In this document: piece after piece, positions 1-64,000 of the stretch
How positions within the stretch are numbered: position 1 is the first letter of the stretch
Layout: each line of letters starts with the position of its first letter
Notes under the pieces: generated by a model
What the model saw: the letters and a program-made list of their open reading frames with translations, nothing else
What the model was told of the DNA's origin: nothing
Database searches by the model: none
Translations under genes and position numbers: made by a program
Source of the DNA: Bispira polyomma
Taxonomy: Eukaryota
Direction: 5' to 3'
Assembly: GCA_965649765.1 (NCBI GenBank)
Contig: OZ287751.1
Location: 7,006,001-7,070,000 of the forward strand
Length of the DNA stretch: 64,000 nucleotides

Positions 1-919
1 TGAAGTGGTTTAGTGTATATATTGTCTGCATATGTGTTGGATCGATACTCGTATTGTGTCACAATAGAAAAGGCTTGTCTTCGAGATTTGTTTACAAATA
101 TGACGTTCCTCCATAGAGTTCAAATTGTGTGACGTCACAATACAAGAATCTTGCATGGGTGTTTTTTATAGCTTTATAGCAAAGTATTAACCTTTTAAAT
201 TGTTTAGATGCATAAAAATAGGTGAAAACCTTTCTAAAGAATCATTTTAAGGCTGCTATAGTGTGTATACAGATGAAAATGAACTTGCGCAAATGCAGTA
301 TGATTTATCGGCGACGTATTTGTGTGTTTACGTTACTAAACATGAGTTTTTATAAGGAAGGGGTTGACACCTAATATGTGTTTGAGGTCAGACAGCTCAT
401 TAAGAGGCAAAGGAGAGGAAAGGGACTTTACTAGTGACACTTGACTTAAAGCCCAACCCCCTCCGACTCACTTTAAGTGCTAAAGCCCTTGTACACAGGA
501 CTACTCTTGAATACAAACAAAAGAGGGGACCAGGAAAAAGACGATGATGACAACCTTGAACCCTTAGCACATTTAGGCATTTATTTAATACAATTCGCAA
601 ACAGTATTGTTAAAACATCAATCTACTAGATTATTTACACTTTTAAGTTTACTTTTTGTGAAGGTAACCTCACCTTACTGTGACGCGACTAGAAAGAAAT
701 TAATGCTAAGGGTGACTTAACCTTTACTTCACTCTTAATTGTATTCCAAGTTAGTGATCTTTTGAAAATAGCAAATCTAAGTAAAACTTTGTGAATTGAA
801 AAATCACACTTACTTTGCCAAGTTAATAAAATAATTTAATTAAACTGCCAGCCTTTCATCCATATCCACTGCTTTCTTCCATCACTTCTTCTTAATACAT
901 TACTATGGATTGACAAATT

Positions 920-1877
920 AATGTGGTTAGTGAATTAGTCTGGTGATCAGAAGTACCATGGTTCAACTCCCAGGTGGGTGGAGTTTGTCTGGTGATCAGG
1001 GCCCGTATTCACTAACGGTCTTAAACTAAGCCAAAACTTAGGCTAAGCCCAGTCATAAATCTAAGACTTTTGTCTTAGCTAAGTTTTGTCTTAAAATGGT
1101 ATTCACAAAAGGTGACTTAGCTAAGCCTATGTTAAGACAAAAGTCTTAAATTTAAAGTGTTCTTTTTACAAATATACCAAATATTATTTACATTTTTACA
1201 CACACACATATACTATATAATTATTTAGGCCTATATGAACTTCCTAGAGTAACAAAAAATCGTTAAATAAGAAATTATTTTCTTTCATTGGGCTTAGACT
1301 TAAGACTAGCTAAGTCCCCTTCAAAGAATATATGATTCAAAATATGTTAAAAATTATACTACTTTTTGTTTGACTCATCACAGGTTACAGTATGGATTGT
1401 TAACTATTCAATATCATAATACCAAAGTTAAATGTTTGTAGTTTGTTATGCACTGCAAATTTACAATGTTTTATTTGTAAAAGTTGTATAAAAACTCCAA
1501 GACTTTTTAGTATAAAGTTAAGCCCACTCCCTACCTGTCTTAAAGTTAAGCCCTTGGCTAAGCTAAAATTTTGGCTTAGCTTCTTTGTGAATACCGCTAA
1601 GACTAAAACGTTTGTATTAGTCTCTTTTTCCCAAAAGTTAAAACAAAAGTCTTAACTTTAAGTCTAAGACTTGGCTAAGTCTGTTAGTGAATACGGCCCC
1701 AGAAGTTCTTTGGTATGACTCCCGCTAGGTTCATTGGTGAGATAACATCCTTGAGCAAAAGATGTGAACATGAGATTGGCTGCTGATGATGACCCAGTCT
1801 ATGATGTAGTTCTATGGATTCCGGAGAATAAGCACCTTAAATAAATGCTTTAATTATTATTATTATTATTATTATTA
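920..1877 (+). mobile_element. tRNA-derived SINE (family 1), interrupted by a MITE
   Basis: A-box-like GTGGTTAG and B-box-like GGTTCAACTCCC head. The body GGTTCATTGGT..GATAACATCCTT..GCAA..GATGTGAAC..TGATGACCCAG recurs at ~36600, ~49540 and ~53300. Ends in a (TTA)n tail at 1852-1877. Confidence 0.6.
1000..1699. mobile_element. PIF/Harbinger-type MITE with CAG target-site duplication
   Basis: Terminal inverted repeats GGCCCGTATTCACTAAC / GTTAGTGAATACGGCCC, flanked by CAG at 997-999 and 1700-1702. Many subterminal CTTAG/CTAAG motifs and no coding capacity. Confidence 0.8.
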
Positions 1878-2651
1878 AAAATCAGAAGTACTTTGTCGTC
1901 AATTTTGACTTACTTTAATAGGTCCCAGAGAGTGAACCATGGCTTTCATACATTCCGCAGACCCGAGGCTACCATTGCATATTCAACAGCAATGTGTCAC
2001 CAGAACACCCCATGGTTTATAGACCTCTTTAGTCATTTGCTATTAACTGGCAGCAACTTTCATTCTTTCCTTCACTGTTACATCGGCCATTTCCTCATTT
2101 CTTAGTTATGGGCATGGATAAAGAAATGTCATCAATCAAATGTCTGTTTTAATTTGTCTTTGACCTGCACAATTTTGAACCCGTTAACTAGCACCATTTG
2201 TGTTAAAATATGCTCTGTGTATATTCTTCCATTTGGCTGATGATATTCATATTTTGTATTTGCATAAATTAAATTTTCTAGAATGATCACAAAACGAAGA
2301 TGTTTGATTAAAAATAAAAACAATTTAAAACCGCTAATATTTTGTGACTTCCGTCTTGATGTTGAAATCTATAAACAAGTTTAGAAAATAGGAAATGTAT
2401 AGGTTTTTTTTTTTTTTTTTTTGACAATACAACAGTTTTATTTTAACCCTTAAACAAATAGAGAGAGAAAAGGCCATCAGCATTCGGAATCAAGTGCATC
2501 AATATGTGTGTGCGTGTGTGTATAGAACAACCCACTAACTAATTAGACTAATTGTTGTACCAATTTAAATAAATATTAAATATATCATCTATACTGGCCT
2601 CCCCCTGCATCAGTAAACTACCTGGCCTGATACAATACAACAAGGTGGAAT

Positions 2652-2814
2652 TGGTGGGCTGACGCCCGTGCGACAGCCCCCCTCAGTTCTGGTGGCAGGT
2701 CACTGGGGGGCCAATTAGGCCACCTGGGGTCACGGGGGCAAGTATAAAAGGGATTGCCGCCAACAGGCGCCATCATTAGTTAAAAACAGTTCATAGATAC
2801 AAGTGTTTTTACAA
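2652..2814 (+). repeat. Split direct repeat A1 (163 bp)
   Basis: Identical by eye to 8177-8339. Contains TATAAAAG at ~2743. Confidence 0.95.
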
Positions 2815-2884
2815 TTGGGGCTTTTACTACCCAGGGCTTTTACTACCCAGATATTGTTTTACATTTTTAATTGAATGTGTAGTC

Positions 2885-3880
2885 ATGCCTAAAGAATACC
2901 CGTGTAGTGTATGTTCTGGTCGGCACGAACGTCCAGTTGGGAAGAAATGTAAATTTAATCCGTTGGACAGCGTCGCTGATGAGGTGGCTGCCATTGATCC
3001 TGCTGTGCCTGCTGTTTCTGATTCCGTATCTAGTTTGATACTTCAACAACTGGTCGTGATGAATGAAAAGATGGACAGCATGGATCAACGAGTACAAGCT
3101 ACTGAGGCGGCGCTGTGTAAACCCAGCGCGCAGGCATGTAACACAGTTTTTAAATCTGTATCTAATGTCCCTAATGTTAGTGAACCAGTGGTTGAGGCCG
3201 TTGTGCCCTCCCTAGATTACCTGCGTTCAAATTCCGGCTTACAGAGTCAGGTAGACCAGCGCTTGCTGCAACTGCAACAACTCAATGATTTAACGGGAGG
3301 TAAACTAAAATCCCAAAGAGGTGGCGCGGAAGCTCCCGTTAAACGTCATGTTGATTGGCCACAAAATTTTGTCTTATCTGCTGTAAAAAAGGTTAGACCC
3401 ACTTATGATGACCTTACTTTGGTCCTGTTCGTCTCCGGGTTTGTTTGCTGTACGCAAGAGCAAAAAGAGTCCTCTGTCCGCGAGGCCATGTTGGAATATC
3501 TGGCATGTCTGATGGATGACGCCCATGATTTTTCGTGGGACGCCGCCAAAGCCGCTCACGCCATTTTGTTAACCAACATGGAAATGGACCGATTGAATTG
3601 GACGGATGTCGAAAAGGTCGACCGGGTAAGGCGCGCTCATGCACAGCGTCATGTAACGTCCTCAGCTAGTGGGTCTGGCCTTTCTAAAAGCAATGTTGGC
3701 AGTAAGGGTAAAACCTCGGTGAAAACAGCTGGAGTAAATTGTCGGTTCTTCCAAGAAGGAACGTGCAAATTTGATGCCAGCTATCGCACTTCTGGACAGT
3801 GGTTCAAACACTGCTGTGAGCGCTGTGATGGCACGCATCAAACCAAGTTGTGCTCCAAAAAGTCGGTGTCAAAAAACTAA
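2885..3880 (+). CDS. gag: Gag-like protein of YR retrotransposon (331 aa)
   Basis: ATG-initiated ORF with an N-terminal CxxCxxxHxxPVGxxC motif, a coiled-coil-like segment, and a C-terminal Cys/His cluster (CRFFQEGTC...HCCERCDGTHQTKLC). Lies directly upstream of RT. Confidence 0.85.
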   Translation: MPKEYPCSVCSGRHERPVGKKCKFNPLDSVADEVAAIDPAVPAVSDSVSSLILQQLVVMNEKMDSMDQRVQATEAALCKPSAQACNTVFKSVSNVPNVSEPVVEAVVPSLDYLRSNSGLQSQVDQRLLQLQQLNDLTGGKLKSQRGGAEAPVKRHVDWPQNFVLSAVKKVRPTYDDLTLVLFVSGFVCCTQEQKESSVREAMLEYLACLMDDAHDFSWDAAKAAHAILLTNMEMDRLNWTDVEKVDRVRRAHAQRHVTSSASGSGLSKSNVGSKGKTSVKTAGVNCRFFQEGTCKFDASYRTSGQWFKHCCERCDGTHQTKLCSKKSVSKN

Positions 3881-6411
3881 GGGGCCACTGCAGTATTGCA
3901 GTGGCTGCTAAGAAACTTGTACATAAAACCTGCTCTAGAGTTGTATATAATTCTACTTTTAGGGATTTTAAACTGTTTGATCATGTGTGTTGTAAATATA
4001 ATGTGTGTACTGGACCCCGAGGTAACAGGTCATACCGGGACGTGTTGAAACAGGGCCTTGTGGTTACTGATACCAAGATTTGTGGAAACCGGGAAATGGG
4101 AAAAGTTAATACTGTTTCGGTTAATAAAACTCCCCAAGGTAGCAAACTCGTGTTCCATAATTCATCATTGCACAAGGTGTCGGGAAGAAAGCATTCACCC
4201 GTGAAGGTGTTAAATACACCAGCTGACAGGCGACGTGAGAAAACAAATCACCAAAAGGTGTTAAGAAAAACACCTTTGGGTGGTGTGAAAACATCCTTGA
4301 ATAGGCGGGTCGGTAACAATGCAAACCGTGTGTTACAAAACAAACCAATTGTGTCCAAAACAATTGAACTAAGTGATGGCGAAGGGTGCCCTAAACTTCT
4401 GGTTTCTCCGAGTGTGAAAACAATTGGCGCGGGTACCACTCCAAGTAATGCTAACAATAGTGGGTTTCGCCTTCCCATTCATAACCGGTTTAGTTGTTTA
4501 GACATTCCTGGTATAGAGCTTCCTAACTCGAGTGACACGTTAGGTAAGGTCGATTTCACACCTAATCCACCACCTAACAAGAGATCTAACCCGTGTGATG
4601 ACAAGTATGTCCTGGACCTCTCAGGAGGCCTTGATAAAAGACAGCGCTTAAATGCAGCTAAAGATAATGTGACCTACAAGTTGTGGGATATACAGAATAG
4701 TGGAAAGTATGGGTTCATACCCACTAGTTCCTGGGGTACCCCAGTGATTGATTGTTCCAATAACCAATTGATCACAGACGTGTTTACACTACATAAGTCC
4801 CTTAAATTGGATGGGAGACCAAATTATAAGGGTTTACAAGTCCCCATACACACCCAACTGACGGTCGCTGCCTGGGAAAAGTACTTAGCGAATTATTGGG
4901 ATTGGGAACTCCCCTTACTGATAAAATTCAGATTTCCTCTTGACTGTAATGAAGAACACGAGTTCAAGTCTGACTTGAACAATCATGCTTCAGCCAATCA
5001 ATATCCTGAACATGTGAACCATTACCTGAAAGAAGAATGTTCTATGGGTGCTATGTATGGACCTTTCGTCCATCCCCCAATTGATGATGTGCACACATCC
5101 CCATTTATGACTAGAGACAAATCAAGCTCGGTTAACCGACGAGTCATAATCGATCTGAGTTGGCCCATCGGTCATTCGGTTAATGCAGCCGTGTCATCGA
5201 GTTCGTATCTGGACAAGGAATTTGTACTTACTTACCCTTCCATAGATGACATAACCCAACAAGTGTTGAAAAACGGTAGGGGCTCCTTGCTATTTAAAGC
5301 GGACATTAGTCGCGCATTCCGTCACGTGACCATAGACCCCAGAGACATCAATCGCCTGGGCTTATACTGGGACGGCTACTATGTCGACGGCTCGTTGCCC
5401 TTTGGCTACCGACACGGTTCAGTGATTTTTCAGAGAATTTCTGACGGTATAAGGTACATAATGGAAGGTGAAGGTCATCAAATCACCAACTATATAGACG
5501 ATCTATTATGTTCTTCTGTTCCCTCAAAAATCTATAAAATGTACCACCGACTGCAGGCCCTTTTGGCCGAGTTGGGTTTGACTCTCAGTAAAAAGAAGCT
5601 GGTTCCTCCAGCCACCCGGGTAACCTGCCTAGGCATAGTTATAGATACAGTTCGGTTCACTACATTGATACCAGAGGACAAACTAGCTCAGGTTCAAAAA
5701 ATATGTGGCAATTGGAGTGATAAAAAGCAGTGTACTAAGCGGGAGCTCCAATGTTTATTGGGTTCTTTGCTATATATTTCTAAATGCGTGAAGTACTCAC
5801 GATTTTTTCTGAATCGGATGTTGCAACTCCTCCGAAGCAATCACCACAAAAGAAGTATGAAAATTAACCCTGAGTTCAAAAAGGACCTTAACTGGTTCAT
5901 TGAGTTTCTCCATAAATACAATGGGGTGACATTTTTTCATCATGCCCCCATTACTGACATTGTAGAGTTGGATGCCTGCCTAACAGGCATGGGAGGAGTG
6001 TATGGCAAACAAGTATATTACCTTCCCATTCCTGCTGCTATGCAGAAACATAATATTGCTTCATTGGAGATGCTTAACATTCATGTGGCTTTAAAATTGT
6101 GGGGCAAATACTGGCAAGGACGTAGACTGTTAATTAAATGTGATAACCAGGCTGTTGTAAGTGTCCTTACTCATGGTAGAACTAGAGATAGCGAATTAGC
6201 CCTGTACTCGCGGAACATATTCATGCTGGCTAGCCAGCTCGATGTAGAGATACAGGTGGTTCATATTCTAGGAAATGACAATACCACTGCTGACCTCTTG
6301 TCTCGCTGGACAAATTCAGTTAAGGATAATGTTCTCTTACAGGAGCTGGTGGGCAATGTCCAATGGTGTGCCGTGACAGAGGACCACTTACTGCTTAATC
6401 ACCACATTTAG
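3850..6411 (+). CDS. pol: Reverse transcriptase / RNase H (DIRS/Ngaro-type pol)
   Basis: RT motifs RVIIDLS, FKADISRAFR, LPFG and YIDD. DIRS-type RNase H motifs ELDACLTGMGG, IASLEM, KCDNQAVV and ADLLSR. No ATG at the 5' end of the ORF. Confidence 0.95.
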   Translation: MLQKVGVKKLRGHCSIAVAAKKLVHKTCSRVVYNSTFRDFKLFDHVCCKYNVCTGPRGNRSYRDVLKQGLVVTDTKICGNREMGKVNTVSVNKTPQGSKLVFHNSSLHKVSGRKHSPVKVLNTPADRRREKTNHQKVLRKTPLGGVKTSLNRRVGNNANRVLQNKPIVSKTIELSDGEGCPKLLVSPSVKTIGAGTTPSNANNSGFRLPIHNRFSCLDIPGIELPNSSDTLGKVDFTPNPPPNKRSNPCDDKYVLDLSGGLDKRQRLNAAKDNVTYKLWDIQNSGKYGFIPTSSWGTPVIDCSNNQLITDVFTLHKSLKLDGRPNYKGLQVPIHTQLTVAAWEKYLANYWDWELPLLIKFRFPLDCNEEHEFKSDLNNHASANQYPEHVNHYLKEECSMGAMYGPFVHPPIDDVHTSPFMTRDKSSSVNRRVIIDLSWPIGHSVNAAVSSSSYLDKEFVLTYPSIDDITQQVLKNGRGSLLFKADISRAFRHVTIDPRDINRLGLYWDGYYVDGSLPFGYRHGSVIFQRISDGIRYIMEGEGHQITNYIDDLLCSSVPSKIYKMYHRLQALLAELGLTLSKKKLVPPATRVTCLGIVIDTVRFTTLIPEDKLAQVQKICGNWSDKKQCTKRELQCLLGSLLYISKCVKYSRFFLNRMLQLLRSNHHKRSMKINPEFKKDLNWFIEFLHKYNGVTFFHHAPITDIVELDACLTGMGGVYGKQVYYLPIPAAMQKHNIASLEMLNIHVALKLWGKYWQGRRLLIKCDNQAVVSVLTHGRTRDSELALYSRNIFMLASQLDVEIQVVHILGNDNTTADLLSRWTNSVKDNVLLQELVGNVQWCAVTEDHLLLNHHI
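3871..3905 (+). promoter_or_regulatory. Putative -1 programmed ribosomal frameshift signal
   Basis: A_AAA_AAC heptamer (3871-3877) in the gag frame immediately before the gag TAA, then a 6-nt spacer and a perfect hairpin GCCACTGCA-gtat-TGCAGTGGC (3884-3905). The RT ORF is in the -1 frame. Confidence 0.75.
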
Positions 6412-6414
6412 ATA

Positions 6415-7481
6415 TTGCTTTGTCTGGTTGCATGGTATTATGTTGATCAACCTTTACAAATGTTACTTTGTCTGCTCTGTGTTTGTGTTATAGCTAGAAC
6501 TCCCCTACAGCAGTTATTATATCTAAATGCAACGAAGAAGCTTCACCTGGCCTTCTGCAGGTCTACAGACAGATCTTATACTGCGATGTATAGGGTGTAC
6601 CAAGCTTATGCATCCTTCTCGGATCTGCCTTGTGACCAGGTGACAGCTATTGATCTTCTTGCTTTTTTAGAATTGTTACACTTTAACTCTGTAAAACCTG
6701 CCCATATGGCCAATTATTTATCTGCTATTAAAGCTAAGAGTATTGTATATAATGTGCCCATTCTTGCCTTCAGTGATCCTCGCTTGGCTTACTATCAAAA
6801 GTCTGTCCAATTAGCTGCCCCCTTAAATGTTCAGCTCAAAAAGATTATAGACATACCTCTTCTGACTAGTATTGTCAATGTCTCCAACACCACTTACATG
6901 GGTCCTATCTTTACAGCTGTGTATTTGGTCAGCTACTTTTCCTTCCTGAGGTTATCCAACTTAGTACCTCATTCCTGTCTTCAGTTTTCTGCTTTAAGAC
7001 ATCTATCAGGGGCTGATGTTATGTTTCACAGGGACAAAGCTGTCCTTTTGGTAAAATGGTCCAAAACAATGCAGATTAATAATCAGATTAGACTTATTAC
7101 TATCCCACGTTTGGTGGGTTCCCCTCTTTGCCCTGTGGGGTCACTGCAGGATTTATGGCTCTTACTCCGTCTGAACCTAATTCACCCTTATTTCAATTGA
7201 GAGACAAATCTCACTGGGTTCCGCTTACTGACACCCGTGTCCGCAGGCATTTCAAAACGATACTTGCCAGGCTCCAGTTGCAGGATTCTGGCCTCACACT
7301 GCACGCTTTCCGACGTTCGGGTGCCACTTTTGCCTTTAACCATAACGTCAGCATTCAGAACATCCAAAAACATGGCACTTGGACGTCGGATTGCGTGTGG
7401 AGGTATGTTACCGACTCAGTGGATGCGGGCCAGCAGGTATCGGACACATTTCGCCATCATCTTGCTACTTCTTCTTCCTAG
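6415..7481 (+). CDS. Tyrosine recombinase, split into two ORFs by a -1 frame change near 7150
   Basis: FLRLSNL (catalytic R), KWSKT and LCPV lie in ORF 6415-7200. SPLF, HAFRRSGAT (HxxR), HGTW and WRY (catalytic Y) lie in ORF 7128-7481. Confidence 0.9.
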
Positions 7482-7499
7482 CTTCCTACTTGCTGGGTT

Positions 7500-8176
7500 T
7501 GGGTGTTTCTACTCAAAATTTAGTCTATATTTCATATTCTAGATAATTATGTAACTTTTGCATTACATGTAGTCACATGCTAGTCATGTATAGTGTCATA
7601 TAGAATTTAAATTACTATTTCACTTGCTAGTCATTTCATGTTACAACTATAAAGTTAACTTCACAGAGTAGTATTTTATTTCCTAGTAATTGTATGCTAC
7701 AACTAGTAATTCAACTTCATGAAATAACTGTTCATTAAAAGGTAATAAAATCTGTAATTAACTGCAAAATTACAACTTAACTCTTCTTCTATACAATTTA
7801 AGGTCACCTCAATTTTTTTAATTCCCCTATGGGTTAAAATTTTAGTATACTAACCTGTATTTAAGGTGATCTTTAGCCCCCTTTTGTAGTCTAAATTATA
7901 AGATCATCTCCATTTATAAGGCCCCTACGGGCTTTGTAATTTCACTTATTTAACTGTGTTGGGGTGACCTTATCTTGTTCTTTGAAGTTAGATAAAATAT
8001 TATTATTACTTTCACTCAATTTAGTATGACTTAAAGTTACAAATTATCATGACCTTAAGTCACGTTGTATATAGTAGTTTAACATAGACTAACAATAAAA
8101 TATTTTACCGCATTCTGCTTACTTACTATCTTGCCTTCTTGACCTCTGACCCTTTGGCCTGTCACGCGGGGGAATG
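7500..8176 (+). repeat. Split direct repeat B1 (677 bp)
   Basis: Matches 8827-9504, with about 5 substitutions and one 1-bp indel seen by eye. AATAAA near 8094. Confidence 0.95.
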
Positions 8177-8339
8177 TGGTGGGCTGACGCCCGTGCGACA
8201 GCCCCCCTCAGTTCTGGTGGCAGGTCACTGGGGGGCCAATTAGGCCACCTGGGGTCACGGGGGCAAGTATAAAAGGGATTGCCGCCAACAGGCGCCATCA
8301 TTAGTTAAAAACAGTTCATAGATACAAGTGTTTTTACAA
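8177..8339 (+). repeat. Split direct repeat A2
   Basis: Copy of 2652-2814 abutting B1. Confidence 0.95.
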
Positions 8340-8826
8340 CCCACCCTGTACCCTCCCATTTAACAGTTTGTTATAGTTGTAGAATGTCGGTGAAATACAG
8401 TTCCACAGATCACAGCGACGTCTGGACCCTTATGGTGTAGCTAGCTGGTTGTGCTCCGGTGGTTCTGATCCTCAATCATTGTGTTAAGTAGGGGGCTATA
8501 TTACTTGGCCATGTAGGACATACAGGAAGAGCTAGAAAAGGATCTCTGTAAATAACCCGGTCTAATGGTTTACCACTGGATAAGGCCTAAGGTTAAGCGC
8601 GCATGGACCTGGATTTTAACAGAAACGAACGTTTATGTAAAGTGTCTTACTGCTATGCCAACTTTTAGCTAAGCACAGACTTTTGTTTTATGTAACGGAT
8701 TTTACCTTTCTACTTTTACCTTTACGTATGTCTCTGCAGACTAAGTTGTAGCATTCTGTTTTTACTTACCTGCGTGTAAGTCTTCTTTTAACTATCTTTT
8801 ACGTGTGTTTACAATTTTATATGTAA

Positions 8827-9504
8827 TGGGTGTTTCTACTCAAAATTTAGTCTATATTTCATATTCTAGATAATTATGTAACTTTTGCATTACATGTAGT
8901 CACATGCTAGTCATGTATAGTGTCATATAGAATTTAAATTACTATTTCACTTGCTAGTCATTTCATGTTACAACTATAAAGTTAACTTCACAGAGTAGTA
9001 TTTTATTTCCTAGTAATTGTATGCTACAACTAGTAATTCAACTTCATGAAATAACTGTTTCATTAAAAGGTAATAGAATCTGTAATTAACTGCAAAATTA
9101 CAACTTAACTCTTCTTCTATACAATTTAAGGTCACCTCAATTTCTTTAATTCCCCTATGGGTTAAAATTTTAGTATACTAACCTGTATTTAAGGTGATCT
9201 TTAGCCCCCTTTTGTAGTCTAAATTATAAGATCATCTCCATTTATAAGTCCCCTACGGGCTTTGTAATTTCACTTATTTAACTGTGTTGGGGTGACCTTA
9301 TCTTGTTCTTTGAAGTTAGGTAAAATATTATTATTACTTTCACTCAATTTAGTATAACTTAAAGTTACAAATTATCATGACCTTAAGTCACGTTGTATAT
9401 AGTAGTTTAACATAGACTAACAATAAAATATTTTACCGCATTCTGCTTACTTACTATCTTGCCTTCTTGACCTCTGACCCTTTGGCCTGTCACGCGGGGG
9501 AATG
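8827..9504 (+). repeat. Split direct repeat B2 (3' terminus of the element)
   Basis: Copy of 7500-8176, ending GTCACGCGGGGGAATG. Confidence 0.95.
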
Positions 9505-11464
9505 ATAACACATTGACCCCTACCTACACGAAATCTGAACCTTGTGTAAAATCAAATAAACCAAACATCGAGAAAGAATTTACTTTTACTGTGACACAAG
9601 AAATGCACATTTGCATGAACGTACTCCCTCCCCCCCCCCTCACACACACACACACACACACTCGCCCAGCGCCACCCTGCACCCGCAATTAGGTCAAGTG
9701 GGAAATTCTCAATACACGTGAGAGGAACGTCCATATTCTTTAAGATTCTTGTAATCCGTTCGTCAATAGGATGAAACCTTGCTATATCTGGTCTCAAATA
9801 GCTGTTTGTAAAAGTGTTTTGTAAAATCTCTTCCAATCTGTGTCCACTCAAGTTATTGAACAGTCATTAAAACTCCATTGCCTAGTATTTCTCAGTCTCT
9901 AAACAGAAACTCAAAGTTGTGTTTTGTTGCCTGTAATAAACATATGTGATATGTCTATTATTATAAAAATTAATTACAGAGATATATTAACTTAATCAGA
10001 ATCAGCAAAAGAATTGCTTCTCTTTCTCAGAAGGTATGGTATGTGTGTGGGTAAACTGTCAGTAGACCTGCTGAAGGAATGTGGTTTGTTAGTTTTGCCA
10101 TGCCAAAAAGGCCTTCACAAATTACCCTGTACGGCTCTGTTCCACCAGTAAACTCCCAATCATAATATATAAGATTTTAGTTGTTAAAAGAGATGTTCAG
10201 CCGAAAGATAAAAAACCTAATTTTAATAACAAAATAAACTAAAATCCAGGCAGAAGCAATGCAAGGCTGTGTTAATTTTGTCAAATCTAACATTGTGTTA
10301 CAGATAACAGGAGTTTTGCACACGTACACAAAACATACGAAAACCACAGGACCAATAGTTGTATACAAAGCAAATTGGATTGCAAAACTACACCAAAAAC
10401 AGAACTAAGAATTCTCCAGGATTTCTTAAATTTTATTATTATCAATGTCTACTTCTGAGTGTGTTGAATTAAATATATTTTATTTATTTTAGCGGCAAGT
10501 GTTAGGTTCACATTTTTTTTACAATTTGATACATTTTGATACATTTTGTTGCTGTTAGTACTAAGGCTTTAAGGCTTATTTGTCGCTTTACATTTACGAT
10601 ACAGTTTTACATTTATCCTGCTTGTAATAGACAAGAAACATGTATTTTACTCAATTTAAAATTATTGTTATATTGTAACAGTGCACTACCAATACGTGAT
10701 ACACATTATATACATAAGCAAATGATTAGTTAAGGAGGTATGGGGGATGGACAGAAAGTGAACAAGAAAGGTTTTAACAAGTGTTAAGGTAGACTTAATT
10801 TACAAAGTACTGAATAACTTGACCATGCAAGAGGTGACCCTATATTAAAGTTAACTAATCTACATCGATGTAAAGTTTATTAAATATTACTTGCTAATAA
10901 GTAGGTATGTATTTATAAAATTCCTAACATTATTAAAAAAACATATATCTCTCAACTCCTTTAAAGTGATAACTGAATCCACGTATACTAATATTAAGAA
11001 AAATAAGAAGAATTAATTCTTCTGTTTTTAAATCACTTTGTATTAATGTACTTTGAGTGAGAGAAATAAAATAAATAAATATACCCAGTATGTTATAACA
11101 TTTACAACTCCTCTTTTTTATACTTTAGGTCTGAATCAGACCACTCTCTAATTATATAATAAATAATGTCTTATATTATAAAATATATCTGAAACAAAAA
11201 GGTTATCATTAAATTTATATCAGTGGTCAGTTAATAAATACACATAGTTTGTTTACAAAAAAAGGAAGTTGTTTTGGTGTTGTTTACTGATTCTCTCTGA
11301 CCCATATGTCAGCAGTGAGTCAATTACCATTGTATGGCTGAGTACAAGTCTTCTAACAAGATGTTACTACTTTAATTAATTGTAGAATGTTAAGTAGGGA
11401 TTAGTTTACAGTGGACATAGAGAAAGAGCTGATGCATCAGAATATCAATGAGAAGAAAATTCAA

Positions 11465-11512
11465 TCATTTGCAAATGACACCTGAAGTGGCTTTAGAACT
11501 TCTCTATAAAAG
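11465..11512 (+). promoter_or_regulatory. Putative core promoter of the SCO-spondin/mucin-like gene
   Basis: TATAAAAG at 11505-11512, about 170 bp upstream of the ATG. Perfect 14-bp palindrome TCATTTGCAAATGA at 11465-11478. Confidence 0.45.
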
Positions 11513-11680
11513 CTGATAGTTTGTGAAGGCAGGGCACAGACGTAGGGATAATACCCCCAGCGTCAAGGCAAGGATTAACTAAAACAAATCTAACCAGATA
11601 AGAACAGCTTTTTAAATATTTTAAAGGCTGTTAGTGTGAAAAATTTATAACAGAAAATAAAGTGTGTGAGTGGGACCAAC

Positions 11681-12855
11681 ATGGTGAGATCCTACCAACC
11701 TCTGTTGCCTGTTCTGCTTTATGTGGTTACAATGCAGTCCAGAACAGTAGTGAGGTATGTATGGGATGTTCATAAGAGTTCATGACAATAAACCACAATT
11801 TACTGCATAAATAATAAACTGTTGTAAACATAATTTCTACTAATTGTTTTGGAATAAAAAGGGAGCTGTAAGAAACAGCTGACAGTAAGAATTTGTGTGT
11901 AATAAAATAGCAGATAAAAAGTCTTACATAAGTTAAATAAGAGTGACATAGAAGTAGTGAAAAGGTCAGCTTGCAAGAGTGCATGCTTTAATATCTTCCG
12001 CATTATAATTTAGAATATTGTGTTGATGTTATATAGCACACGACTTTATAAGACACACTTTGGTGGTTCTATTATCAAGACACTCATTTTTTTTAACAAA
12101 TATATGACATCCGAATTAGAGTTGGTTCTGGATAGGTCAGTAACATGTAGTCATCACCATGTCAATATCTATGTTTTGAGGTTGTATCTTAGTATCTTAG
12201 AAACCTAACTTTCATCAACTCTAATTAACCTGTGGTCATATCAAGGGAAAGATCTTAAGCTCAACCCAGACTCACCTCAAGTCTAAAGCCAACATATTCT
12301 GATGAAAGTGACCCTACATAAAATCGGACTGCATATTTTGAATTCAGCACTAAAAGCTCTTGTAAAGTGAATGGAGTGACAAGTACAGGTTAATTTCATC
12401 GAGAAGAACTTTTCAGATGGCCTTTACCTAAGTTTAGCCTGTATTTCTTTTGGGGAGTATGTGCCCAGGTTTTCAAAGGCAGAGTAGAATATCTGAATTA
12501 TCCCTTCTCTTACATGATGATGACAGATATATTTGTCCACATTTTATTTTTATTCTGTAAGTCTTCTTGTTTTTTCTTCACTATAGCAGCGAGCCTCACT
12601 GGTGCACAATCACTGAATATAAGACAGACACCGAAGAAGATAGTTGTGGAAACTACTTTGAAAAATACCTTCGTCAATTTACCATTAACAGGCCAGCAAG
12701 TAATCTTGATATGTACAGTGATGCTGTTTACATGCAAATACTGACAGGGTACGCGGCTAATCCACAGCTGGCTCCACAATGTCAGTATGAGAAGCACACT
12801 AGTGAGATAGTGGACCAATGCTGTGATGGCTGGAAAGGCTCAAACTGTAATGAAG
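11681..12855 (+). CDS. Exons 1-2: signal peptide and EMI-like domain
   Basis: Exon 11681-11754 (phase 2 donor AG|GTATG) joins exon 12587-12855 in frame, giving SEPHWCT...[11 protein letters not shown]. Confidence 0.75.
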
Positions 12856-15800
12856 GTGAGTTAGTATTTTGTTGTATGCCTAGAGATTTTCCCATTAAAA
12901 AGGTGTATTCTATTTTTTAAAGAGTGAACAGTTATTTATGTGAATGAAAGGAAACCGCAAAAAGAATGGATTTCCTAAAAGCATCTAACATATTTCAATG
13001 AAGAGTAAAATATTATATGAAATCATAAAATAAGTCCTAGCAGTTCTTATTAACCTTAAAAATAGGTTTTATAGCAATAAGATAATTTCACAAAACTAGA
13101 ATGTAGTTTAATATTGTCTGAACATTAACTATCTGTTGGTGTATTTTATGCAGTGTATGGTCCTTGCTTTGTATGGTTCTCTTTTGAGGCCCCGTATGTT
13201 TTATGACCACCATCCGTCCCCCATTTTTGATGTTTTGATTAATGCTTAGGTTAGTTGCGCTTTAGAATTTGTTGTACAAAGATTAAGACTAGATTGTTGA
13301 TGTTCACTGTTTTCACTACACCAAATGTACTTTCAAACAAGTTAACACCAACATGGATCTTTACCTATAGATATATGAGGAGGGCTGTTTCAAGATGTTT
13401 CACAAAGTGTTGATTATTACACACTATGTTACGTACCCCACTCTAGTACTACGGTACAGGGGCCGTTGTATAAAGTTAGGTGTATTTTTACATTTTATAA
13501 CTCAAGAAGACAAAATTCTCACAAAACTAACAGGCTTGTTTTGTAACATTTTGTTCTCTTGAGTTCTATAATTTAACCATACACATTAATCATACTATAA
13601 CTGTATTCATTCTCATCCATCTAGCTGACTGTACACCTGATTGTCAGCATGGAACCTGTCTAGGTGGAAACAAGTGTGAATGTTTTTCGGGGCATGTTGG
13701 TAGCCGTTGCCAGTATGACTTAGCCAGTAAGTACAGAGTCTTGCTTACTAGTCATTCACAACTAGAACAATAAGCATCAGATATGTAAAGGCGAAAGTTA
13801 ATAGTAATCTTTTAGTATCAAATTAGAATGGAAGTCATCAATCAATGGTAGGTCTAAATTTGTTTCCAAAAAAAAAAGTATATTAATGAGGTAATAACCT
13901 TATATTGTAACTTATCAAGTGTCTTTGTCCACTTCTAAATTGTTCTCTGTGTTGCTGGTTTCACAGTTTTGTTAGACTGCCTTTGCTATTTCTAAACGTT
14001 CACATTTTTATGTTCTTTATAAAGTATGATTTTGATGTACATTACAACTGGAACCTCAAGGGAGTCAGAAAATACCTCTACTCAAGCAGGATATTCATTT
14101 AACAGGGTAGATTTCAATTGAAAAGGCCCTTATGGTACAAAATATATTTTTTCCTGTATAGAATTGATTTTACAGAGTTCTGCTTAAGGGTTATGACTTA
14201 AAAAACTTGTAAATAAATGGGTTTAATATTAATGTAAATACTAGGAGTTACAGACAACAGGAAGTACTGTTTCAAAGACAAACACTGCAGTGGCAGTCAG
14301 GTTGATGGTGCCACAGAGTTGGTCACACAGACTGAATGTTGTGCAATGGAAGGTGCTGCTGCTTGGGGAGTGGTTACTTCAGAAGAGTATGGTGTGGATT
14401 GTACAATGTGTCCAGGGGCAAATGGTTTAAATGCTGACAGTAATCCATCAGGTACCCTCATTTAAATATTTTATAAAAATAGCTATAAGCCATCTAGACA
14501 ATAAGCAAATTGTATGCAAAATACCCTCACAGAGGGTAAGTAAGTAAAGCAACAAGCTATTTTTAAAACTGTTGTCTTGGTTTACAAATACATCTCTACA
14601 GGTCAACAAAATATGTCAGTCCTTTTCTGTCTCAATAGACTTCAGCTGCTACAACTAGGCATAATTATGCAGTATACTTAGTATACTCTAATGTTCCATA
14701 TGATGTTACATCAATGCATAACCCCAATGTTCACTTTAAAACAAGTTTCTTATATGGTCTCACCCAAGTTGTGGAACGACCTTCCTTACAGTATATGTAG
14801 TGTTTCTACTCTAAGAAGTTTTAAATGCAGACTTAAAACATATAAGTTTGGCCACCATTTCCCTCCCCCCACCCTTAGTTTTCCGGCACCAATCACTGGT
14901 TGTATTTTTGGTGTTGACCAATCTCTGCTTTTAAATGTTGTAATGTGGTTTCTGATTTGCACCGTATGTCACAGACTGCTTTAGTACAGAGATTAAGAAC
15001 TTGGCTACACGATTGATTGATTGTAATTCTATCGTGTTGTTAACAAAAAGGACATACATTTAACAAAAATAATAAGACTGGCCCTCTTTGAGAGTAGTTT
15101 TATATCATCTGTTCTAATACCTAACTAAAGGCATTCTTTATAACTTTGTTATTACATATGGTACAGCTTGAAAATGAATATATGATTTCAGTGGTTATCA
15201 ATGAGTCTCCATTGGATATGAGGACCTGCTTTGGATATGGTCAATATTACTATCGTACATTTGATGGACTGCAGTACATGTTCCCTGGCAAATGCTCCTA
15301 TCTTTTGTATACTGATGGAATGAAGTCTGTCAGAGTAGAAATGATTGATTGTTTTAACTATGCTAACTGCACAAAGGTACACACTATCACTATGTTCTAA
15401 TCAAATATGTTTTTAATTTACATTGTGAGATTTCTTTTAAAACAAGTTATTCAATGGTTATTCACTCATGACTTTAGATCAATGTAGATTAAATTATCAC
15501 TTTTTAGTGATTTAGACAAAACTAATATGTTTTAACAACACCAATTTAACCATGGCATTTTTTATTTCAGTAGATATAAGTTTTCTGAAGTACTTCAGTT
15601 TATGTTATAGATAAGACCATTATTTTAGACTCCTGGAAATTTATATAATTTTAAGTTCCTCCACTTTTTGCAGAGATTGACAATTAAGCTGAACATTGAT
15701 ACCACTGTGGTAGCACATGGTGCCGACATCCAGGTTGGAGAGGAAACCGCTACTGTGACAATGAGTAATGGTTATGCACATCCCGATACTGGAGCTCAGA

Positions 15801-18800
15801 TCAGTTTACGTGGAGAATTCTACTATCTGGAATATGGAGCCTTCAGGGTCAAATGGGATGCTACAAATGTTTGGGAAATCACACTGAGTACCAACTTGCA
15901 GGGCTTTGAAATAAAGGGTTTATGTGGCAACTTTGATGGAAATCCAAACAGTGAGTTAAAATACTAATTGTCTAGCATTTAAAGTTACCTCCATATAGAA
16001 GTCAAGTCATTCACTTGTTCTAATATAATAGTATAGTAATCTTACTCTCTGATGATGATTTTGCAGGCAGTTGTTAGCAGTTTACTTTTTAAGTGTAAAC
16101 GTTTAGAAAGATATTGCATTGCTGTAAAAGTTTTATAGGGTTTATGGGTGGGGTGGGGGCGGATTTGTAGCTTATCCCAGATGTCTTATTTGCACACAAT
16201 GTAATAATTGTAGCCCAAACTAATACTTGCTCTGTCTGTATACAAAATGTTATTTGTATTTAGATGATATGAGGAAACCCAATAGTGTTGATGAAATTAA
16301 GAATCCGGCTGCTTTTGGCAATGCTTGGTCTATTACAGACTTTAACATGGTAAGATGCCTTCTATAAAATTGTAGTATTGTTACTGAAAGCTAGTTAAAT
16401 GTATGTTATAGTGTCATGATGTAATATTTTGTATGTTTTTTAATAGAAAGTCAGCAGAAATAGTTTTATACGATGTTTAAAGGAAACCCCAGCACACAGG
16501 CTGTTGATCCTCTTTATCCCAAGTGGTATATTCACACAATTACATTATTAATAGCTATAATATCTGAATCCACAAATGAGGCATGATTTAGGCTTTTCAG
16601 TCATCATGGGCTGCTATTTTTGGTAGTGATGAAAAGCTCAGGAGACAATATATATGAAAAAATAAAATCAGTATTTCTTTCTACACTTAGGCTTTATTAT
16701 ACAAATATAAGCATCTTTCTTAGAAACAATTTCCATTTTGGACTTCTGTTACTGTGATACTGTACAGCCACCATCACAACTAAGTCAGAATCACAGCCAA
16801 AAGTTTCACTAATCATTTTAATATGTTTATACAATTCTTGTTTCTCAAATCAATGCTATTGCAATGTGTTTTCAGTGTCCAGATTCCGGCAGTTTTGTGT
16901 ACCAGTGTAAAACTCCGACCATAGAACAAGAAGCTATAATGGCCTGTAGCATAATTAAATCTCAGTTGTTTAAGGAGTGCCATTTGCATGTAAGTAGATT
17001 TCATAAAAGCTGTGAGTTTAGATTTTAGATTTACATGTTGAGTATTTTGTTCAAAGAATACCAATAATCTGTAGATTCAAACACAGTTTCATCTGTTACA
17101 GGCCTACAAAAGGCAGAAACGCTTGTTACACCATAAATTATTTTATGTTTTTTTTGATTGTTCTCATTCCTTTAATTTTATTGGCCATCCTTACTTCTAA
17201 AGTTAAATATTTTTTGTAAGAATAAAGAATTCTGTTCGTTAGCAAATATGTAATAAATTAAATTGTGCTTCATTGTATGGTTATAAATATACATTATAAT
17301 GGATGATATACATTTCAGATTCCAGTGAGTAGTTATTTCTATCGCTGTGTGAATGACTACTGTGGTGCGATTAATAATAAGGATAACAATCCTGATGCAG
17401 CTGAAGATGTCACAAGCCAAGAGTTGGAAGATGCACGTTGTTCAAATCTCAATGCATACAGTAGAGAATGTAGTGCTCACGATTTTATTGTAAACTGGAG
17501 AACTTCTACCCTCTGTCGTGAGTTGTATTCAGTTAGATTTTTCAAGCCCACAAAAAAATAATGCCATAAAGGTTGTAGAAATTTATGTCACTTTGCATGC
17601 ACAAAAACAAAGACTACTCAAAGTGTATTCATATTTTCATTGGGGGGAGGGTCTATAAAGCCCATTTTATGTTATGAATCTTCATTTATTCGTCAAAAAT
17701 ATTCTTAACCTATTAAAACTTTTAGATATGTATCAGTAATTGGTCAATTCAGTCAACTGAAAGAGGTATTTGATAATAGAATGGAATACTGAGAATACTA
17801 ATGGGCCTGGCACTTAATAAGTCTGCTGCAGAACCCCCGAGGTCATATTTGAGTCCATTTCCTCTAGTGGTATCAGTTCATTCACTTTTATCAAGTTAAA
17901 GCAATTTTAAAGCTATGATTATCTGTGTCATATTATATAGAATATTATCAAGAAAGTACAATGACTATACCACATACTTTAGTGTTTCATATTTGATTAT
18001 ACACTTGACCATTTAAAGATAATTTTGTGTTTATTTAACAGTTTACAATTGAACCTCCTTATCTACATATAGCCTCAATGAATGTTATTCTATTTCTATA
18101 GCTAAGGATTGTGAAGCAGACACTGGCATGCTGTATTCTGAGTGTGCTCCAAAGTGTGCCCGTACTTGTACCACTTTGTACAATACTATGCCAGCTGATT
18201 GTCACCAGTGTAACCCAGGATGTAGTTGTCCCGAGGGCCTGTTTCTACATGATGGTAAATGCGTCCAGGCACGGCACTGTCCTTGTTATTATGTAGATCG
18301 TTACCTAGATCCAGGCACTACCATCAAGGATAATTGTAACAACTGGTATGTTTATAGTTTCTTAATTCAAGTGTTTTACACAAAAACCTTCAATAACCAC
18401 CATTTTATACAACTAGTTCTTTTGTTATCACTAACACTATGACACTGTATGATAGATGCTCCATTATATTTTAGGACAAGCAGTAGTTACTAACATGTTG
18501 CAATAAATATTTCAACTCAGACTATGACACCTTAAAAAGACTATTGTAAAACCATCTCTCCCTGGGTATTTATTATTTTGCAATTATGTTATCAAATAAT
18601 AGCAGTTTGAAATCTTTAACTGGTTGTGTGAATTATTTTCAAGAAAGAACCATCAATAGAGTAGAACCACATGCTTATATGCTTCGGTTTGTATTACAGG
18701 TTTGACAATACCAAATTATTTGTGTACGGTTGAACCACCAATAACCATTATCCCCCACAAGAAAGTTGTTGATAAAAATATCCAATATGGAAAAAATATC

Positions 18801-19375
18801 GCGTATAGAATGATCAGTTTCATATATTCTGTGTACCTAGTAAAAAATCCTAACTATGTGGTTGTTAATAATAATATTTATTGGTTTAGTTGTTTTAATA
18901 ATTCACCATAATTTATTTCCTATGTTCAATACTTCGTTCACAATGGGGTTCTTGTTTTCCTAACTAGCACATGTGTGACTGGAAGGTGGAAATGTACTGA
19001 TGAGGTTTGTTCAAAAACCTGTTCTTTGCTGGGTTTCCAACATATCAATACCTTTGATGGACAGCAATATGATAATAATGGCCGTCCTTGCACAGGTGAA
19101 AAACCTGATTCTGGATACACATTGGTTGAGGTAAGAGGGGTTATTGTGCTTATTATTATTTATTTAATTTTTTGTCATCTCCTTATAACATGTATACAAT
19201 ATTTGTGTAATAATACTGCCAACAAAGTGGCATATATTAAACCAGCCAGCAAGTTTTGAACTAAGATACATTAAGGATATAAATTACAAATTTCTATTTA
19301 AAAGTCAGTGTATGATATTTTATACTAACAAGCTTATATATAAACACTAATGTATGATATTTTATACTAAAAAGC

Positions 19376-19417
<42 letters not shown>

Positions 19418-22400
19418 CCACTTTTTCTATTATCTAGTACTTAACATTAATATTTTCTTTAATACTTAGGAGTTGTTGTTACAAATATTTTTATATCATT
19501 ATTTTTATTATCATTTTTATATCATTAGTCATATAATTTAATTTTTATATCACCTTATTACAGTCAGATAATTTGCCAGGCTTGGGAAAACTGAAGATTG
19601 TTTACCAAAACACTGGTGATACTAAATCTGTAATAAGTGTGACCGTCATTCTGATGCGACCAAACACTGAAGACGCAGTAGTTACTTTGACAAAAGATTA
19701 CACTGCTGTAATATATGGTACACCAAGGAATGATTTAACACAGGTAAGAATATGTTTTATACCAAGATCAGGTGATTTATTTACTTAACCACCAAAACCC
19801 CTTGGTGCCAGTAAGCTGTAAGCAATGTTAACAGAACTTAAATACTTGTTCCGGAGATTGTTTTTCTGTCCCTGTGGCATAATGAGTAACATGCTAAGAA
19901 AAATCGAGTAGCTTGGCTGATCACTTGAAATGGCTGTGACGTGTCATAGGATTCTATCCTCAGTGGCTAAATAATCTTTGGGATGTTGATAAAGGATCTG
20001 TCTTCTCTGAGTGGAATCTCAGTTACTGATGATGGTTGACTGTACTTGGGTAGTCAACAAAATGTAAATTGGCCGTTTGAATACCGGATAAAGGTGGAGA
20101 AATGTGCTCAGTATAAATTCAAATACAAGACAACAATTTGCGCAACCTGTAAAATCACTGGAAAGCTTGATCAGTAAAAACGTATGTGTCCATTAAATAC
20201 AGAAAAAATAAAACAGTTCTAGCAGTTAAGGAGACTTGCTCACTTCATATTTCTACTAATATTGTAACTATTGCGACAACATTTTTTTAATAGAATGTGC
20301 GAATAATCTAAAAAATAGTATTAAATAGACACATTAGAAACATTTTATAGATACTTATTTTCTTATTATTACTAATTTTCAGAATCCATTCAGAGACAGC
20401 ACATTCTATGTGAAAAGAGTTGCCCAACTATTTTTGATGGTTGAAGGCTTTGGGTTTAGGTTACTATATGATCCCACTGGGAGGATTTATATCACATTAG
20501 AGCCTTACTACATGAAGAGGGTAAGTTTAAAATTCAGTAGAACTTATATTATCCGAATATTCCATTTTATGAACTTGTTTTCGTTCTCCCCAATGTTTTT
20601 CTACAGTTTTATACTAAACTGTCTTCAATTTATGAGCCTTCTATTATCGAAAGGAAATCTGACTCGAATAACAGAGATTACACTACATATATTGTATCCC
20701 TTTTCTGTTAGAGTGTAAATGTGTTTAAATAAGTTAGATTTGTTTTAACAATATATAGTGCAATGTGTTTGAACAAGTATTACATAATAGGCAGTAAGCC
20801 TTGCCAAAAATATTGATATGTTATTGCTGTGTTATGAAAGGTATATGGTCTTTGTGGTACCATGGATGGCAACTGCCATACAGATTTCTTTGCTGGAGGC
20901 ATTCTACAGACCGACTTGGTGACCTTCCTTAATGCTTACAAATCTCTAAAATGTGAACCTACCGAATCTATAGATGCCAACTATAAACCATGTGACCTGG
21001 TTATGGAGGTGAGGACAATTCAAATTACTCTATAATGCTTCTCAGTAATGCTTACTTGTAGAACTATGTTGACTAAGTATAACTGTTTGACTAAGCTAAG
21101 TATAACATATATAAAACTGCTTCATTAGGCGTTGCTTATATTTGTGAGAAACTGTGATCCATGATTGAGTCGGTTAATATTCGATTTGCTACTAAGAAAA
21201 CAACTAAAAAGAGCTTTAGTATTGTATTGTATCCTTTTAATAAAGGTGGAAGAGCTAGCAGAAGAAACATGTGGCATATTCAAGGACAGGAGTATTTTCG
21301 GATGCTGTGTAGATGTGGTAGAATACCAGGATTATATTGACTGGTGTATATATGACATATGTGCCTCCAGAGGTGTTACCACAGAGCATGTATGCTTAAT
21401 GGCTACTGCCTTTATCCATGAATGTAAAACAAAAATCGACATTGCAGATGAGAAGTTCCTCAGCTACTTTAACTATGAATGTGCAAGTATGTAGTTGTAT
21501 GCTACAAGTATGCTACGAATTGCTTTTTAGCTTTTAAGTTTAGCCAAATCATACACATACATATTATTAAATATTAGAATATCTTGTACTCAGCATTGAA
21601 TTTCATTTTATGGTGCTCCCTTTAACCAATGCGAGGTTACCTCTGATCCATAATTGATTTAACCGAATTGTTTATCTTACACATACAAAAATAAAGACTT
21701 TGCAGGCCTTATAACTCCCCTAGAATTTCTATAGTTTAAGGGTATTCCTATGTTTCCTATATTTCTTGTAGATCATGGTCAAAGATTTCTATCTATAATT
21801 CCTGTAATTATACTGTATTTGTTGTGAGACTTGAATAGCACGTTAAATATATCAATAAAGTAAATAAATAATTTTGTTTATTGGGTCACTTCGACTGATT
21901 ACTGATCAGTTTCATAATTAATTCATTCATTCATTAAATATGCAAGTATAAGTAGCAGAAGAGGTTTTTTTAATGTTCAAAACTTTTACAGAAGTATATG
22001 AATAAATGTAGTCCACTTTTCTTCGATATCAATGAACAAGTTCCTATAATTATTCAATATTTTCTGTGATTATAATTCCTCTATAGTTATTCTATATTAT
22101 ATGCTTAAAATTGCTATGATTCTTTTCCTCCAATAATTATAACTAGACCTAAAGTAGTTGCCATGGATATGTTTCATTTTCTTTCTGCTATTCACAGCAC
22201 TTGAGAGGTATCAATGCGAGGGGGGCAGTGCATTTACCACAGGTGCCAAGGTCTATGAAGCATGTAGAGATCAGGAGGATGCTGAGCACCACCCTGAGGA
22301 GGAGACATTGGAAGGTTGTGGCTGTAGTAACAACCACTTGACAGATGGGGAGGGAAGTTGTGTACCAGTGGAAGAGTGTACATGCTTGGATGCTTATGCA

Positions 22401-25400
22401 GATGGCAACAAAATTAAGGAAGCAGGGTATATCTCACACAGAGACTGTGCAAACTGGTGAGTACTAGGGCACAATATTTTTTAAACTTATAAAACATCAT
22501 GCTTAAACTCAAATGCCGTGTATAGATAGATATATAGATGTATACATTTCCTTATGTTATTGTTATTATTGAAACTAAATATACATGTTTACCATTCATT
22601 TTAAAAGAGCTTTCCATGTGTAAATTTAAATATTTTAAATATATCTGTTATACACAAAGATACATGAAGACAGATTTTGAGATTATTGTAAGTTTAAGAT
22701 TATTAACAAATATGGGCCCTCGGTTGTTTGGTTGAAACAATGCCAATGGTCTGGATTCAGATACTCATGATTCTAATTTTTTGATTTTCAATATGGCAGA
22801 AATATTGATATCACTCGACATAAAGCTAGTTTTCATAACAATTAAAATAACTTCGATGTTTTCAACATGGTCAAATGCTTGAAAGCATCAAGTAATGCAG
22901 AGTAGACATCAATTGTTAGATAGTAATGATCGACTTTCTAAGCCACAAATGTACATTTGTACAAAGATTCGTTAAGTGCTTAATTTTGTAAATTAAATTC
23001 ATACTGCCATCCAAAAGCCCCTCTCTTCAGTTAGGGGAATGACAGTTACTGTTTGGCTGTACTTGTACATTCAATAAAAGGTTAATTATAACTTTGAATG
23101 CCAGATAAAATTAAATAAATACGCTGAGTATATACATTCCAACAAAACAGTCAAATACAACAATACATATATTTAAGGAAATTCAGGGTAATATTTTATA
23201 CTACACCTCTTAATATTGTGACGATCCCGGGGTTTCCGATTCCCGAGATTGGCGGCACTCCGGGTTTTAGTACCCTCCCGTTTTCTGGTTCACCGCTAGG
23301 CCACAGGAATTTCTGGTGGCAGCGGCGGGATAAAGTGTCACGCTACCACGTTACTTGAACATCCAATCTAGTATACTGATTTCGTATAATTTAGACAGTA
23401 CCAAGGTTGGGGATGTAAGGTGATATAACTTGGAATTTGGACTGGTTTGGTGGGATTTTCAGGTGGTTAGTGACAGTTTGTCTGGTCTGGAACCAAAGGG
23501 AGAATAGCCACCAATAAGGGTTCAATGAGTTTGGCCATCCCCAGGTATTACATAATACGGAAATCAGGTGATGAGGCAGATATTTGTAATGGTTGGTTAA
23601 GCCATAATTTAACCTGGTGGCAGCTACTTTACTATAAATTTTTATACTTTACTGATTTGGCCTAAGTGAACAGGCAATGGCAGAAGCCTGACAAGGGGGC
23701 GGTCGGGTTGTAGAGTACCAACCGTCCATCGACCCGTTCCACGACAGGGTTGAACTTCTGCAGGAACAATAGGTGGTGCGGGGCGGGGTAATCACCACGA
23801 CACACACGGACCCGTGTTGGGAGACACCAACAAATAACCCAACCGGGTACCCCCGTCTCGCCACAATATAACCACCCCCTCTCATTTTAAATCACTAAAT
23901 GTCTGTATTTCAACAGGTACTACACTAAAATATCGAGGGACATTACTACATCTCTCCATCAGACAATGTCAAAAATGTTAAAATAGTGACTTGTAATAGA
24001 TAATTGTATGATGATCACGTTTGGTTAAGGATCCAGATACTTTATGGATACTTTAATTGTTTTATACAAATTCCTATCATTTTTAATGGTATTTTATATC
24101 ACCACACATCAACATTATTATATTTTATAATAGCCACCCTTTTTAAGAAATGCAAATCCCAGAGATTATTTAATACAGAAATTACAGCATATCTTTATCT
24201 ATATATTTTTGTCATATTGTTTTGTAGCACATGTATCAATGGTGTCTTTAAATGTGACAAAACCGACTGCAGCTCCCTGATGGACTGTAAAAATAATCTT
24301 GTATACAAGCAACAATTTACAAAATGTGGTTCCACATGTGAAACCTACGTACACAGGGACCAATGTGCAGATGACGAATCAAAGTTAGATGGTTGTACCT
24401 GCCCAGATAGCATGGTTCTAAATGAAAAGGTAATCTGATTATTCTGAAAAATGCTAAATTTATTTGGTTGAATCTCCATGCTGTTTATGAACGTTTTTAT
24501 AAAAACCTTACTTTATGCATTTAAAATAAAAATATATTATGCAAGCTGCTCAACTATGGAACCATAAACAAAATGTGAACAAATAAAGTTGAACCCCTAA
24601 GCGGGATTTCAACTTGCCCGGCTAGATTTTAAAATAGAAGGTCTTTTGGGCCCATAAATGTTATCCACATAAAAGAGTAATTGAAAGTTTTTTATTTGAA
24701 AGGGGTTTCACTGTAAGTTATAAAAGTAACAAATACATGTACAAATGTAAACCATTGCTAGCACAAAATACACAATATTATAACAGACTTGGTATAATTT
24801 ACATAAAATAAAAAGTTACCTTGACATTACCTTTTAGGGTTTCTGTGTTGTCCCTGAGGAGTGCCCTTGTGTTTATGGTGCTAAATACTACGCAACTGGT
24901 AAAAACGTTACTGTAGGATCTTGCAAGATATAGTGAGTTTGACACTTATTGTCATGGTATTCTTTAGTTATTCTAGCACTTATAATAAATAGTGTTCATA
25001 AAAGTTTCCAAAAACAAGTGTGATTGATTTCCCTTGTAATATGTACATATAGTAAATCCTCCATATACTGAGTATTCATAGCACCCAGCCAAATTGCTCA
25101 CTTTCAAGAGACCTTCAGAATATAGAGGTACTGTACAATTTACAAGTGCAAAAGCAAGACCAGAAAAAAGTTCTCACTATGGGGAAGTGTTATCCATCTT
25201 TTGGAGGTGTTTGCTGACAGTAGATTTAGATTACATTGTATATGTACTGGTAAATGTTTAAAAGTTGAATATGGTACAGGATATTATGATTACTTTGATT
25301 GATTGCTACACTTTAAAGTAAATACCAAAATCTACTTGTTATGTCTTGTGTTTACAGTATTTGTATGAACAGCACCTGGGTGTTTGACAGAGAAGAAAAC

Positions 25401-28400
25401 TGCCCCGGCCTGTGCTGGGTATCTGGTGACCCTCATTATAAGACATTTGATGGCAAATTTTTCAAATTCATGGGAAGCTGTACATACACCTTGGTAGAAC
25501 AAATACGTGGAGAGTTTACAATTGATGTTACAAATGTGCCATGTGGGACCAGTGGTGTGACTTGTACCAAAAGTGTGACTATTGTTGATCGTACACATCC
25601 AGACTTTCCTGACTTGACCTTCAAACTTGACCAGGTGATATACCATATGTCAAATTTGGGTATTACAGAATAAGCGAGAAATTCCATAGGCTCCAGATAA
25701 ATTCAGAATTCAATCCAGCCTGGTGACTTACAAAAGTCTTATATGAATATATATATATACATAAATACTCAAGCAGGAAACCCAGTGGAGTAGCTAGGAT
25801 TTTTCATTTTTACCTGTCATTAAATTGGTACGCCAGGGCGTACTGGCTTCTACACTAGCTATGCCCCTGGATCCTTTAAGATATCATCAAATTGTATCCA
25901 AAGAGTCCTACGTACATCACAAAGTCTTTAAGCTACTGTGCTCCCCCTTTTTGGAAAATGTTTAACCTATATATATTACAATTAGTTCCTCAGTCACCTC
26001 CTTCAGAAAGCACCTCTAAAGTTACCTATAGGCATTCACTTAAAGTCACATCTCCCTGGATTACTGACCCTTTAATGTCCCTCAATTATTATTTGTTTTG
26101 CTTTTTGACGTAGATATTTTAGCTGCAAAGATTTTGATATAGATGTTAGATTTCTAACCTCATATGATAGCAATTTAAAGCTGTTTTTAAATTTGGTAAA
26201 TTTTATTATTTCTGCATGTACTACAGGGAACGGACGTTACTGTAATGAACAGCACAATTATTCCAATACCAGCTGAGATTATTCAAAATACATCAATCTC
26301 AATGGCTGGTGGAATGTTTATCATGCTCCGTTTCTCCATTATAGGAATGAAAGTTATGTGGGATCAAGGTATGCTATTTATACAATATAAGTTTATTTGT
26401 AGACCAGATATCTGCGTTCATATTTAAACCAAAACAAATCACGTTGAATTGTTGTGCATAGCTGTTGTTTAGCACTAGTTGCTGCAATAAGTAAAAAATC
26501 AAGACATTCTTGTTCAAAATCAGAAATCTATTTTCTATTACAAGTGTTTAGCTGCTAAATGTTTGTTGTAAAGAATTTAAGGCATTGAGTACTAAACTAA
26601 TATAAAAGTGTTGTTAATAGACACAAACTAGATTGTAATACCAAAGAAAAATAAAGCAAACTAGATCTGTTTTTAAAGTTATCTTCACTTTAAAATGATG
26701 TGGTGGATAAAACCTTTAATAGGTAAACTATTTGATAATGTAGGACACTGTTACAAAAAAAAACAATTATCAAGTAAAATTTCAATTTGTGCATTGGAAA
26801 ATGTTGACATAAAGTATCCAATTTTTTTAATGATTAACAATTAACGTGATGAAATATATTTACTATTGCTTTGAAAAATTACCAGGTACAAGGCTCTATG
26901 TCTTTCTCGATCAGAGGCATATGGGTCAAGTGGATGGTCTCTGTGGAAACTTCGATGACAAATCTGACAATGAATTTAGTGAGGGAAAATTCAATGCCCA
27001 GGAGTTTGGCAATTCCCACAAGACACAGGCCTATTGTAAGGATGTTGATAAAAGTACTGTGGATGAATATAATCCCTGTAAAGAGCACAGTGATCGGGAC
27101 GAATGGGCTCATGAACAATGTGACATGATATATGGACCAAAGTTTGCAGCTTGCAGAAGCAAAATATTTATGACTGACGTCAAAATAGCTTATGAGGCAT
27201 GTTTGTTTGATGCTTGTGGGTGAGTACATTTGTATGTGATTGTATTTATCATTGAAAAAAACTATAATTGGATGAGAACAATCATTATTTTAACCTTTTT
27301 ATAATTTCTGATGATTACATTAAGACATTCTTAAATAATACATACATCCATCATTTTGACAGTTTTCTTTTCTGGAACCACCGGTCAAACCAGAAAGTGT
27401 AATGTCAATTTCACCACATACATGCCATGCCTAGATTTAAACCCATTATACTAAAAGTAATAACTCTTTCAATCATCAAATGTAATATTGTTGTAGATGT
27501 AATCGTGGAGGAGATTGTCAGTGTCTTTGTACAGCCATTGCAAACTTTGCCGAGCAGTGTAATGATGCTGGTGCCCCTGTCCGCTGGAGAAGCAAACGAT
27601 TTTGTCGTAAGTGTAGTAATTTAAAATAACCAGTAATGAATAAAAGGCCAGTGATTTTAAAACAGACACCAGGCAACTGCAGCCCCTTGTTTGTGTGAAT
27701 GTATGTTTATTTATATATCCCCAGTGAAAGGCTAAAGATTCTTAGGGACGTTGATAAATGGTCATCCTCAAGCCTCTCTCTTTAGTTAGGGGAATAACAG
27801 TAACTGATACAGTTGCCCGTTACAGCCAGAAATGGTTCTCTTCTCAAAAAACACTCTGAATAACATATGAAGTTAGATATATGCGCTGTGTATAAATATG
27901 AACATGAATACCTATTTACTATTTTTCTGCAGCTATAATGTGTGAGTATGGAGAAGAATACAAGGAATGTGGTCCTATTTGTGAACAGACCTGTCACAAT
28001 ATTGGGGATGAAAGGGACCCCATTTGTGATGAAACACATTGTATGGAAGGCTGTTTCTGTCCTGAAAACCATTACAGGTATGTATCTGAGAAATTTATAG
28101 TATAGTCAATTCTCATATTTCCAACCTATTTTATACTTTTGGCTTATGTCACAACTTTTTGGTGGTCTTATAAATAAAGTTCAAACAATTATTTTGTAAA
28201 CAAAAGGTATGCCAAAGGTAAGGGTATTATTTTCTTGTGACGAGCCTTATGGTTTAATTAGTTGTTTTTCTCAAATCCAGTAAAACCACTGTGATACATA
28301 TGCATGTAGTTTGGTTTGCCCATTATGCGAATACTTTATTCATATTATAGATTGTGATAAAGGCAACACACAAAGTTTCCTTGGTTAAGCAACCGTCATG

Positions 28401-31400
28401 GAATTTAAAAAGAGGAAATGGTGTTGACACATTATATGATCCCCACATTGTGTACGGAAGAAATCCCATTCAAAACTAAGACTATTAAGCACAAATAGGA
28501 AACCATATTTAACAACAATTACTTCTTATGCATATATTCTTTATTTTTAGATGAATTCAAAACAAGCCTAAACCATTGTGTTAAATTTCAGATCTGGAAG
28601 TAAATGTGTTCCAGCAGATGAATGTAATTGCTATCATAACAGAGAGGCATATCCTCCACAAACTCAGTTAAAAATCAACTGTCAAGAATGGTAGGTTTAT
28701 TACTCACCCTTCAGTTTATATACCACATCCTCCCCTAGTAAAAGGACAATTGGCAATTGTAATTCCAACAATAAAGATTATGTAATCATAAGAGATAAAT
28801 GGGCCCCAATAGTTCTTTAAAAAATTGATATTTGTTTATAGAAATTGAAAATTATAGTTACAATTATTTTGAAATTTTCACTTATTTGGTTTTTTGTTCA
28901 GTTAGATTTTACAACTCAAACAATAATTTCACAAATAAATATATAATCTCTCTTAATTGTCACAAAATCATCAACACATAGATTTTGGCTGCTTTCAATT
29001 TGCTCACATATAGGCATCAAAGTATCCGATAACCTAAAGGATTTGATCATTTTTTCTGACTTTGTTTTTAATTTTTTTGTTCTGTTCATCAGTATATGTG
29101 AAAAGGGGAAGTTCAACTGTACAGGAGAGGAATGTCCTTTCGAGTGTGGCTTTGGATATGTGAGGTGTGGTCACACTGAAATCTGTATCCCCAAAGAGAA
29201 GCTCTGTGATGGTCATTATAACTGTCCTGATGGAAGAGATGAAGCCAACTGTGGTGTGTACCTATGTCGATTCCCACCTATAGAGGGTCATCCGAACACA
29301 ATTAAACAAGATAAATGCAATGTGAAACCAGTGCTAAAGTGCAAATACTAGAGAATAGTAAAAACAGACTATCACTAGACTATCGCCAGAAACTTTGTAA
29401 AATGACTATTATAACTAGTTTTTCTATAAAAACTAAATATGCATAGAATAATTAAATATTAGTATTTATCTGTAAAGTACCAAAGCTTTGGTAGAGACCT
29501 CGTATTGTAACGACAGAAACATTCAACCAAGTCATATTAGATTTATACTTTTCCATACAGCTATACGTATTAGACATGCTTTCAACTAAGATATCTTTGC
29601 CAAAAAAACACTTTTTTCACGGTATATCTTTGCAGATTTCGAGTGCAACTTTGGAGAATTTGAGTGTGTGACTGGTGGTAAATGTTTACCAATGAGCAAT
29701 GTGTGTGATGATAAGAAGGATTGTGCTGACAATAGTGATGAATATTATTGTGGTGAGTTGGAGGTTATTGTTTCAGTTATGTTACTGTTTATCTACGGAT
29801 TCATTTAACTAAGAAACTTGTTCGCTTAATTATTAAAACTGACTGATGCAAGTATAGTACCAGTGTTTTTCAACAAAACTAGTATGTAAAACAGTATTTT
29901 ATCATGCTTACAATCCTATATTGTGATGAGGATATATTCACTTTACCTGTGACAGTAAGAGATGCATATATTTATAATGCTTACATTTCAGGAGGTCCAT
30001 ATTGTGATGACGATATTCACTTTACCTGTGACAGTAAGAGGTGCATACCTAAAGGCTTTGTATGTGATGGAGACTATGACTGTGGTGTTGGTGATGACTC
30101 GGATGAACAGGATTGTGACAGTATGTGGAACATATTTGTTTACTTTTGAGTTGTCTTCATTTGTACACAGTGGATTGAGCTCTTTAATGACATCAGCTTG
30201 GTACATAGCCAATTTTAGGACATACAACATGTTTTACACCCTTCTTCTTGTTGTATTGAGATCATTTCCTTCTCACCCATTACCTTAATAATGTAATCTC
30301 TGCAAATGTTAGTTTTTAGTTTTAATATTTTGTAGATTTTGAATGTGATGGACTAAAATACTACAGGTGTGATAATGGAGTATGTCTTCCCAAAAATGTT
30401 AAATGTGATCACCATGACGATTGTGGCGATGGAAGTGATGAAAGTAACTGTGGTTAGTGGCCTTTTTCTTATCATGTATTATTATAGTAATAAGTATTCC
30501 TCATGTTGTGCAGATTCAGTTACTTAACCCTTTGAATACCTTTATTGTTGGCCACCAGTTGAGAGTGTTTATTATTCGAAGAAAATATATATGTTAGCAA
30601 AATGTTAGTCCGTAAAATTATTTTTGTTACAAAATTACACACAAGGTTGCTGTGAAATACCCTGAGTCATCTGTGGTATTTGTTTTAGTGACTATTAACT
30701 ATCCACAATCTATAATTCAGGAATTACCTGCAGTTCACTATAATACTATTTCTCAGTCGGCAAGGGTTAAAGACTGGTTTAAAAAAGAGTTATATCCTTT
30801 TACGTTTAAAGTTGTAGAAGACTGCTTAGATTTACTGTTTCATTGTGTTTATAATCAAATGTGATGAAATAAAATATAACAACACTGGCTTTTGAAAGAT
30901 TCTTTTTGTGTTTTGAAACAGTTTTGTCTGTAACACTTGAATGTATGAATAGCAATTTCCCCTATTCATTGGTAAATATCATATGTAAATCCAGTAGTAA
31001 TCCTGTGAGTTTCAACTTAAATTCTTGCCCTGCATCACCTAACTCTGGTGACTGCCGCATCCGGTTTAGAGATCCAGTGGGGATCTTAGTCATTCAGCAG
31101 AGATCCCCTTGTATTTGGAAGCGATCCACATCGCTTCAGGGTCATACACTAAAATCTAAATTCGAAATCGTGGAAACTGGATTTAAGGGAAGCATAACTG
31201 GTGCTCTCAAAGTTGTTCTAATTTTTTTACAGTATGGTGTGATGAAGAAATTATAACTGATGACACAAAGGCATTTGTTAAAATCGTTCCACAAAATATG
31301 GCTGATGTACTACAGAACTCAGGGATTTCTGTCCTAACACTTCCTTCCCCAACCCCCATCCTAGAGATGAAGATACTAGGAAACAATATTATTTTCCTTG

Positions 31401-34400
31401 AAATGCATTTCTGGTCAGAGAATCTTGATTTTGTAACAGCCACATTATATACGGCTGACAAAATAGAGGTTGATCAGGTATGAAAATTATCTGCTCATTT
31501 CAAACAAATACATAGTTGAATGTTTGTTTAGTATATGATGTTTGTGGTAAAATAATTATGTTAAACACTGTACTGTAAACACCGAACACATGAATCATTA
31601 ATTTCATTATTAATTACATCAAATTCAGTCATTAAACATAATAATAGCTTCCCTTTAAAATTAATTTATGTGACTATGTGTACAATCAAAGTAACCTAAT
31701 TGAACATACAACAGCTAGTATCATTATATTAAAGTCTGAGTAAATACAGCCCATGACACAATGCCTCATCTTGTCCAGAAATGCAACAATGCTATTTGTC
31801 TTTTTATGCCACAGAAATAGGGAAGTAAAAAAGAGAACTCCTTAGACAATGTCATATAGTGATATTTGCCAAAAAAACATCATGTTTCTTTTGTTTACTT
31901 TTCACAGGTGGAGATAGCTGCATATAATCCAGATATATATGACTTTAGTCAGCAATATTTTGGTCAGAATGGAACTTTTGCAACAATTTTAGAACTGTCT
32001 TTCCATCAAACAAGATCCAGTGGAGATATTCGCTTTGGTGGCTTATCTGTGCGAGCCTGTTTTGAACCATGTTAGTACAGATCAGTTTTATTTTTATTAG
32101 TACAAAATTAACTTAATCTGAATGTTTCACAATTTACTTTAGAGTTAATCTATTAGAATGTACATATGCCTTATTCTTAACACTCAAATTTATTGATTGT
32201 AAAATATATATTTTATATTTCCAGTTACTACAACACAATCCCCTACAACGAGTACAACGCCATCCCCTACAACAACAAGCACAACACTATCCCCTACAAC
32301 AACAAGTACAACGCCATCCCCTACAACAACAAGTACAACGCCATCCTCTACAACAACAAGTACAACACCATCCCCTACCACAACAAGCACAACACCATCC
32401 CCTACAACAGCGAGCACAACACCATCCCCTACAACAAGTACAACACCATCCCCCACAACAACAAGCACAACACCATCCCCCACAACACCATCCCCTACAA
32501 CAACAAGCACAACACCATCCCCTACAACAACAAGCACAACACCACCCCCTACTACTACAAGGACAGTAGAATGTACTTCTGGAGAGAAATCTATTGCCGT
32601 CAATGAAGAGAATATTGATCAATATTTTTATAACTTGAATTCTGAAACGAGAGACCTCATTCTCAAGACCGACATAATCATTCCTGAATTAGGTGAAAAC
32701 TCTACATTGATAATTGAACTGAAACAATGGACACTCAATGTTGGTGCAGAACTGCTGTCGTTTGAGTTAGGGATAGATGGTGCCAGAATGGTTGTTCTAC
32801 AGACTTACTACAGAAATAAAATTCAACCTGAAATTGAAATTGTAAGTATGGATACATAAAGCCAGTTCTCTCAATATCCCTGATATATATAAAAACTGGA
32901 GAGGTTTGTGAACAACTGATGAAAATTTTATTTTCCTAAAACTTACACTTTGAACAAATAGATGACTGTGAAAGTTCTTGATATTATTTCTATCTGATTT
33001 TGTTGTGCTGATATCATGCAAGATACAATATGACATCTTTATCTGCATTTATAATTCTATTTATGCCATATAACCTTACTAATTGAAATCACCATGTGCA
33101 TTGCAGCTTGACAAGTCAAGTGAATTAGTTGGTTTAGTTTGGAATCTACAGAAAGACATACAGATAAATCTCTATGAAGCTGCATATAAAATAGAACTTA
33201 AAGTTTTTCCAGAAGATACTTCGGCAATCATGGAAATCGAAAGCTTTCAAGTTGAGGCCTGCCTGCCAAAAGGTATTTAAAATACAACAAATCCTATATC
33301 ATTTACTACGTAAAATGCAATGTTGTACAACTAGCAAACATATTTCTGGTGATTTATAGTAATACAAAACATGATATTCTTAAAACTGCTTCAATCTGCA
33401 ATTGATATTTACTTTAAATAATGCAAGTTGTTTTTGACTAATGTACACAAGTTACTTTTGTTATTGACAAGGTACTTTTTGCATTAAAGAATTTTACTCT
33501 ATTGTATACAACGATTACAATGCTCCATAGAACTTATGATGTGAAGTAGGTGAAAGCATACACTTGTGAAATTGATAATTGCAGAAGTCTAGCTGTCTTG
33601 TATAATTAGCCATCAATGGTAGAAATGTTCGAGAGTATTAAGTATATAAAGATCTATTATTATTAATTCAGCATTTTATTAAAAGTATTTGCCAAATAGA
33701 TACATTGAACTGATTTATTTGAAAATCAATTAATTGTCACATTTTAAGCGAATGCAATAAAACCTCCAACAGTGAACATCTCAGAACGGTGAACGGTTCT
33801 GGGTCTCGTTTTGACACTGGTGAATAGTACAAAACCTCTGAGGAGTAAAGACCTCTTTATAGTGGACAATTTGGCTGGGTCCCATGAGCATGCACTATAT
33901 GAACGATTTACTGTATTAAGAGAGTGTAGCTGGTGATCACTGTATGTTTTTCACTGAGTTGTGACATTCTCCCTCTTTTCAGTAACAACTACCACCTCAG
34001 CTCCAACAACCAGTACCACACCAGTCTCCACATTTTCTACCACAACAGAGTTTGAAACTACACCCTTTGTTTCAACTATTATGACCACAAGTAGGTTTAT
34101 CCTATGTATAATATAGATTTTTTAACACGTGTCATATCACGACAGGCAGTTCACTGGCAGAGGAAATCAGGGCTGAGTAGGTGGTCAATGTTTTTTAGTT
34201 CAACCGGAAAACTGAGACGGTTGAACTGGTTCTAGTGTCTAAGCTGGTGCTGTATGAACGGAATGATTAACAGAAATATTTCTGATTTCTATATTTCCTT
34301 TTATCAAACTTTGGGAGATGTTTTATGTCTAAATAATTATCCTGTATCACAATATTTGATGCCAAATCAACTCTTCAATATCTATATATAATTCTTGACT

Positions 34401-37400
34401 CCATATATTTTTTTGACATTCATATGGTAGCTTTTTTGTTCATAATTTTATAGAACTCTTTTGCTCCACCCAAAAAAATACGGACATAACCATAGATGTT
34501 AAAAGTGGCATTAACCCAATTACATTCACAACTATTTCTTCCTTTATATGCCTCTAATATATTTAGCAAATCATTTAAACTTTTGACTACTATTCTTTTG
34601 TTATTTAGCTCCAAACATCTGTGCTGAGGGTGATGTGGTGGAGACGACATATTCAACATTATATTATGAAGCTGAAGTAACCGGTTGTTCATCTCCATCG
34701 TGTGAAAACCCAAAAAAGTCATTCAAAGATTCACCATTCTCAGATTCTGCACTGGCTTACCCCCAAAACTCATACTTCATAATTCACCCTACATTTGATA
34801 TGTCCTTCACAGTGATGCACATGTACCTCAGTGTCTATGGAAGTAAAATGATACTGATTGTGATCAAATATGGTGATAACAATGAATTTTTTAAAGAGAA
34901 GAGCGTAAGTCATTAATCCACAACTAATCACAATTTGGATTTTGTAAAACCAAAATTGACTGAAATTTTTCTTGTATTTTTCTTGAAAATTTAAATGTGC
35001 ATTTAATACATACACAATATTTTACATTCATTTTATGCCTTGTGCATAATATTAGTATTCATTTTTTTTTTGTATTTCAGCATTCCGAATTGGTATAACA
35101 AATTGACTATTGATGAACTCATTTATACTTTAAAATATCTTATATATATGCACTAAGTACATATTTTTCTTTAAAGACATGATAACAATTGTCATATTGT
35201 AGTTTTCCAATGCCAATGAGTGGAATAGCGTTGAAGTTGATATTCCAGCCGATGGTATCAAAAACTTAAAAGAAATAAGAATCATGTTCTTTGAATTAGT
35301 CGGCAGGGAATACAACGTCAAAGATATTGCAGTGCAATCTTGCTTTGGTGAAAAAAGTAAGCATTCCCATTTCTTTCTTACGTGTGTTTCTTCCGAGAAG
35401 TTCCCCATTTGACAATACTATTGCAGGCACAGTGTAGGAAAAGGGAATGAAGGATGCTCTGATATGTTACAATTGTAGTTTACAAACCACAATATGCATA
35501 AGTACTTGTAAACACACACTTATCAATATACTTTATTTTCAAAATTATACTATATGAAAAAGTATGACTACCTTCAAATCTCAATTAACACGCTGGAGGA
35601 GCAATAGATTTTTTTCAGACAATAAAAGGTTTATAAATTAGAAGAGTCATTTTATTGGAAAAAAAAACAATACAAAAACATGACTTTAAAACAGTAGGAA
35701 TAAGACCATAAGATTGAATATTCTGATATAACAAAGGTTTGAATAGTAGCAGTTCTACCGTGTTATTCCATTAATATTTTCTATATATCTCATATTTTTT
35801 ACTGAAATACACAAAACTTGACACTATTATAGCAAGCAATAATTTTTCATATTAGACAAACATTTACATCAAGTAAGATGAAATGTTTAGCCAACTTCAT
35901 CCACAAAACAGTACATATATATTTGTCTCATGTTGTTATACCAATTTACTACCAATATTTGTACTACCATTTTGAATCTTGATGTTTCCACAGTGACTAC
36001 TGCCACATCTCCTCCAGAATCAACAACATCTGTGGGAACTACCACAGGTCAGAGCTGATTACTTTTTATTATTTATTTATTCCCCCATATAAGATACTGG
36101 ACTGAGCACAACAGCTGAGCAGAGGGTTGTAAATCTTATACTGTGCCTTTCACAAAAGGTCACATCTCACAAAATGCAGGTTCTTTATTAACACCTGTAA
36201 CTGCTATATCTATAGAAAGTACCTTTACATTCATAATTGTCAAAGCTTACTTATTTACTTCAAATTTAATCATCTTTTGTTGTTTTATAGTGTCAGACTT
36301 TTACATGGAATTACTTGATTTGGTTCCATTTTCTTCATCATCATGATTTTATGTAATTAAAAATGTAAAAACATATCTTTTTATTTGAAACAAAAATATT
36401 TTGGACCTCTATATCTGGTCGCCCCAGACTGCAATCAAATCCAGGTCTTCTGTGTTTGTAAGTGAGCGTAGTATGCACTAGGCCACAGTGGTATATTCTC
36501 TTTTGTGCAAAAAAACAATTAGCATACCACAGCCATTTTTCTAGAGTATGGGGTTCAGCTATACCCCAGCCACTTTGTTTGTAGTTATTAAGTGTTCTCA
36601 AATGGCTTTCTAGTTAGGGAGTTGATCTAAAAATCAGTAGGTCCCCGCATCGACTGCCGCTGATACCGCTTGGTTCATTGGTAGGATAACATCCTTTGGC
36701 AAGATGTGAACATGTCGTTTCCTTGTGCTGACGACCCAGGGGCTACAAACTTGCTTCAATAATAATAATTATAATAACTATATATATTTGTCACTCCTGT
36801 ATTCTAATTTCTATACAGACATATGTTACCAGTATGAAGACATGGTGTATACCAAGGATGATTCTGAGCACTTTGAAGTTAAAGTTGTTGGTCCCAGCAG
36901 GAGACATGTGATTGCCTCTGATATTCTTCTCTCTGCTACCCTAACAAATGTAAGACAAAAAGTGGACACATATATGTTAGTAATCGCAGTCTATAGAGTA
37001 TTTATAACATTTTTTATTTTTGTCATGTTGGGAATTATATTAACAAATAACCGAAACATGTTATTTTATAGTTTTCACTCATTTTTGTTAGAATGTTTAC
37101 TTACTGCTCTACTGTAAATATCTTTTCTATACAGTCATAAAATAGTCAACTGCAACAAAGGGAACAACTACATTACACCGTTTGGTTGGCGGGTACATAC
37201 ATCTAAGGGCGGAATGTTACGATGATACATCAATACCAACGATTTTTTTTATTAATTTCTGGAATGATACTGACAGTTAGAAATTGTAAATGACATTTGC
37301 TATAATTGTTTCTATACGTATTTTTCTATATTTTACTTATTTTCAGATATCAATTACAGAGTCTGATATCATTATTGTTAGAACTGTTGGCCTTTTACCA

Positions 37401-40400
37401 CTGGGGGTACGAGTTGTGGCTTTCACATTTCAAAGTGAGAATATCCAGTCTCTGAATGTGACCATGTTCAGTGGACCTTCAAAAATATTTTCCCACAAGG
37501 TATGTAGGAACTTTTATTGAAGTAGTCCTTTTTAAAGCTGTGTGTTAGTTTACAAACTAGTCATGGTGTCATTTACATGTAGTGTTTCTTACTAATCTTT
37601 TCATTATTTTTTGTTTCATTCATGCATGCACTAACTAATATTATAATCTTCTAATCATCTCCACTAGGAGTTTGTACTGGATGCTGACTGGACTAGTATT
37701 GAAATTCCTCTTGGAGGAGGTGTAACAGAAGTTACAGACATCAAATTACATCATTTTGAGTCATATAACAGCACAGATAAAATATCCTTGAGGAGTTTGT
37801 CTGTAGTCACTTGTCATGTACCAGGTATATACACACATATAGCAATTCAAACAGAAATTCGCTAGAATAAACATATTTATCTACTACAAAGGAAGATTTA
37901 GCTAAAGATTAATACAATTATTAATTTAATTGTTTTGCTGTTTGCAAGTTATTAATAAAATTGTTTAAATATATTCTAGTATATAAAAATTGTACTGATA
38001 AAACACTAATACATGTTAATAGTATTGTATAGAATTTCTACTTTAATAATTGATTGACTTATTTTGCTTCAGTCACAACACCATCCCCTACAACAAGTAC
38101 AACACCATCCCCTACAACAACAAGCACAACACCATCCCCTACCACAACAAGTACAACACCATCCCCTACATCAACGAGTACAACACCATCCCCTACAACA
38201 ACAAAAGGTAACAGTTATTGCCCTGTCTTAATTGAATAAATTACCCCATAAATTTTACTAACTGCAGATGAATATGCTTTATTTTTCAGTGCTGCAGTGT
38301 ATTTTATGTATCTTACTCAGCATGCAGAGGGGAAGTACTTATATTATAGATATGTTAAATAATGTATAGTATAGCAATCTTATTCAACACACTTTTTGCT
38401 CAGTATGACTTCAGAAATTATATTAAAGGCACAGATAAAGGATATAATTTAAATTATTTAATGTTACTACTTCCTAATTTTGATTTTCCACTAATCAAAT
38501 TATTGTTATGATCACTCCAGTTACTACAACCACTCAGAAGGCTGTTTGTTCTGATGGAAGTAATTACACAAACCTAGGAACAGCAGACCAGGACCTGTTC
38601 ATGACACTTTTGATTGATGAAGTCAATAGTCCTGAAGTACTAAATCTCCTTGATCATAGTGTTCCTGTAATTCTACCTGTAAATGATGTATCTATGTTGG
38701 CATTATTTCTAAATGATGATGAATCATCAGAGCTGATGGAATTCTCGTTTACACTGAATAATGCTCCAGGCCTTAGTTACACTGTCAGCTTCTCCAATAA
38801 CACACAGCAAACTTACAATGTGAGTAAATAATTGATGAACTGTTCTAAATTAGTAATTTGAAGCCATCTCAAAAACATAACAAGAACAAAACACTTAAAG
38901 CTTGCGTATTGCGAAAAATTTGAAAATATTTAACTTTGAGCCTAAAAGAACAATGGGCTGCTCTTAACTTATATCAAATATAATATATATTAATTACATG
39001 GCTATTCCAATGTAAAGCTTTCCTTAATTGTTTAATGTATACCAGATTGTTTCAATGGTGTCTTCCTAAACTACTTTCCATAAACACTAATCAAATTAAC
39101 TATATACATATTTAAGCTTGAAAACCCCAACAACCCTGGTATTTCATGGTTCCATACTGAGGAGCTTCCATTATTTGATGATGTCAGAGTTACTAGACTT
39201 TACTTACATATAACAGCAACTGATTTGCCAGTTGAAATCACTGGGTTAACAGTGGCTGCTTGTATTTTTGAAGGCAAGTATAAGCACTCCTAACAAGCTC
39301 TATAGTGTAACCTAATAGAAATAGATATCATAAAAGTACAAAAAACTCCATTAAGCAATAGCTTATTTATTGCTATGCTTAGTTTGTATCATACAGACTT
39401 TCCATCTGTAAATTAAAATTTAAACTAAATTTATTTATTAAATTTTGCATCTCTTAATTAGAGATGCAAGAACATTATTACACTGGTACATGTCAGTTAA
39501 TATTTCATGGTAACTAAAAGTTTCTAAACATTTAAAGAATCAAGCTTACGACGTACTAAAAAGACAGGAACATTTAAAACAATATTCCAGTAAAATATTG
39601 TAAATGTACACGACTGCATTATACCAGCATGGCACAGGATCACCGATAACCAGAATATCAAATATACAATACTTCTGGGCCCTTGTTGCAGTTTAAAACC
39701 ATAACTTTCCTATTTCTGCACAGATTCTGCAATAATTCTGTCACCATTGGTTCTAAAATTATATGCTACAAATTTTGATACCAAAAAAAATATGAAGTTT
39801 TATTTGCTTTCCATTTGGGCAGTACGTCGCTGTGTAAATTTGCCACCATGCCCACAATTCCTACTAATGTACGTATTCTATGCATGTGAACACCTCTAAA
39901 ATAGATATAAGTAGCCATTATTTTATGTACTAGTGATATGTACTTGTATTCTTACTAGCATGCCACACCAGGGACTGTATTCACAAAAGGTGTTAGTCTT
40001 AACATACTCTAAAGCTTACCATGTATGTCTAAAATATTTAAGACTGCCTAATGTTAGTTTTAGTTTTAAGTGCATGTTCAACACATAGCAAATATCTTTT
40101 CTTATCGTCACTGAGACTAAGATCAAAATCTTAACCTTATCGGCCAAAATCAAAGACCAAAATCTTCAGACTAAGTTAAGACTAAGATCTTTTGTAAGTA
40201 CGATCTGTGTTTATATTTAAACAATGCATCAGCTGGAATAATTGTATTTAAATGAAAAATATAGTGTACATTTCTCTAAAATATATTTACGGGCCGCGGT
40301 GGCCTAGTGGTTAGCAAGCATTGTGCTTCACAATCACTGGTCTCTCACCTCTGGGCGGCGTGATTTCGAATCCCGTATGCCTATGTAGAAAAGGTGGTAG

Positions 40401-43400
40401 TTCCTTACTGTGGGCTGCTGGTTTCTCTGCAGAACCTTGACCGACTGTATGCAGTGTTTCCTCTAGCATTTCCAACTACCCGTCCCAATATAACCTACTA
40501 AAAGGTACTAGAGTGGACGTTAAATATCCAAATTCAAATTCAAATTTAAACTATAATTAAATTCATGTAATCACTCTGTCTATTTGAAAGGAGTCACCAC
40601 CACTACACCTGTGTCACCTACAACTTCAGAGAAGATCAAAGACCAAGGCAAAACCACATCTGTGCCCCTTGGTATGAGACACTCTTTCTTCTTTGGTTTT
40701 TGTATAGAATTACAGATAACACTGTTCAGTACAAAATGTAGAAGGGTGTAACAGTAAAAAATTACTAAGTAAAGTGTGAGAGTTTACAAAACATTTGTCA
40801 GCAACATATTCAGACATGAAGCAATGTATGTAGTCTACAGTTAAAACTTCCTTTCTTACTCATGGAATTTAACACAAACCATTGCTAATAATGACTTCTA
40901 GCAAAGAAAACATATTTAGTTTAACTGGGATACAAATACTGCTACCACATTTTGCTAGTTGTGTACATTAAAACAGATACATTACTATGACAACGACCTT
41001 TTTGCTTTCACTTTACAAGTTAACCAGTTCATGTTTTACTTTTGCCCACTTTCAGCCGCTTGGTGTCCATATGGGGGTTATAAAGTTTTAGAATCAGAAG
41101 ACAGCAGCATATTTACAACATTTTTCGACAGAACAATGAATAGTCCCACATTGTTCTCCTTAATGGATGATGAGGAAGCAGCTACCATTCCAGCAAACAG
41201 GAGTTTTACACTTGGATTATTGTTAAATGACAGTCAGTCACAACTCATGGAGCTGATCTTTGAAGTGACAACTGTGAAAAATTTAACTTATACCATCACT
41301 TTGGACAATAACACAGAAACCATTGTTTCCGTAAGTAGCATCTCTATTATCCGAATTTCTATAATCCAATATTCAATTTTATGAGCTCACTCTGCATAAG
41401 TTATGTATTCCTATTGTTTGATTAAAAAATGTCTCCTCAATTTTACAAAACTTCCATTATCCGAACAACTTCTTGCTCTCCCAAAAGTTCAGATAATAGA
41501 GGTTCCACACTGCATATATAAATATATATGTGTACATGTATCTGTTAAAAACTGTATTTTGCATGCATAACTAAAACAAGTGACAGATAATTCATTCTTT
41601 GTTTCATTGTCTTTATAGATTTCCAATACAAATCCAGAAAACAGCATTTGGAGAGAGCGCATACAGCTTCCAATTACTTCTGACAACAGGGTGATTGGAG
41701 TTACATTGGACATACCTGAATCTACCTCCTCATATAATATTTCAAGCTTTAACTTGGCAGCTTGTGTGGTTAAAGGTATGCTTATCAATCCAAGTACCAA
41801 AATTGCTTAGGTAGATTGTACTGGAACAATAGAAAGCACCAGTTCCATAACAAAAGTACCCTAAATAATATGTATTTGTTGAAGAAACATAGCCTCTAAT
41901 ATAGTAATACATACAGCCGTGATTATTCTAATAGTAATGTTTTTGGCTTACACAATATGCTAGCTCAATAATACTGTACAATTATTCAGTTTACACCAGT
42001 TGTATATGTCATGGTATTTTAATTTTTTGAATTTTATAATGAGTATGTTGTATATTGCTGTTTCAAATCGGCTGTACTAATCATATGAATGAGTTGGGAA
42101 ATGAGTCTGTGTACCTGCAGTTATATGTGTTTGTTTCTACAATTAAGTTTGCGCTAATGGAGAGGACTACCGCCTTTTGAATGTATCAAGTAGCAGTCAT
42201 CTACACTACATGGTTAATAATAAGATGAATGATGCTGGACTGTGGGAGTTGATGGAAGACAACGTCGAGTTACAAATGACCAATATACAAAAAAATCAGA
42301 CTATTGCCATACTTCAAACCCGCTTCCTGTATCAAATAATGCAGATTTATCTGCACATAACTGGAGTGGATGAAATAACGCTATTTTACACATACAAGAA
42401 CAACACAAGGAATGCAGAACAAGTAGGTCACCTGATACGGTACTATATACGTAGCTAGATTTAGCTTAATTATAGAAATTGACAATATCTGGGGAGCCCT
42501 TTTGTTGAAGTCAAAGTAAAGTAAGAGAAGAAAGTCTTACATGACAGTCCTAATTTATTGTACTAAAATAATTTGTTTTTTTGCAATACAGTGAACCTGA
42601 TGTCTTTTGATTCAAAACAAGTAATATGGAATATTTAAGAAAATTACTTCCCCCAAGCCATGAGTTCTTTACTTCATACAATACTATATGTAGTTGATGA
42701 TTACATTTAATGTCAGTGCATATAAGCCATAAATAACTTAATAATTCAATTTACCAGTTAACTCGAGCCAGCAACTCTCCAAATCGATGGCCAGGCACTG
42801 TTTTGCTGCCAGCTTCTGAAGACACTGCTGTTAAAAATATCCTAATACAGCTTCCTGTTGCCACTGGTACTATTGTCATAACAAAGTTTGAAGTGGCAAT
42901 ATGTTCCTATGTCGGTAAGTGATCATCCATTTGAATTCCTTCTTTCTGTATCTTATTTTGGATGTTCTTATGAGATAAAGCAGTTGTTATTTCAACGCTA
43001 TAAAGCTACAGTTTTATCATACCTTGGAACCGGTTTGATTCTATGCTTTATATCTAGTTCTATTATGCCTTCCTGGAGGTGTTGGTTTTTTGGTCCACAA
43101 AAACAATAATTAGTTTCTTCACCCCAAATTAAGCATTTAACTACCTGCAATATCTGACATGTTGTGGCATAAAATCGACATCTTTCAATTTTGAATTATC
43201 CTTGATGTACACAAATAGATTTCACTTAATCTGTCAGAAACAGAAAACATTTTTTCTGAAAAGCAAAAGGTTAATCCCATTACCATGTTACAGGTCCTAC
43301 AATACCTCCAGGTGTTTTTCCTTTCAGTGTTACATACATTTTGAAGATTTTTCTAAACATATCATGTGATGAAATTTTAGAGTTTAAGATAGATAAAATA

Positions 43401-46400
43401 ATTCCTCACAGTTCAATAAGAAATAAATTTTCTGCAAAATCACGAACTGAAATTGACAACATGGTTAATTAAGTTTTAAAATAAGTATGTTCCTTATATC
43501 GACCTTCTCAGTCAGTTTGAACAACCTGAGTCAAGAGATACTTTCTAATGAACATGATTCAGTAAATCTTGAATTGTTTTCCATTGATGTTTTCTAGGAA
43601 CGATAACAAGCACCAGTACTTCGATAAGCACAACACCACCCCCTACAACAACAAGCACAACACCATCCCCTACAACAACAAGCACAACACCATCCCCTAC
43701 AACAATAAGTACAACACCGTCCCCTACTACTACTGAAAGGACATGTATATCTGGACCAGAAGTTTTCATAGATGAAGATAATTATGATGCTTTTTTTACT
43801 ATCTCAAATGATGATACCAGAAGCCTCATCCTCTACCATGATCAAATATTTGCATCATTAGATAACATTTATGAATTGGAAATCCGATTACAAGATTGGG
43901 CACAATTTCATGATGCAGAACTGATGTATTTTATGCTAGTGGTAATTAATGCTAGAAAGGTCGTACTACAGACTTATTACAAAGATCATGTCCTGCCTGA
44001 AACAATTCAGGTAAGTATCCTAAAATCTCTTAAATTTGTATGTCAGATACAGAAGATAAATTTTATGTCATTGGTAAATGCTAAGTGCTGGAAAATATTC
44101 ATTCAAAATCATTTAAAAAGCTGGATTATATTGTAAATATTTTTAAAACATACTAATCCGGTAATTTAATTCATGTAGTACTACATAGAAAATGTACTAA
44201 AAAAGAGCTAATAATAAATTTCCCAAACTGTTATCACTATGTTGTGCAATGTGTTTATTATCCTTTCATTTGGTTCTACTATCTTCAATGTTCAACTTCC
44301 TTTGGTTACAAAACAACTCAAGTAGCAATCAAATATGTTATTACATTTATCTTGAGCTCAGTAAATTGGTCTTGGCATAACATCTTGGTGAAACTTCGGC
44401 TTGTAGACTGTGTTAGGTTGTTGCTTGCACCACGGTTCAGTGGAAACCAGAGTTTCATAGACTTTATAACATGGTTCTTGAACAGTACACTCAGTGAGTT
44501 GTTTAGTGGGGTGTTTATGGTTGTACAGGTCACTATACGGAATGAATATAGAAAATTGCTATGTGCATTGCAGTTTGTTAATCCCATGCCAATGGTTAAT
44601 GAAACTTGGCGTCTAGACTATGATATAGAGAGAAATTTTGCTGACCAAGGTGCAGTTGCAATTATCCTTGAAGTTTTTCCATTTGACTCACAAACCGGTG
44701 TGACAGCCATGAAAATTGATATCCTTGAGGTTGAGGCATGTTTGCCAGAAGGTAATTAATTAATATACATATAGCCTATTATTTTGAATAGAAAAAATGT
44801 GTAAAAAAAAGTTAATATTTTATGTTCTATCAATATATTTCAAAGCAAATAATATAAAATCCCAGCCACCAAAAGTATGTATATAACTATTAGCAGCATA
44901 GATACGGTTCATCAAAGGTAGATTGTACAATAAAGTACACTTGACAATTCTGCTCAAACTATCAATGATATAACATTCACAAGTTGACCAATGCTAAAGC
45001 TTTGATACCAGCTTTTTGATACCAGTTTTGTTTCTTTTCAGTGACAACTGCCCCCCCTGCTGTTACAAGCAAGACACCAGCTCCACCTCATCCAGGAACA
45101 ACCACATCCACACAGCCACCAACTACAACTACAGGTATATATATATATATAGCATGTAATACCAATGCATAAATATGAAAACAAAGTTGGATGGACTTCA
45201 TTCAAAGTAAACATTGCTGTAGTCTCTGGACTAGATCACAGGAACCTTTTTTTTTCGGAAAATTTTGTCTGTAATAATTTTCATATTGGCAAATATAGGT
45301 ATAAATATATAATGGCTGCCCTTAACTTGACCATGGTTTTGGAATTATTTTTATATGCTAGTTTTGATTTACGGTGCAAACCAGATTTTAGAGTTTGCTT
45401 CCACTTTGGCCTGGTGAGGAGGCCACCCTATTTGTATGCCTTTGTAGACGTGAGTCGACTTACCGTTGTATACGATCATTGAAACGTAGGTATTGTTGAA
45501 TTGGACGAAGTAAGTCCTCTGTTTCATAGTAATTTAGGGAATCCTCTGTCTGGTCTGTGTGCATATTTAGGGGGGGAACCACTATGCTCTTGTCCGATGT
45601 CATCCATCAGCCTGTCCCAATCTAAGTCAGAAGGGGATCAGCATCTTCGTGTGGGTTATAGCCGGTGCTGTCGGGTGAGCTATGTTGCTCACGAGAGGAG
45701 ACAGTAGGGAAAGTTACAGTCCAACCCTTATGCTGTTGGTCTTTCCTAATGACATTGACTTGGTTCTTTAAGCTTGGTCAATTTTTGAATTTTCTGGATT
45801 GTCTTTACTTGTCTCTGTTTTTAACGCATTCATAGCATAAGTAGTTTGTGATTTACTAGTCTGTCATGTGCGTGGTCTTGTGATAGTGGGATTTGTGGAT
45901 CTCTATGAGCCATGACACCATAAGCCATGACACAAGGGTGGCATTTTCTCCCAAGAATCGAAACTGATGATTTACTAATAGTATTAATATCCCAGTGACA
46001 ATCACGACCGACCGGACATTTATGATGATGCTGACACTTTCTGCAGTAAGTCATTGCTGACGCCATTTAAATCACACATGTGACACATGGAAGATGTAAG
46101 GTTTTGCAATAGTCGCTTGTGAAGTTATAAAATAGTGAAACTAAGAAGCATGGAAATAAGAAGTTGATTTAAAATAAACCAAAATATGATACAATATCGT
46201 CAAGTTTTAAAAGCAAGCATAATTGGTTGCATAAAGAGAGCTTCTTTTGGTTCACTCAGACGTTGAACAGGGGTTTAAGTAATCAAAATGGGAGGGGGGG
46301 GGGGAGAAGGGGAGGTGACAAATTTAACTTTCTCTGCACTGTCAAGGCAAGCCTTTGAACTACAGACAGGAATTAATTAGTGTCACACTCTCGGACGGAC

Positions 46401-49400
46401 TCCAACTAGTGTTGTCAGCGCCCTAGCCTTGAATATATATATAATTATTTATGTTTTATTTTAATTTTAGGAGAACGAGAATGTGCCTCAGAGGATGAAT
46501 TCATTCTTGGGACCGCTACTAATCACACGTTTTTCATTTCTGTCGATGGCATTCCCCAAGATCAATCATTCATTAATATTATGGGAGAAAACAGTGTCAG
46601 TTCAACATACCCCTCCAATCTGGATCAACTAATTGTCAAGATAGATCTGGCTGCTTCATTTGTTCCTACAGCTGAACTAATGGAGCTTACAGTTGCTCTC
46701 ACAGGAGCAGGACGTCTATCAGTCATCATTATTTATCGAAACGGGACAAAGAGGCAAACAGTAGTATGTGCTTTCCAACCTTCCTTGTATACCAGTTTCC
46801 AGTCCTAGTATTCCAAATCTTTAGATTTAATAATCCCTTTCTAATTAAGGAATAACCCTTTGACAAACCACAGACGACACCTGAGTGTTTCTGCAGTGGT
46901 AAAATAACCGTATTTCCTTGGTTTGGAAAAACATGACAAAACCAAACTTTGACTTGAAACTGGTTTCATTTTTAAATTATGTGCACGGGGTACTACTTCT
47001 TTTGACATAAAAAAAACATTGTTGAGAAAAGCGGTGTCGATTGTTCAGACTTTGTTGGTGATCAAAATCAGTGACACAAGCTGATTTGTCCTATTCGAAT
47101 CTCCTATCTGAGATTTATCATCGTCACACAAAGCATTATGTTCTGCAATGTTGACAAACAGATGGTGATTAGATTTGATAAATTTTAGTCAGATGACATA
47201 TTTATAAGAAACAAAACTAAAACTCAGACACATATTTATTTTGACCACCATACTACAAACTTTGTCTGCTCAAAAAAAAACTACCAAACAATAGAGAAAA
47301 CAAATGTAGAAAAATTGACATTTAAGTTCAGTTAAAAATAATAAATTATGTTATTGTTATTTATCCAGAAAAATTGTGTATACTACAACTAAAATATATT
47401 CGATATTTTAATTTTAGGATCTGCCCCGACCCGGTTTTAAAACGATTGATGAAAGCTGGGAAACAATCATTGCATTGGACGAGAATGATGCACCAATTGT
47501 CGGTCTGATTGTCATGTTCAACAAAGCTGATATCTCTGCATGGATGAGTCTGACAACATTCAATCTTCTGGCCTGTGTGCCGCCAAGAGGTAGGGGGGAT
47601 TGTCTTTAGCAATACATTATCACTTCAGTACAGTCATAGACGGGTCAAAGAGTAAATGTCACACTAATAAAACATTAACATTTGATTGTTATGTGCAGGA
47701 AAGACAACTGAAATAACAAAGATACCAGTAAAATCCAACATGTAACAGAATAGTAAGCAATATTTTGGTCTTGCTTCTATTATCATTCTATAATAAATTG
47801 GAGTTAAGTATGTGTGCATTTGACATAGATATATGTATTTAGTCCTAAACATATGGTAATTTTTTTCTGACAAACCCTTCAACTTGTGCAAGACATCAAA
47901 TGTAACTTAAGTCAGAGTATGTACGTGTACATCAAAATCAGTAGTGCCAAAATAATAATTTTACAATGCATCAGTGGTGATGAGTTTGTTATGTGGAATT
48001 GGTGCCAATTCTTAACACTTTCAGTATTAAGACAAACTCAGATTTTATATACTATTTCTATAAAGAATGACATGGAAACCACAGATTTAAACTTAAACAA
48101 CATATATAAAGGGGTTATATGATTTTCTCAGATAAAGATTTTAAAACAAATTACCAATTAACTTAAAACAAGTTTTGTGTTTAATTTTTCAGTTTATCTG
48201 TATTTGTAAAATAAGTTTGGAAAATATAGAGATAACTGATTGGCTAGACATTCTGTAATTTCTATTTAATTTAACATTAAATAACATTTCTATATAATGA
48301 TATTTTTAGAAACAACCACCCCAACGTCAACAACAGCCTCAACACAATCAACTACGACCAGTAAGTTTACAAGATGATGCTTCTAATCAATGAACAAAAG
48401 CTCAACTAAAACAACAATCGTCTGATATCTCTCCAGCCCTCAAAAACACCATTGGCTTCCCATGCATTTTCAAATTTTGTGTAAAATCCATGTCATCACT
48501 TTTAAAGCTGTTGTCTCTCGACAGCCCTCCTAGTTTGTTACTCATATTTTCTTCAGTAACCTCAAGAGGGCAAAGAGACTTCATGTTTCCTCAGTAAAAT
48601 CTTTGAAGAGGGCTGGATCTAGGTGCTTTTGCAGTCGCTGCCCCTATTAGGTGTCCTGTTGCAGTTTCCCTGTTGAGGGTTCAGGAGAAAACTTAAGACC
48701 TATCTCTTCAAACCTCCTTAACTCCCGCCCCCCCCCCCTTAATGCCCTCTCTGTACACACCCACATCCTCTCTTATCTTTTGGCTATGTTTTTGGACTTC
48801 CTCATTGGTTAACTGATTTTGTTGTGCTTCAGAAGATGAGTGTATCAATAACGGCACATTAAATATGCAAAAGACAATACAAACTTTCCGTTATTTGGCA
48901 TGAATATGGGTGGCACTGGTTTCAGCCTACCTTTGGCTTTAGCCACTACAAGATTGACTTTTATTTGTATTGATTTTACTAGATAGCCGAGGCCAAGAGT
49001 AAGCCGAAACAAGCACCACATGTTAAATATAAATAAATATATTATTATTAACAGAGAACCGTGTCTTTACTATACGACTGTTAATTACTGTGATATTTTT
49101 TTACGTTTCCTTTGTAAAAATACTGAACATTAGCCAACTCTGAAATGCTGATGCTTTGCTCATGTTATGAAGTATTGCCTAATGCGTTAAAATTTGCCCA
49201 AACAATGCTCTACTACAATCAACTTTTTGTTTCCCAGGTTTCATCTGTGCTGCTCCATACAGGGAGAACTTCTTAGACAGCCAGTCAATTAGTATATTTA
49301 CTGCGACTGCAACAGCTGGAAGTGTATCAATATCTACTCTATTAACTGGGGAGAACAGTGAATGGAGAAGTGATCATCAAATTGCAGAGATAATCGTGTC

Positions 49401-52400
49401 ATTAACGGAAGGACAGTTGATGGAAGTTCATATTAATCTTAAGAATGTAAATTCCATCGCAGTTTGGATTCCAAACAGCAATGGTGTTCCAGGAGACTTC
49501 ATTTTAAAGCATACTGTAAGTTTTTTCTTTAATATTGTGGTGCCCATAGCCTAGTGGTTAGGGAGTTCCTTTTGGTGATCAGAAAGTCTCTGCTTAAAGT
49601 CCTAGTTGGGGGAGTTGATCTCGTGATTTTCAAGGTTTTCGTTTTTACTCTCGCTAATGCTGTCAGGATAATTGGTGGTTTATTGGTAGGATCGTTTGGC
49701 AAGATGTGATGCCATTCCTTACTGATGATGACCCAGGCTATGTTCTTCTTTTGAATGACAACATTATAAATTTCTTTGTCAGTAAAATATAAGATACTTT
49801 CACAAACTGAATTGTTTTATTTATCATAAAACAAGAGTTTTGATTCAGTGATATAAAAGGCCCCTTTCAAATTGTTCATACAACAAACAGAATTGTGCTT
49901 TATGGAGTCAGTAATGTGAAAAGACATTTATTAATGTTATCTTATCATAAACACAATTATAACAATCACAGTTCTGTATAAAAAATATTTTTTTAAAATT
50001 TGAACAAAATTGTAGAAAGTTTTAACAAATGGATGGTGCTTTCCACACACGTTTGCATAAGTACTCGTTATATTTGTGATTTTCTTTTAAAAACAACAAG
50101 AAACTAAAATAAGTATGAACTAAGATCAAGGTTCAGTTCCTTCTTTTACAATGTTTTATCAATGTAATAATATCTTTCATTAATAAAATTTTTTTTTTTT
50201 CATCCCAATAAATGACCGCATATAAAATCATTGCTTTTTAGGAACAAAATGTCAACCCCCCATCTGAAGTATGGTACTATTCTATGGATTTTATCCATGA
50301 TATCTCAGAGACCCCACAGTCTATGAAGCTGCTATTGCTTGGTAGTACATTAACAAAGAATATCACCGTGGACAAATTTTGGGTGAAGGCTTGTATCCCA
50401 GGTATGCCAGTTCTACTCGTATCGGCTATTTTGAAACGACACCCTGTTTAGGGGATGCCGTTTTGACACCTAAGTAATAAATCGACTACTTAGTTATGAG
50501 TTATTTGAATAAAAATAAATTGGTATAGAAGTTGATTCAACTTGCCATATGTTACATTTACAATTTAGCTTATAATTCTGCTAATTTGGTTTCAAATAAG
50601 ATTGTCAATGCATTTTTCATCTACTTTTTAATTTGAAGTGGAAAAAAAAAAGAAACAAATATTCTAAACATTGAATTAGTGTGAAGCATTTACAGCTTAC
50701 ACACAGATCTAAAGAAATACAATCATATTTTGACATTAAAGTCACTGGTGTTGAAACAGTCGGGTGTCAGTTCAAATCGGCCCCGGTGTCAAAATGCCCA
50801 CCCCTACATGGGATACTGAATATGTAGAAATGTTAACTGAAAGAAATTGTCACTAATTTACCATTTTTTAGAAATTCACTTGAATCAATTATCACTATTT
50901 AATAGTTTTAGTGTAAACTATCAAACAAGTTCCAATTTTCAGTGAATTGTTTCGTATTGATACAAAAACATCTACCAATGCTATCTCAGTAAATTGCATT
51001 AAAGTTTGATACCTTGTTGCATTTATCCGTTCACTGTTCTATTATCCTGATTAATTTCTAACTCTTCCTAATTGCTATCCTCTATTAAGCGTTGTAGAAG
51101 TGTTTCGTAATGTGTTCTATTGGTTTTTTAATCAGTTAAAAGAACAAGATCCTATTTTGGATAGATTTTCTCTTTTAGCCTTGTGTTGGTTTCAAACTGC
51201 TAGGTTTTACTACTGCGTTTAATTTACTAAAAAGTTGTTTTTTTATATTACAGAAAGTACAACAACTGTGGCACCTACTACAACAACTCGTAAGTAATGT
51301 ATTTTAGTAAATATATTATAAAACTTATGATATGAAACTGTAGTAATAATAATTATCATTATCACTTGATATAGTCCAGTTACAAACATCACTGTTATGT
51401 AATGCGCTTTGACGTTATTGCCCCAGCCAGAATTCTTCCACTTGTCAACCAATTGTTCACTCTCGGCTCCCTCAATGAGCATACTAGCCATGCTGCCACA
51501 CACACGGTGCAAAGACTAACACGCATTATTAGCTAGGTTCCCCATAATACACCTGGAGGATGCAAGAAAGTGGTGAAAGATTTATGAAAATTGGATAAGA
51601 AATAAGAAAGTCATGTGTCAAAAAAGTATGTTATAAAATAAATTATCTCGTCTTATTGGCAGATACGTTTGATTTGCAGGGCTTTAATAGTACCTCACTT
51701 GAGCCTTGTGATCTTAAGGATTTGGCAAAATGTGTACTGTTTTCAGATCTGGCTCCAGTATCAGTATTTGGATAAAGTAGTTCACACAAAGTTGTTCCTC
51801 TCCATCCAGGTGTATAAATGGGTACCTGATCCGCTAATGGGTGTTTGTCTTTGTGCCATAACTGGTAGCAAAGCAGAGAGTGAACAACTGGTTGAAAAGT
51901 AGAAGAACTCATGCAAGGGTGAAAACTGTTGAGTTTAACGAGACCTCATTAGGGGTGATAGCCTATAAACCTACACATTTACAGTTTGGATATATAAAGA
52001 TATATATATGTACATATATGCTTTCCAGGACCAATTTGTGAGGCACCATACACACCAAAGTACCTTACAGAAGGTTACCTCACAGTGACTACCAGTAGTA
52101 ATCATGCTCTCAAGAATTTGATGTTTAACACTGCCAGCTCTGGTTGGCAACCATCTTATGCAGATAAGTACAACACTGAAATCTCATTCAAATTCACCCT
52201 GGATGTGGGATCTGGAAATCTTGCTGACATTGAGTTTGTTGTGACAGGTGTGAACTATATTGAGGCCATAGGATATATCAGAGGGGATCCCAACAATGTG
52301 ACTTTAAACACTGTAAGTGAAGTCTGTATATAGCGTGGCTTAGTAAAACTGTATATGTGGAAAATATTATGAAACTCTACTGTATTAAGCTAGTCCAACT

Positions 52401-55400
52401 CTTTGCAGCTGAAATTTTTTAATCACAGGGGAAAGTTTGATTGTAATATGTATTTTTGAAAGAATACTACTTACCAATTTCTAACATGCAAATTGTCCTC
52501 CTTCCTTTGCCTATAGAGTGGTGTCAAAATTTAAACAGAATATGATTGGTTGGGGACTAGGTCAGATAGACTAGGTGAGATACTCTGCTGAGTCACATTT
52601 TTGGTCAAGGTTGATAGTAGTTGTTTTTTTAACCTGTTGTTAACTTTTGATTCAAGCTTGTGCAAATGTTGAGTACACCTTACCTAATGTAATCATATAG
52701 AAGCATTAAGTAGGGGTTATATATTTGTCATTAACTGGTCTATATCCTCACAATGCGTGCATTTTGTTTTATTTCCAGTGGATACCACCCTCCTCAAACC
52801 AATACAAGTGTATATTACATATTGACATGCTAGAAGCTGAGGTGTATGAAGTAGTATTTGTCCTGGATGTGCCTGACATCAGTGAGGATGTTTCTGTGAG
52901 AGATGTCAACATTACTGGATGCATTTCTGAAGGTGTATTTTTATACAAAGTTATAATGTTTATGTTTTTATTTCTATAGCGCCACAATCGATGACCAGGC
53001 ATCCTCTGTGGCGCATATCCTAATAAGTGTGCAAAAGGATAGTCTGGTAGACAGAAAAAGGTTCGTGATTAGAGTTCAGTCGTGACCAGCAGATGAAAGC
53101 TATGATGAGAAAGCGAGCTGATACAGATGTGTTTTGACATTTTTTCTGAAAGACTTTTATCATTAGGATAGTCTTTAACTTTTCAATCTTGTGGTGTATT
53201 TTGTGTGTGCATATATGACAACTAATATCACAGTTCAGATACTGCTCTTTAGGGTACGAATTGTTTGTGTGGATCATAATTAGATTTATTATCATGGTCT
53301 TCCATGGCGAGGTAGTTAGGGAGTTGGTCTGGTGATCGGATCTTCCCTAGTTCACCTCGCACTTTTGCACCTATGTTTGTGGGTGGATAAACATCATTGG
53401 GAAAGTTGTGAACTCACCATTGCCCACTATTGATGACCCAGACTATGTTATATGACCTCTTTTTGGGGGAATAAGTCCCTTAGAGGATGGCACATTAATC
53501 AAGCACTATATAAATGCTCAATACTCATAATATTGCAGATTTATTTGTGTACTAATATTTCAATTCTATTTGTTTTTTTTACATTGAAGAAACCACTACA
53601 GAAACTACTTCTACTGTAGTACCAACAACAACTACCAGTGAGTTGAATTGTGTTTGCACAAATACATCAAGATACTTAAGATACAATAGAAACTCTATTT
53701 GATGAACAATTTCGGAGAGCAAAATTCTGTTAGCATAATAGAAGGTTCATAAAATAGGAGAGGCTTTTTATAATATGAACAATGGGAAATATGAATTTGG
53801 GAGAGTGAACATGTTCATAAAATCAAGTATATGGATAAAAAAAATAGAAGTTCTGATAATAGAGTTTCTGGTTCACTAGCACAACTTTAATACTTGTATT
53901 TTATAAATACTTGTACTTTAGAAGGGAACATTTCATGTGGGTATTACTGTCACCACTCTTTTTTTTCTATTGGGCTTCAATTTGTGTTGATTTTTTTAGA
54001 AGTAAAAATTATCAAGACTGACTATATCACATTACAAATAGTAGAACTAGTGATTATTTATATTATACTGAATACACATGCATGTCCTACAGAATGGCAT
54101 TATAGAATCTGTAGAACGAAAGGGAAAATGTAAATAGTATTTAGATATCTTCAGTCACACGGTAAAGAAAGCATATATTTTGATATCCACTTTCATTAGC
54201 TTTAACTGTTAAATACAACTAAGTGATGTAATGGTAACACACTTCCCTCTAACCTCATCAGCCGTGTGTTCGAATATTGGCCATGACTTATAAATGGTAA
54301 AGTTGGCAGAAGACTTGCTAAAGGCTAGCTGTTGGCAGAGCAGAGCACCTTGTGACAAACTACAATGTTCTGATTTTCTCCACCAGTGAACTTGATGATA
54401 TGAAACAAAATGTGTTGTAAGCAATGTAATGAATTGAATGTGATCTACACCATGTACATCTGTAATCCTGCATACTTTCTTTAATTAAACTGCATTTGAC
54501 ATGCGTTTTTTTTATTTAAAAACATTTCTACACATGAGATGAACTTTGTGTTTTAGGTGAAAGTCCATGTGTTTACTTGACTGGAAATCTGCTGGACAGC
54601 AATGTGTTGGGTCAGAGCTTTAGTCTCCGTGCATCCAGTAACGATGAAAAGACTGCCAAGGCATTGAAGGGCAGTGGGTCAGCGTGGAAAGCTTATAAAT
54701 CAGATGTAACAGACGGTGTGGTGACCTATACCTTTGAACTCGACTCTCCTGGTCAGTTGATGTACTTCCAGGCCACAGCCTACGGTGTGGAATCGATGAA
54801 ATTCAAAGTAAAACTTGCCGGAACTGCAGAATTCAAGCTATTTAGAAGTAGCATATTCTCAGATGGGGTGAGTTAAATACTGTTTCCATACACCCGTACA
54901 CGGCATCCGTAAACCTGTCCATCAAAGAGGCATGATGTTTCTATAACTGTGTATATATAGGTTTTAAGGCATAACTTTCTTTTTTATGGTCTGCTGTTTA
55001 AAATTCATTTACCTTTTTGTTCAGTGTCTCAGATCTTGACACCAAATAACCAAACTTATGTTACACAGTAGACCGAATAATCTGTCCCAATTTAGCAAGA
55101 TTCCTTGCTGATATTTTGACGACTGAATCACGAATAAGGCTTCGGCTACCATAAGCCACGCATTGTAAATCAAAATCAGCATATATAGAGATAGAATCTG
55201 GTTAAAATAAATATATACCCTCATTCCTTATATATGATGCCTACGTGGTACATATCAATTAATATAATATAAAAACTAAACCACAAACATTGGCACAACT
55301 CTGTCGGCCATGTTACGTCAGGCTAAATTTACAACGTTTTGCTTATGGTAGCCGCTCTGTTGCCAATCGGCTATACCTCAGTTTAAAATGCTGTCATCAG

Positions 55401-58400
55401 CAGCAGAATACTTGGTTACTCTAGTTACACAGCAGTACATATTTCTTGAAACTTCCACTGTTTGTATGGATAAAATTTCCCTTCTGGAGGTGTGTTTTGC
55501 GGAACTGTATGACTTACACAGATGTATATGGGAACACCCTAAAGGAAAATAGAACTGTTGATGTGTACATGTGATGCATGTATGAATAGCTTTTACGCCT
55601 GTATGAAAACCGGGCATTAGACTGCATCTTTTGTCTCGTGGTATTCACTACAAATGTTAAAATTTATTAAAACACATATCGAAGAAAATTGCACCCTCAT
55701 TCGCAATCATGGTATCTACTGACAAGGTTTCGATAATCTGAATTATAAATTCATTTTTACAATACTTGTTATTTAACAACATAGAAATAATATGAACTGT
55801 TTTACTTATATTTGGTTTGTTTATCCCACTAATTTGGCTTAGACTTCTTCAATGTATGGTGGATTTATAATATAATACCCAATAAAAGTATATTTATATC
55901 AGCCCAAATTCAGGAATACTTATAAACTAGATAAAAACACAAGATGTGGATTGAAATGGCCAGTTTTTTCAACTGACAAAAACTGTATATATTAAACCAA
56001 GCATACAATATCTTATCATTATTTGGAGATTTATGCAAAATTTTATTGATACATATACATGTATCAAACCAATAAAAACATGGACTTATTGGTAATTTCA
56101 TTTGTGCATATACAGCATTAAGGCTTCAGGAAAGACAGTAGACTCAATAAAGATAAGTATACATACACAGTTATAGTCAGGATCTCTGGAAAAGTTGTGT
56201 AGGTTTATATTAAAATATCTATAATTAGATATCTTCGGTGTTTGCATTACGTAAAATAATGTTCCATTTCTAGGTGAATCTTAAACAAAATGACAGTTAC
56301 AGTGACGTGTTGGAAATACCCAGAGTGCAGCTCAATACTGGAGATATAGTAACAGCAGTCAAGATTATAATGGAACCTATCAACCCAGAACAAGTTGATG
56401 TTTCATTGGACAATCTCTCTGTATATGCATGCTTCAATGGTATGCTTGACACTATTTGATATTTCAGTGTTACACTATACAAATAAACTACAAATTTTGT
56501 GTTATTGAATAATATATTTATATACACATGTGGAGAATGTTATAAACATATTTTAAGGCCTCACAATGTTCCAATAATTTTCAGCCTTCTTATAATTTCC
56601 CCACATTTTTGTCAAAACTTCCTTTTTATTTTTCTGAAAATATGTTGCCGTATAGCAAAAGTGAGTAATTGGGCGATATATAGCTAAAGTAAGGTGTCTT
56701 GTAAATCTCAGCGTACAATTTCAAAACAATGACTGCCTATATGTACACATATTCTAGCTATACATTCTGGCTATTTTGTTGAGATACTTCAGTAATTAGT
56801 GCTAAGGTTTTTCAGTTATTATGACCAAGCCTGTGTCACATGATAACTACTTCTACAAGTAATGCAGTGCAATGTTGCTTTTTATTACTACCCAAATTCC
56901 AATATGTTTCCACCATTGAGGTTGCCTGTATTTCTCCAATATTTTATGACATTCCAATTGGCCCCTTTCAATCCCTATAAGTTGCTGGCAAGCAGTCGAC
57001 CCCCTGAAAATATTCGCAATAGGATTTTGTTAGTAGTACAGCCAAAATGTTTTGTTAAAAAAATTATACGTGAGGCCATTATTGTATGCCAGAGGTAGTC
57101 TGTGGTGTGTGTTTTAGTGACTCCAACTATCTGTAATTTATTATTAAAACATTTTCTTCAGCTCCCAGTTCAGATAGTTTTCTCTAAAAAACAAACAGAA
57201 TTTTAGGCACTAAGTGGACAAAACACATCTATATCAGCTCGCTTTCCCACTTTAACATTCATCTGCTGGTCATGACTGAACTCTGATCACGAACCTTTTT
57301 CCGTCTACCGGACTATCCTCTTGCACACTGATTAGCATATGCACCACAGAGGATGCCTGGTCATATAAAAGTAAAAAAATTTACATTAACTTTTTCTTAC
57401 TTTTCAGGAAGTCTGCCCAGCACATCAACTGCCACAAGTAGGTCATCTTACCACAATTGTGCTATTACATAATAACATCATTCAATACAATGTTTCCAAA
57501 TGCTGTTTTTCAAAGGGGATGGGGTTTCTTCTGTAAAAGCCTATGTGTGACCCTACAAAAATACACAAAACCAAAATTGTTTGAATATCATGCAGAATTA
57601 ATTCTTAGTAATGGTTTGAAATACTTAAATGCAGATGTGTAATGCTTTAGACCTTAGATTATCCTATCTGGCCACAATTGTATTACTAACTGTATTTTAT
57701 TTTAAAAAAAAGATATTAAACTGCTCAAAGTGACATGAAACCCCAATAAACTTGTGATACCCAAGCATAAATGATTTTATTGATAGTAAAACCTTGCATA
57801 GAGTTGTGTAACTCAACTGGAACTCCTATTAGTAGACTCAAACCTTTGATTCCTTGAATAAATACATACCATCAATGATCAAGAAAATATAGACTGTAAA
57901 ATTTGTTTTCATTAAATAAGTAAATCTAAATGAACAATTATGGAATGGGAATTATGAATCTGTTTAAGTGATACTTTATCAAATAAGAAAGTGGAACTGT
58001 TTACAGTTATCCTTAAACAGAACTCTGTTATGTTAGAGTAATTAGCATTTGTACTTGGCCTTATTTTTAGAGATTGTTTGACAAATATTGGTTTTCCATT
58101 TTAGCACCTTCCTATCCATGTGATGGAGATTTACTAGAATTGGACTATAACACTCCCAACAAAGACGAAAAATTTGAAACCCGAGTAGTTGACGAGGCAG
58201 GGAGAGATGGGTCTTTCTTACGTGGCTCTAATGCACAATACACTGCAAACTCAGATCTACTTACGGTGAAAATGGATTTAGTTGGCGACAACATTTTTAG
58301 TATGGCTGGATATCGTTTTGTTGTTATAGGTGTCCAAAATATAACAATTGTGATAACCACTCCAGATAACGTGAGCACCGCCCTCACACCAGACCAGGTT

Positions 58401-61400
58401 AGTATTTGTGAGAAGTTTCGGGGTTTTTTTGTGTCTTCCAAATGAATATATGTTTGTACTTAATGAATATATTGATAACATTTTGTACTAATATAACCCC
58501 ATAATACACACCATTTACATCTATTCATCACGCTTGGTAATTTAACCAGGAAAAGAAGTTTGAGAAAAAAAGAACGAAAATAAGCCTAAGTTTTTGCCAA
58601 GTCAAACACTTTTTGTGGATACCACCCCTGCTTATATAACCAGTTATATATACCCTTTTTCTGTAATAAAGGCCCCCTCCTTTAACATCCCCCCCTTCTA
58701 TAAAAAGAAGGAAAAGTGAAAAAATGTTAAAATAGTGAGTTATATTTTAAAATTGCAATTTGTACGATAATGCAGATCACCATGACATGTAAATTACTTA
58801 CAGTGACCTGCGGTCAAGCATCCAGGTATTTTGTGGCTCAATATATTACATTCCCACATATCAATAATGTTTTTTGTTGTAGTGTCAAATTGTGCTAATT
58901 TATGCACGTATATAAATCATTAATCACTAGTAACAGACTTTCTAAAATGGCCTGGGAGAAAAGAAATACTGTTTTTAAGAATAGCCCCCCGTTTTGGGAA
59001 AAAGCCCTGGCGATGTTTATCTGCAGAATTGACAGCATATAGCTTTATGTCTTTCTTGCTTAAAGGATAGCTCTGTCCTGGATAACCCTGGCAGACCACT
59101 TTTGGTTGCTTCACCGGCGGATCCAACTAATGCTGTCGACATCAAGTCTCTATCTATTGTGCTCACTAAACACAATGATGTAGAGAATGTCACCATTAAA
59201 GATCTGGTATTATTTACATGTGAACACCAGACCACAACACCAAGCCTAACAACTACTACCCCAGGTAAGTGTTACTGTCACTACAGACTGACGATAAAAT
59301 ACAGGCCCCAGTTTCACAAAGCCCTACTAAAATTAGGATATAGTATCCTACTAAATCCTAAGTTAGTAGGGCAATAGTAGGTGATTTAGTATAATACTAA
59401 AGTGTTTCACTAAAGCTCTACTAGTGATGTACTAAATCACTGAGATAGTAGAGCTACTAAAGTTAGAAGGATACTATTTGCCTTGGAAACAAAGTCACAT
59501 GACCTTTTACACAACAGCAACAATGGCTGAATTTGATGGTCAACTTTGTCCACCTGAAAAAAAGAAAAGGCCAAGGGGCAAGAATTACACAAGTCAGGAG
59601 TTAGAATGTTTAGTGGTTGAGGTAGAAAAGAATAACAAGATTTTACAAAGCAAATTTTCGGACACCATCACTAATGCTAAAAAGCAAAACCTTTGGAAAA
59701 CTATTGCTAGAGCTGTAAGTTCTGTCAGTTCTGTGTCACAAAGTAAGATATATCCACTCAAAATTACTACACTGTGAAAAACCTTTAATTTTTGTACAAA
59801 ATATGTAAATTTCATATACACACTGAAGCATACGACATTTTACACATTTCTCTACTAAATTTAGAAGACCTAAGTTGGTATCCTAAATTTAGTAGAGAAG
59901 TTAGTAGAATTATTTTGATAAGATGCCTTTGTGAAACACAAAAGTTAGTAGTGTCTTATACTTAGTATCCTACTAAATATTTAGTATCCTACTAACTATT
60001 TAGTATTCCACTAAATATTTAGTAGCGAAATTAGAATAACCTACTAAATATTTAGTATCCTACTATCTTAGTGAAACAGATAGTAGGATGTTAGTAGGCT
60101 ACTAGTATTTAGTAGCATACTAAGTAGATAGTAGGGCTTTGTGAAACTGGGGCCAGAAATACTAATGTCTTCACACAATGTCTTCACACAATGACAGTAT
60201 ATGGAGAGGCAATAAGAGATGGTTTTAAAAGCCATGATCCCTATCTGTAACTTCCCCTAAGTTTAACTTCATTTCCAAACCTTCTGCAGTCGCCCATATC
60301 AGGCGGAAGTTTTGGGTAGGGTATTTCCGCAGCACTACTGTATGTCCGTCATAGTAATAATGTTTTTCTGCCGTAACTCTTCTGTGCCAGTAATTGTTTG
60401 TTTCTGTCTGTAAAACTTATCTGAACATGTATCAGGGGTATATTTCCCCCAGATGAAACAGCTGATTTAACAGGTGGCAAGGCAAGTTACAAGACCTTCT
60501 GGTACTGCCCATCATACCCCCACTATGTGAAAGGGTCATAATATGTCAACTGGGTTTCAACAGTTTGAGAAACCTAGTTTACAAAATAATGGAGGTGCAG
60601 ATATTGCAAGTGCTTTAAATACTCAACTATCAATCTTTGACTGTTATGTTATATATAAGATTTTCTAGAATGTTATACAAATACATCATTTTTTGCCTTG
60701 ATTAATCTCTCATAGGTAATTGTGCCACAAAAAAGTCAACAGTTATAATTATGGGGGATATTGAAAGTAAATTTATACACATACACCTGTAGTATGTACA
60801 TATGAGTTATACCACTTAAAACACCACACATAATCACCTATATAATCAACCGAACAGGCATTTTCATATTTTCTTTGTTAGATAATTTTTTAGCTATACA
60901 TCCCACACTAGTAGTATTGTTAAAGGCCATTTCAACACTGGAGCCATATCGAAATGGGACAATGTCAACACCAAAAAATTAAGTTAACTCATCGTGGATT
61001 GAAAAATTAATCCTCAGCTAGTATTGGAAATGTTGTTAACAATCTGACCTGAGAAATTTTAACATAACTCCAGAACGTATATTTGGGTGTTTAAACGGGC
61101 CCCTCAAAATCGGGTGCTATTTTAAAATCACCCCTGATGTCAAAACGGCATATTACTACTATTACTACACTATCATGCAGTACATTTAATTTGATATTTT
61201 TAGATTACAAGTTATGTTATACTTTTCTTACAGGTGTATGTGAACCAACGGAAAATGAAATAACCCTGAAGGATCTCAGGTTAATAAAGAAGCAAAACCA
61301 AGACAATAGTGGATCTGAAAACAGTGTAATAACTGACAAGGAAGTGAGTGCTTCTCTGGGTTCTAGAACCCTTGGGCTGTTCTCAATATTACACTATTTT

Positions 61401-63424
61401 ATTCTATTCCTTAGTGGTATGTTTAATATCTGGGGCCGTATTCACAAACATTCTTTGCATAAAATTCTTAGATTTTTCTTAGTTTCAGCCAATCAGATAT
61501 GCTTTGAAACAATACTTTTTCAACTAGTCAAATTAGTTGTGAATATTAGTCCTGTACTAGTGGATTCCAAGGTGCAACAAAACAACTGGGATTCTTCATT
61601 GTGTAGATAAAATCCCTATCCTTGACATGATGGGATTGGTAAGGCTGGCTTAGGGAAAGGCTCTGCTAAATAGTAATTTTTTAACCATCTGCGGAAGGAT
61701 GATATAGAATAAGTAGTATGCATATCATGAGACAGATCATTAACAGTTAAATTCTTACATATTCTTTCTTTCAATATTGTTTACACAATTTAGTTGGCTA
61801 AACAAATATAGGATTGCTTCCCTTTGCTGGTCATTAGAACTTTAGATCGTTTAGGCAGTGGCAGCAATTATGGCAGTGAAATGTTAAAATAAATGAACAA
61901 ATCTATAATACATTGTATAATTTATATAATGATCAATGTTCTTTTTTTATATTTAATCTAGGTGTGGATGGGAAATGATGATCAATTAATCATCAAATCA
62001 GCAGGCTCAAAGTCATTCAGAGTTACAGCTCTTGCTTTAGAACTTGTGAAAGTTGTCAACTTCACTGTGACATATAAACCACTAGGAGATACTCACAAGG
62101 TATGTTATTTTTTTACATAAGTAGATACCAAAAAATGGCTGAGAAAAAAATAGCTAAGATTCTAGATCATATAGCAAACTTTTGAAGTTACTACAGGAAC
62201 AAACATATTTTAAACGATTACAAAGGTAATGCATATGTATTTTCATTAACTTTAGTATTAGTCAAAGATGACAAACTAATAATGAGAACAAAATGTAGTG
62301 TCTGAAACAAGCATAAATCTTTGTTGGCATTTGTGTAACTCACATAATTTAATTATTTCTGTGAATCTTGTTATTGCAGATTCTAGTCAATGACACAAAA
62401 AGGACACATGTTCATGTACCGGTCGAAATGAACATAGAAATAGAAAAAATTAGGTTCCAATTTTACTCCACCAGCGGAGAACAAAAAGTGAAGAATATTC
62501 AGCTAAAAGGGTGCATAGAAGCACAATCTACTACAACATCTACAACACCTGCTCCCACAACTACATCTACAACACCTACTCCTACCACAACATCTACAAC
62601 ACCTGCTCCTACCACATCTACAACACCTGCTCCAACCACAGCATCTACAACACCTGCCCCAACCACAACATCTACAACACCTGCCCCAACCACAACATCT
62701 ACAACACCTGCCCCAACAACTACATCTACAACACCTGCCACAACCACTACATCTACAACACCTGCGCCAACCACTACATCTACAACACTTGCCCCAACAA
62801 CCACACCCACAACACCTGCCCCAACCACAACATCTACCACACCTGCCCCAACAACTACATCTACAACACCTGCACCAACAACTACATTGACAACACCTGC
62901 ACCAACAACTACATCGACAACACCTGCACCAACAACTACATCGATAACACCTGCACCAACAACTACATCTACAACACCTGCCCCAACAACTACATCTACA
63001 ACACCTGCCCCAACCACAACATCTACCACACCTGCCCCAACCACTACATCTACCACACCTGCACCAACAACTACATCGACAACCCCTGCTCCAACTACTA
63101 CATCTACAACATCTGCCCCAACCACTACATCTACAACACCTGCCCCAACCACAACATCTACAACACCTGCTCCAACCACAACATCTACAACCCCTGCCCC
63201 AACAACAACATCTACAAGCCCTGCCCTAACAACAACATCTACAACACCTGCCCCAACCACAACATCCACAACACCGGCTCCAACCACAACATCTACAACA
63301 CCTGCTCCAACCACAACATCTACAACCCCTGCCCCAACAACAACATCTACAACCCCTGCTCTAACCACAACATCTACAACACCTACCCCAACCACAACAT
63401 CTACAATAGCAGTTTCAACAACAA
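11681..63424 (+). CDS. Giant secreted SCO-spondin-like / gel-forming-mucin-like glycoprotein (multi-exon, ~67 exons, 3' end beyond window)
   Basis: Chain of exons with compatible phases (GT-AG, one GC-AG), from ATG 11681 ([20 protein letters not shown], signal-peptide-like) to an open donor at 63424/63425. Domains: EMI, EGF, TB-like, 3x VWD-C8-TIL, 4x LDLRa, then PTS linkers and a repeated 2-Cys domain. Confidence 0.9.
13625..14451 (+). CDS. Exons: EGF-like domain (13625-13726) and TB/8-Cys-like domain (14245-14451)
   Basis: [27 protein letters not shown], then YCFKDKHC...[16 protein letters not shown]...CTMCP. Both are phase 1-1 exons and both are missed by the ORF track. Confidence 0.8.
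14560..15020 (+). mobile_element. Degenerate 3' fragment of an L2/CR1-clade LINE
   Basis: Remnant peptides FKTVVLVYK and SPKLWNDLP...[13 protein letters not shown], typical of L2/CR1 ORF2 C-termini, followed by a (GATT)n-like tail. Confidence 0.65.
15192..18345 (+). CDS. VWD1-C8-TIL-E assembly
   Basis: Exons 15192-15376 ([15 protein letters not shown]), 15674-15950 ([10 protein letters not shown]), 16264-16349 (FGNAW), 16876-16989, 17319-17517 (C8; YSREC...NWRTSTLC) and 18102-18345 (TIL). Confidence 0.92.
18968..24932 (+). CDS. VWD2-C8-TIL-E plus D'-like TIL-E
   Basis: Exons 18968-19130 (HINTFDG), 19564-19743, 20383-20520, 20841-21008 (YGLCGTMDG), 21246-21486 (C8), 22198-22456, 24228-24429 and 24838-24932. 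Confidence 0.9.
19378..19414. repeat. (TA)n microsatellite
   Basis: Uninterrupted TA run in an intron. Confidence 0.9.
20535..20685. mobile_element. Degenerate Tc1/pogo-type MITE
   Basis: CAGTAGAAC..TATTATCCGAA ... TCGAATAACAGAG..CACTA ends. Related copies at ~41340-41513 and ~53683-53870. Confidence 0.5.
23217..23865. mobile_element. Solo LTR (probably Ty3/Gypsy), 649 bp
   Basis: TGTGACGA...TCGCCACA termini with a 4-bp TSD ATAT (23213-23216 and 23866-23869). GC-richer than the flanking intron. Confidence 0.85.
25358..28690 (+). CDS. VWD3-C8-TIL-E assembly
   Basis: Exons 25358-25634 ([14 protein letters not shown]...[10 protein letters not shown]), 26227-26368, 26886-27219 (DGLCGNFDD), 27497-27606 ([15 protein letters not shown]...WRSKRFC), 27933-28077 and 28592-28690. 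Confidence 0.93.
25880..26130 (+). mobile_element. Degenerate L2/CR1-like LINE 3' fragment
   Basis: Remnants [11 protein letters not shown] and FRKHL resembling the 14560-15020 fragment. Confidence 0.4.
29093..30452 (+). CDS. Four LDL-receptor class A repeats
   Basis: Exons 29093-29253, 29636-29752, 29992-30120 and 30336-30452, each ending CD..xDC.D.(S/R)DE..C. Confidence 0.93.
31233..37824 (+). CDS. Repeated 2-Cys domain copies 1-4 with PTS linkers
   Basis: X1 31233-31477+31908-32070 (WC...VRAC); X2 in 32225-32841+33107-33272 (VEAC); PTS 33983-34090; X3 34609-34904+35203-35356 (VQSC); PTS 35994-36047; X4 36819-36949+37347-37499+37668-37824 (VVTC). Confidence 0.8.
32225..32560 (+). repeat. 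Coding minisatellite, ~27-bp unit encoding TTSTTPSPT (mucin PTS)
   Basis: Tandem ACAACAAGY-ACAACACCATCCCCT units. The same unit recurs at 38073-38207 and ~43620-43735. Confidence 0.92.
34120..34225 (-). mobile_element. Truncated inverted copy of SINE family 2
   Basis: TCATATCACGACAGGCAGTT..GGCAGAGGAAA..GGTCAA resembles the reverse complement of the 3' half of 40290-40547. Confidence 0.45.
36600..36778 (+). mobile_element. SINE family 1 copy
   Basis: TAGTTAGGGAGTTGATCT...GGTTCATTGGTAGGATAACATCCTTTGGCAAGATGTGAAC...GACGACCCAGG with an (AAT)n tail. Confidence 0.6.
38073..45134 (+). CDS. Repeated 2-Cys domain copies 5-8 with PTS linkers
   Basis: PTS 38073-38207; X5 38521-38819+39117-39273 (VAAC); linker 40591-40671; X6 41056-41330+41619-41775 (LAAC); X7 42148-42422+42758-42914 (VAIC); X8 43598-44010+44574-44751 (VEAC); PTS 45042-45134. 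Confidence 0.8.
39968..40208. mobile_element. Degenerate Harbinger-type MITE related to 1000-1699
   Basis: CAGGGACTGTATTCACAAAAG left end, CTTAG/CTAAG arrays, CTTTTGTAAGTACG right end. Confidence 0.5.
40290..40547 (+). mobile_element. tRNA-derived SINE (family 2)
   Basis: GGCCGCGGTGGCCTAGTGGTTAG (A box), GATTTCGAATCCC (B box), a non-tRNA body and a (CAAATT)n tail. Confidence 0.8.
45151..46432 (-). mobile_element. Relic of a second YR (DIRS/Ngaro-like) retroelement, gag-like 5' part
   Basis: Minus-strand ORF 46066-45830 begins [17 protein letters not shown], the same CxxCxxxHxxPVGxxC motif as the gag at 2885. The insert is bounded by (TA)n on both sides. Confidence 0.55.
46471..57437 (+). 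CDS. Repeated 2-Cys domain copies 9-12 with short PTS exons
   Basis: X9 46471-46763+47418-47589 (LLAC); 48310-48360; X10 49238-49515+50242-50401 (VKAC); 51254-51289; X11 52029-52312+52779-52932 (ITGC); 53590-53637; X12 54557-54867+56274-56439 (VYAC); 57408-57437. Confidence 0.8.
48480..48860 (+). mobile_element. Degenerate L2-like LINE 3' fragment
   Basis: Remnants GAFAVAAP and [10 protein letters not shown]. Confidence 0.55.
49538..49745 (+). mobile_element. SINE family 1 copy
   Basis: ATAGCCTAGTGGTTAGGGAG (A box)...TTGGCAAGATGTGA...TGATGATGACCCAGG. Confidence 0.6.
50451..50804. mobile_element. TIR MITE flanked by TA
   Basis: GGGGATGCCGTTTTGACACC ... GGTGTCAAAATGCCCACCCC imperfect inverted repeats with TA on both sides. 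Confidence 0.65.
51430..51905. mobile_element. Two SINE fragments in inverted orientation (Deu/Nin-domain-like)
   Basis: CTCCATCCAGGTGTATAAATGGGTACC...GAGAGTGAACAACTGGTTGA on + (~51795-51905), with a reverse-complement-like copy at ~51430-51560. Confidence 0.55.
52991..53136 (+). repeat. Dispersed ~146-bp repeat, inverted partner at 57219-57364
   Basis: ATGACCAGGCATCCTCTGTGG...AAAAAGGTTCGTGAT.AGAGTTCAGTC.TGACCAGCAGATGAA...GAAAGCGAGCTGATA.AGATGTGTTTTG. Confidence 0.85.
53300..53520 (+). mobile_element. SINE family 1 copy
   Basis: GTAGTTAGGGAGTTGGTCTGGTGATC...TGATGACCCAGACTATG...GGAGAATAAG-like body shared with 920-1877. Confidence 0.6.
57219..57364 (-). repeat. Inverted copy of 52991-53136
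   Basis: CAAAACACATCT...CCACAGAGGATGCCTGGTCAT is the reverse complement of the 52991 copy with scattered mismatches. Confidence 0.85.
58105..63424 (+). CDS. Repeated 2-Cys domain copies 13-14 and a long PTS exon
   Basis: X13 58105-58397+59066-59264 (LFTC); X14 61234-61343+61962-62099+62380-~62515 (LKGC), then ~300 aa of PTS to the donor ACAA|GTAAGT at 63424. Confidence 0.82.
59305..60153 (+). mobile_element. Internally deleted PIF/Harbinger transposon
   Basis: TIRs GCCCCAGTTTCACAAAGCCCTACTA / TAGTAGGGCTTTGTGAAACTGGGGC, CAG TSD (59302-59304, 60154-60156), subterminal CTACTA/TAGTAG arrays and an internal Myb/SANT ORF. Confidence 0.88.
59523..59777 (+). pseudogene. Truncated Myb/SANT-like (NAIF1/MSANTD-type) DNA-binding ORF of Harbinger
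   Basis: MAEF...[56 protein letters not shown]. Truncated before the third helix. Confidence 0.8.
61430..61554. mobile_element. Small Harbinger-type MITE
   Basis: CTGGGGCCGTATTCACAAA left end (same TIR as 1000-1699) and a degenerate GTTGTGAATATTAGTCCTG right end. Confidence 0.55.
62525..63424 (+). repeat. Coding minisatellite, 27-bp unit encoding TTSTTPAPT (~32 units)
   Basis: Tandem ACMACATCTACAACACCTGCNCCAACM units in frame with X14. Confidence 0.95.
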
Positions 63425-63749
63425 GTAAGTTAAATCATATTTTTTCAACTGTTGCCTTCACTCCTGTGAACATTCTTGTTACAATATTGTCCACAGTCTC
63501 TATAAGTATGAGCTTGATAGGTTAGCCCATCTTTACCTAATTTGATCCATGCATATTCATACGTCTTTAGTAATGTTTCAAATGTTTGCCAGATTCTATT
63601 AGTTCCAGTTTTTTACAATAATAATGAAGCAGTGTTATTGTTTTGAGCAAACCTAATGGCATCATCTAGGCATAAATAAAGTCATTTTGTAGTAAAATTT
63701 AACCATGAATCTTTTTTCTTTTAATTGGGTTACTTGAGATAAAAGCAAT

Positions 63750-64000
63750 GCTTCGTTGGACAATCTCTCTGTATATGCATGCTTCAATGGTATGCTTGAC
63801 ACTATTTGACATTTCAGTGTTACACTATACAAATAAACTACAAATTTTGTGTTATTGAATAATATATTTATATACACATGTGGAGAATGTTATAAACATA
63901 TTAAGGCCTCACAATGTTCCAATAATTTTCAGCCTTCTTATAATTTCCCCACATTTTTGTCAAAACTTCCTTTTTATTTTTCTGAAAATATGTTGCCGTA
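63750..64000 (+). repeat. Direct duplicate of ~56400-56652 (3' end of the X12 exon, its donor site and intron start)
   Basis: TTGGACAATCTCTCTGTATATGCATGCTTCAATG|GTATGCTTG...GAAAATATGTTGCCGTA is near-identical and runs off the window end. Confidence 0.92.

Follow-up and report, generated by a model that had tools for sequence, protein, structure and literature searches.

The window (the whole 64,000-nucleotide stretch of Bispira polyomma DNA analysed) carries a tyrosine-recombinase (YR) retrotransposon whose features all lie on the forward strand. Its 5′ end is the split direct repeat A1 (2652–2814), one of a 163-nt identical pair with A2 (8177–8339), and its 3′ end is B2 (8827–9504), a 99% match to B1 (7500–8176), so that the repeats run A1...B1A2B2 without terminal inverted repeats. 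Both the A and the B pair were present in 6 of 21 G000 stretches, the remainder having partial repeats or none. Behind A1 lies the gag-like ORF1 (ATG at 2885 to TAA at 3878–3880; 331 aa, ending ...SKN-stop), which has 102 homologues in other assemblies and whose product consists, in order, of an N-terminal Cys/His motif, a conserved core and C-terminal Cys/His knuckles. The pol frame (3829–6411), −1 relative to gag, contains a low-complexity linker of about 250 codons, then a reverse transcriptase (RT) domain and an RNase H (RH) domain, and 3′ of these on the same strand is a tyrosine recombinase gene (6494–7481). In this copy the recombinase gene is disrupted: a frameshift that lies between about 7140 and 7200 leaves two ORFs (6412–7200 and 7092–7481), and the Phage_integrase match (E 9e-4) falls under the curated cut-off; relatives have open YR frames of 330–360 codons. 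In the accessible text of PMC7192593 and PMC3266345 a methyltransferase marks PAT-like and DIRS1-like elements, and inverted terminal repeats mark DIRS1-like ones. A methyltransferase domain gave no Pfam match in the window pol or in 29 aligned members, and a PAT-like or DIRS1-like identity was rejected on the lack of this domain and of DIRS1-like inverted terminal repeats. The element is Ngaro-like, judged by its split direct repeats and missing methyltransferase; the tree covered unnamed rows only. It shares with Ngaro (order DIRS), as far as the available parts of the sources describe it, the order gag, RT/RH, YR, the A1...B1A2B2 arrangement and the lack of a methyltransferase (PMC6681497, PMC9210276, PMC7192593), but differs in that B2 starts about 490 nt behind A2. 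Scans of IMG/VR found no relatives, and Rfam gave no meaningful match across 2500–9600.

The final codons of gag, TCA AAA AAC TAA, contain the slippery heptamer A_AAA_AAC in gag phase (3871–3877), exactly where the original prediction had placed it. A 6-nt spacer (TAAGGG, 3878–3883), whose first codon is the gag stop, is followed by a predicted frameshift stimulator, the perfect 9-bp hairpin (3884–3905) that had also been foreseen, with arms GCCACTGCA (3884–3892) and TGCAGTGGC (3897–3905) and the 4-nt loop GTAT. The fold of 3878–3910 has an energy of −21.7 kcal/mol (z −4.8), and none of 200 shuffles was equally stable. The combination of heptamer, 5–9 nt and perfect 9-bp hairpin occurs once on the two strands of the window, the chance expectation being about 0.1 per 64-kb strand, anywhere (40 Markov simulations). 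The RT frame does lie in −1 and overlap gag, and a Gag–Pol fusion earlier put at about 1170 aa would by our computation be 1175 aa long. The locus has the canonical sequence features of a −1 signal, namely an in-phase X_XXY_YYZ, a spacer of 5–9 nt, a predicted 3′ structure and an overlapping −1 ORF, coding onward from the shift site.

Genomic copies were anchored on the last Gag zinc knuckle rather than on the heptamer, with a knuckle pattern wide enough to take in distant families. After removal of five duplicate places this gave 160 distinct copies in 33 sequence clusters, a figure that overstates the number of independent families since the RT sequences of some singletons are nearly identical; 15 of 175 places had no anchor and were excluded, among them L093, in which an in-phase signal is visible by eye. 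In 141 of the 160 anchored copies the open gag frame runs through to an in-phase heptamer, which is kept in 29 of 33 clusters, at RT identities as low as about 50%. It should be noted that all the DNA-level evidence derives from a single genome and that the loci are best hits, which biases the sample to intact copies. The Lys-Asn pair at the junction is coded A_AAA_AAC in 141 of 147 cases but elsewhere in gag in only 5 of 40 (8% expected), so a protein constraint on Lys-Asn is insufficient to account for the heptamer. Among the 29 cluster representatives the gag stop is TAG in 13, TAA in eight and TGA in eight, and it lies 0, 1 or 6–7 codons past the heptamer. The 19 copies that lack a usable site have an earlier stop (five), an extra A (eight, bringing pol into frame or out of it), a deletion (one), AAT (four) or ATC (one), and a single cluster has 8 of 14 copies without one.

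Folding energies at the junction, taken from the first member of each cluster, averaged −15.8 kcal/mol compared with −6.1 at 341 other A-runs from the same loci, and 26 of 29 junctions fell under the 5th percentile of these controls. The first stack of at least five pairs starts 4–9 nt past the heptamer in 27 of 29 (5–9 nt in 25, 4 nt in two more). Across 27 short-hairpin variants 94.7% of pairing cells are paired, as against 15–49% in slid controls, and three stem pairs have changed on both sides, with a covariation score reached by 0 of 500 shuffles. As six of the nine pairs hardly vary, the covariation rests on these three, and the commonest change (pair 15-34) maps to a single clade in the tree. 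The core of the stem, CACUGC/GCAGUG, is invariant, the 4-nt loop is variable, and beyond the 3′ arm conservation is at background; other clades have different stem sequences at the same place with similar spacing. No conserved second stem or H-type pseudoknot was found with folding tools that model no pseudoknots. These data point to a predicted stable 3′ RNA structure that appears to be under selection. The two comparisons proposed originally, conservation of heptamer and hairpin among copies and distant families and compensatory change in the stem, therefore both came out in favour of the signal.

Downstream, the −1 frame stays open for at least 100 codons past the heptamer in 27 of 29 clusters (the +1 frame in 1 of 29), while upstream it closes a median of six codons before the heptamer. 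Just past the shift site it encodes a conserved short module (R-x-x-Y-N-S, then an SY-x-D-V-like motif; 3937–4050), which in the window lies upstream of the first in-frame ATG (4096). Of 29 clusters, 20 have the first of these motifs in the −1 frame, against 0 and 1 for the two other frames, and its synonymous codons vary. An apparent +1 position of pol in cluster F12 was rejected, a poly-C run of 7–10 bases there varying between copies. As originally expected, a protease is not visible in gag or pol by motif or Pfam search: no D[ST]G motif was found, at most 2 of 121 aligned rows sharing one, and Pfam gave no protease match in the window pol or aligned members. PDB sequence matches of pol were RTs, apart from a single weak one in the low-complexity linker (E 0.011), and a search of the ESM Atlas with 3877–5100 produced no lead.

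The recombinase appears to be reached by a different route. A predicted phase-1 splice donor, GAG/GTAAAC (3297–3305, cut between 3299 and 3300), lies in the Gly codon before KSQRGG; of 18 G000 elements that have the KSQRGG motif, 17 show AG/GTA here, whereas over all gag Gly codons, donor sites included, it occurs in 30 of 376. A predicted phase-1 acceptor, comprising a pyrimidine-rich tract and TAG (6470–6493), adjoins the start of YR homology, and 21 of 23 elements have a phase-1 YAG at −2 or +1 relative to the point where YR is projected to start (background 1.8% per codon). There is no fixed frame relation at the RT–YR junction. Among 15 of 47 joints from three sequencing runs, none was a GT-AG joint between the predicted donor and acceptor, which counts neither for nor against splicing, as the even cover of these runs resembles that of DNA. 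The recombinase is likely to be translated from spliced RNA, as read from these sequence patterns, against the published guess of frameshifting at the RT–YR junction.

The same slippery sequence and hairpin are kept at the gag/pol junction throughout a large Ngaro-like lineage, so the enzyme is likely to be made by a retrovirus-style frameshift, and we regard programmed −1 frameshifting yielding the 1175-aa Gag–Pol as highly probable. That pol might instead be translated from an RNA spliced from mid-gag to an acceptor in the linker is very unlikely. The conserved predicted donor in gag would serve such splicing and the window linker holds two phase-1 YAG candidates, but among 17 intact representatives no phase-1 site recurs at an aligned place and six have none at all, in contrast to the acceptor at YR. 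The linker is moreover open from the heptamer onward and begins with the conserved motif, and splicing would leave both the heptamer phase and the fixed spacing without explanation. A similarly small chance attaches to reinitiation or internal initiation at an ATG past the gag stop, with the hairpin serving that or, for example, packaging. In-frame ATGs do lie upstream of RT in all 14 intact representatives in which the RT landmark was found (1–6 each), and the original statement that no ATG is nearby holds locally but not further on, the first in the window being at 4096, 75 codons past the heptamer and upstream of the RT domain; the invariance of the stem core could also mean protein binding. 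However, the first ATG is scattered from codon 3 to codon 247 past the heptamer, the module motif precedes it in 13 of 20 motif-bearing clusters, and the in-phase heptamer would again go unexplained. A spliced or internally initiated pol had been named at the outset as what would count against the signal, and neither a conserved acceptor nor a conserved start codon serving pol was found.

Insertion of one A by RNA polymerase in the A6 run would bring gag and pol into frame in some transcripts, and 8 of the 160 genomic copies have one more A, within this run or immediately ahead of it, so variants of this kind do come about at some step or through assembly. This transcriptional slippage is nevertheless highly improbable, as it needs no fixed codon phase, no final C and no hairpin 4–9 nt downstream, and a run of six A is short for polymerase II slippage. 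Least credible of all is that the junction has no recoding role and reflects inherited sequence or a constraint on the proteins (Lys-Asn at the Gag end, KK..HC..AV at the Pol start). All copies share common ancestry, but the columns flanking the junction are identical in only about 9–17 of 29, both the heptamer and the core of the stem avoid synonymous alternatives, and in other clades the hairpin has been replaced by stems of other sequence. The frameshift interpretation is the one that the originally proposed tests open to sequence analysis favoured throughout.

Proteins from other assemblies bear a trace of the junction in translation: 45 of 54 Gag homologues with the knuckle end in K-N or shortly after it (47 by script, less two discarded on manual inspection), and among 120 Pol homologues nine begin KK-L/R..HC or ..GC. 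Among 12 metagenome loci, L183 and L186–L188 lack a gag–pol junction and L189–L192 (24–26% identity) were rejected as relatives, being too distant or unrelated. In three distant relatives (L181, L182 and L185) gag and pol share one frame split by a single TGA, which implies a Gag–Pol fusion there too; C follows the UGA in two and a long predicted stem in the third. As their pol frames of 700–1100 codons hold no further TGA, a reassigned genetic code was rejected, and pol is likely, on sequence grounds, to be expressed in these relatives by readthrough. This resembles gag–pol readthrough in gamma- and epsilonretroviruses as outlined in the accessible sources, except that here the stop is UGA and is found in relatives, not in the window element.

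The mechanism is known and the setting is new. A_AAA_AAC is among the most shift-prone heptamers, with a usual spacer of 5–9 nt (PMC5009743, available portion), and the closest counterpart described in the accessible part of PMC3835772 is the gag–pro signal of the deltaretroviruses HTLV-1 and HTLV-2, with AAAAAAC, a spacer of 6–7 nt and a first stem of 8–9 bp. The gag–pro signal of MMTV also has AAAAAAC and a 7-nt spacer, but there a compact pseudoknot with a wedged adenosine follows (PMC5009743, same portion), where we find a simple hairpin and no conserved second stem. Of the original assignment to an MMTV/HTLV type, it is consequently the HTLV-type spacing and stem length that stand and not the MMTV pseudoknot. 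As in HTLV, the shift at the close of gag would lead into an enzyme frame; here, however, that frame is RT–RNase H and no protease was found, the gag stop comes directly after the heptamer, the loop has only 4 nt and the host is a tyrosine-recombinase retrotransposon rather than a virus. Animal LTR retrotransposons encode a protease and a DDE integrase. Both are absent from YR elements (PMC3783388). LTR retrotransposons likewise use −1 gag–pol frameshifting, a 2003 survey cited in the accessible text of PMC5009743 finding pol in −1 in 28 of 51 animal retroelements, many with classical heptamers; that text contains 0 mentions of DIRS or Ngaro. For Ngaro the searchable literature describes no slippery site or stimulator, in line with what the original prediction supposed, although Goodwin and Poulter 2004, Poulter and Butler 2015 and Gao et al. 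2003 may mention the junction. The idea of frameshifting itself is older, as Poulter and Butler 2015, in the passage quoted in PMC13003380, already guessed at it for the Ngaro RT–YR junction, where we find the conserved predicted acceptor, the signal being at gag–pol.

In the expression programme we propose, the majority of ribosomes on full-length RNA would terminate at the gag stop and release Gag. A minority would stall at the hairpin, AAA AAC being occupied by tRNA-Lys and tRNA-Asn, and slip back one base. Shifted ribosomes would then translate the conserved short module, the long linker, RT and RNase H, to give a 1175-aa Gag–Pol that is probably not cleaved by any element-encoded protease, and the recombinase would be made separately from RNA spliced from the mid-gag donor to the acceptor before YR. 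With moderate confidence we extend this to a joint reading of the Ngaro-type elements as a protease-less, retrovirus-like programme, in which Gag and uncleaved Gag–Pol would arise by −1 shift, a sister clade would use UGA readthrough, a singly spliced RNA would encode the recombinase fused to the N-terminal 138 Gag residues, the module behind the shift site would be new and the stem core may bind a trans-acting factor. On how downstream genes are expressed in DIRS-order elements the searchable literature offers one guess, for the recombinase junction; this lineage offers a precise, testable answer in a −1 shift at gag–pol, splicing for the recombinase and, in a sister clade, readthrough. Predicted hairpin stimulators of natural variety, dozens of them, are also supplied here for a single heptamer, and ORFs of such elements would be called in annotation with false start codons. 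A controlled ratio of Gag to Gag–Pol would be implied, as in particle-forming retroelements, yet with no protease found, and the retroviral recoding repertoire would extend to a separate order of retroelements.

The 6.9-kb tyrosine-recombinase (YR) retrotransposon in the window carries gag (2885–3880, ending TCA AAA AAC TAA), a pol frame at −1 relative to gag (3829–6411) and a YR gene (6494–7481) that is broken in this copy by a frameshift near 7140–7200. With repeat A1, placed at 2652–2814 by sequence comparison within the window, and repeats B1 (7500–8176), A2 (8177–8339) and B2 (8827–9504), the element has the structure that defines Ngaro elements and is Ngaro-like on that basis. GGAAT(G) recurs at the left flank (2644–2651), the B1/A2 junction (8168–8176) and the right end (9497–9505), which suggests insertion via recombination into a matching host core. 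The A2–B2 gap (8340–8826) is about 490 nt, as against 550–940 nt at the same place in relatives, and an ORF scan of its + strand found no ORF longer than 43 aa. Elsewhere in the window one inverted-repeat pair (996–1040/1659–1703) resembles a MITE and another (52991–53136/57219–57364) a 4.4-kb DNA transposon, with similar ends recurring at 58583–58630 and 61429–61458; a 27-nt unit showing strong skew to C and A is arrayed at 32203–32614, 38048–38231, 43579–43762 and 62440–64000, and these arrays may be repetitive exons that code for part of a host protein.

At the gag–pol junction the window sequence bears out the original prediction of a slippery heptamer A_AAA_AAC in gag phase (3871–3877), a 6-nt spacer, a 9-bp hairpin (GCCACTGCA-GTAT-TGCAGTGGC, 3884–3905; −21.7 kcal/mol, z −4.8) and pol in the −1 frame. 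This combination is unique in the window (expected about 0.1 per strand). The claim that no ATG lies nearby holds for 75 codons, after which an in-frame pol ATG occurs at 4096. The predicted Gag–Pol fusion would be 1175 aa long, close to the approximately 1170 aa proposed.

The lineage is abundant in its own genome (at least 375 DNA candidates and at least 8042 gag candidates), and conservation of the signal in family copies, a check proposed with the prediction, was found. Heptamer and stem are kept in all 30 closest copies. To these were added 40 places from a gag search (39 at about 72–78% identity and one close copy) and 110 loci retrieved by searching with four divergent Pol homologues, giving 175 distinct places after five duplicates were dropped; as best hits these are biased toward intact copies. 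Independently of the heptamer, the last Gag Cys/His knuckle served as an anchor in 160 of the 175, and among them A_AAA_AAC was in phase and reached by an open gag frame in 141 and present in any phase in 154. Clustering at 85% gag nucleotide identity left it in 29 of 33 clusters, some of which are singletons near-identical to each other; the lowest RT identity to the window's copy in the sampled lineage was 48%. The 19 misses comprise five premature stops, eight extra-A copies, one deletion, four AAT and one ATC. The premature-stop copies are scattered across their cluster's tree, consistent with repeated decay or with noise in the assembly of base runs. The extra A lies before or within the heptamer (loci L048, L049, L060, L061, L069, L082, L100 and L110); L049, L061 and L069 have the same altered stretch in common, through which gag and pol come to share a frame; these three could represent a duplication, noise in the assembly or a small fused subfamily mobilised in trans.

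The constraint also appears to act on the RNA. The junction Lys-Asn reads A_AAA_AAC in 141/147 cases, Lys-Asn elsewhere in gag in 5/40. The gag stop may be TAA, TAG or TGA and follows 0, 1 or 6–7 codons after the heptamer, which therefore cannot be put down to the stop codon. The 45 nt 3′ of the heptamer fold with a mean of −15.8 kcal/mol, compared with −6.1 at 341 other A-runs. Across 27 short-hairpin variants 94.7% of cells are paired, slid controls pairing in 15–49%. The covariation proposed as a check on the stem was found, three pairs being altered on both sides with a score reached by none of 500 shuffles, for rows that are related by descent, the commonest change being confined to one clade; outer-pair and inner-pair changes fall in separate clades. 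Three other clades have different, partly bulged stems at about equal distance from the heptamer. Conservation drops to background beyond the hairpin 3′ arm, so no pseudoknot is indicated.

From this pattern, programmed −1 frameshifting at A_AAA_AAC very probably yields Gag–Pol. Full-length RNA would give Gag as one product, and tandem tRNA slippage at the heptamer, stimulated by the hairpin, would move some ribosomes into the −1 frame to make Gag–module–linker–RT–RNase H. That frame closes a median of 6 codons upstream of the heptamer and stays open downstream for at least 100 codons in 27/29 clusters and at least 250 in 19/29; the +1 frame is comparably open in one of the 29, where a variable poly-C run accounts for it. 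An R-x-x-Y-N-S motif followed by an SY-x-D-V-like motif lies 17–87 codons 3′ of the heptamer with varying synonymous codons; by a search pattern devised after inspecting the sequences, R-x-x-Y-N-S is in the −1 frame in 20/29 clusters (other frames, 0 and 1), preceding the first ATG in 13 of those 20. In the window this unnamed module (3937–4050; R-x-x-Y-N-S, often NW-x-x-DW, then SY-x-D/E-V-V-K) gave no lead from Pfam or the ESM Atlas, and is followed by a linker of about 200 codons that resists alignment. Production of pol from a spliced RNA is very improbable, as alignment of 17 intact linkers shows no recurrent phase-1 acceptor, and internal initiation is equally so, the first ATG lying anywhere from codon 3 to 247. 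Transcriptional slippage at the junction is slightly less probable again, and a junction motif without function hardly credible. The frameshift interpretation is supported, and the feature is real and strongly conserved. As the original prediction also stated, no protease is evident by sequence searches (gag/pol motif, Pfam and PDB sequence), in agreement with passages on YR elements in PMC3783388.

The closest homologues outside the genome, compared as proteins, keep a trace of the frameshift site. Among Gag homologues 45 of the 54 bearing a knuckle end at or just past K-N (the other 48 of the 102 lacked a recognisable knuckle). Nine of 120 Pol homologues start KK-L/R then HC or GC, four of them with KKL-x-x-HC-x-NAV, the translated heptamer plus hairpin; R-x-x-Y-N-S falls within the first 100 residues in 50 of 89 long Pol homologues and in the next 100 in one. 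The full junction was found in three of 12 metagenome loci (L181, L182 and L185; 42–44% RT identity), and in all three gag and pol share one frame with a single TGA between them (1562–1564, 313–315 and 1824–1826, respectively). L184 has an in-frame TGA (729–731) behind a short ORF1 without a Gag core. The base after the TGA is C in L181, L182 and L184, and G in L185, which has in addition a long predicted stem. All from one sample, these relatives group separately from the frameshifting lineage, as a clade of their own, in a midpoint-rooted tree; instead of shifting frame they likely read through the stop codon.

The recombinase is likely expressed from a spliced RNA, fused to the first 138 Gag residues, because a phase-1 donor and acceptor are conserved and the RT–YR junction varies in frame relation (as it does in distance from the pol stop). 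In 21/23 elements the projected YR start has a phase-1 YAG acceptor at −2 or +1 (background 1.8% per codon). Of the 18 elements in the G000 group that have the KSQRGG motif, 17 carry a phase-1 AG|GTA donor in the Gly codon preceding it (30/376 across all gag Gly codons). In the window the predicted donor, mid-gag, is at 3297–3305 and the predicted acceptor at 6470–6493, both in conserved sequence. The same pattern also covers loci L193–L212, L181 and L185.

The likeness to retroviral signals proposed originally stands for HTLV gag-pro, whose geometry is shared (AAAAAAC, spacer 6–7, stem 8–9 bp; PMC3835772), but not for MMTV, which has a pseudoknot (PMC5009743). Literature searches returned no paper on Ngaro gag frameshifting or a DIRS retrotransposon gag slippery site; Poulter and Butler (2015), Goodwin and Poulter (2004) and Gao (2003) may mention gag–pol overlap. 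The word ‘slippery’ has no occurrence in the accessible text of PMC3783388, PMC6681497, PMC8547959, PMC3266345, PMC9210276 and PMC13003380, and the accessible sections of PMC7192593, PMC4157794 and two preprints mention neither a frameshift signal nor a splice signal for YR elements. Programmed frameshifting was thought probable for the YR ORF by Poulter and Butler (2015), as quoted in PMC13003380. The mechanism itself is familiar from viruses and LTR elements; the part that seems to be new is a frameshift signal documented for a lineage of YR retrotransposons, along with probable readthrough in its sister clade and a recombinase probably made from spliced RNA.

Follow-up and report, generated by a model that had tools for sequence, protein, structure and literature searches.

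Chick SCO-spondin, as described in PMC8487547, carries about 13 LDLRa repeats, 27 TSP1 domains, one F5/8C domain and a cystine knot. The lengthening of the TSP1 region and the invertebrate orthologs of the protein are the subject of a review (PMC8261243). Lang et al. (2016; PMC4948705) place some invertebrate gel-forming mucins closest to SCO-spondin, describe F5/8C domains as typical of lophotrochozoan mucin-like proteins and, in the label text of their Fig. S4, mark an Aplysia protein with three LDLRa repeats. The limpet protein P-vulgata_3 was reported from pedal mucus, with expression in the pedal glands (Kang et al. 2020; PMC7333891), and a rotifer SCO-spondin has been listed among the components predicted for a secreted polymer (PMC12154537). 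Published accounts mostly treat invertebrate SCO-spondin-like proteins as heads, with or without TSP1.

Here, we describe a gene on the plus strand of the window (the whole 64,000-nt stretch of DNA that was analyzed), which, with a probability of roughly 0.6, codes for a secreted spiralian, probably molluscan, SCO-spondin ortholog whose F5/8C-plus-PTS segment was expanded by exon duplication to at least 14 discoidin-like beads on Thr-rich spacers. Following the exon assembly suggested in the earlier note, we built by hand a model of 67 exons, which runs from an ATG at 11681 to 63424 and joins the VWD and PTS parts in a single frame of 13,066 nt (4355 aa) without a stop. The splice sites were chosen to preserve the frame, the continuity of which is not independent proof, and the model stands as a prediction. 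From the N-terminus, the protein comprises a signal peptide, an EMI domain, an EGF-like and a TB-like module, the D1-D2-D'-D3 assemblies, four LDLRa repeats and 14 globular domains of about 145 aa between Thr-rich linkers (Table 1). The domains listed in the earlier note were all recovered at their positions, while the EGF-like and six-Cys TB-like modules between the EMI domain and VWD1 had been missed.

Table 1 Features of the gene and its upstream region, in window positions
Feature	Position	Strand	Evidence or remark
TATA-box-like TATAAAA	11505..11511	+	176 nt 5' of the ATG; candidate by sequence
Exon 1, probable signal peptide	11681..11754	+	Hydrophobic core peak 2.8 (9-residue KD); aligns with chiton N-terminus
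Exon 2, six-Cys EMI domain	12587..12855	+	Custom SCO-spondin EMI profile
Exon 3, EGF-like domain	13625..13726	+	Pfam EGF families E 4e-4 to 0.02, below cut-off
Exon 4, six-Cys TB-like module	14245..14451	+	Pfam TB E 0.004, below cut-off
D1 assembly (VWD-C8-TIL-E), exons 5-10	15192..18345	+	Pfam VWD, C8, TIL above cut-off
D2 assembly, exons 11-16	18968..22456	+	Pfam C8 above cut-off; VWD pieces and TIL below
D' (TIL'-E'), exons 17-18	24228..24932	+	Pfam TIL E 0.0013
D3 assembly, exons 19-24	25358..28690	+	GDPH in VWD3; CxCxC in C8-3
End of E3 and four LDLRa repeats, exons 25-28	29093..30452	+	Pfam Ldl_recept_a
G1, discoidin-like, exons 29-30	31233..32070	+	P 55% to mollusc profile
PTS tract, ~115 aa	32225..32565	+	27-nt tandem unit
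G2-G9 and short Thr-rich linker exons, exons 31-52	32566..47589	+	
Linkers and G10-G13, exons 53-64	48310..59264	+	
G14, exons 65-67	61234..62523	+	
PTS tract, ~300 aa	62524..63424	+	32.5 copies of 27-nt unit; ends at phase-1 donor

All 66 introns end in AG and 65 of them begin with GT; the single GC donor (39273-39275) belongs to exon 42. The median intron length is 518 nt. Introns 25-66 are in phase 1 (n = 26) or phase 0 (n = 16) and in no other phase, and the borders of the modules are all in phase 1. Exon 67 terminates at a phase-1 GT donor (63424), so the gene extends past the window and is open at its 3' end. DNA contigs from three sequencing runs covered the region 19500-32200 in 30 of 30 bins. 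The gene is real and apparently intact, and we are confident that a single gene encodes this glycoprotein, whose length exceeds 4355 aa. Since the signal peptide is plausible and the best 19-residue hydrophobic stretch outside it sits inside G4, the protein was read as secreted.

The head was assigned by profile and Pfam searches of its 28 exons. Even though the EMI domain had no Pfam match in this search, exon 2 scored 16.3 bits against a profile built from the N-termini of 12 deuterostome SCO-spondins, compared with 9.8 bits for the best of 400 shuffles. Exon 4 scored 12.0 bits against a profile of the post-EMI segment of 10 vertebrate SCO-spondins (best shuffle 7.5), so that, judged by sequence, the TB-like module is common to vertebrate SCO-spondin, where it follows the EMI domain (e.g. 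P0076, P0242 and P0245). The SCO-spondin domain list in PMC8487547 does not include such a module. Further along the head, Pfam recognized VWD pieces in all three assemblies, three C8 and four TIL domains (two of these above the curated cut-off), and each of the four LDLRa repeats at 33-39 bits (cut-off 24.1). In all three VWDs, the GLCG motif lacks a preceding cysteine, like in SCO-spondins and unlike in MUC5. The CxCxC motif of C8-3 is retained in an alignment to vWF 1091-1126 and MUC2. TIL3, on the other hand, is without the mucin-type extra-Cys insertion, which was present in three of three vertebrate mucin rows and absent from all 10 rows of the SCO-spondin clade.

TIL' and E' together contain 11 cysteines, compared with 16 in TIL1 and E1. 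One cysteine pair was apparently lost together from the E' module (24838-25400), which suggests selection on a folded protein. At 27497-28077, the contigs of two runs (X2 and X3) contained a second version of exons 22-23 that differs in six letters and has a different intron 22; three of the changes are synonymous as judged by hand, and no cysteine is altered. This version is a divergent allele or a paralog.

To place the head among its relatives, we searched with phmmer, using a single D3 exon as the query, and rescored the best 150 of the 621 matches with the whole D3. Among the matches listed, Mya arenaria XP_052794204.1 (351 bits), two other proteins and echinoderm SCO-spondin-like proteins scored best in this second step; a chiton SCO-spondin-like protein was added by a second search. 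In a blastp comparison of the head with 273 fetched proteins, the top 22 rows were all LDLRa-bearing proteins of SCO-spondin type (578-1026 bits), with the chiton protein as the best row (37% over 1642 aa), and a hemichordate mucin followed in row 23 (493 bits). Two trees of 33 hand-picked rows each were then calculated, one from the 153 of 269 matches that span D1-D3, the other from D2-D3 with some partial rows added. In both, the gene and molluscan proteins fall into a common clade (SH-aLRT 100; 100/100). A branch (99; 93/94, where 93 is below the tool's mark of 95) separates this clade, together with echinoderm and vertebrate SCO-spondin, from hemolectins, invertebrate CysD mucins and MUC5-type mucins. 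The trees were built without a verified vWF and without a named annelid or brachiopod SCO-spondin. The D2-D3 tree has an arbitrary root, because two VWA-bearing rows in it that bore the label vWF carry a mucin-type TIL3 and are not verified vWF.

The VWD phylogeny that the earlier note had proposed thus places the gene with SCO-spondin, and its view of the head as that of SCO-spondin is borne out by the blastp search, both trees and the EMI, VWD-C8-TIL and LDLRa parts, all on the plus strand. The gene has an N-terminal EMI domain, LDLRa repeats after D3 and three VWD-C8-TIL assemblies, which the trees place with SCO-spondin. It also contains the three VWD-C8-TIL assemblies and the PTS by which Lang et al. 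(PMC4948705) define gel-forming mucins in their account. The PTS holds no CysD and the second inter-chain cysteine of D3 is absent, so that these two traits of MUC2/MUC5-type mucins are lacking; the gene does not fit hemolectin/hemocytin either, given the separate clade in both trees and the presence of the LDLRa block. There is a high probability that the gene is a spiralian ortholog of SCO-spondin, and we read it as one that works like a gel-forming mucin, yet does not pass as MUC2/5.

After the fourth LDLRa repeat, the protein continues with 14 domains (G1-G14) of 130-157 aa, each with a cysteine at its opening and its close. The linkers account for 717 of the 2744 residues of this part (26%), and only two tracts exceed 100 aa; the middle therefore consists mostly of globular domains and not of PTS. 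The alternation of PTS and globular domains described in the earlier note holds, with the balance shifted towards the 14 domains. The pairwise identity among them has a median of 15% and reaches 38% in the best pair (G2 and G8); G5-G7 are related to each other, and G10-G12 retain a Trp in alignment with the chiton copy. N-glycosylation sequons occur in 13 of the 14 domains. One 27-nt PTS unit was found in three separate exons (32229-32565, 38075-38204 and 43626-43727), and its presence beside domains of at most 38% identity is a hint that linker DNA has undergone conversion or was copied recently.

The model contains no WxxWxxC motif of TSP1 in its 4355 aa and no WxxW motif of CysD. Among the six frames of the window, seven relaxed W-motif matches were found, none with the cysteine context of TSP1, in agreement with the earlier note. 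A lack of TSP1 from the protein as a whole does not follow, as the gene is open at its 3' end. In the starfish SCO-spondin, the LDLRa repeats are followed by ~870 aa of PTS, a canonical F5/8C domain and more PTS, and TSP1 starts only from about aa 3820; TSP1 may accordingly follow beyond this window.

The globular domains most likely represent F5/8C (discoidin) modules that have degenerated, and a discoidin origin appears probable. This assignment runs via the chiton copies in two profile steps, with a language-model match and a weak fold match in addition. A profile of the window domains matched a profile of the chiton and Mya domains at P 91.6% (score 42, compared with 16 for the best of 25 column shuffles), and the latter profile matched F5/8C at P 91.6% over 127 columns (score 44, best shuffle 17). 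Six of six subsets of the window domains matched the mollusc profile at P 20-84%; directly against F5/8C, the window domains reached P values of at most 2.6%. In the ESM Atlas, the top match of a chiton copy was an F5/8C cluster (0.96). When the chiton copy was folded with seven window half-domains as the sole alignment, the top Foldseek row was Factor V, a weak fold match, and the VIA list of this fold held many CBM32, DOC and discoidin domains. A CysD identity was ruled out by a profile P of ~0.1% and the lack of any WxxW.

It is very unlikely that the globular domains instead form an undescribed β-sandwich family unrelated to discoidin: the half-domains had no direct match to F5/8C, Pfam, PDB sequences or the Atlas, and the median identity among the 14 domains is low, but the profile chain, the Atlas match, the fold lists, the size, the terminal cysteine pair and the position all favor discoidin. 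We give a still slighter chance to two genes, a head-only SCO-spondin-like one ending just past LDLRa4 and a separate mucin-like one downstream. Read-through beyond the exon 28 donor meets a stop immediately and this donor is weak (rank 52 of 67), which makes a head-only isoform possible, and head-only records exist in the limpet (P-vulgata_3, given as 1604 aa with a stop in PMC7333891), a scallop (1434 aa) and a crinoid (1547 aa). Against two genes, intron 28 measures 780 nt and matches in phase 1 on both sides, the exon 29 acceptor ranks fourth of 66 and beats all 1862 intronic AGs, and the three ATG-started peptides of at least 15 aa in intron 28 are weakly hydrophobic (at most 1.9, compared with 2.8 for exon 1). 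The same parts are joined in the chiton and Mya models. Moreover, one DNA contig spans LDLRa3/4 to G1 in two runs (X1 and X3), so that their adjacency is not due to misassembly.

The earlier note had seen a SCO-spondin head grafted onto a mucin body. A true chimera, with the body taken from the F5/8C-PTS part of a hemolectin-type or CysD mucin gene, would fit the F5/8C domains typical of lophotrochozoan mucin-like proteins as reported in PMC4948705, and phase-1 module borders throughout would permit shuffling. We consider it improbable, since in starfish and vertebrates F5/8C follows the LDLRa repeats within SCO-spondin itself, the first globular domain of the chiton protein sits among its LDLRa repeats, and the window domains give no CysD signal. 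PTS and F5/8C already follow LDLRa in starfish, and the chiton and Mya share the layout, so the simplest reading of the middle is that SCO-spondin expanded a slot it already had, that of F5/8C, and not that a graft took place. Somewhat less improbable, though still unlikely, is a complete SCO-spondin whose TSP1-VWC-cystine-knot tail lies beyond the window and whose middle was lengthened in a lineage-specific manner, secreted as a Reissner-like substance by radial-glia-like or neuroepithelial cells. The open 3' end, the ~1,700 aa of PTS ahead of TSP1 in the starfish protein and the SCO-spondin mRNA reported from radial cells of the Owenia nerve cord (PMC5543218) speak for it, whereas none of the four named molluscan relatives (all possibly truncated models) had a TSP1 Pfam match and the limpet relative is described as made in foot glands (PMC7333891).

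The window also contains mobile elements and repeats. Upstream of the gene, a tyrosine-recombinase retrotransposon (2644-9504) gave RT and RNase H-like matches and a weak integrase match. It has split direct repeats of 99% identity (2644-2814 = 8168-8339 and 7500-8176 = 8827-9504), which suggests a recent insertion, and we take this layout to be of the Ngaro/PAT type. Intron 64 contains a Myb/SANT-like DNA-binding fragment (59436-59774; PF13873, E 5e-14), presumably a remnant of a Harbinger-type transposon. The contig depth at the intronic high-copy repeats (22892-24163, 25436-25859 and 27556-27979) was hundreds to thousands of times that of their flanks, and 23300-23860 resembles a small element with direct terminal repeats. 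Finally, 63748-64000 is a 98% copy of 56398-56652 (the 3' end of exon 61 and intron); either the G12 region may be locally duplicated, with the copy running past the window, or this is an assembly artefact.

From what is known of the family, the signal peptide would route the SCO-spondin ortholog into secretory granules, and its linkers would be O-glycosylated. Like those of MUC2, the D1-D2-D'-D3 heads would assemble among themselves into filaments when the pH is low and Ca2+ is present. The two inter-chain D3 cysteines of MUC2 are Cys1088 and Cys1130; the extra TIL3 cysteine of mucins presumably corresponds to the latter, and no more than one of these mucin-type inter-chain disulfides of D3 could form here. 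In the MUC2 experiments reported in PMC7599080, the D1-D2-D'-D3 head is the unit forming filaments at low pH, and the Cys1130Ala mutant gave mixed monomers and dimers; both this and the double mutant still gave filaments, so assembly would be expected with at most one such bond. By analogy, the LDLRa repeats and discoidin-like beads, which would occupy the slot taken by CysD in MUC2/5, may make reversible contacts with lipoproteins, glycans, surfaces or one another. The likeliest product would be a gland-secreted mucus, adhesive or thread. A role in epithelial mucus or fibers, proposed earlier, is plausible in view of the limpet relative reported in pedal mucus (PMC7333891), and we favor it slightly; a neural role is possible in light of the nerve-cord data described for Owenia (PMC5543218).

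Tentatively, and with less confidence than in the reading of this gene, we propose that molluscs have a distinct branch of SCO-spondin without a TSP1 tail, with degenerate, Pfam-invisible discoidins (here at least 14 at ~15% identity) as a diversified binding array on a mucin backbone. If true, then together with the starfish protein this would make the ancestral bilaterian SCO-spondin a PTS-bearing gel-forming mucin, the Reissner fiber protein would have arisen via PTS loss and TSP1 gain, and an overlooked TB-like module would join the vertebrate SCO-spondin head. The natural absence of the second mucin inter-chain cysteine, as in vertebrate SCO-spondin, offers a handle on Reissner-type versus MUC2 gel assembly. 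The general idea is in print and the gain is incremental: PMC4948705 reports the link between invertebrate mucins and SCO-spondin, PMC7333891 describes an SCO-spondin head without TSP1 from the adhesive mucus of a limpet, and PTS after LDLRa may already be drawn for Aplysia or Owenia in Fig. S4 of Lang 2016 and Fig. S2 of Helm 2017. In the literature searched, which is thin on subscription journals, we found no description of a repeated degenerate discoidin middle, and what this gene adds is a discoidin-like array of such size and divergence, together with the likely identity of its domains. Beside chiton, clam and starfish, the gene reveals a middle of PTS and discoidin-like modules missed by standard annotation, which supports SCO-spondin as a mucin-type polymer and makes the protein a candidate component of molluscan mucus, adhesive or thread.

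The closest matches in layout are two database models, the Liolophura sinensis SCO-spondin-like protein (P0243) and Mya arenaria XP_052794204.1 (P0089). Both fall in the same clade as this gene and share the EMI-EGF-TB-like head, the three D assemblies, the LDLRa repeats and a middle of PTS and globular domains, the latter Pfam-invisible and of the same type as here. The Liolophura protein has nine LDLRa repeats and four globular domains between PTS tracts, compared with four repeats and at least 14 domains here; the first of its globular domains lies among the repeats, while none does so in this gene. In Mya, three LDLRa repeats are followed by PTS, one globular domain and more PTS. Compared with both, the globular copies here are far more diverged and the linkers mostly short. 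Compared by description, limpet P-vulgata_3 shares three VWDs, C8, TIL, LDLRa and the lack of TSP1, and differs, as presented in PMC7333891, in its stop after 1604 aa, five LDLRa repeats and no PTS/discoidin middle. The Acanthaster SCO-spondin (XP_022082160.1, P0155) resembles this gene in its EMI-type head, D1-D3, LDLRa, long PTS tracts and, if the globular domains here are indeed discoidins, F5/8C; it has a single canonical F5/8C, seven TSP1, TIL and VWC, and no EGF-TB pair before VWD1. Vertebrate SCO-spondin shares the EMI and TB-like modules, GLCG without a preceding cysteine, TIL3 without the mucin insertion, the LDLRa repeats and the F5/8C slot, but has no PTS runs in the five full or near-full rows tested. 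Hemolectin has the same D1-D2-D'-D3 head and carries F5/8C, but falls in its separate clade. MUC2 and MUC5, with a D1-D2-D'-D3 head and PTS broken by small domains, work like this gene, and differ from it in their CysD domains, CGLCG motif, extra TIL3 cysteine and lack of LDLRa.

What the first reader, a model, noticed from the sequence alone, without database searches (positions are those of the whole stretch)
31233..62515. Array of at least 14 highly divergent two-cysteine domains strung on mucin linkers
Each unit is ~135-150 aa. It starts with a Cys, usually contains an (E/Q)L(M/L)(E/Y/S)(F/L/V) strand, and ends hydrophobic-x-hydrophobic-x-(A/G/S/T/I)-C. Units are typically bounded by phase-1 introns and split by a phase-0 intron at an equivalent position. 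Copies 11-12 retain discoidin-like features (LRASS...[11 protein letters not shown]; SSGWQP), so my inference is a degenerate F5/8-type-C, galactose-binding-like beta-sandwich closed by an N-to-C disulfide. The units sit where CysD domains sit in vertebrate mucins, but they have diverged strongly from one another. This could be a multivalent lectin or adhesion repertoire on a single polymer, and possibly an unmodelled domain family.
Basis: partly seen in the sequence, partly recalled or inferred. Interest (0 to 1): 0.8.

Follow-up and report, generated by a model that had tools for sequence, protein, structure and literature searches.

The report
Mucin strung with degenerate discoidin beads
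An invertebrate mucus-type gene carries about 31 small folded domains on sugar-coated threads; Pfam does not recognise them, but they are most likely heavily altered discoidin (F5/8 type C) domains, an extreme version of a mucin design already known from molluscs and their relatives.

Summary
A 39-exon model (31233-63424) is one open frame with 14 Cys-bracketed units of 126-153 aa, median identity 15%; 13 of 14 beat every shuffle. Beyond the window the array grows to 31 units of 15 types (77 exons, about 7,900 aa, no stop), between a VWD x3/LDLa head and a TSP1/TIL/cystine-knot-like tail: an SCO-spondin-like gel-forming mucin. Pfam, PDB-sequence and word searches find nothing for the units. 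They match post-LDLa units of mollusc SCO-spondin-like proteins (hhalign 94%), which match canonical F5/8 type C domains in register (88%); a chiton unit folds as a galactose-binding-like jelly-roll (Z about 10). The direct link to F5/8 type C is not significant, and no whole window unit could be folded. F5/8 domains in lophotrochozoan mucins are published (PMC4948705), and a scallop protein already has the bead-and-thread layout. A lectin repertoire is unsupported: only the two cysteines are invariant, and single types are amplified almost unchanged. A CysD-like structural role is more likely. No RNA evidence. The scan found the same design before in another gene of this genome (s1-691465). 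New variant of a known kind.

The parts
13531..14462 (+). EGF-like and TB-like exons of the N-terminal head (open frames that hold the exons)
   Evidence: Pfam EGF E 2e-4, TB E 0.005, both under cut-off
15125..28102 (+). Three VWD-C8-TIL assemblies (D1, D2, D'D3) of a gel-forming mucin / SCO-spondin head
   Evidence: Pfam VWD, C8, TIL on single exons; frames; big search with exon 26879-27220 returns mucins and SCO-spondin-like proteins
27486..27626 (+). C8-3 exon with the GGDC cysteine (MUC2 Cys1088 equivalent); the following TIL3 lacks the Cys1130-equivalent segment
   Evidence: side-by-side with vertebrate mucins, VWF, SCO-spondins, hemocytin; cysteine roles from PMC7599080; numbering match partly from memory
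28947..30452 (+). Four LDL-receptor class A exons
   Evidence: two confirmed by Pfam PF00057, two read from the sequence
31233..32070 (+). Unit D01 (2 exons)
   Evidence: 23 bits against mollusc-only profile
32225..33272 (+). PTS tract (27-bp repeats) and unit D02
33983..35356 (+). PTS exon and unit D03 (two extra Cys)
35994..37824 (+). PTS exon and unit D04 (3 exons)
38073..39273 (+). PTS exon and unit D05; its last exon ends in a GC donor
   Evidence: 48-52% identical to the unit repeated about 80 times in the neighbouring gene
40591..42914 (+). Linker exon and units D06 and D07 (no linker between them)
43598..44751 (+). PTS tract and unit D08 (39% identical to D02)
45042..47589 (+). PTS exon and unit D09
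48310..50401 (+). PTS exon and unit D10
51254..52932 (+). PTS exon and unit D11
53590..56439 (+). PTS exon and unit D12, the most discoidin-like copy
   Evidence: 21 bits against mollusc-only profile, 0 of 200 shuffles; its first exon alone folds with low confidence
57408..59264 (+). Linker exon and unit D13
61234..62520 (+). Unit D14 (3 exons)
62521..63424 (+). Long PTS tract, about 32 copies of a 27-bp unit
63748..64000 (+). Start of the first of two further 97-99% identical copies of block 56398-63754 (D13, D14, PTS); the array then goes on with 13 copies of a 15th unit type
   Evidence: DNA contigs carry the alleles of copies 2 and 3

Best explanation
The window holds the first two thirds of a secreted SCO-spondin-like gel-forming mucin of a lophotrochozoan-type invertebrate (roughly 10,000 residues, my estimate). 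The F5/8 type C (discoidin) domain that follows the LDLa repeats in this protein family has been duplicated as a phase-1 exon module into 31 copies of 15 types. The copies kept the jelly-roll core and the terminal cysteine pair but lost the discoidin signature and any shared ligand site. Most likely working: the chain polymerises through its VWD head and cystine-knot tail; PTS tracts are O-glycosylated threads; the units are compact, acidic, often N-glycosylated beads that space the threads and give many weak non-covalent contacts (self-association or packing, possibly calcium- or pH-dependent), the job CysD does in vertebrate mucins. Shown: exon structure, open frame, homology among units and to mollusc units, fold of a mollusc unit. 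Inferred: fold of the window's own units, the disulfide, secretion, polymerisation, glycosylation and the bead function.
For: Architecture. Homology: the window-only profile ranks post-LDLa units of Mya and Liolophura first among 278 proteins (iE 9e-4, 4e-3; reversed decoys at most 3.4 bits); window vs mollusc profiles hhalign 94%, E 1.5e-7; mollusc vs canonical F5/8C 88%, E 3e-6, full length and in register; column shuffles at most 17 vs scores 46 and 40; exon by exon E 4e-4 and 5e-6. A chiton unit hits PF00754 positions 14-126 at E 2e-4. Another chiton unit folds at pLDDT 73 and matches IFT25, CBM32 and F-type lectin domains at Z 9-11, rmsd about 3 A over 107-116 residues; top Atlas rows are PF00754 clusters, TM 0.65. 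15 of 18 intron-bearing PF00754 exons of this genome end in a phase-0 GTRAG donor at the matching place (distance check). For a structural role: only two Cys invariant, other conserved columns hydrophobic; mean net charge -9.6; 37 N-glycosylation sequons against 25 expected; single types amplified nearly unchanged (13 copies here, about 80 without PTS in the neighbouring gene); CysD's packing role in MUC2 (PMC7599080).
Against: The direct window-vs-canonical F5/8C comparison is not significant. No whole window unit was folded; the D12 first exon alone gave pLDDT 56 and no meaningful match. The mollusc units were partly found with the window profile. The fold is shared by IFT25, DOC and many CBMs, so it does not name a function. 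The Cys1130-equivalent is missing from D3, so head-to-head polymerisation may be weaker than in MUC2. There is no RNA and no direct test of self-association. Fifteen very different types are more than a spacer needs.
Confidence: 0.58

Rival explanations
1. Same origin and fold, but the diverged units are a repertoire of binding modules (glycans, microbes, particles or surfaces), each type with its own loops, displayed multivalently on one polymer.
For: The fold is that of CBM32 and F-type lectins; 15 types at about 15% identity persist with open frames; D02/D08 dN/dS about 0.8; related proteins occur in limpet adhesive mucus (PMC7333891).
Against: No conserved His, Arg or surface Trp and no F-type-lectin motif; Trp and Arg contents are less than half those of canonical F5/8C; dN/dS does not exceed 1 in the three pairs tested; recent growth has multiplied identical copies, not variants.
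Confidence: 0.25
2. The units are nearly neutral passengers: a once functional discoidin domain carried along in unequal crossing-over of PTS modules, kept only because it must fold to let the mucin be secreted.
For: Only core residues are conserved; dN/dS 0.4-0.8 is weak constraint; near-identical copies show as many replacement as silent changes.
Against: The same module with the same intron phases is kept in another animal's gene (L067) and in four mollusc classes of protein; the neighbouring gene is built of about 80 units almost without PTS.
Confidence: 0.1
3. The units are a beta-sandwich family unrelated by descent to F5/8 type C (a new family, or another jelly-roll) that happens to fill the same slot.
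For: No direct sequence link to canonical F5/8C; no Pfam, PDB-sequence, word-search or Atlas hit; best structural matches of the chiton unit are IFT25 and bacterial modules rather than animal discoidins.
Against: Two-step profile chain in register; PF00754 hit of a chiton unit; same slot and same intron position.
Confidence: 0.07

Closest known systems
Mollusc SCO-spondin-like / mucin-2-like proteins: Ylistrum balloti mucin-2-like (P0367), Liolophura sinensis SCO-spondin-like (P0217), Octopus vulgaris CAI9741631.1 (P0158), Mya arenaria XP_052794204.1 (P0096)
   Same: VWD-C8-TIL head, LDLa repeats, then two-Cys units of 125-145 aa alternating with PTS; units homologous to the window's; no Pfam call on them
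   Different: One to about eight units, mostly of one or two types and often near-identical; the window gene has 31 units of 15 types, further from the discoidin consensus
F5/8 type C (discoidin, PF00754) domains of lophotrochozoan gel-forming mucins and of hemolectin/hemocytin (PMC4948705)
   Same: Same slot after D3; terminal Cys pair; colinear strand pattern through the mollusc units; matching phase-0 intron position
   Different: Signature motifs absent from all 16 unit types examined; not detected by PF00754 or by a local canonical profile; hemocytins have further VWD assemblies after the F5/8 domains
Vertebrate SCO-spondin
   Same: VWD x3, LDLa, discoidin slot, TSP1, TIL, cystine-knot-like end; GGDC present and Cys1130-equivalent absent
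   Different: One canonical F5/8C domain, many TSP1 repeats and no long PTS tracts
CysD (Mucin2_WxxW, PF13330) of MUC2/MUC5
   Same: Small disulfide-closed domains interspersed in PTS tracts
   Different: No WxxW motif, two Cys instead of about ten, 140 instead of about 100 residues, different fold (PMC7599080); analogous position only
CBM32 and F-type lectin domains
   Same: Fold of the chiton homologue (Z 9-10)
   Different: No F-type motif, no conserved sugar-binding His/Arg/Trp in the window units

Membership tests
F5/8 type C (PF00754) | Score above the Pfam cut-off | tested here: not met
   No hit on first or last exons; a local canonical profile scores whole units within the shuffle range
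F5/8 type C (PF00754) | Signature motifs (WLQxD, TQG, FxGN, RxExxGC) | tested here: not met
   0 of 16 unit types for each; note the canonical comparison set was itself picked by some of these motifs
F5/8 type C (PF00754) | Cys pair at the two ends of a 130-155 aa domain | tested here: met
   The only invariant columns; the bond itself is not shown
F5/8 type C superfamily (descent) | Profile homology to canonical members | tested here: inconclusive
   Significant in two steps through mollusc units (94% and 88%), not directly (E 0.19)
Galactose-binding-like jelly-roll fold | Whole-domain structure matches the fold | tested here: inconclusive
   Met for the chiton homologue; the window's own unit could only be folded as one exon, pLDDT 56, no match
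F5/8 type C superfamily (descent) | Shared phase-0 intron before the FxGN-equivalent segment | tested here: met
   45-56 residues before the last Cys in all 14 units vs 45 in canonical domains; 15 of 18 PF00754 exons of this genome end there in phase-0 GTRAG; donors are predicted
CysD (PF13330) | WxxW motif and many cysteines | tested here: not met
   No WxxW in any unit, two Cys; no Pfam hit
F-type lectin / CBM32 | Conserved His...Arg-x-Asp...Arg or equivalent sugar-binding residues | tested here: not met
Lectins in general | Binds carbohydrate | not testable with these tools
   needs recombinant protein and glycan arrays
Gel-forming mucin (PMC4948705) | [quoted passage not shown] | tested here: met
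   (PTS fraction 0.52 over the array)
SCO-spondin-like group | LDLa repeats after D3; TSP1 and TIL towards the C-terminus | tested here: met
Gel-forming mucin | Both D3 inter-chain cysteines (MUC2 1088 and 1130) | tested here: not met
   First equivalent present, second absent, as in SCO-spondins and hemocytin
Gel-forming mucin | C-terminal cystine knot | tested here: inconclusive
   Cys pattern seen at L008:6448-7112; only a weak TGF-beta clan hit, E 0.02; appears to be followed by one more unit
Gel-forming mucin | Expression, secretion, O-glycosylation, gel formation | not testable with these tools
   no RNA run holds the locus; the signal-peptide exon was not located

The most novel reading that the evidence does not exclude
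The 15 unit types, with the related arrays in at least three other genes of this genome, are a functional repertoire of discoidin-derived binding modules with new, type-specific ligand sites, so that one secreted polymer displays many specificities and neighbouring genes tune valency by copy number (up to about 80 linkerless beads).
Probability: 0.2. Interest if true: 0.72.

Novelty: new variant of a known kind. Interest (0 to 1): 0.42.

Why it matters
It explains the large unannotated middle part of many invertebrate 'SCO-spondin-like' and 'mucin-2-like' proteins: it is filled with discoidin-derived beads that Pfam misses, so counts of F5/8 domains in invertebrate mucins are too low. It suggests that these animals use a recycled discoidin domain where vertebrates use CysD, which can be tested by expressing single beads. 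A profile built from these units would annotate the family. The design itself is already known; what stands out is the number and spread of unit types on one chain and the linkerless 80-copy neighbour.

Tried and rejected
No result: Pfam on first and last exons; word search with the first-exon alignment, which sees only 55-175 aa proteins; PDB sequence search; Atlas feature search of the D12 exon; hhalign against this genome's own partial PF00754 exons, probability 1.6% and wrong register; local canonical F5/8C profile against window units; exon-only HMM scans of the 386 fetched proteins, nothing significant; folding the D12 first exon and searching with it; RNA runs; supplements of PMC4948705. 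Rejected: CysD (no WxxW, wrong size); CUB, EGF or other Cys-rich modules (two Cys only, no Pfam hit); chance frames (39 of 39 exons in phase); pseudogene (no stop in 77 exons); pure assembly artefact for the downstream triplication (DNA contigs carry the copy 2/3 alleles, though these runs may be the source sample).

Full report
Observation. The window is G000:C4:7006001-7070000 of a 1.035-Gb, AT-rich animal genome. From the sequence I placed 39 exons between 31233 and 63424. A script confirmed AG acceptors, GT donors (one GC donor at 39274), matching phases and 2,744 codons without a stop. The frame holds 14 units bracketed by two cysteines, 126-153 residues apart, separated by Pro/Thr/Ser tracts, several built of 27-bp repeats. 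Each unit is cut by a phase-0 intron 45-56 residues before the closing Cys. Median identity between units is 15%, yet leave-one-out profiles put 13 of 14 above all 300 shuffles; D01 is marginal.

How the spliced model was handled. All searches of outside libraries and both folding jobs used single exons by reference, or database proteins by id. Joined units were assembled only inside local scripts from coordinates, for alignment, statistics and scans of proteins already fetched; they were not sent to any search or folding service. The joined search and the whole-unit fold were left out.

The gene. Upstream lie EGF- and TB-like exons, three VWD-C8-TIL assemblies and four LDLa exons. Downstream the block 56398-63754 is repeated twice more at 97-99% identity, followed by 13 near-identical copies of a 15th unit type, each with a PTS tract of different length but the same phase. 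The whole array is 77 exons, about 7,900 residues, no stop, 31 units (the last exon end was not resolved by the script). Then come TSP1 and TIL exons and a cystine-knot-like pair of exons. This is the SCO-spondin layout with a mucin body. D3 keeps the GGDC cysteine but lacks the second inter-chain cysteine segment, like SCO-spondins and hemocytin (roles from PMC7599080, matching of MUC2 numbers partly from memory). No RNA run holds the locus. DNA contigs show the alleles of copies 2 and 3 of D13 and a depth about three times that of minor contigs, which fits a real triplication but is not independent proof.

Paralogues. The first-exon profile finds about 80 near-identical D05-like units at a 1,307-bp period in a neighbouring gene (C4:6.803-6.915 Mb) with VWD exons upstream, and weaker arrays on C3 and C2. 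That unit has the same two exons and phases but only a 7-residue linker. dN/dS is about 0.4 for D05 vs that unit and for D05 vs D06, and about 0.8 for D02 vs D08: coding, weakly constrained, no excess of replacements.

What the units are. Pfam, PDB sequences, the word search and the Atlas gave nothing. I therefore fetched full-length relatives through the conserved head. A profile of window units alone ranks first, among 278 proteins, the two-Cys units that follow the LDLa repeats in Mya and Liolophura proteins (iE 9e-4 and 4e-3); iteration adds those of Ylistrum and Octopus and converges, with reversed decoys at most 3.4 bits. The Ylistrum protein already shows VWD x3, LDLa, then PTS alternating with such units, without a Pfam call. 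A gene in another animal's assembly (L066/L067) has the same head and the same phase 1-0-1 unit exons; two of three units tested beat all shuffles. A profile of mollusc units alone scores D01, D12, D15 and D02 at 23, 21, 14 and 10 bits, above all shuffles. Profile against profile: window vs mollusc 94% (E 1.5e-7), mollusc vs canonical F5/8C 88% (E 3e-6, full length, in register), window vs canonical not significant. Exon by exon, without joining: E 4e-4 and 5e-6. One chiton unit matches PF00754 positions 14-126 at E 2e-4, under the cut-off. The chiton unit closest to the window profile folds at pLDDT 73 as a galactose-binding-like jelly-roll: IFT25 Z 10.7, F-type lectin and CBM32 domains Z 9-10, with factor VIII and retinoschisin lower in the Foldseek list; the top Atlas rows are PF00754 clusters. 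The D12 first exon alone gave an unreliable model and no match. The intron falls where canonical F5/8C exons of this genome end, and the slot is where vertebrate SCO-spondins carry PF00754. I put descent from F5/8 type C at about 0.85-0.9; formal PF00754 membership is not met.

How it probably works. Established for the family: VWD heads and cystine-knot tails link mucins into polymers, PTS tracts carry O-glycans, and CysD domains among them make non-covalent contacts needed for MUC2 filament packing (PMC7599080). Seen here: only the two Cys are invariant, the other conserved columns are hydrophobic, discoidin and F-type-lectin motifs are absent, the units are acidic (mean net charge -9.6) and carry 37 N-glycosylation sequons against 25 expected. 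Recent growth has copied single types almost unchanged. I infer compact beads that space the glycosylated threads and supply weak multivalent contacts, a CysD-like job done by a recycled discoidin (0.58 for the whole statement). A binding repertoire (0.25), neutral passengers (0.10) and an unrelated fold (0.07) are the rivals.

What is known. PMC4948705 states that the F5_F8 domain is characteristic of lophotrochozoan mucin-like proteins and occurs in gel-forming mucins of protostomes, hemichordates and cephalochordates. PMC7333891 reports an SCO-spondin-like VWD/LDLa protein in limpet pedal mucus. My paper searches found no description of degenerate, Pfam-invisible arrays, but the library is incomplete. 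Other notes call the animal a probable annelid; I did not test the taxon.

Verdict. Real, correctly described, and mostly correctly interpreted as to fold. It is a new variant of a known kind: a known mucin design pushed to 31 beads of 15 types that have drifted out of Pfam's reach. The lectin-repertoire idea is open but unsupported. Interest 0.42.

Noticed in passing
G000:C4:6803047-6914690 (loci L029-L036): Neighbouring paralogous gene with VWD exons upstream and about 80 near-identical D05-like units at a 1,307-bp period, joined by only about 7 residues: a beads-only chain without PTS threads.
   Followed up: partly
G000:C3:40.37-40.49 Mb (- strand), C2:81.9 Mb, C5:9.27 Mb: Weaker matches of the unit profiles in tandem; the C3 and C5 places have VWD exons upstream, so at least one or two more genes of this kind.
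   Followed up: no
L008:6855-9190 (about 47-49 kb past the window end): The cystine-knot-like exon seems to end in a phase-1 donor without a stop and to be followed by one more two-Cys unit (130 aa) that ends the frame; it scores only weakly (1-3 of 300 shuffles). A domain after the knot would be unusual.
   Followed up: partly
window 39274: GC-AG intron after the last exon of D05; the matching intron in the neighbouring gene has a GT donor.
   Followed up: yes
window 63748-63790: The duplicated block begins with the last 42 bases of the D12 exon and its donor, without an acceptor: a breakpoint inside an exon, left in an intron.
   Followed up: partly
window 2780-7197 +: Retroelement with three overlapping or adjacent frames: Cys/His-rich first frame, reverse transcriptase with RNase H, and a third frame with a faint integrase SAM-like hit (E 0.15); DIRS-like by layout, not tested further. 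Observed only.
   Followed up: no
window 59436-59774 +: Myb/SANT-like frame (PF13873, E 5e-14) inside the intron between D13 and D14, probably a PIF/Harbinger remnant; copied with the triplicated block.
   Followed up: partly
window 52954-53136, 57280-57360, 40286-40541: Short interspersed repeats in introns, with copies elsewhere in the fetched DNA.
   Followed up: no
L009 (about 53.5-55.1 kb past the window end), - strand: Single 528-aa open frame that reads like a BTB/BACK-domain protein, just downstream of the mucin gene.
   Followed up: no
P0158 (Octopus CAI9741631.1), P0367 (Ylistrum), P0217 (Liolophura), P0096 (Mya XP_052794204.1): Annotated mollusc proteins whose unannotated middle holds the same degenerate discoidin units; the Mya model's second half looks like a PTS tract read in the wrong frame.
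   Followed up: partly
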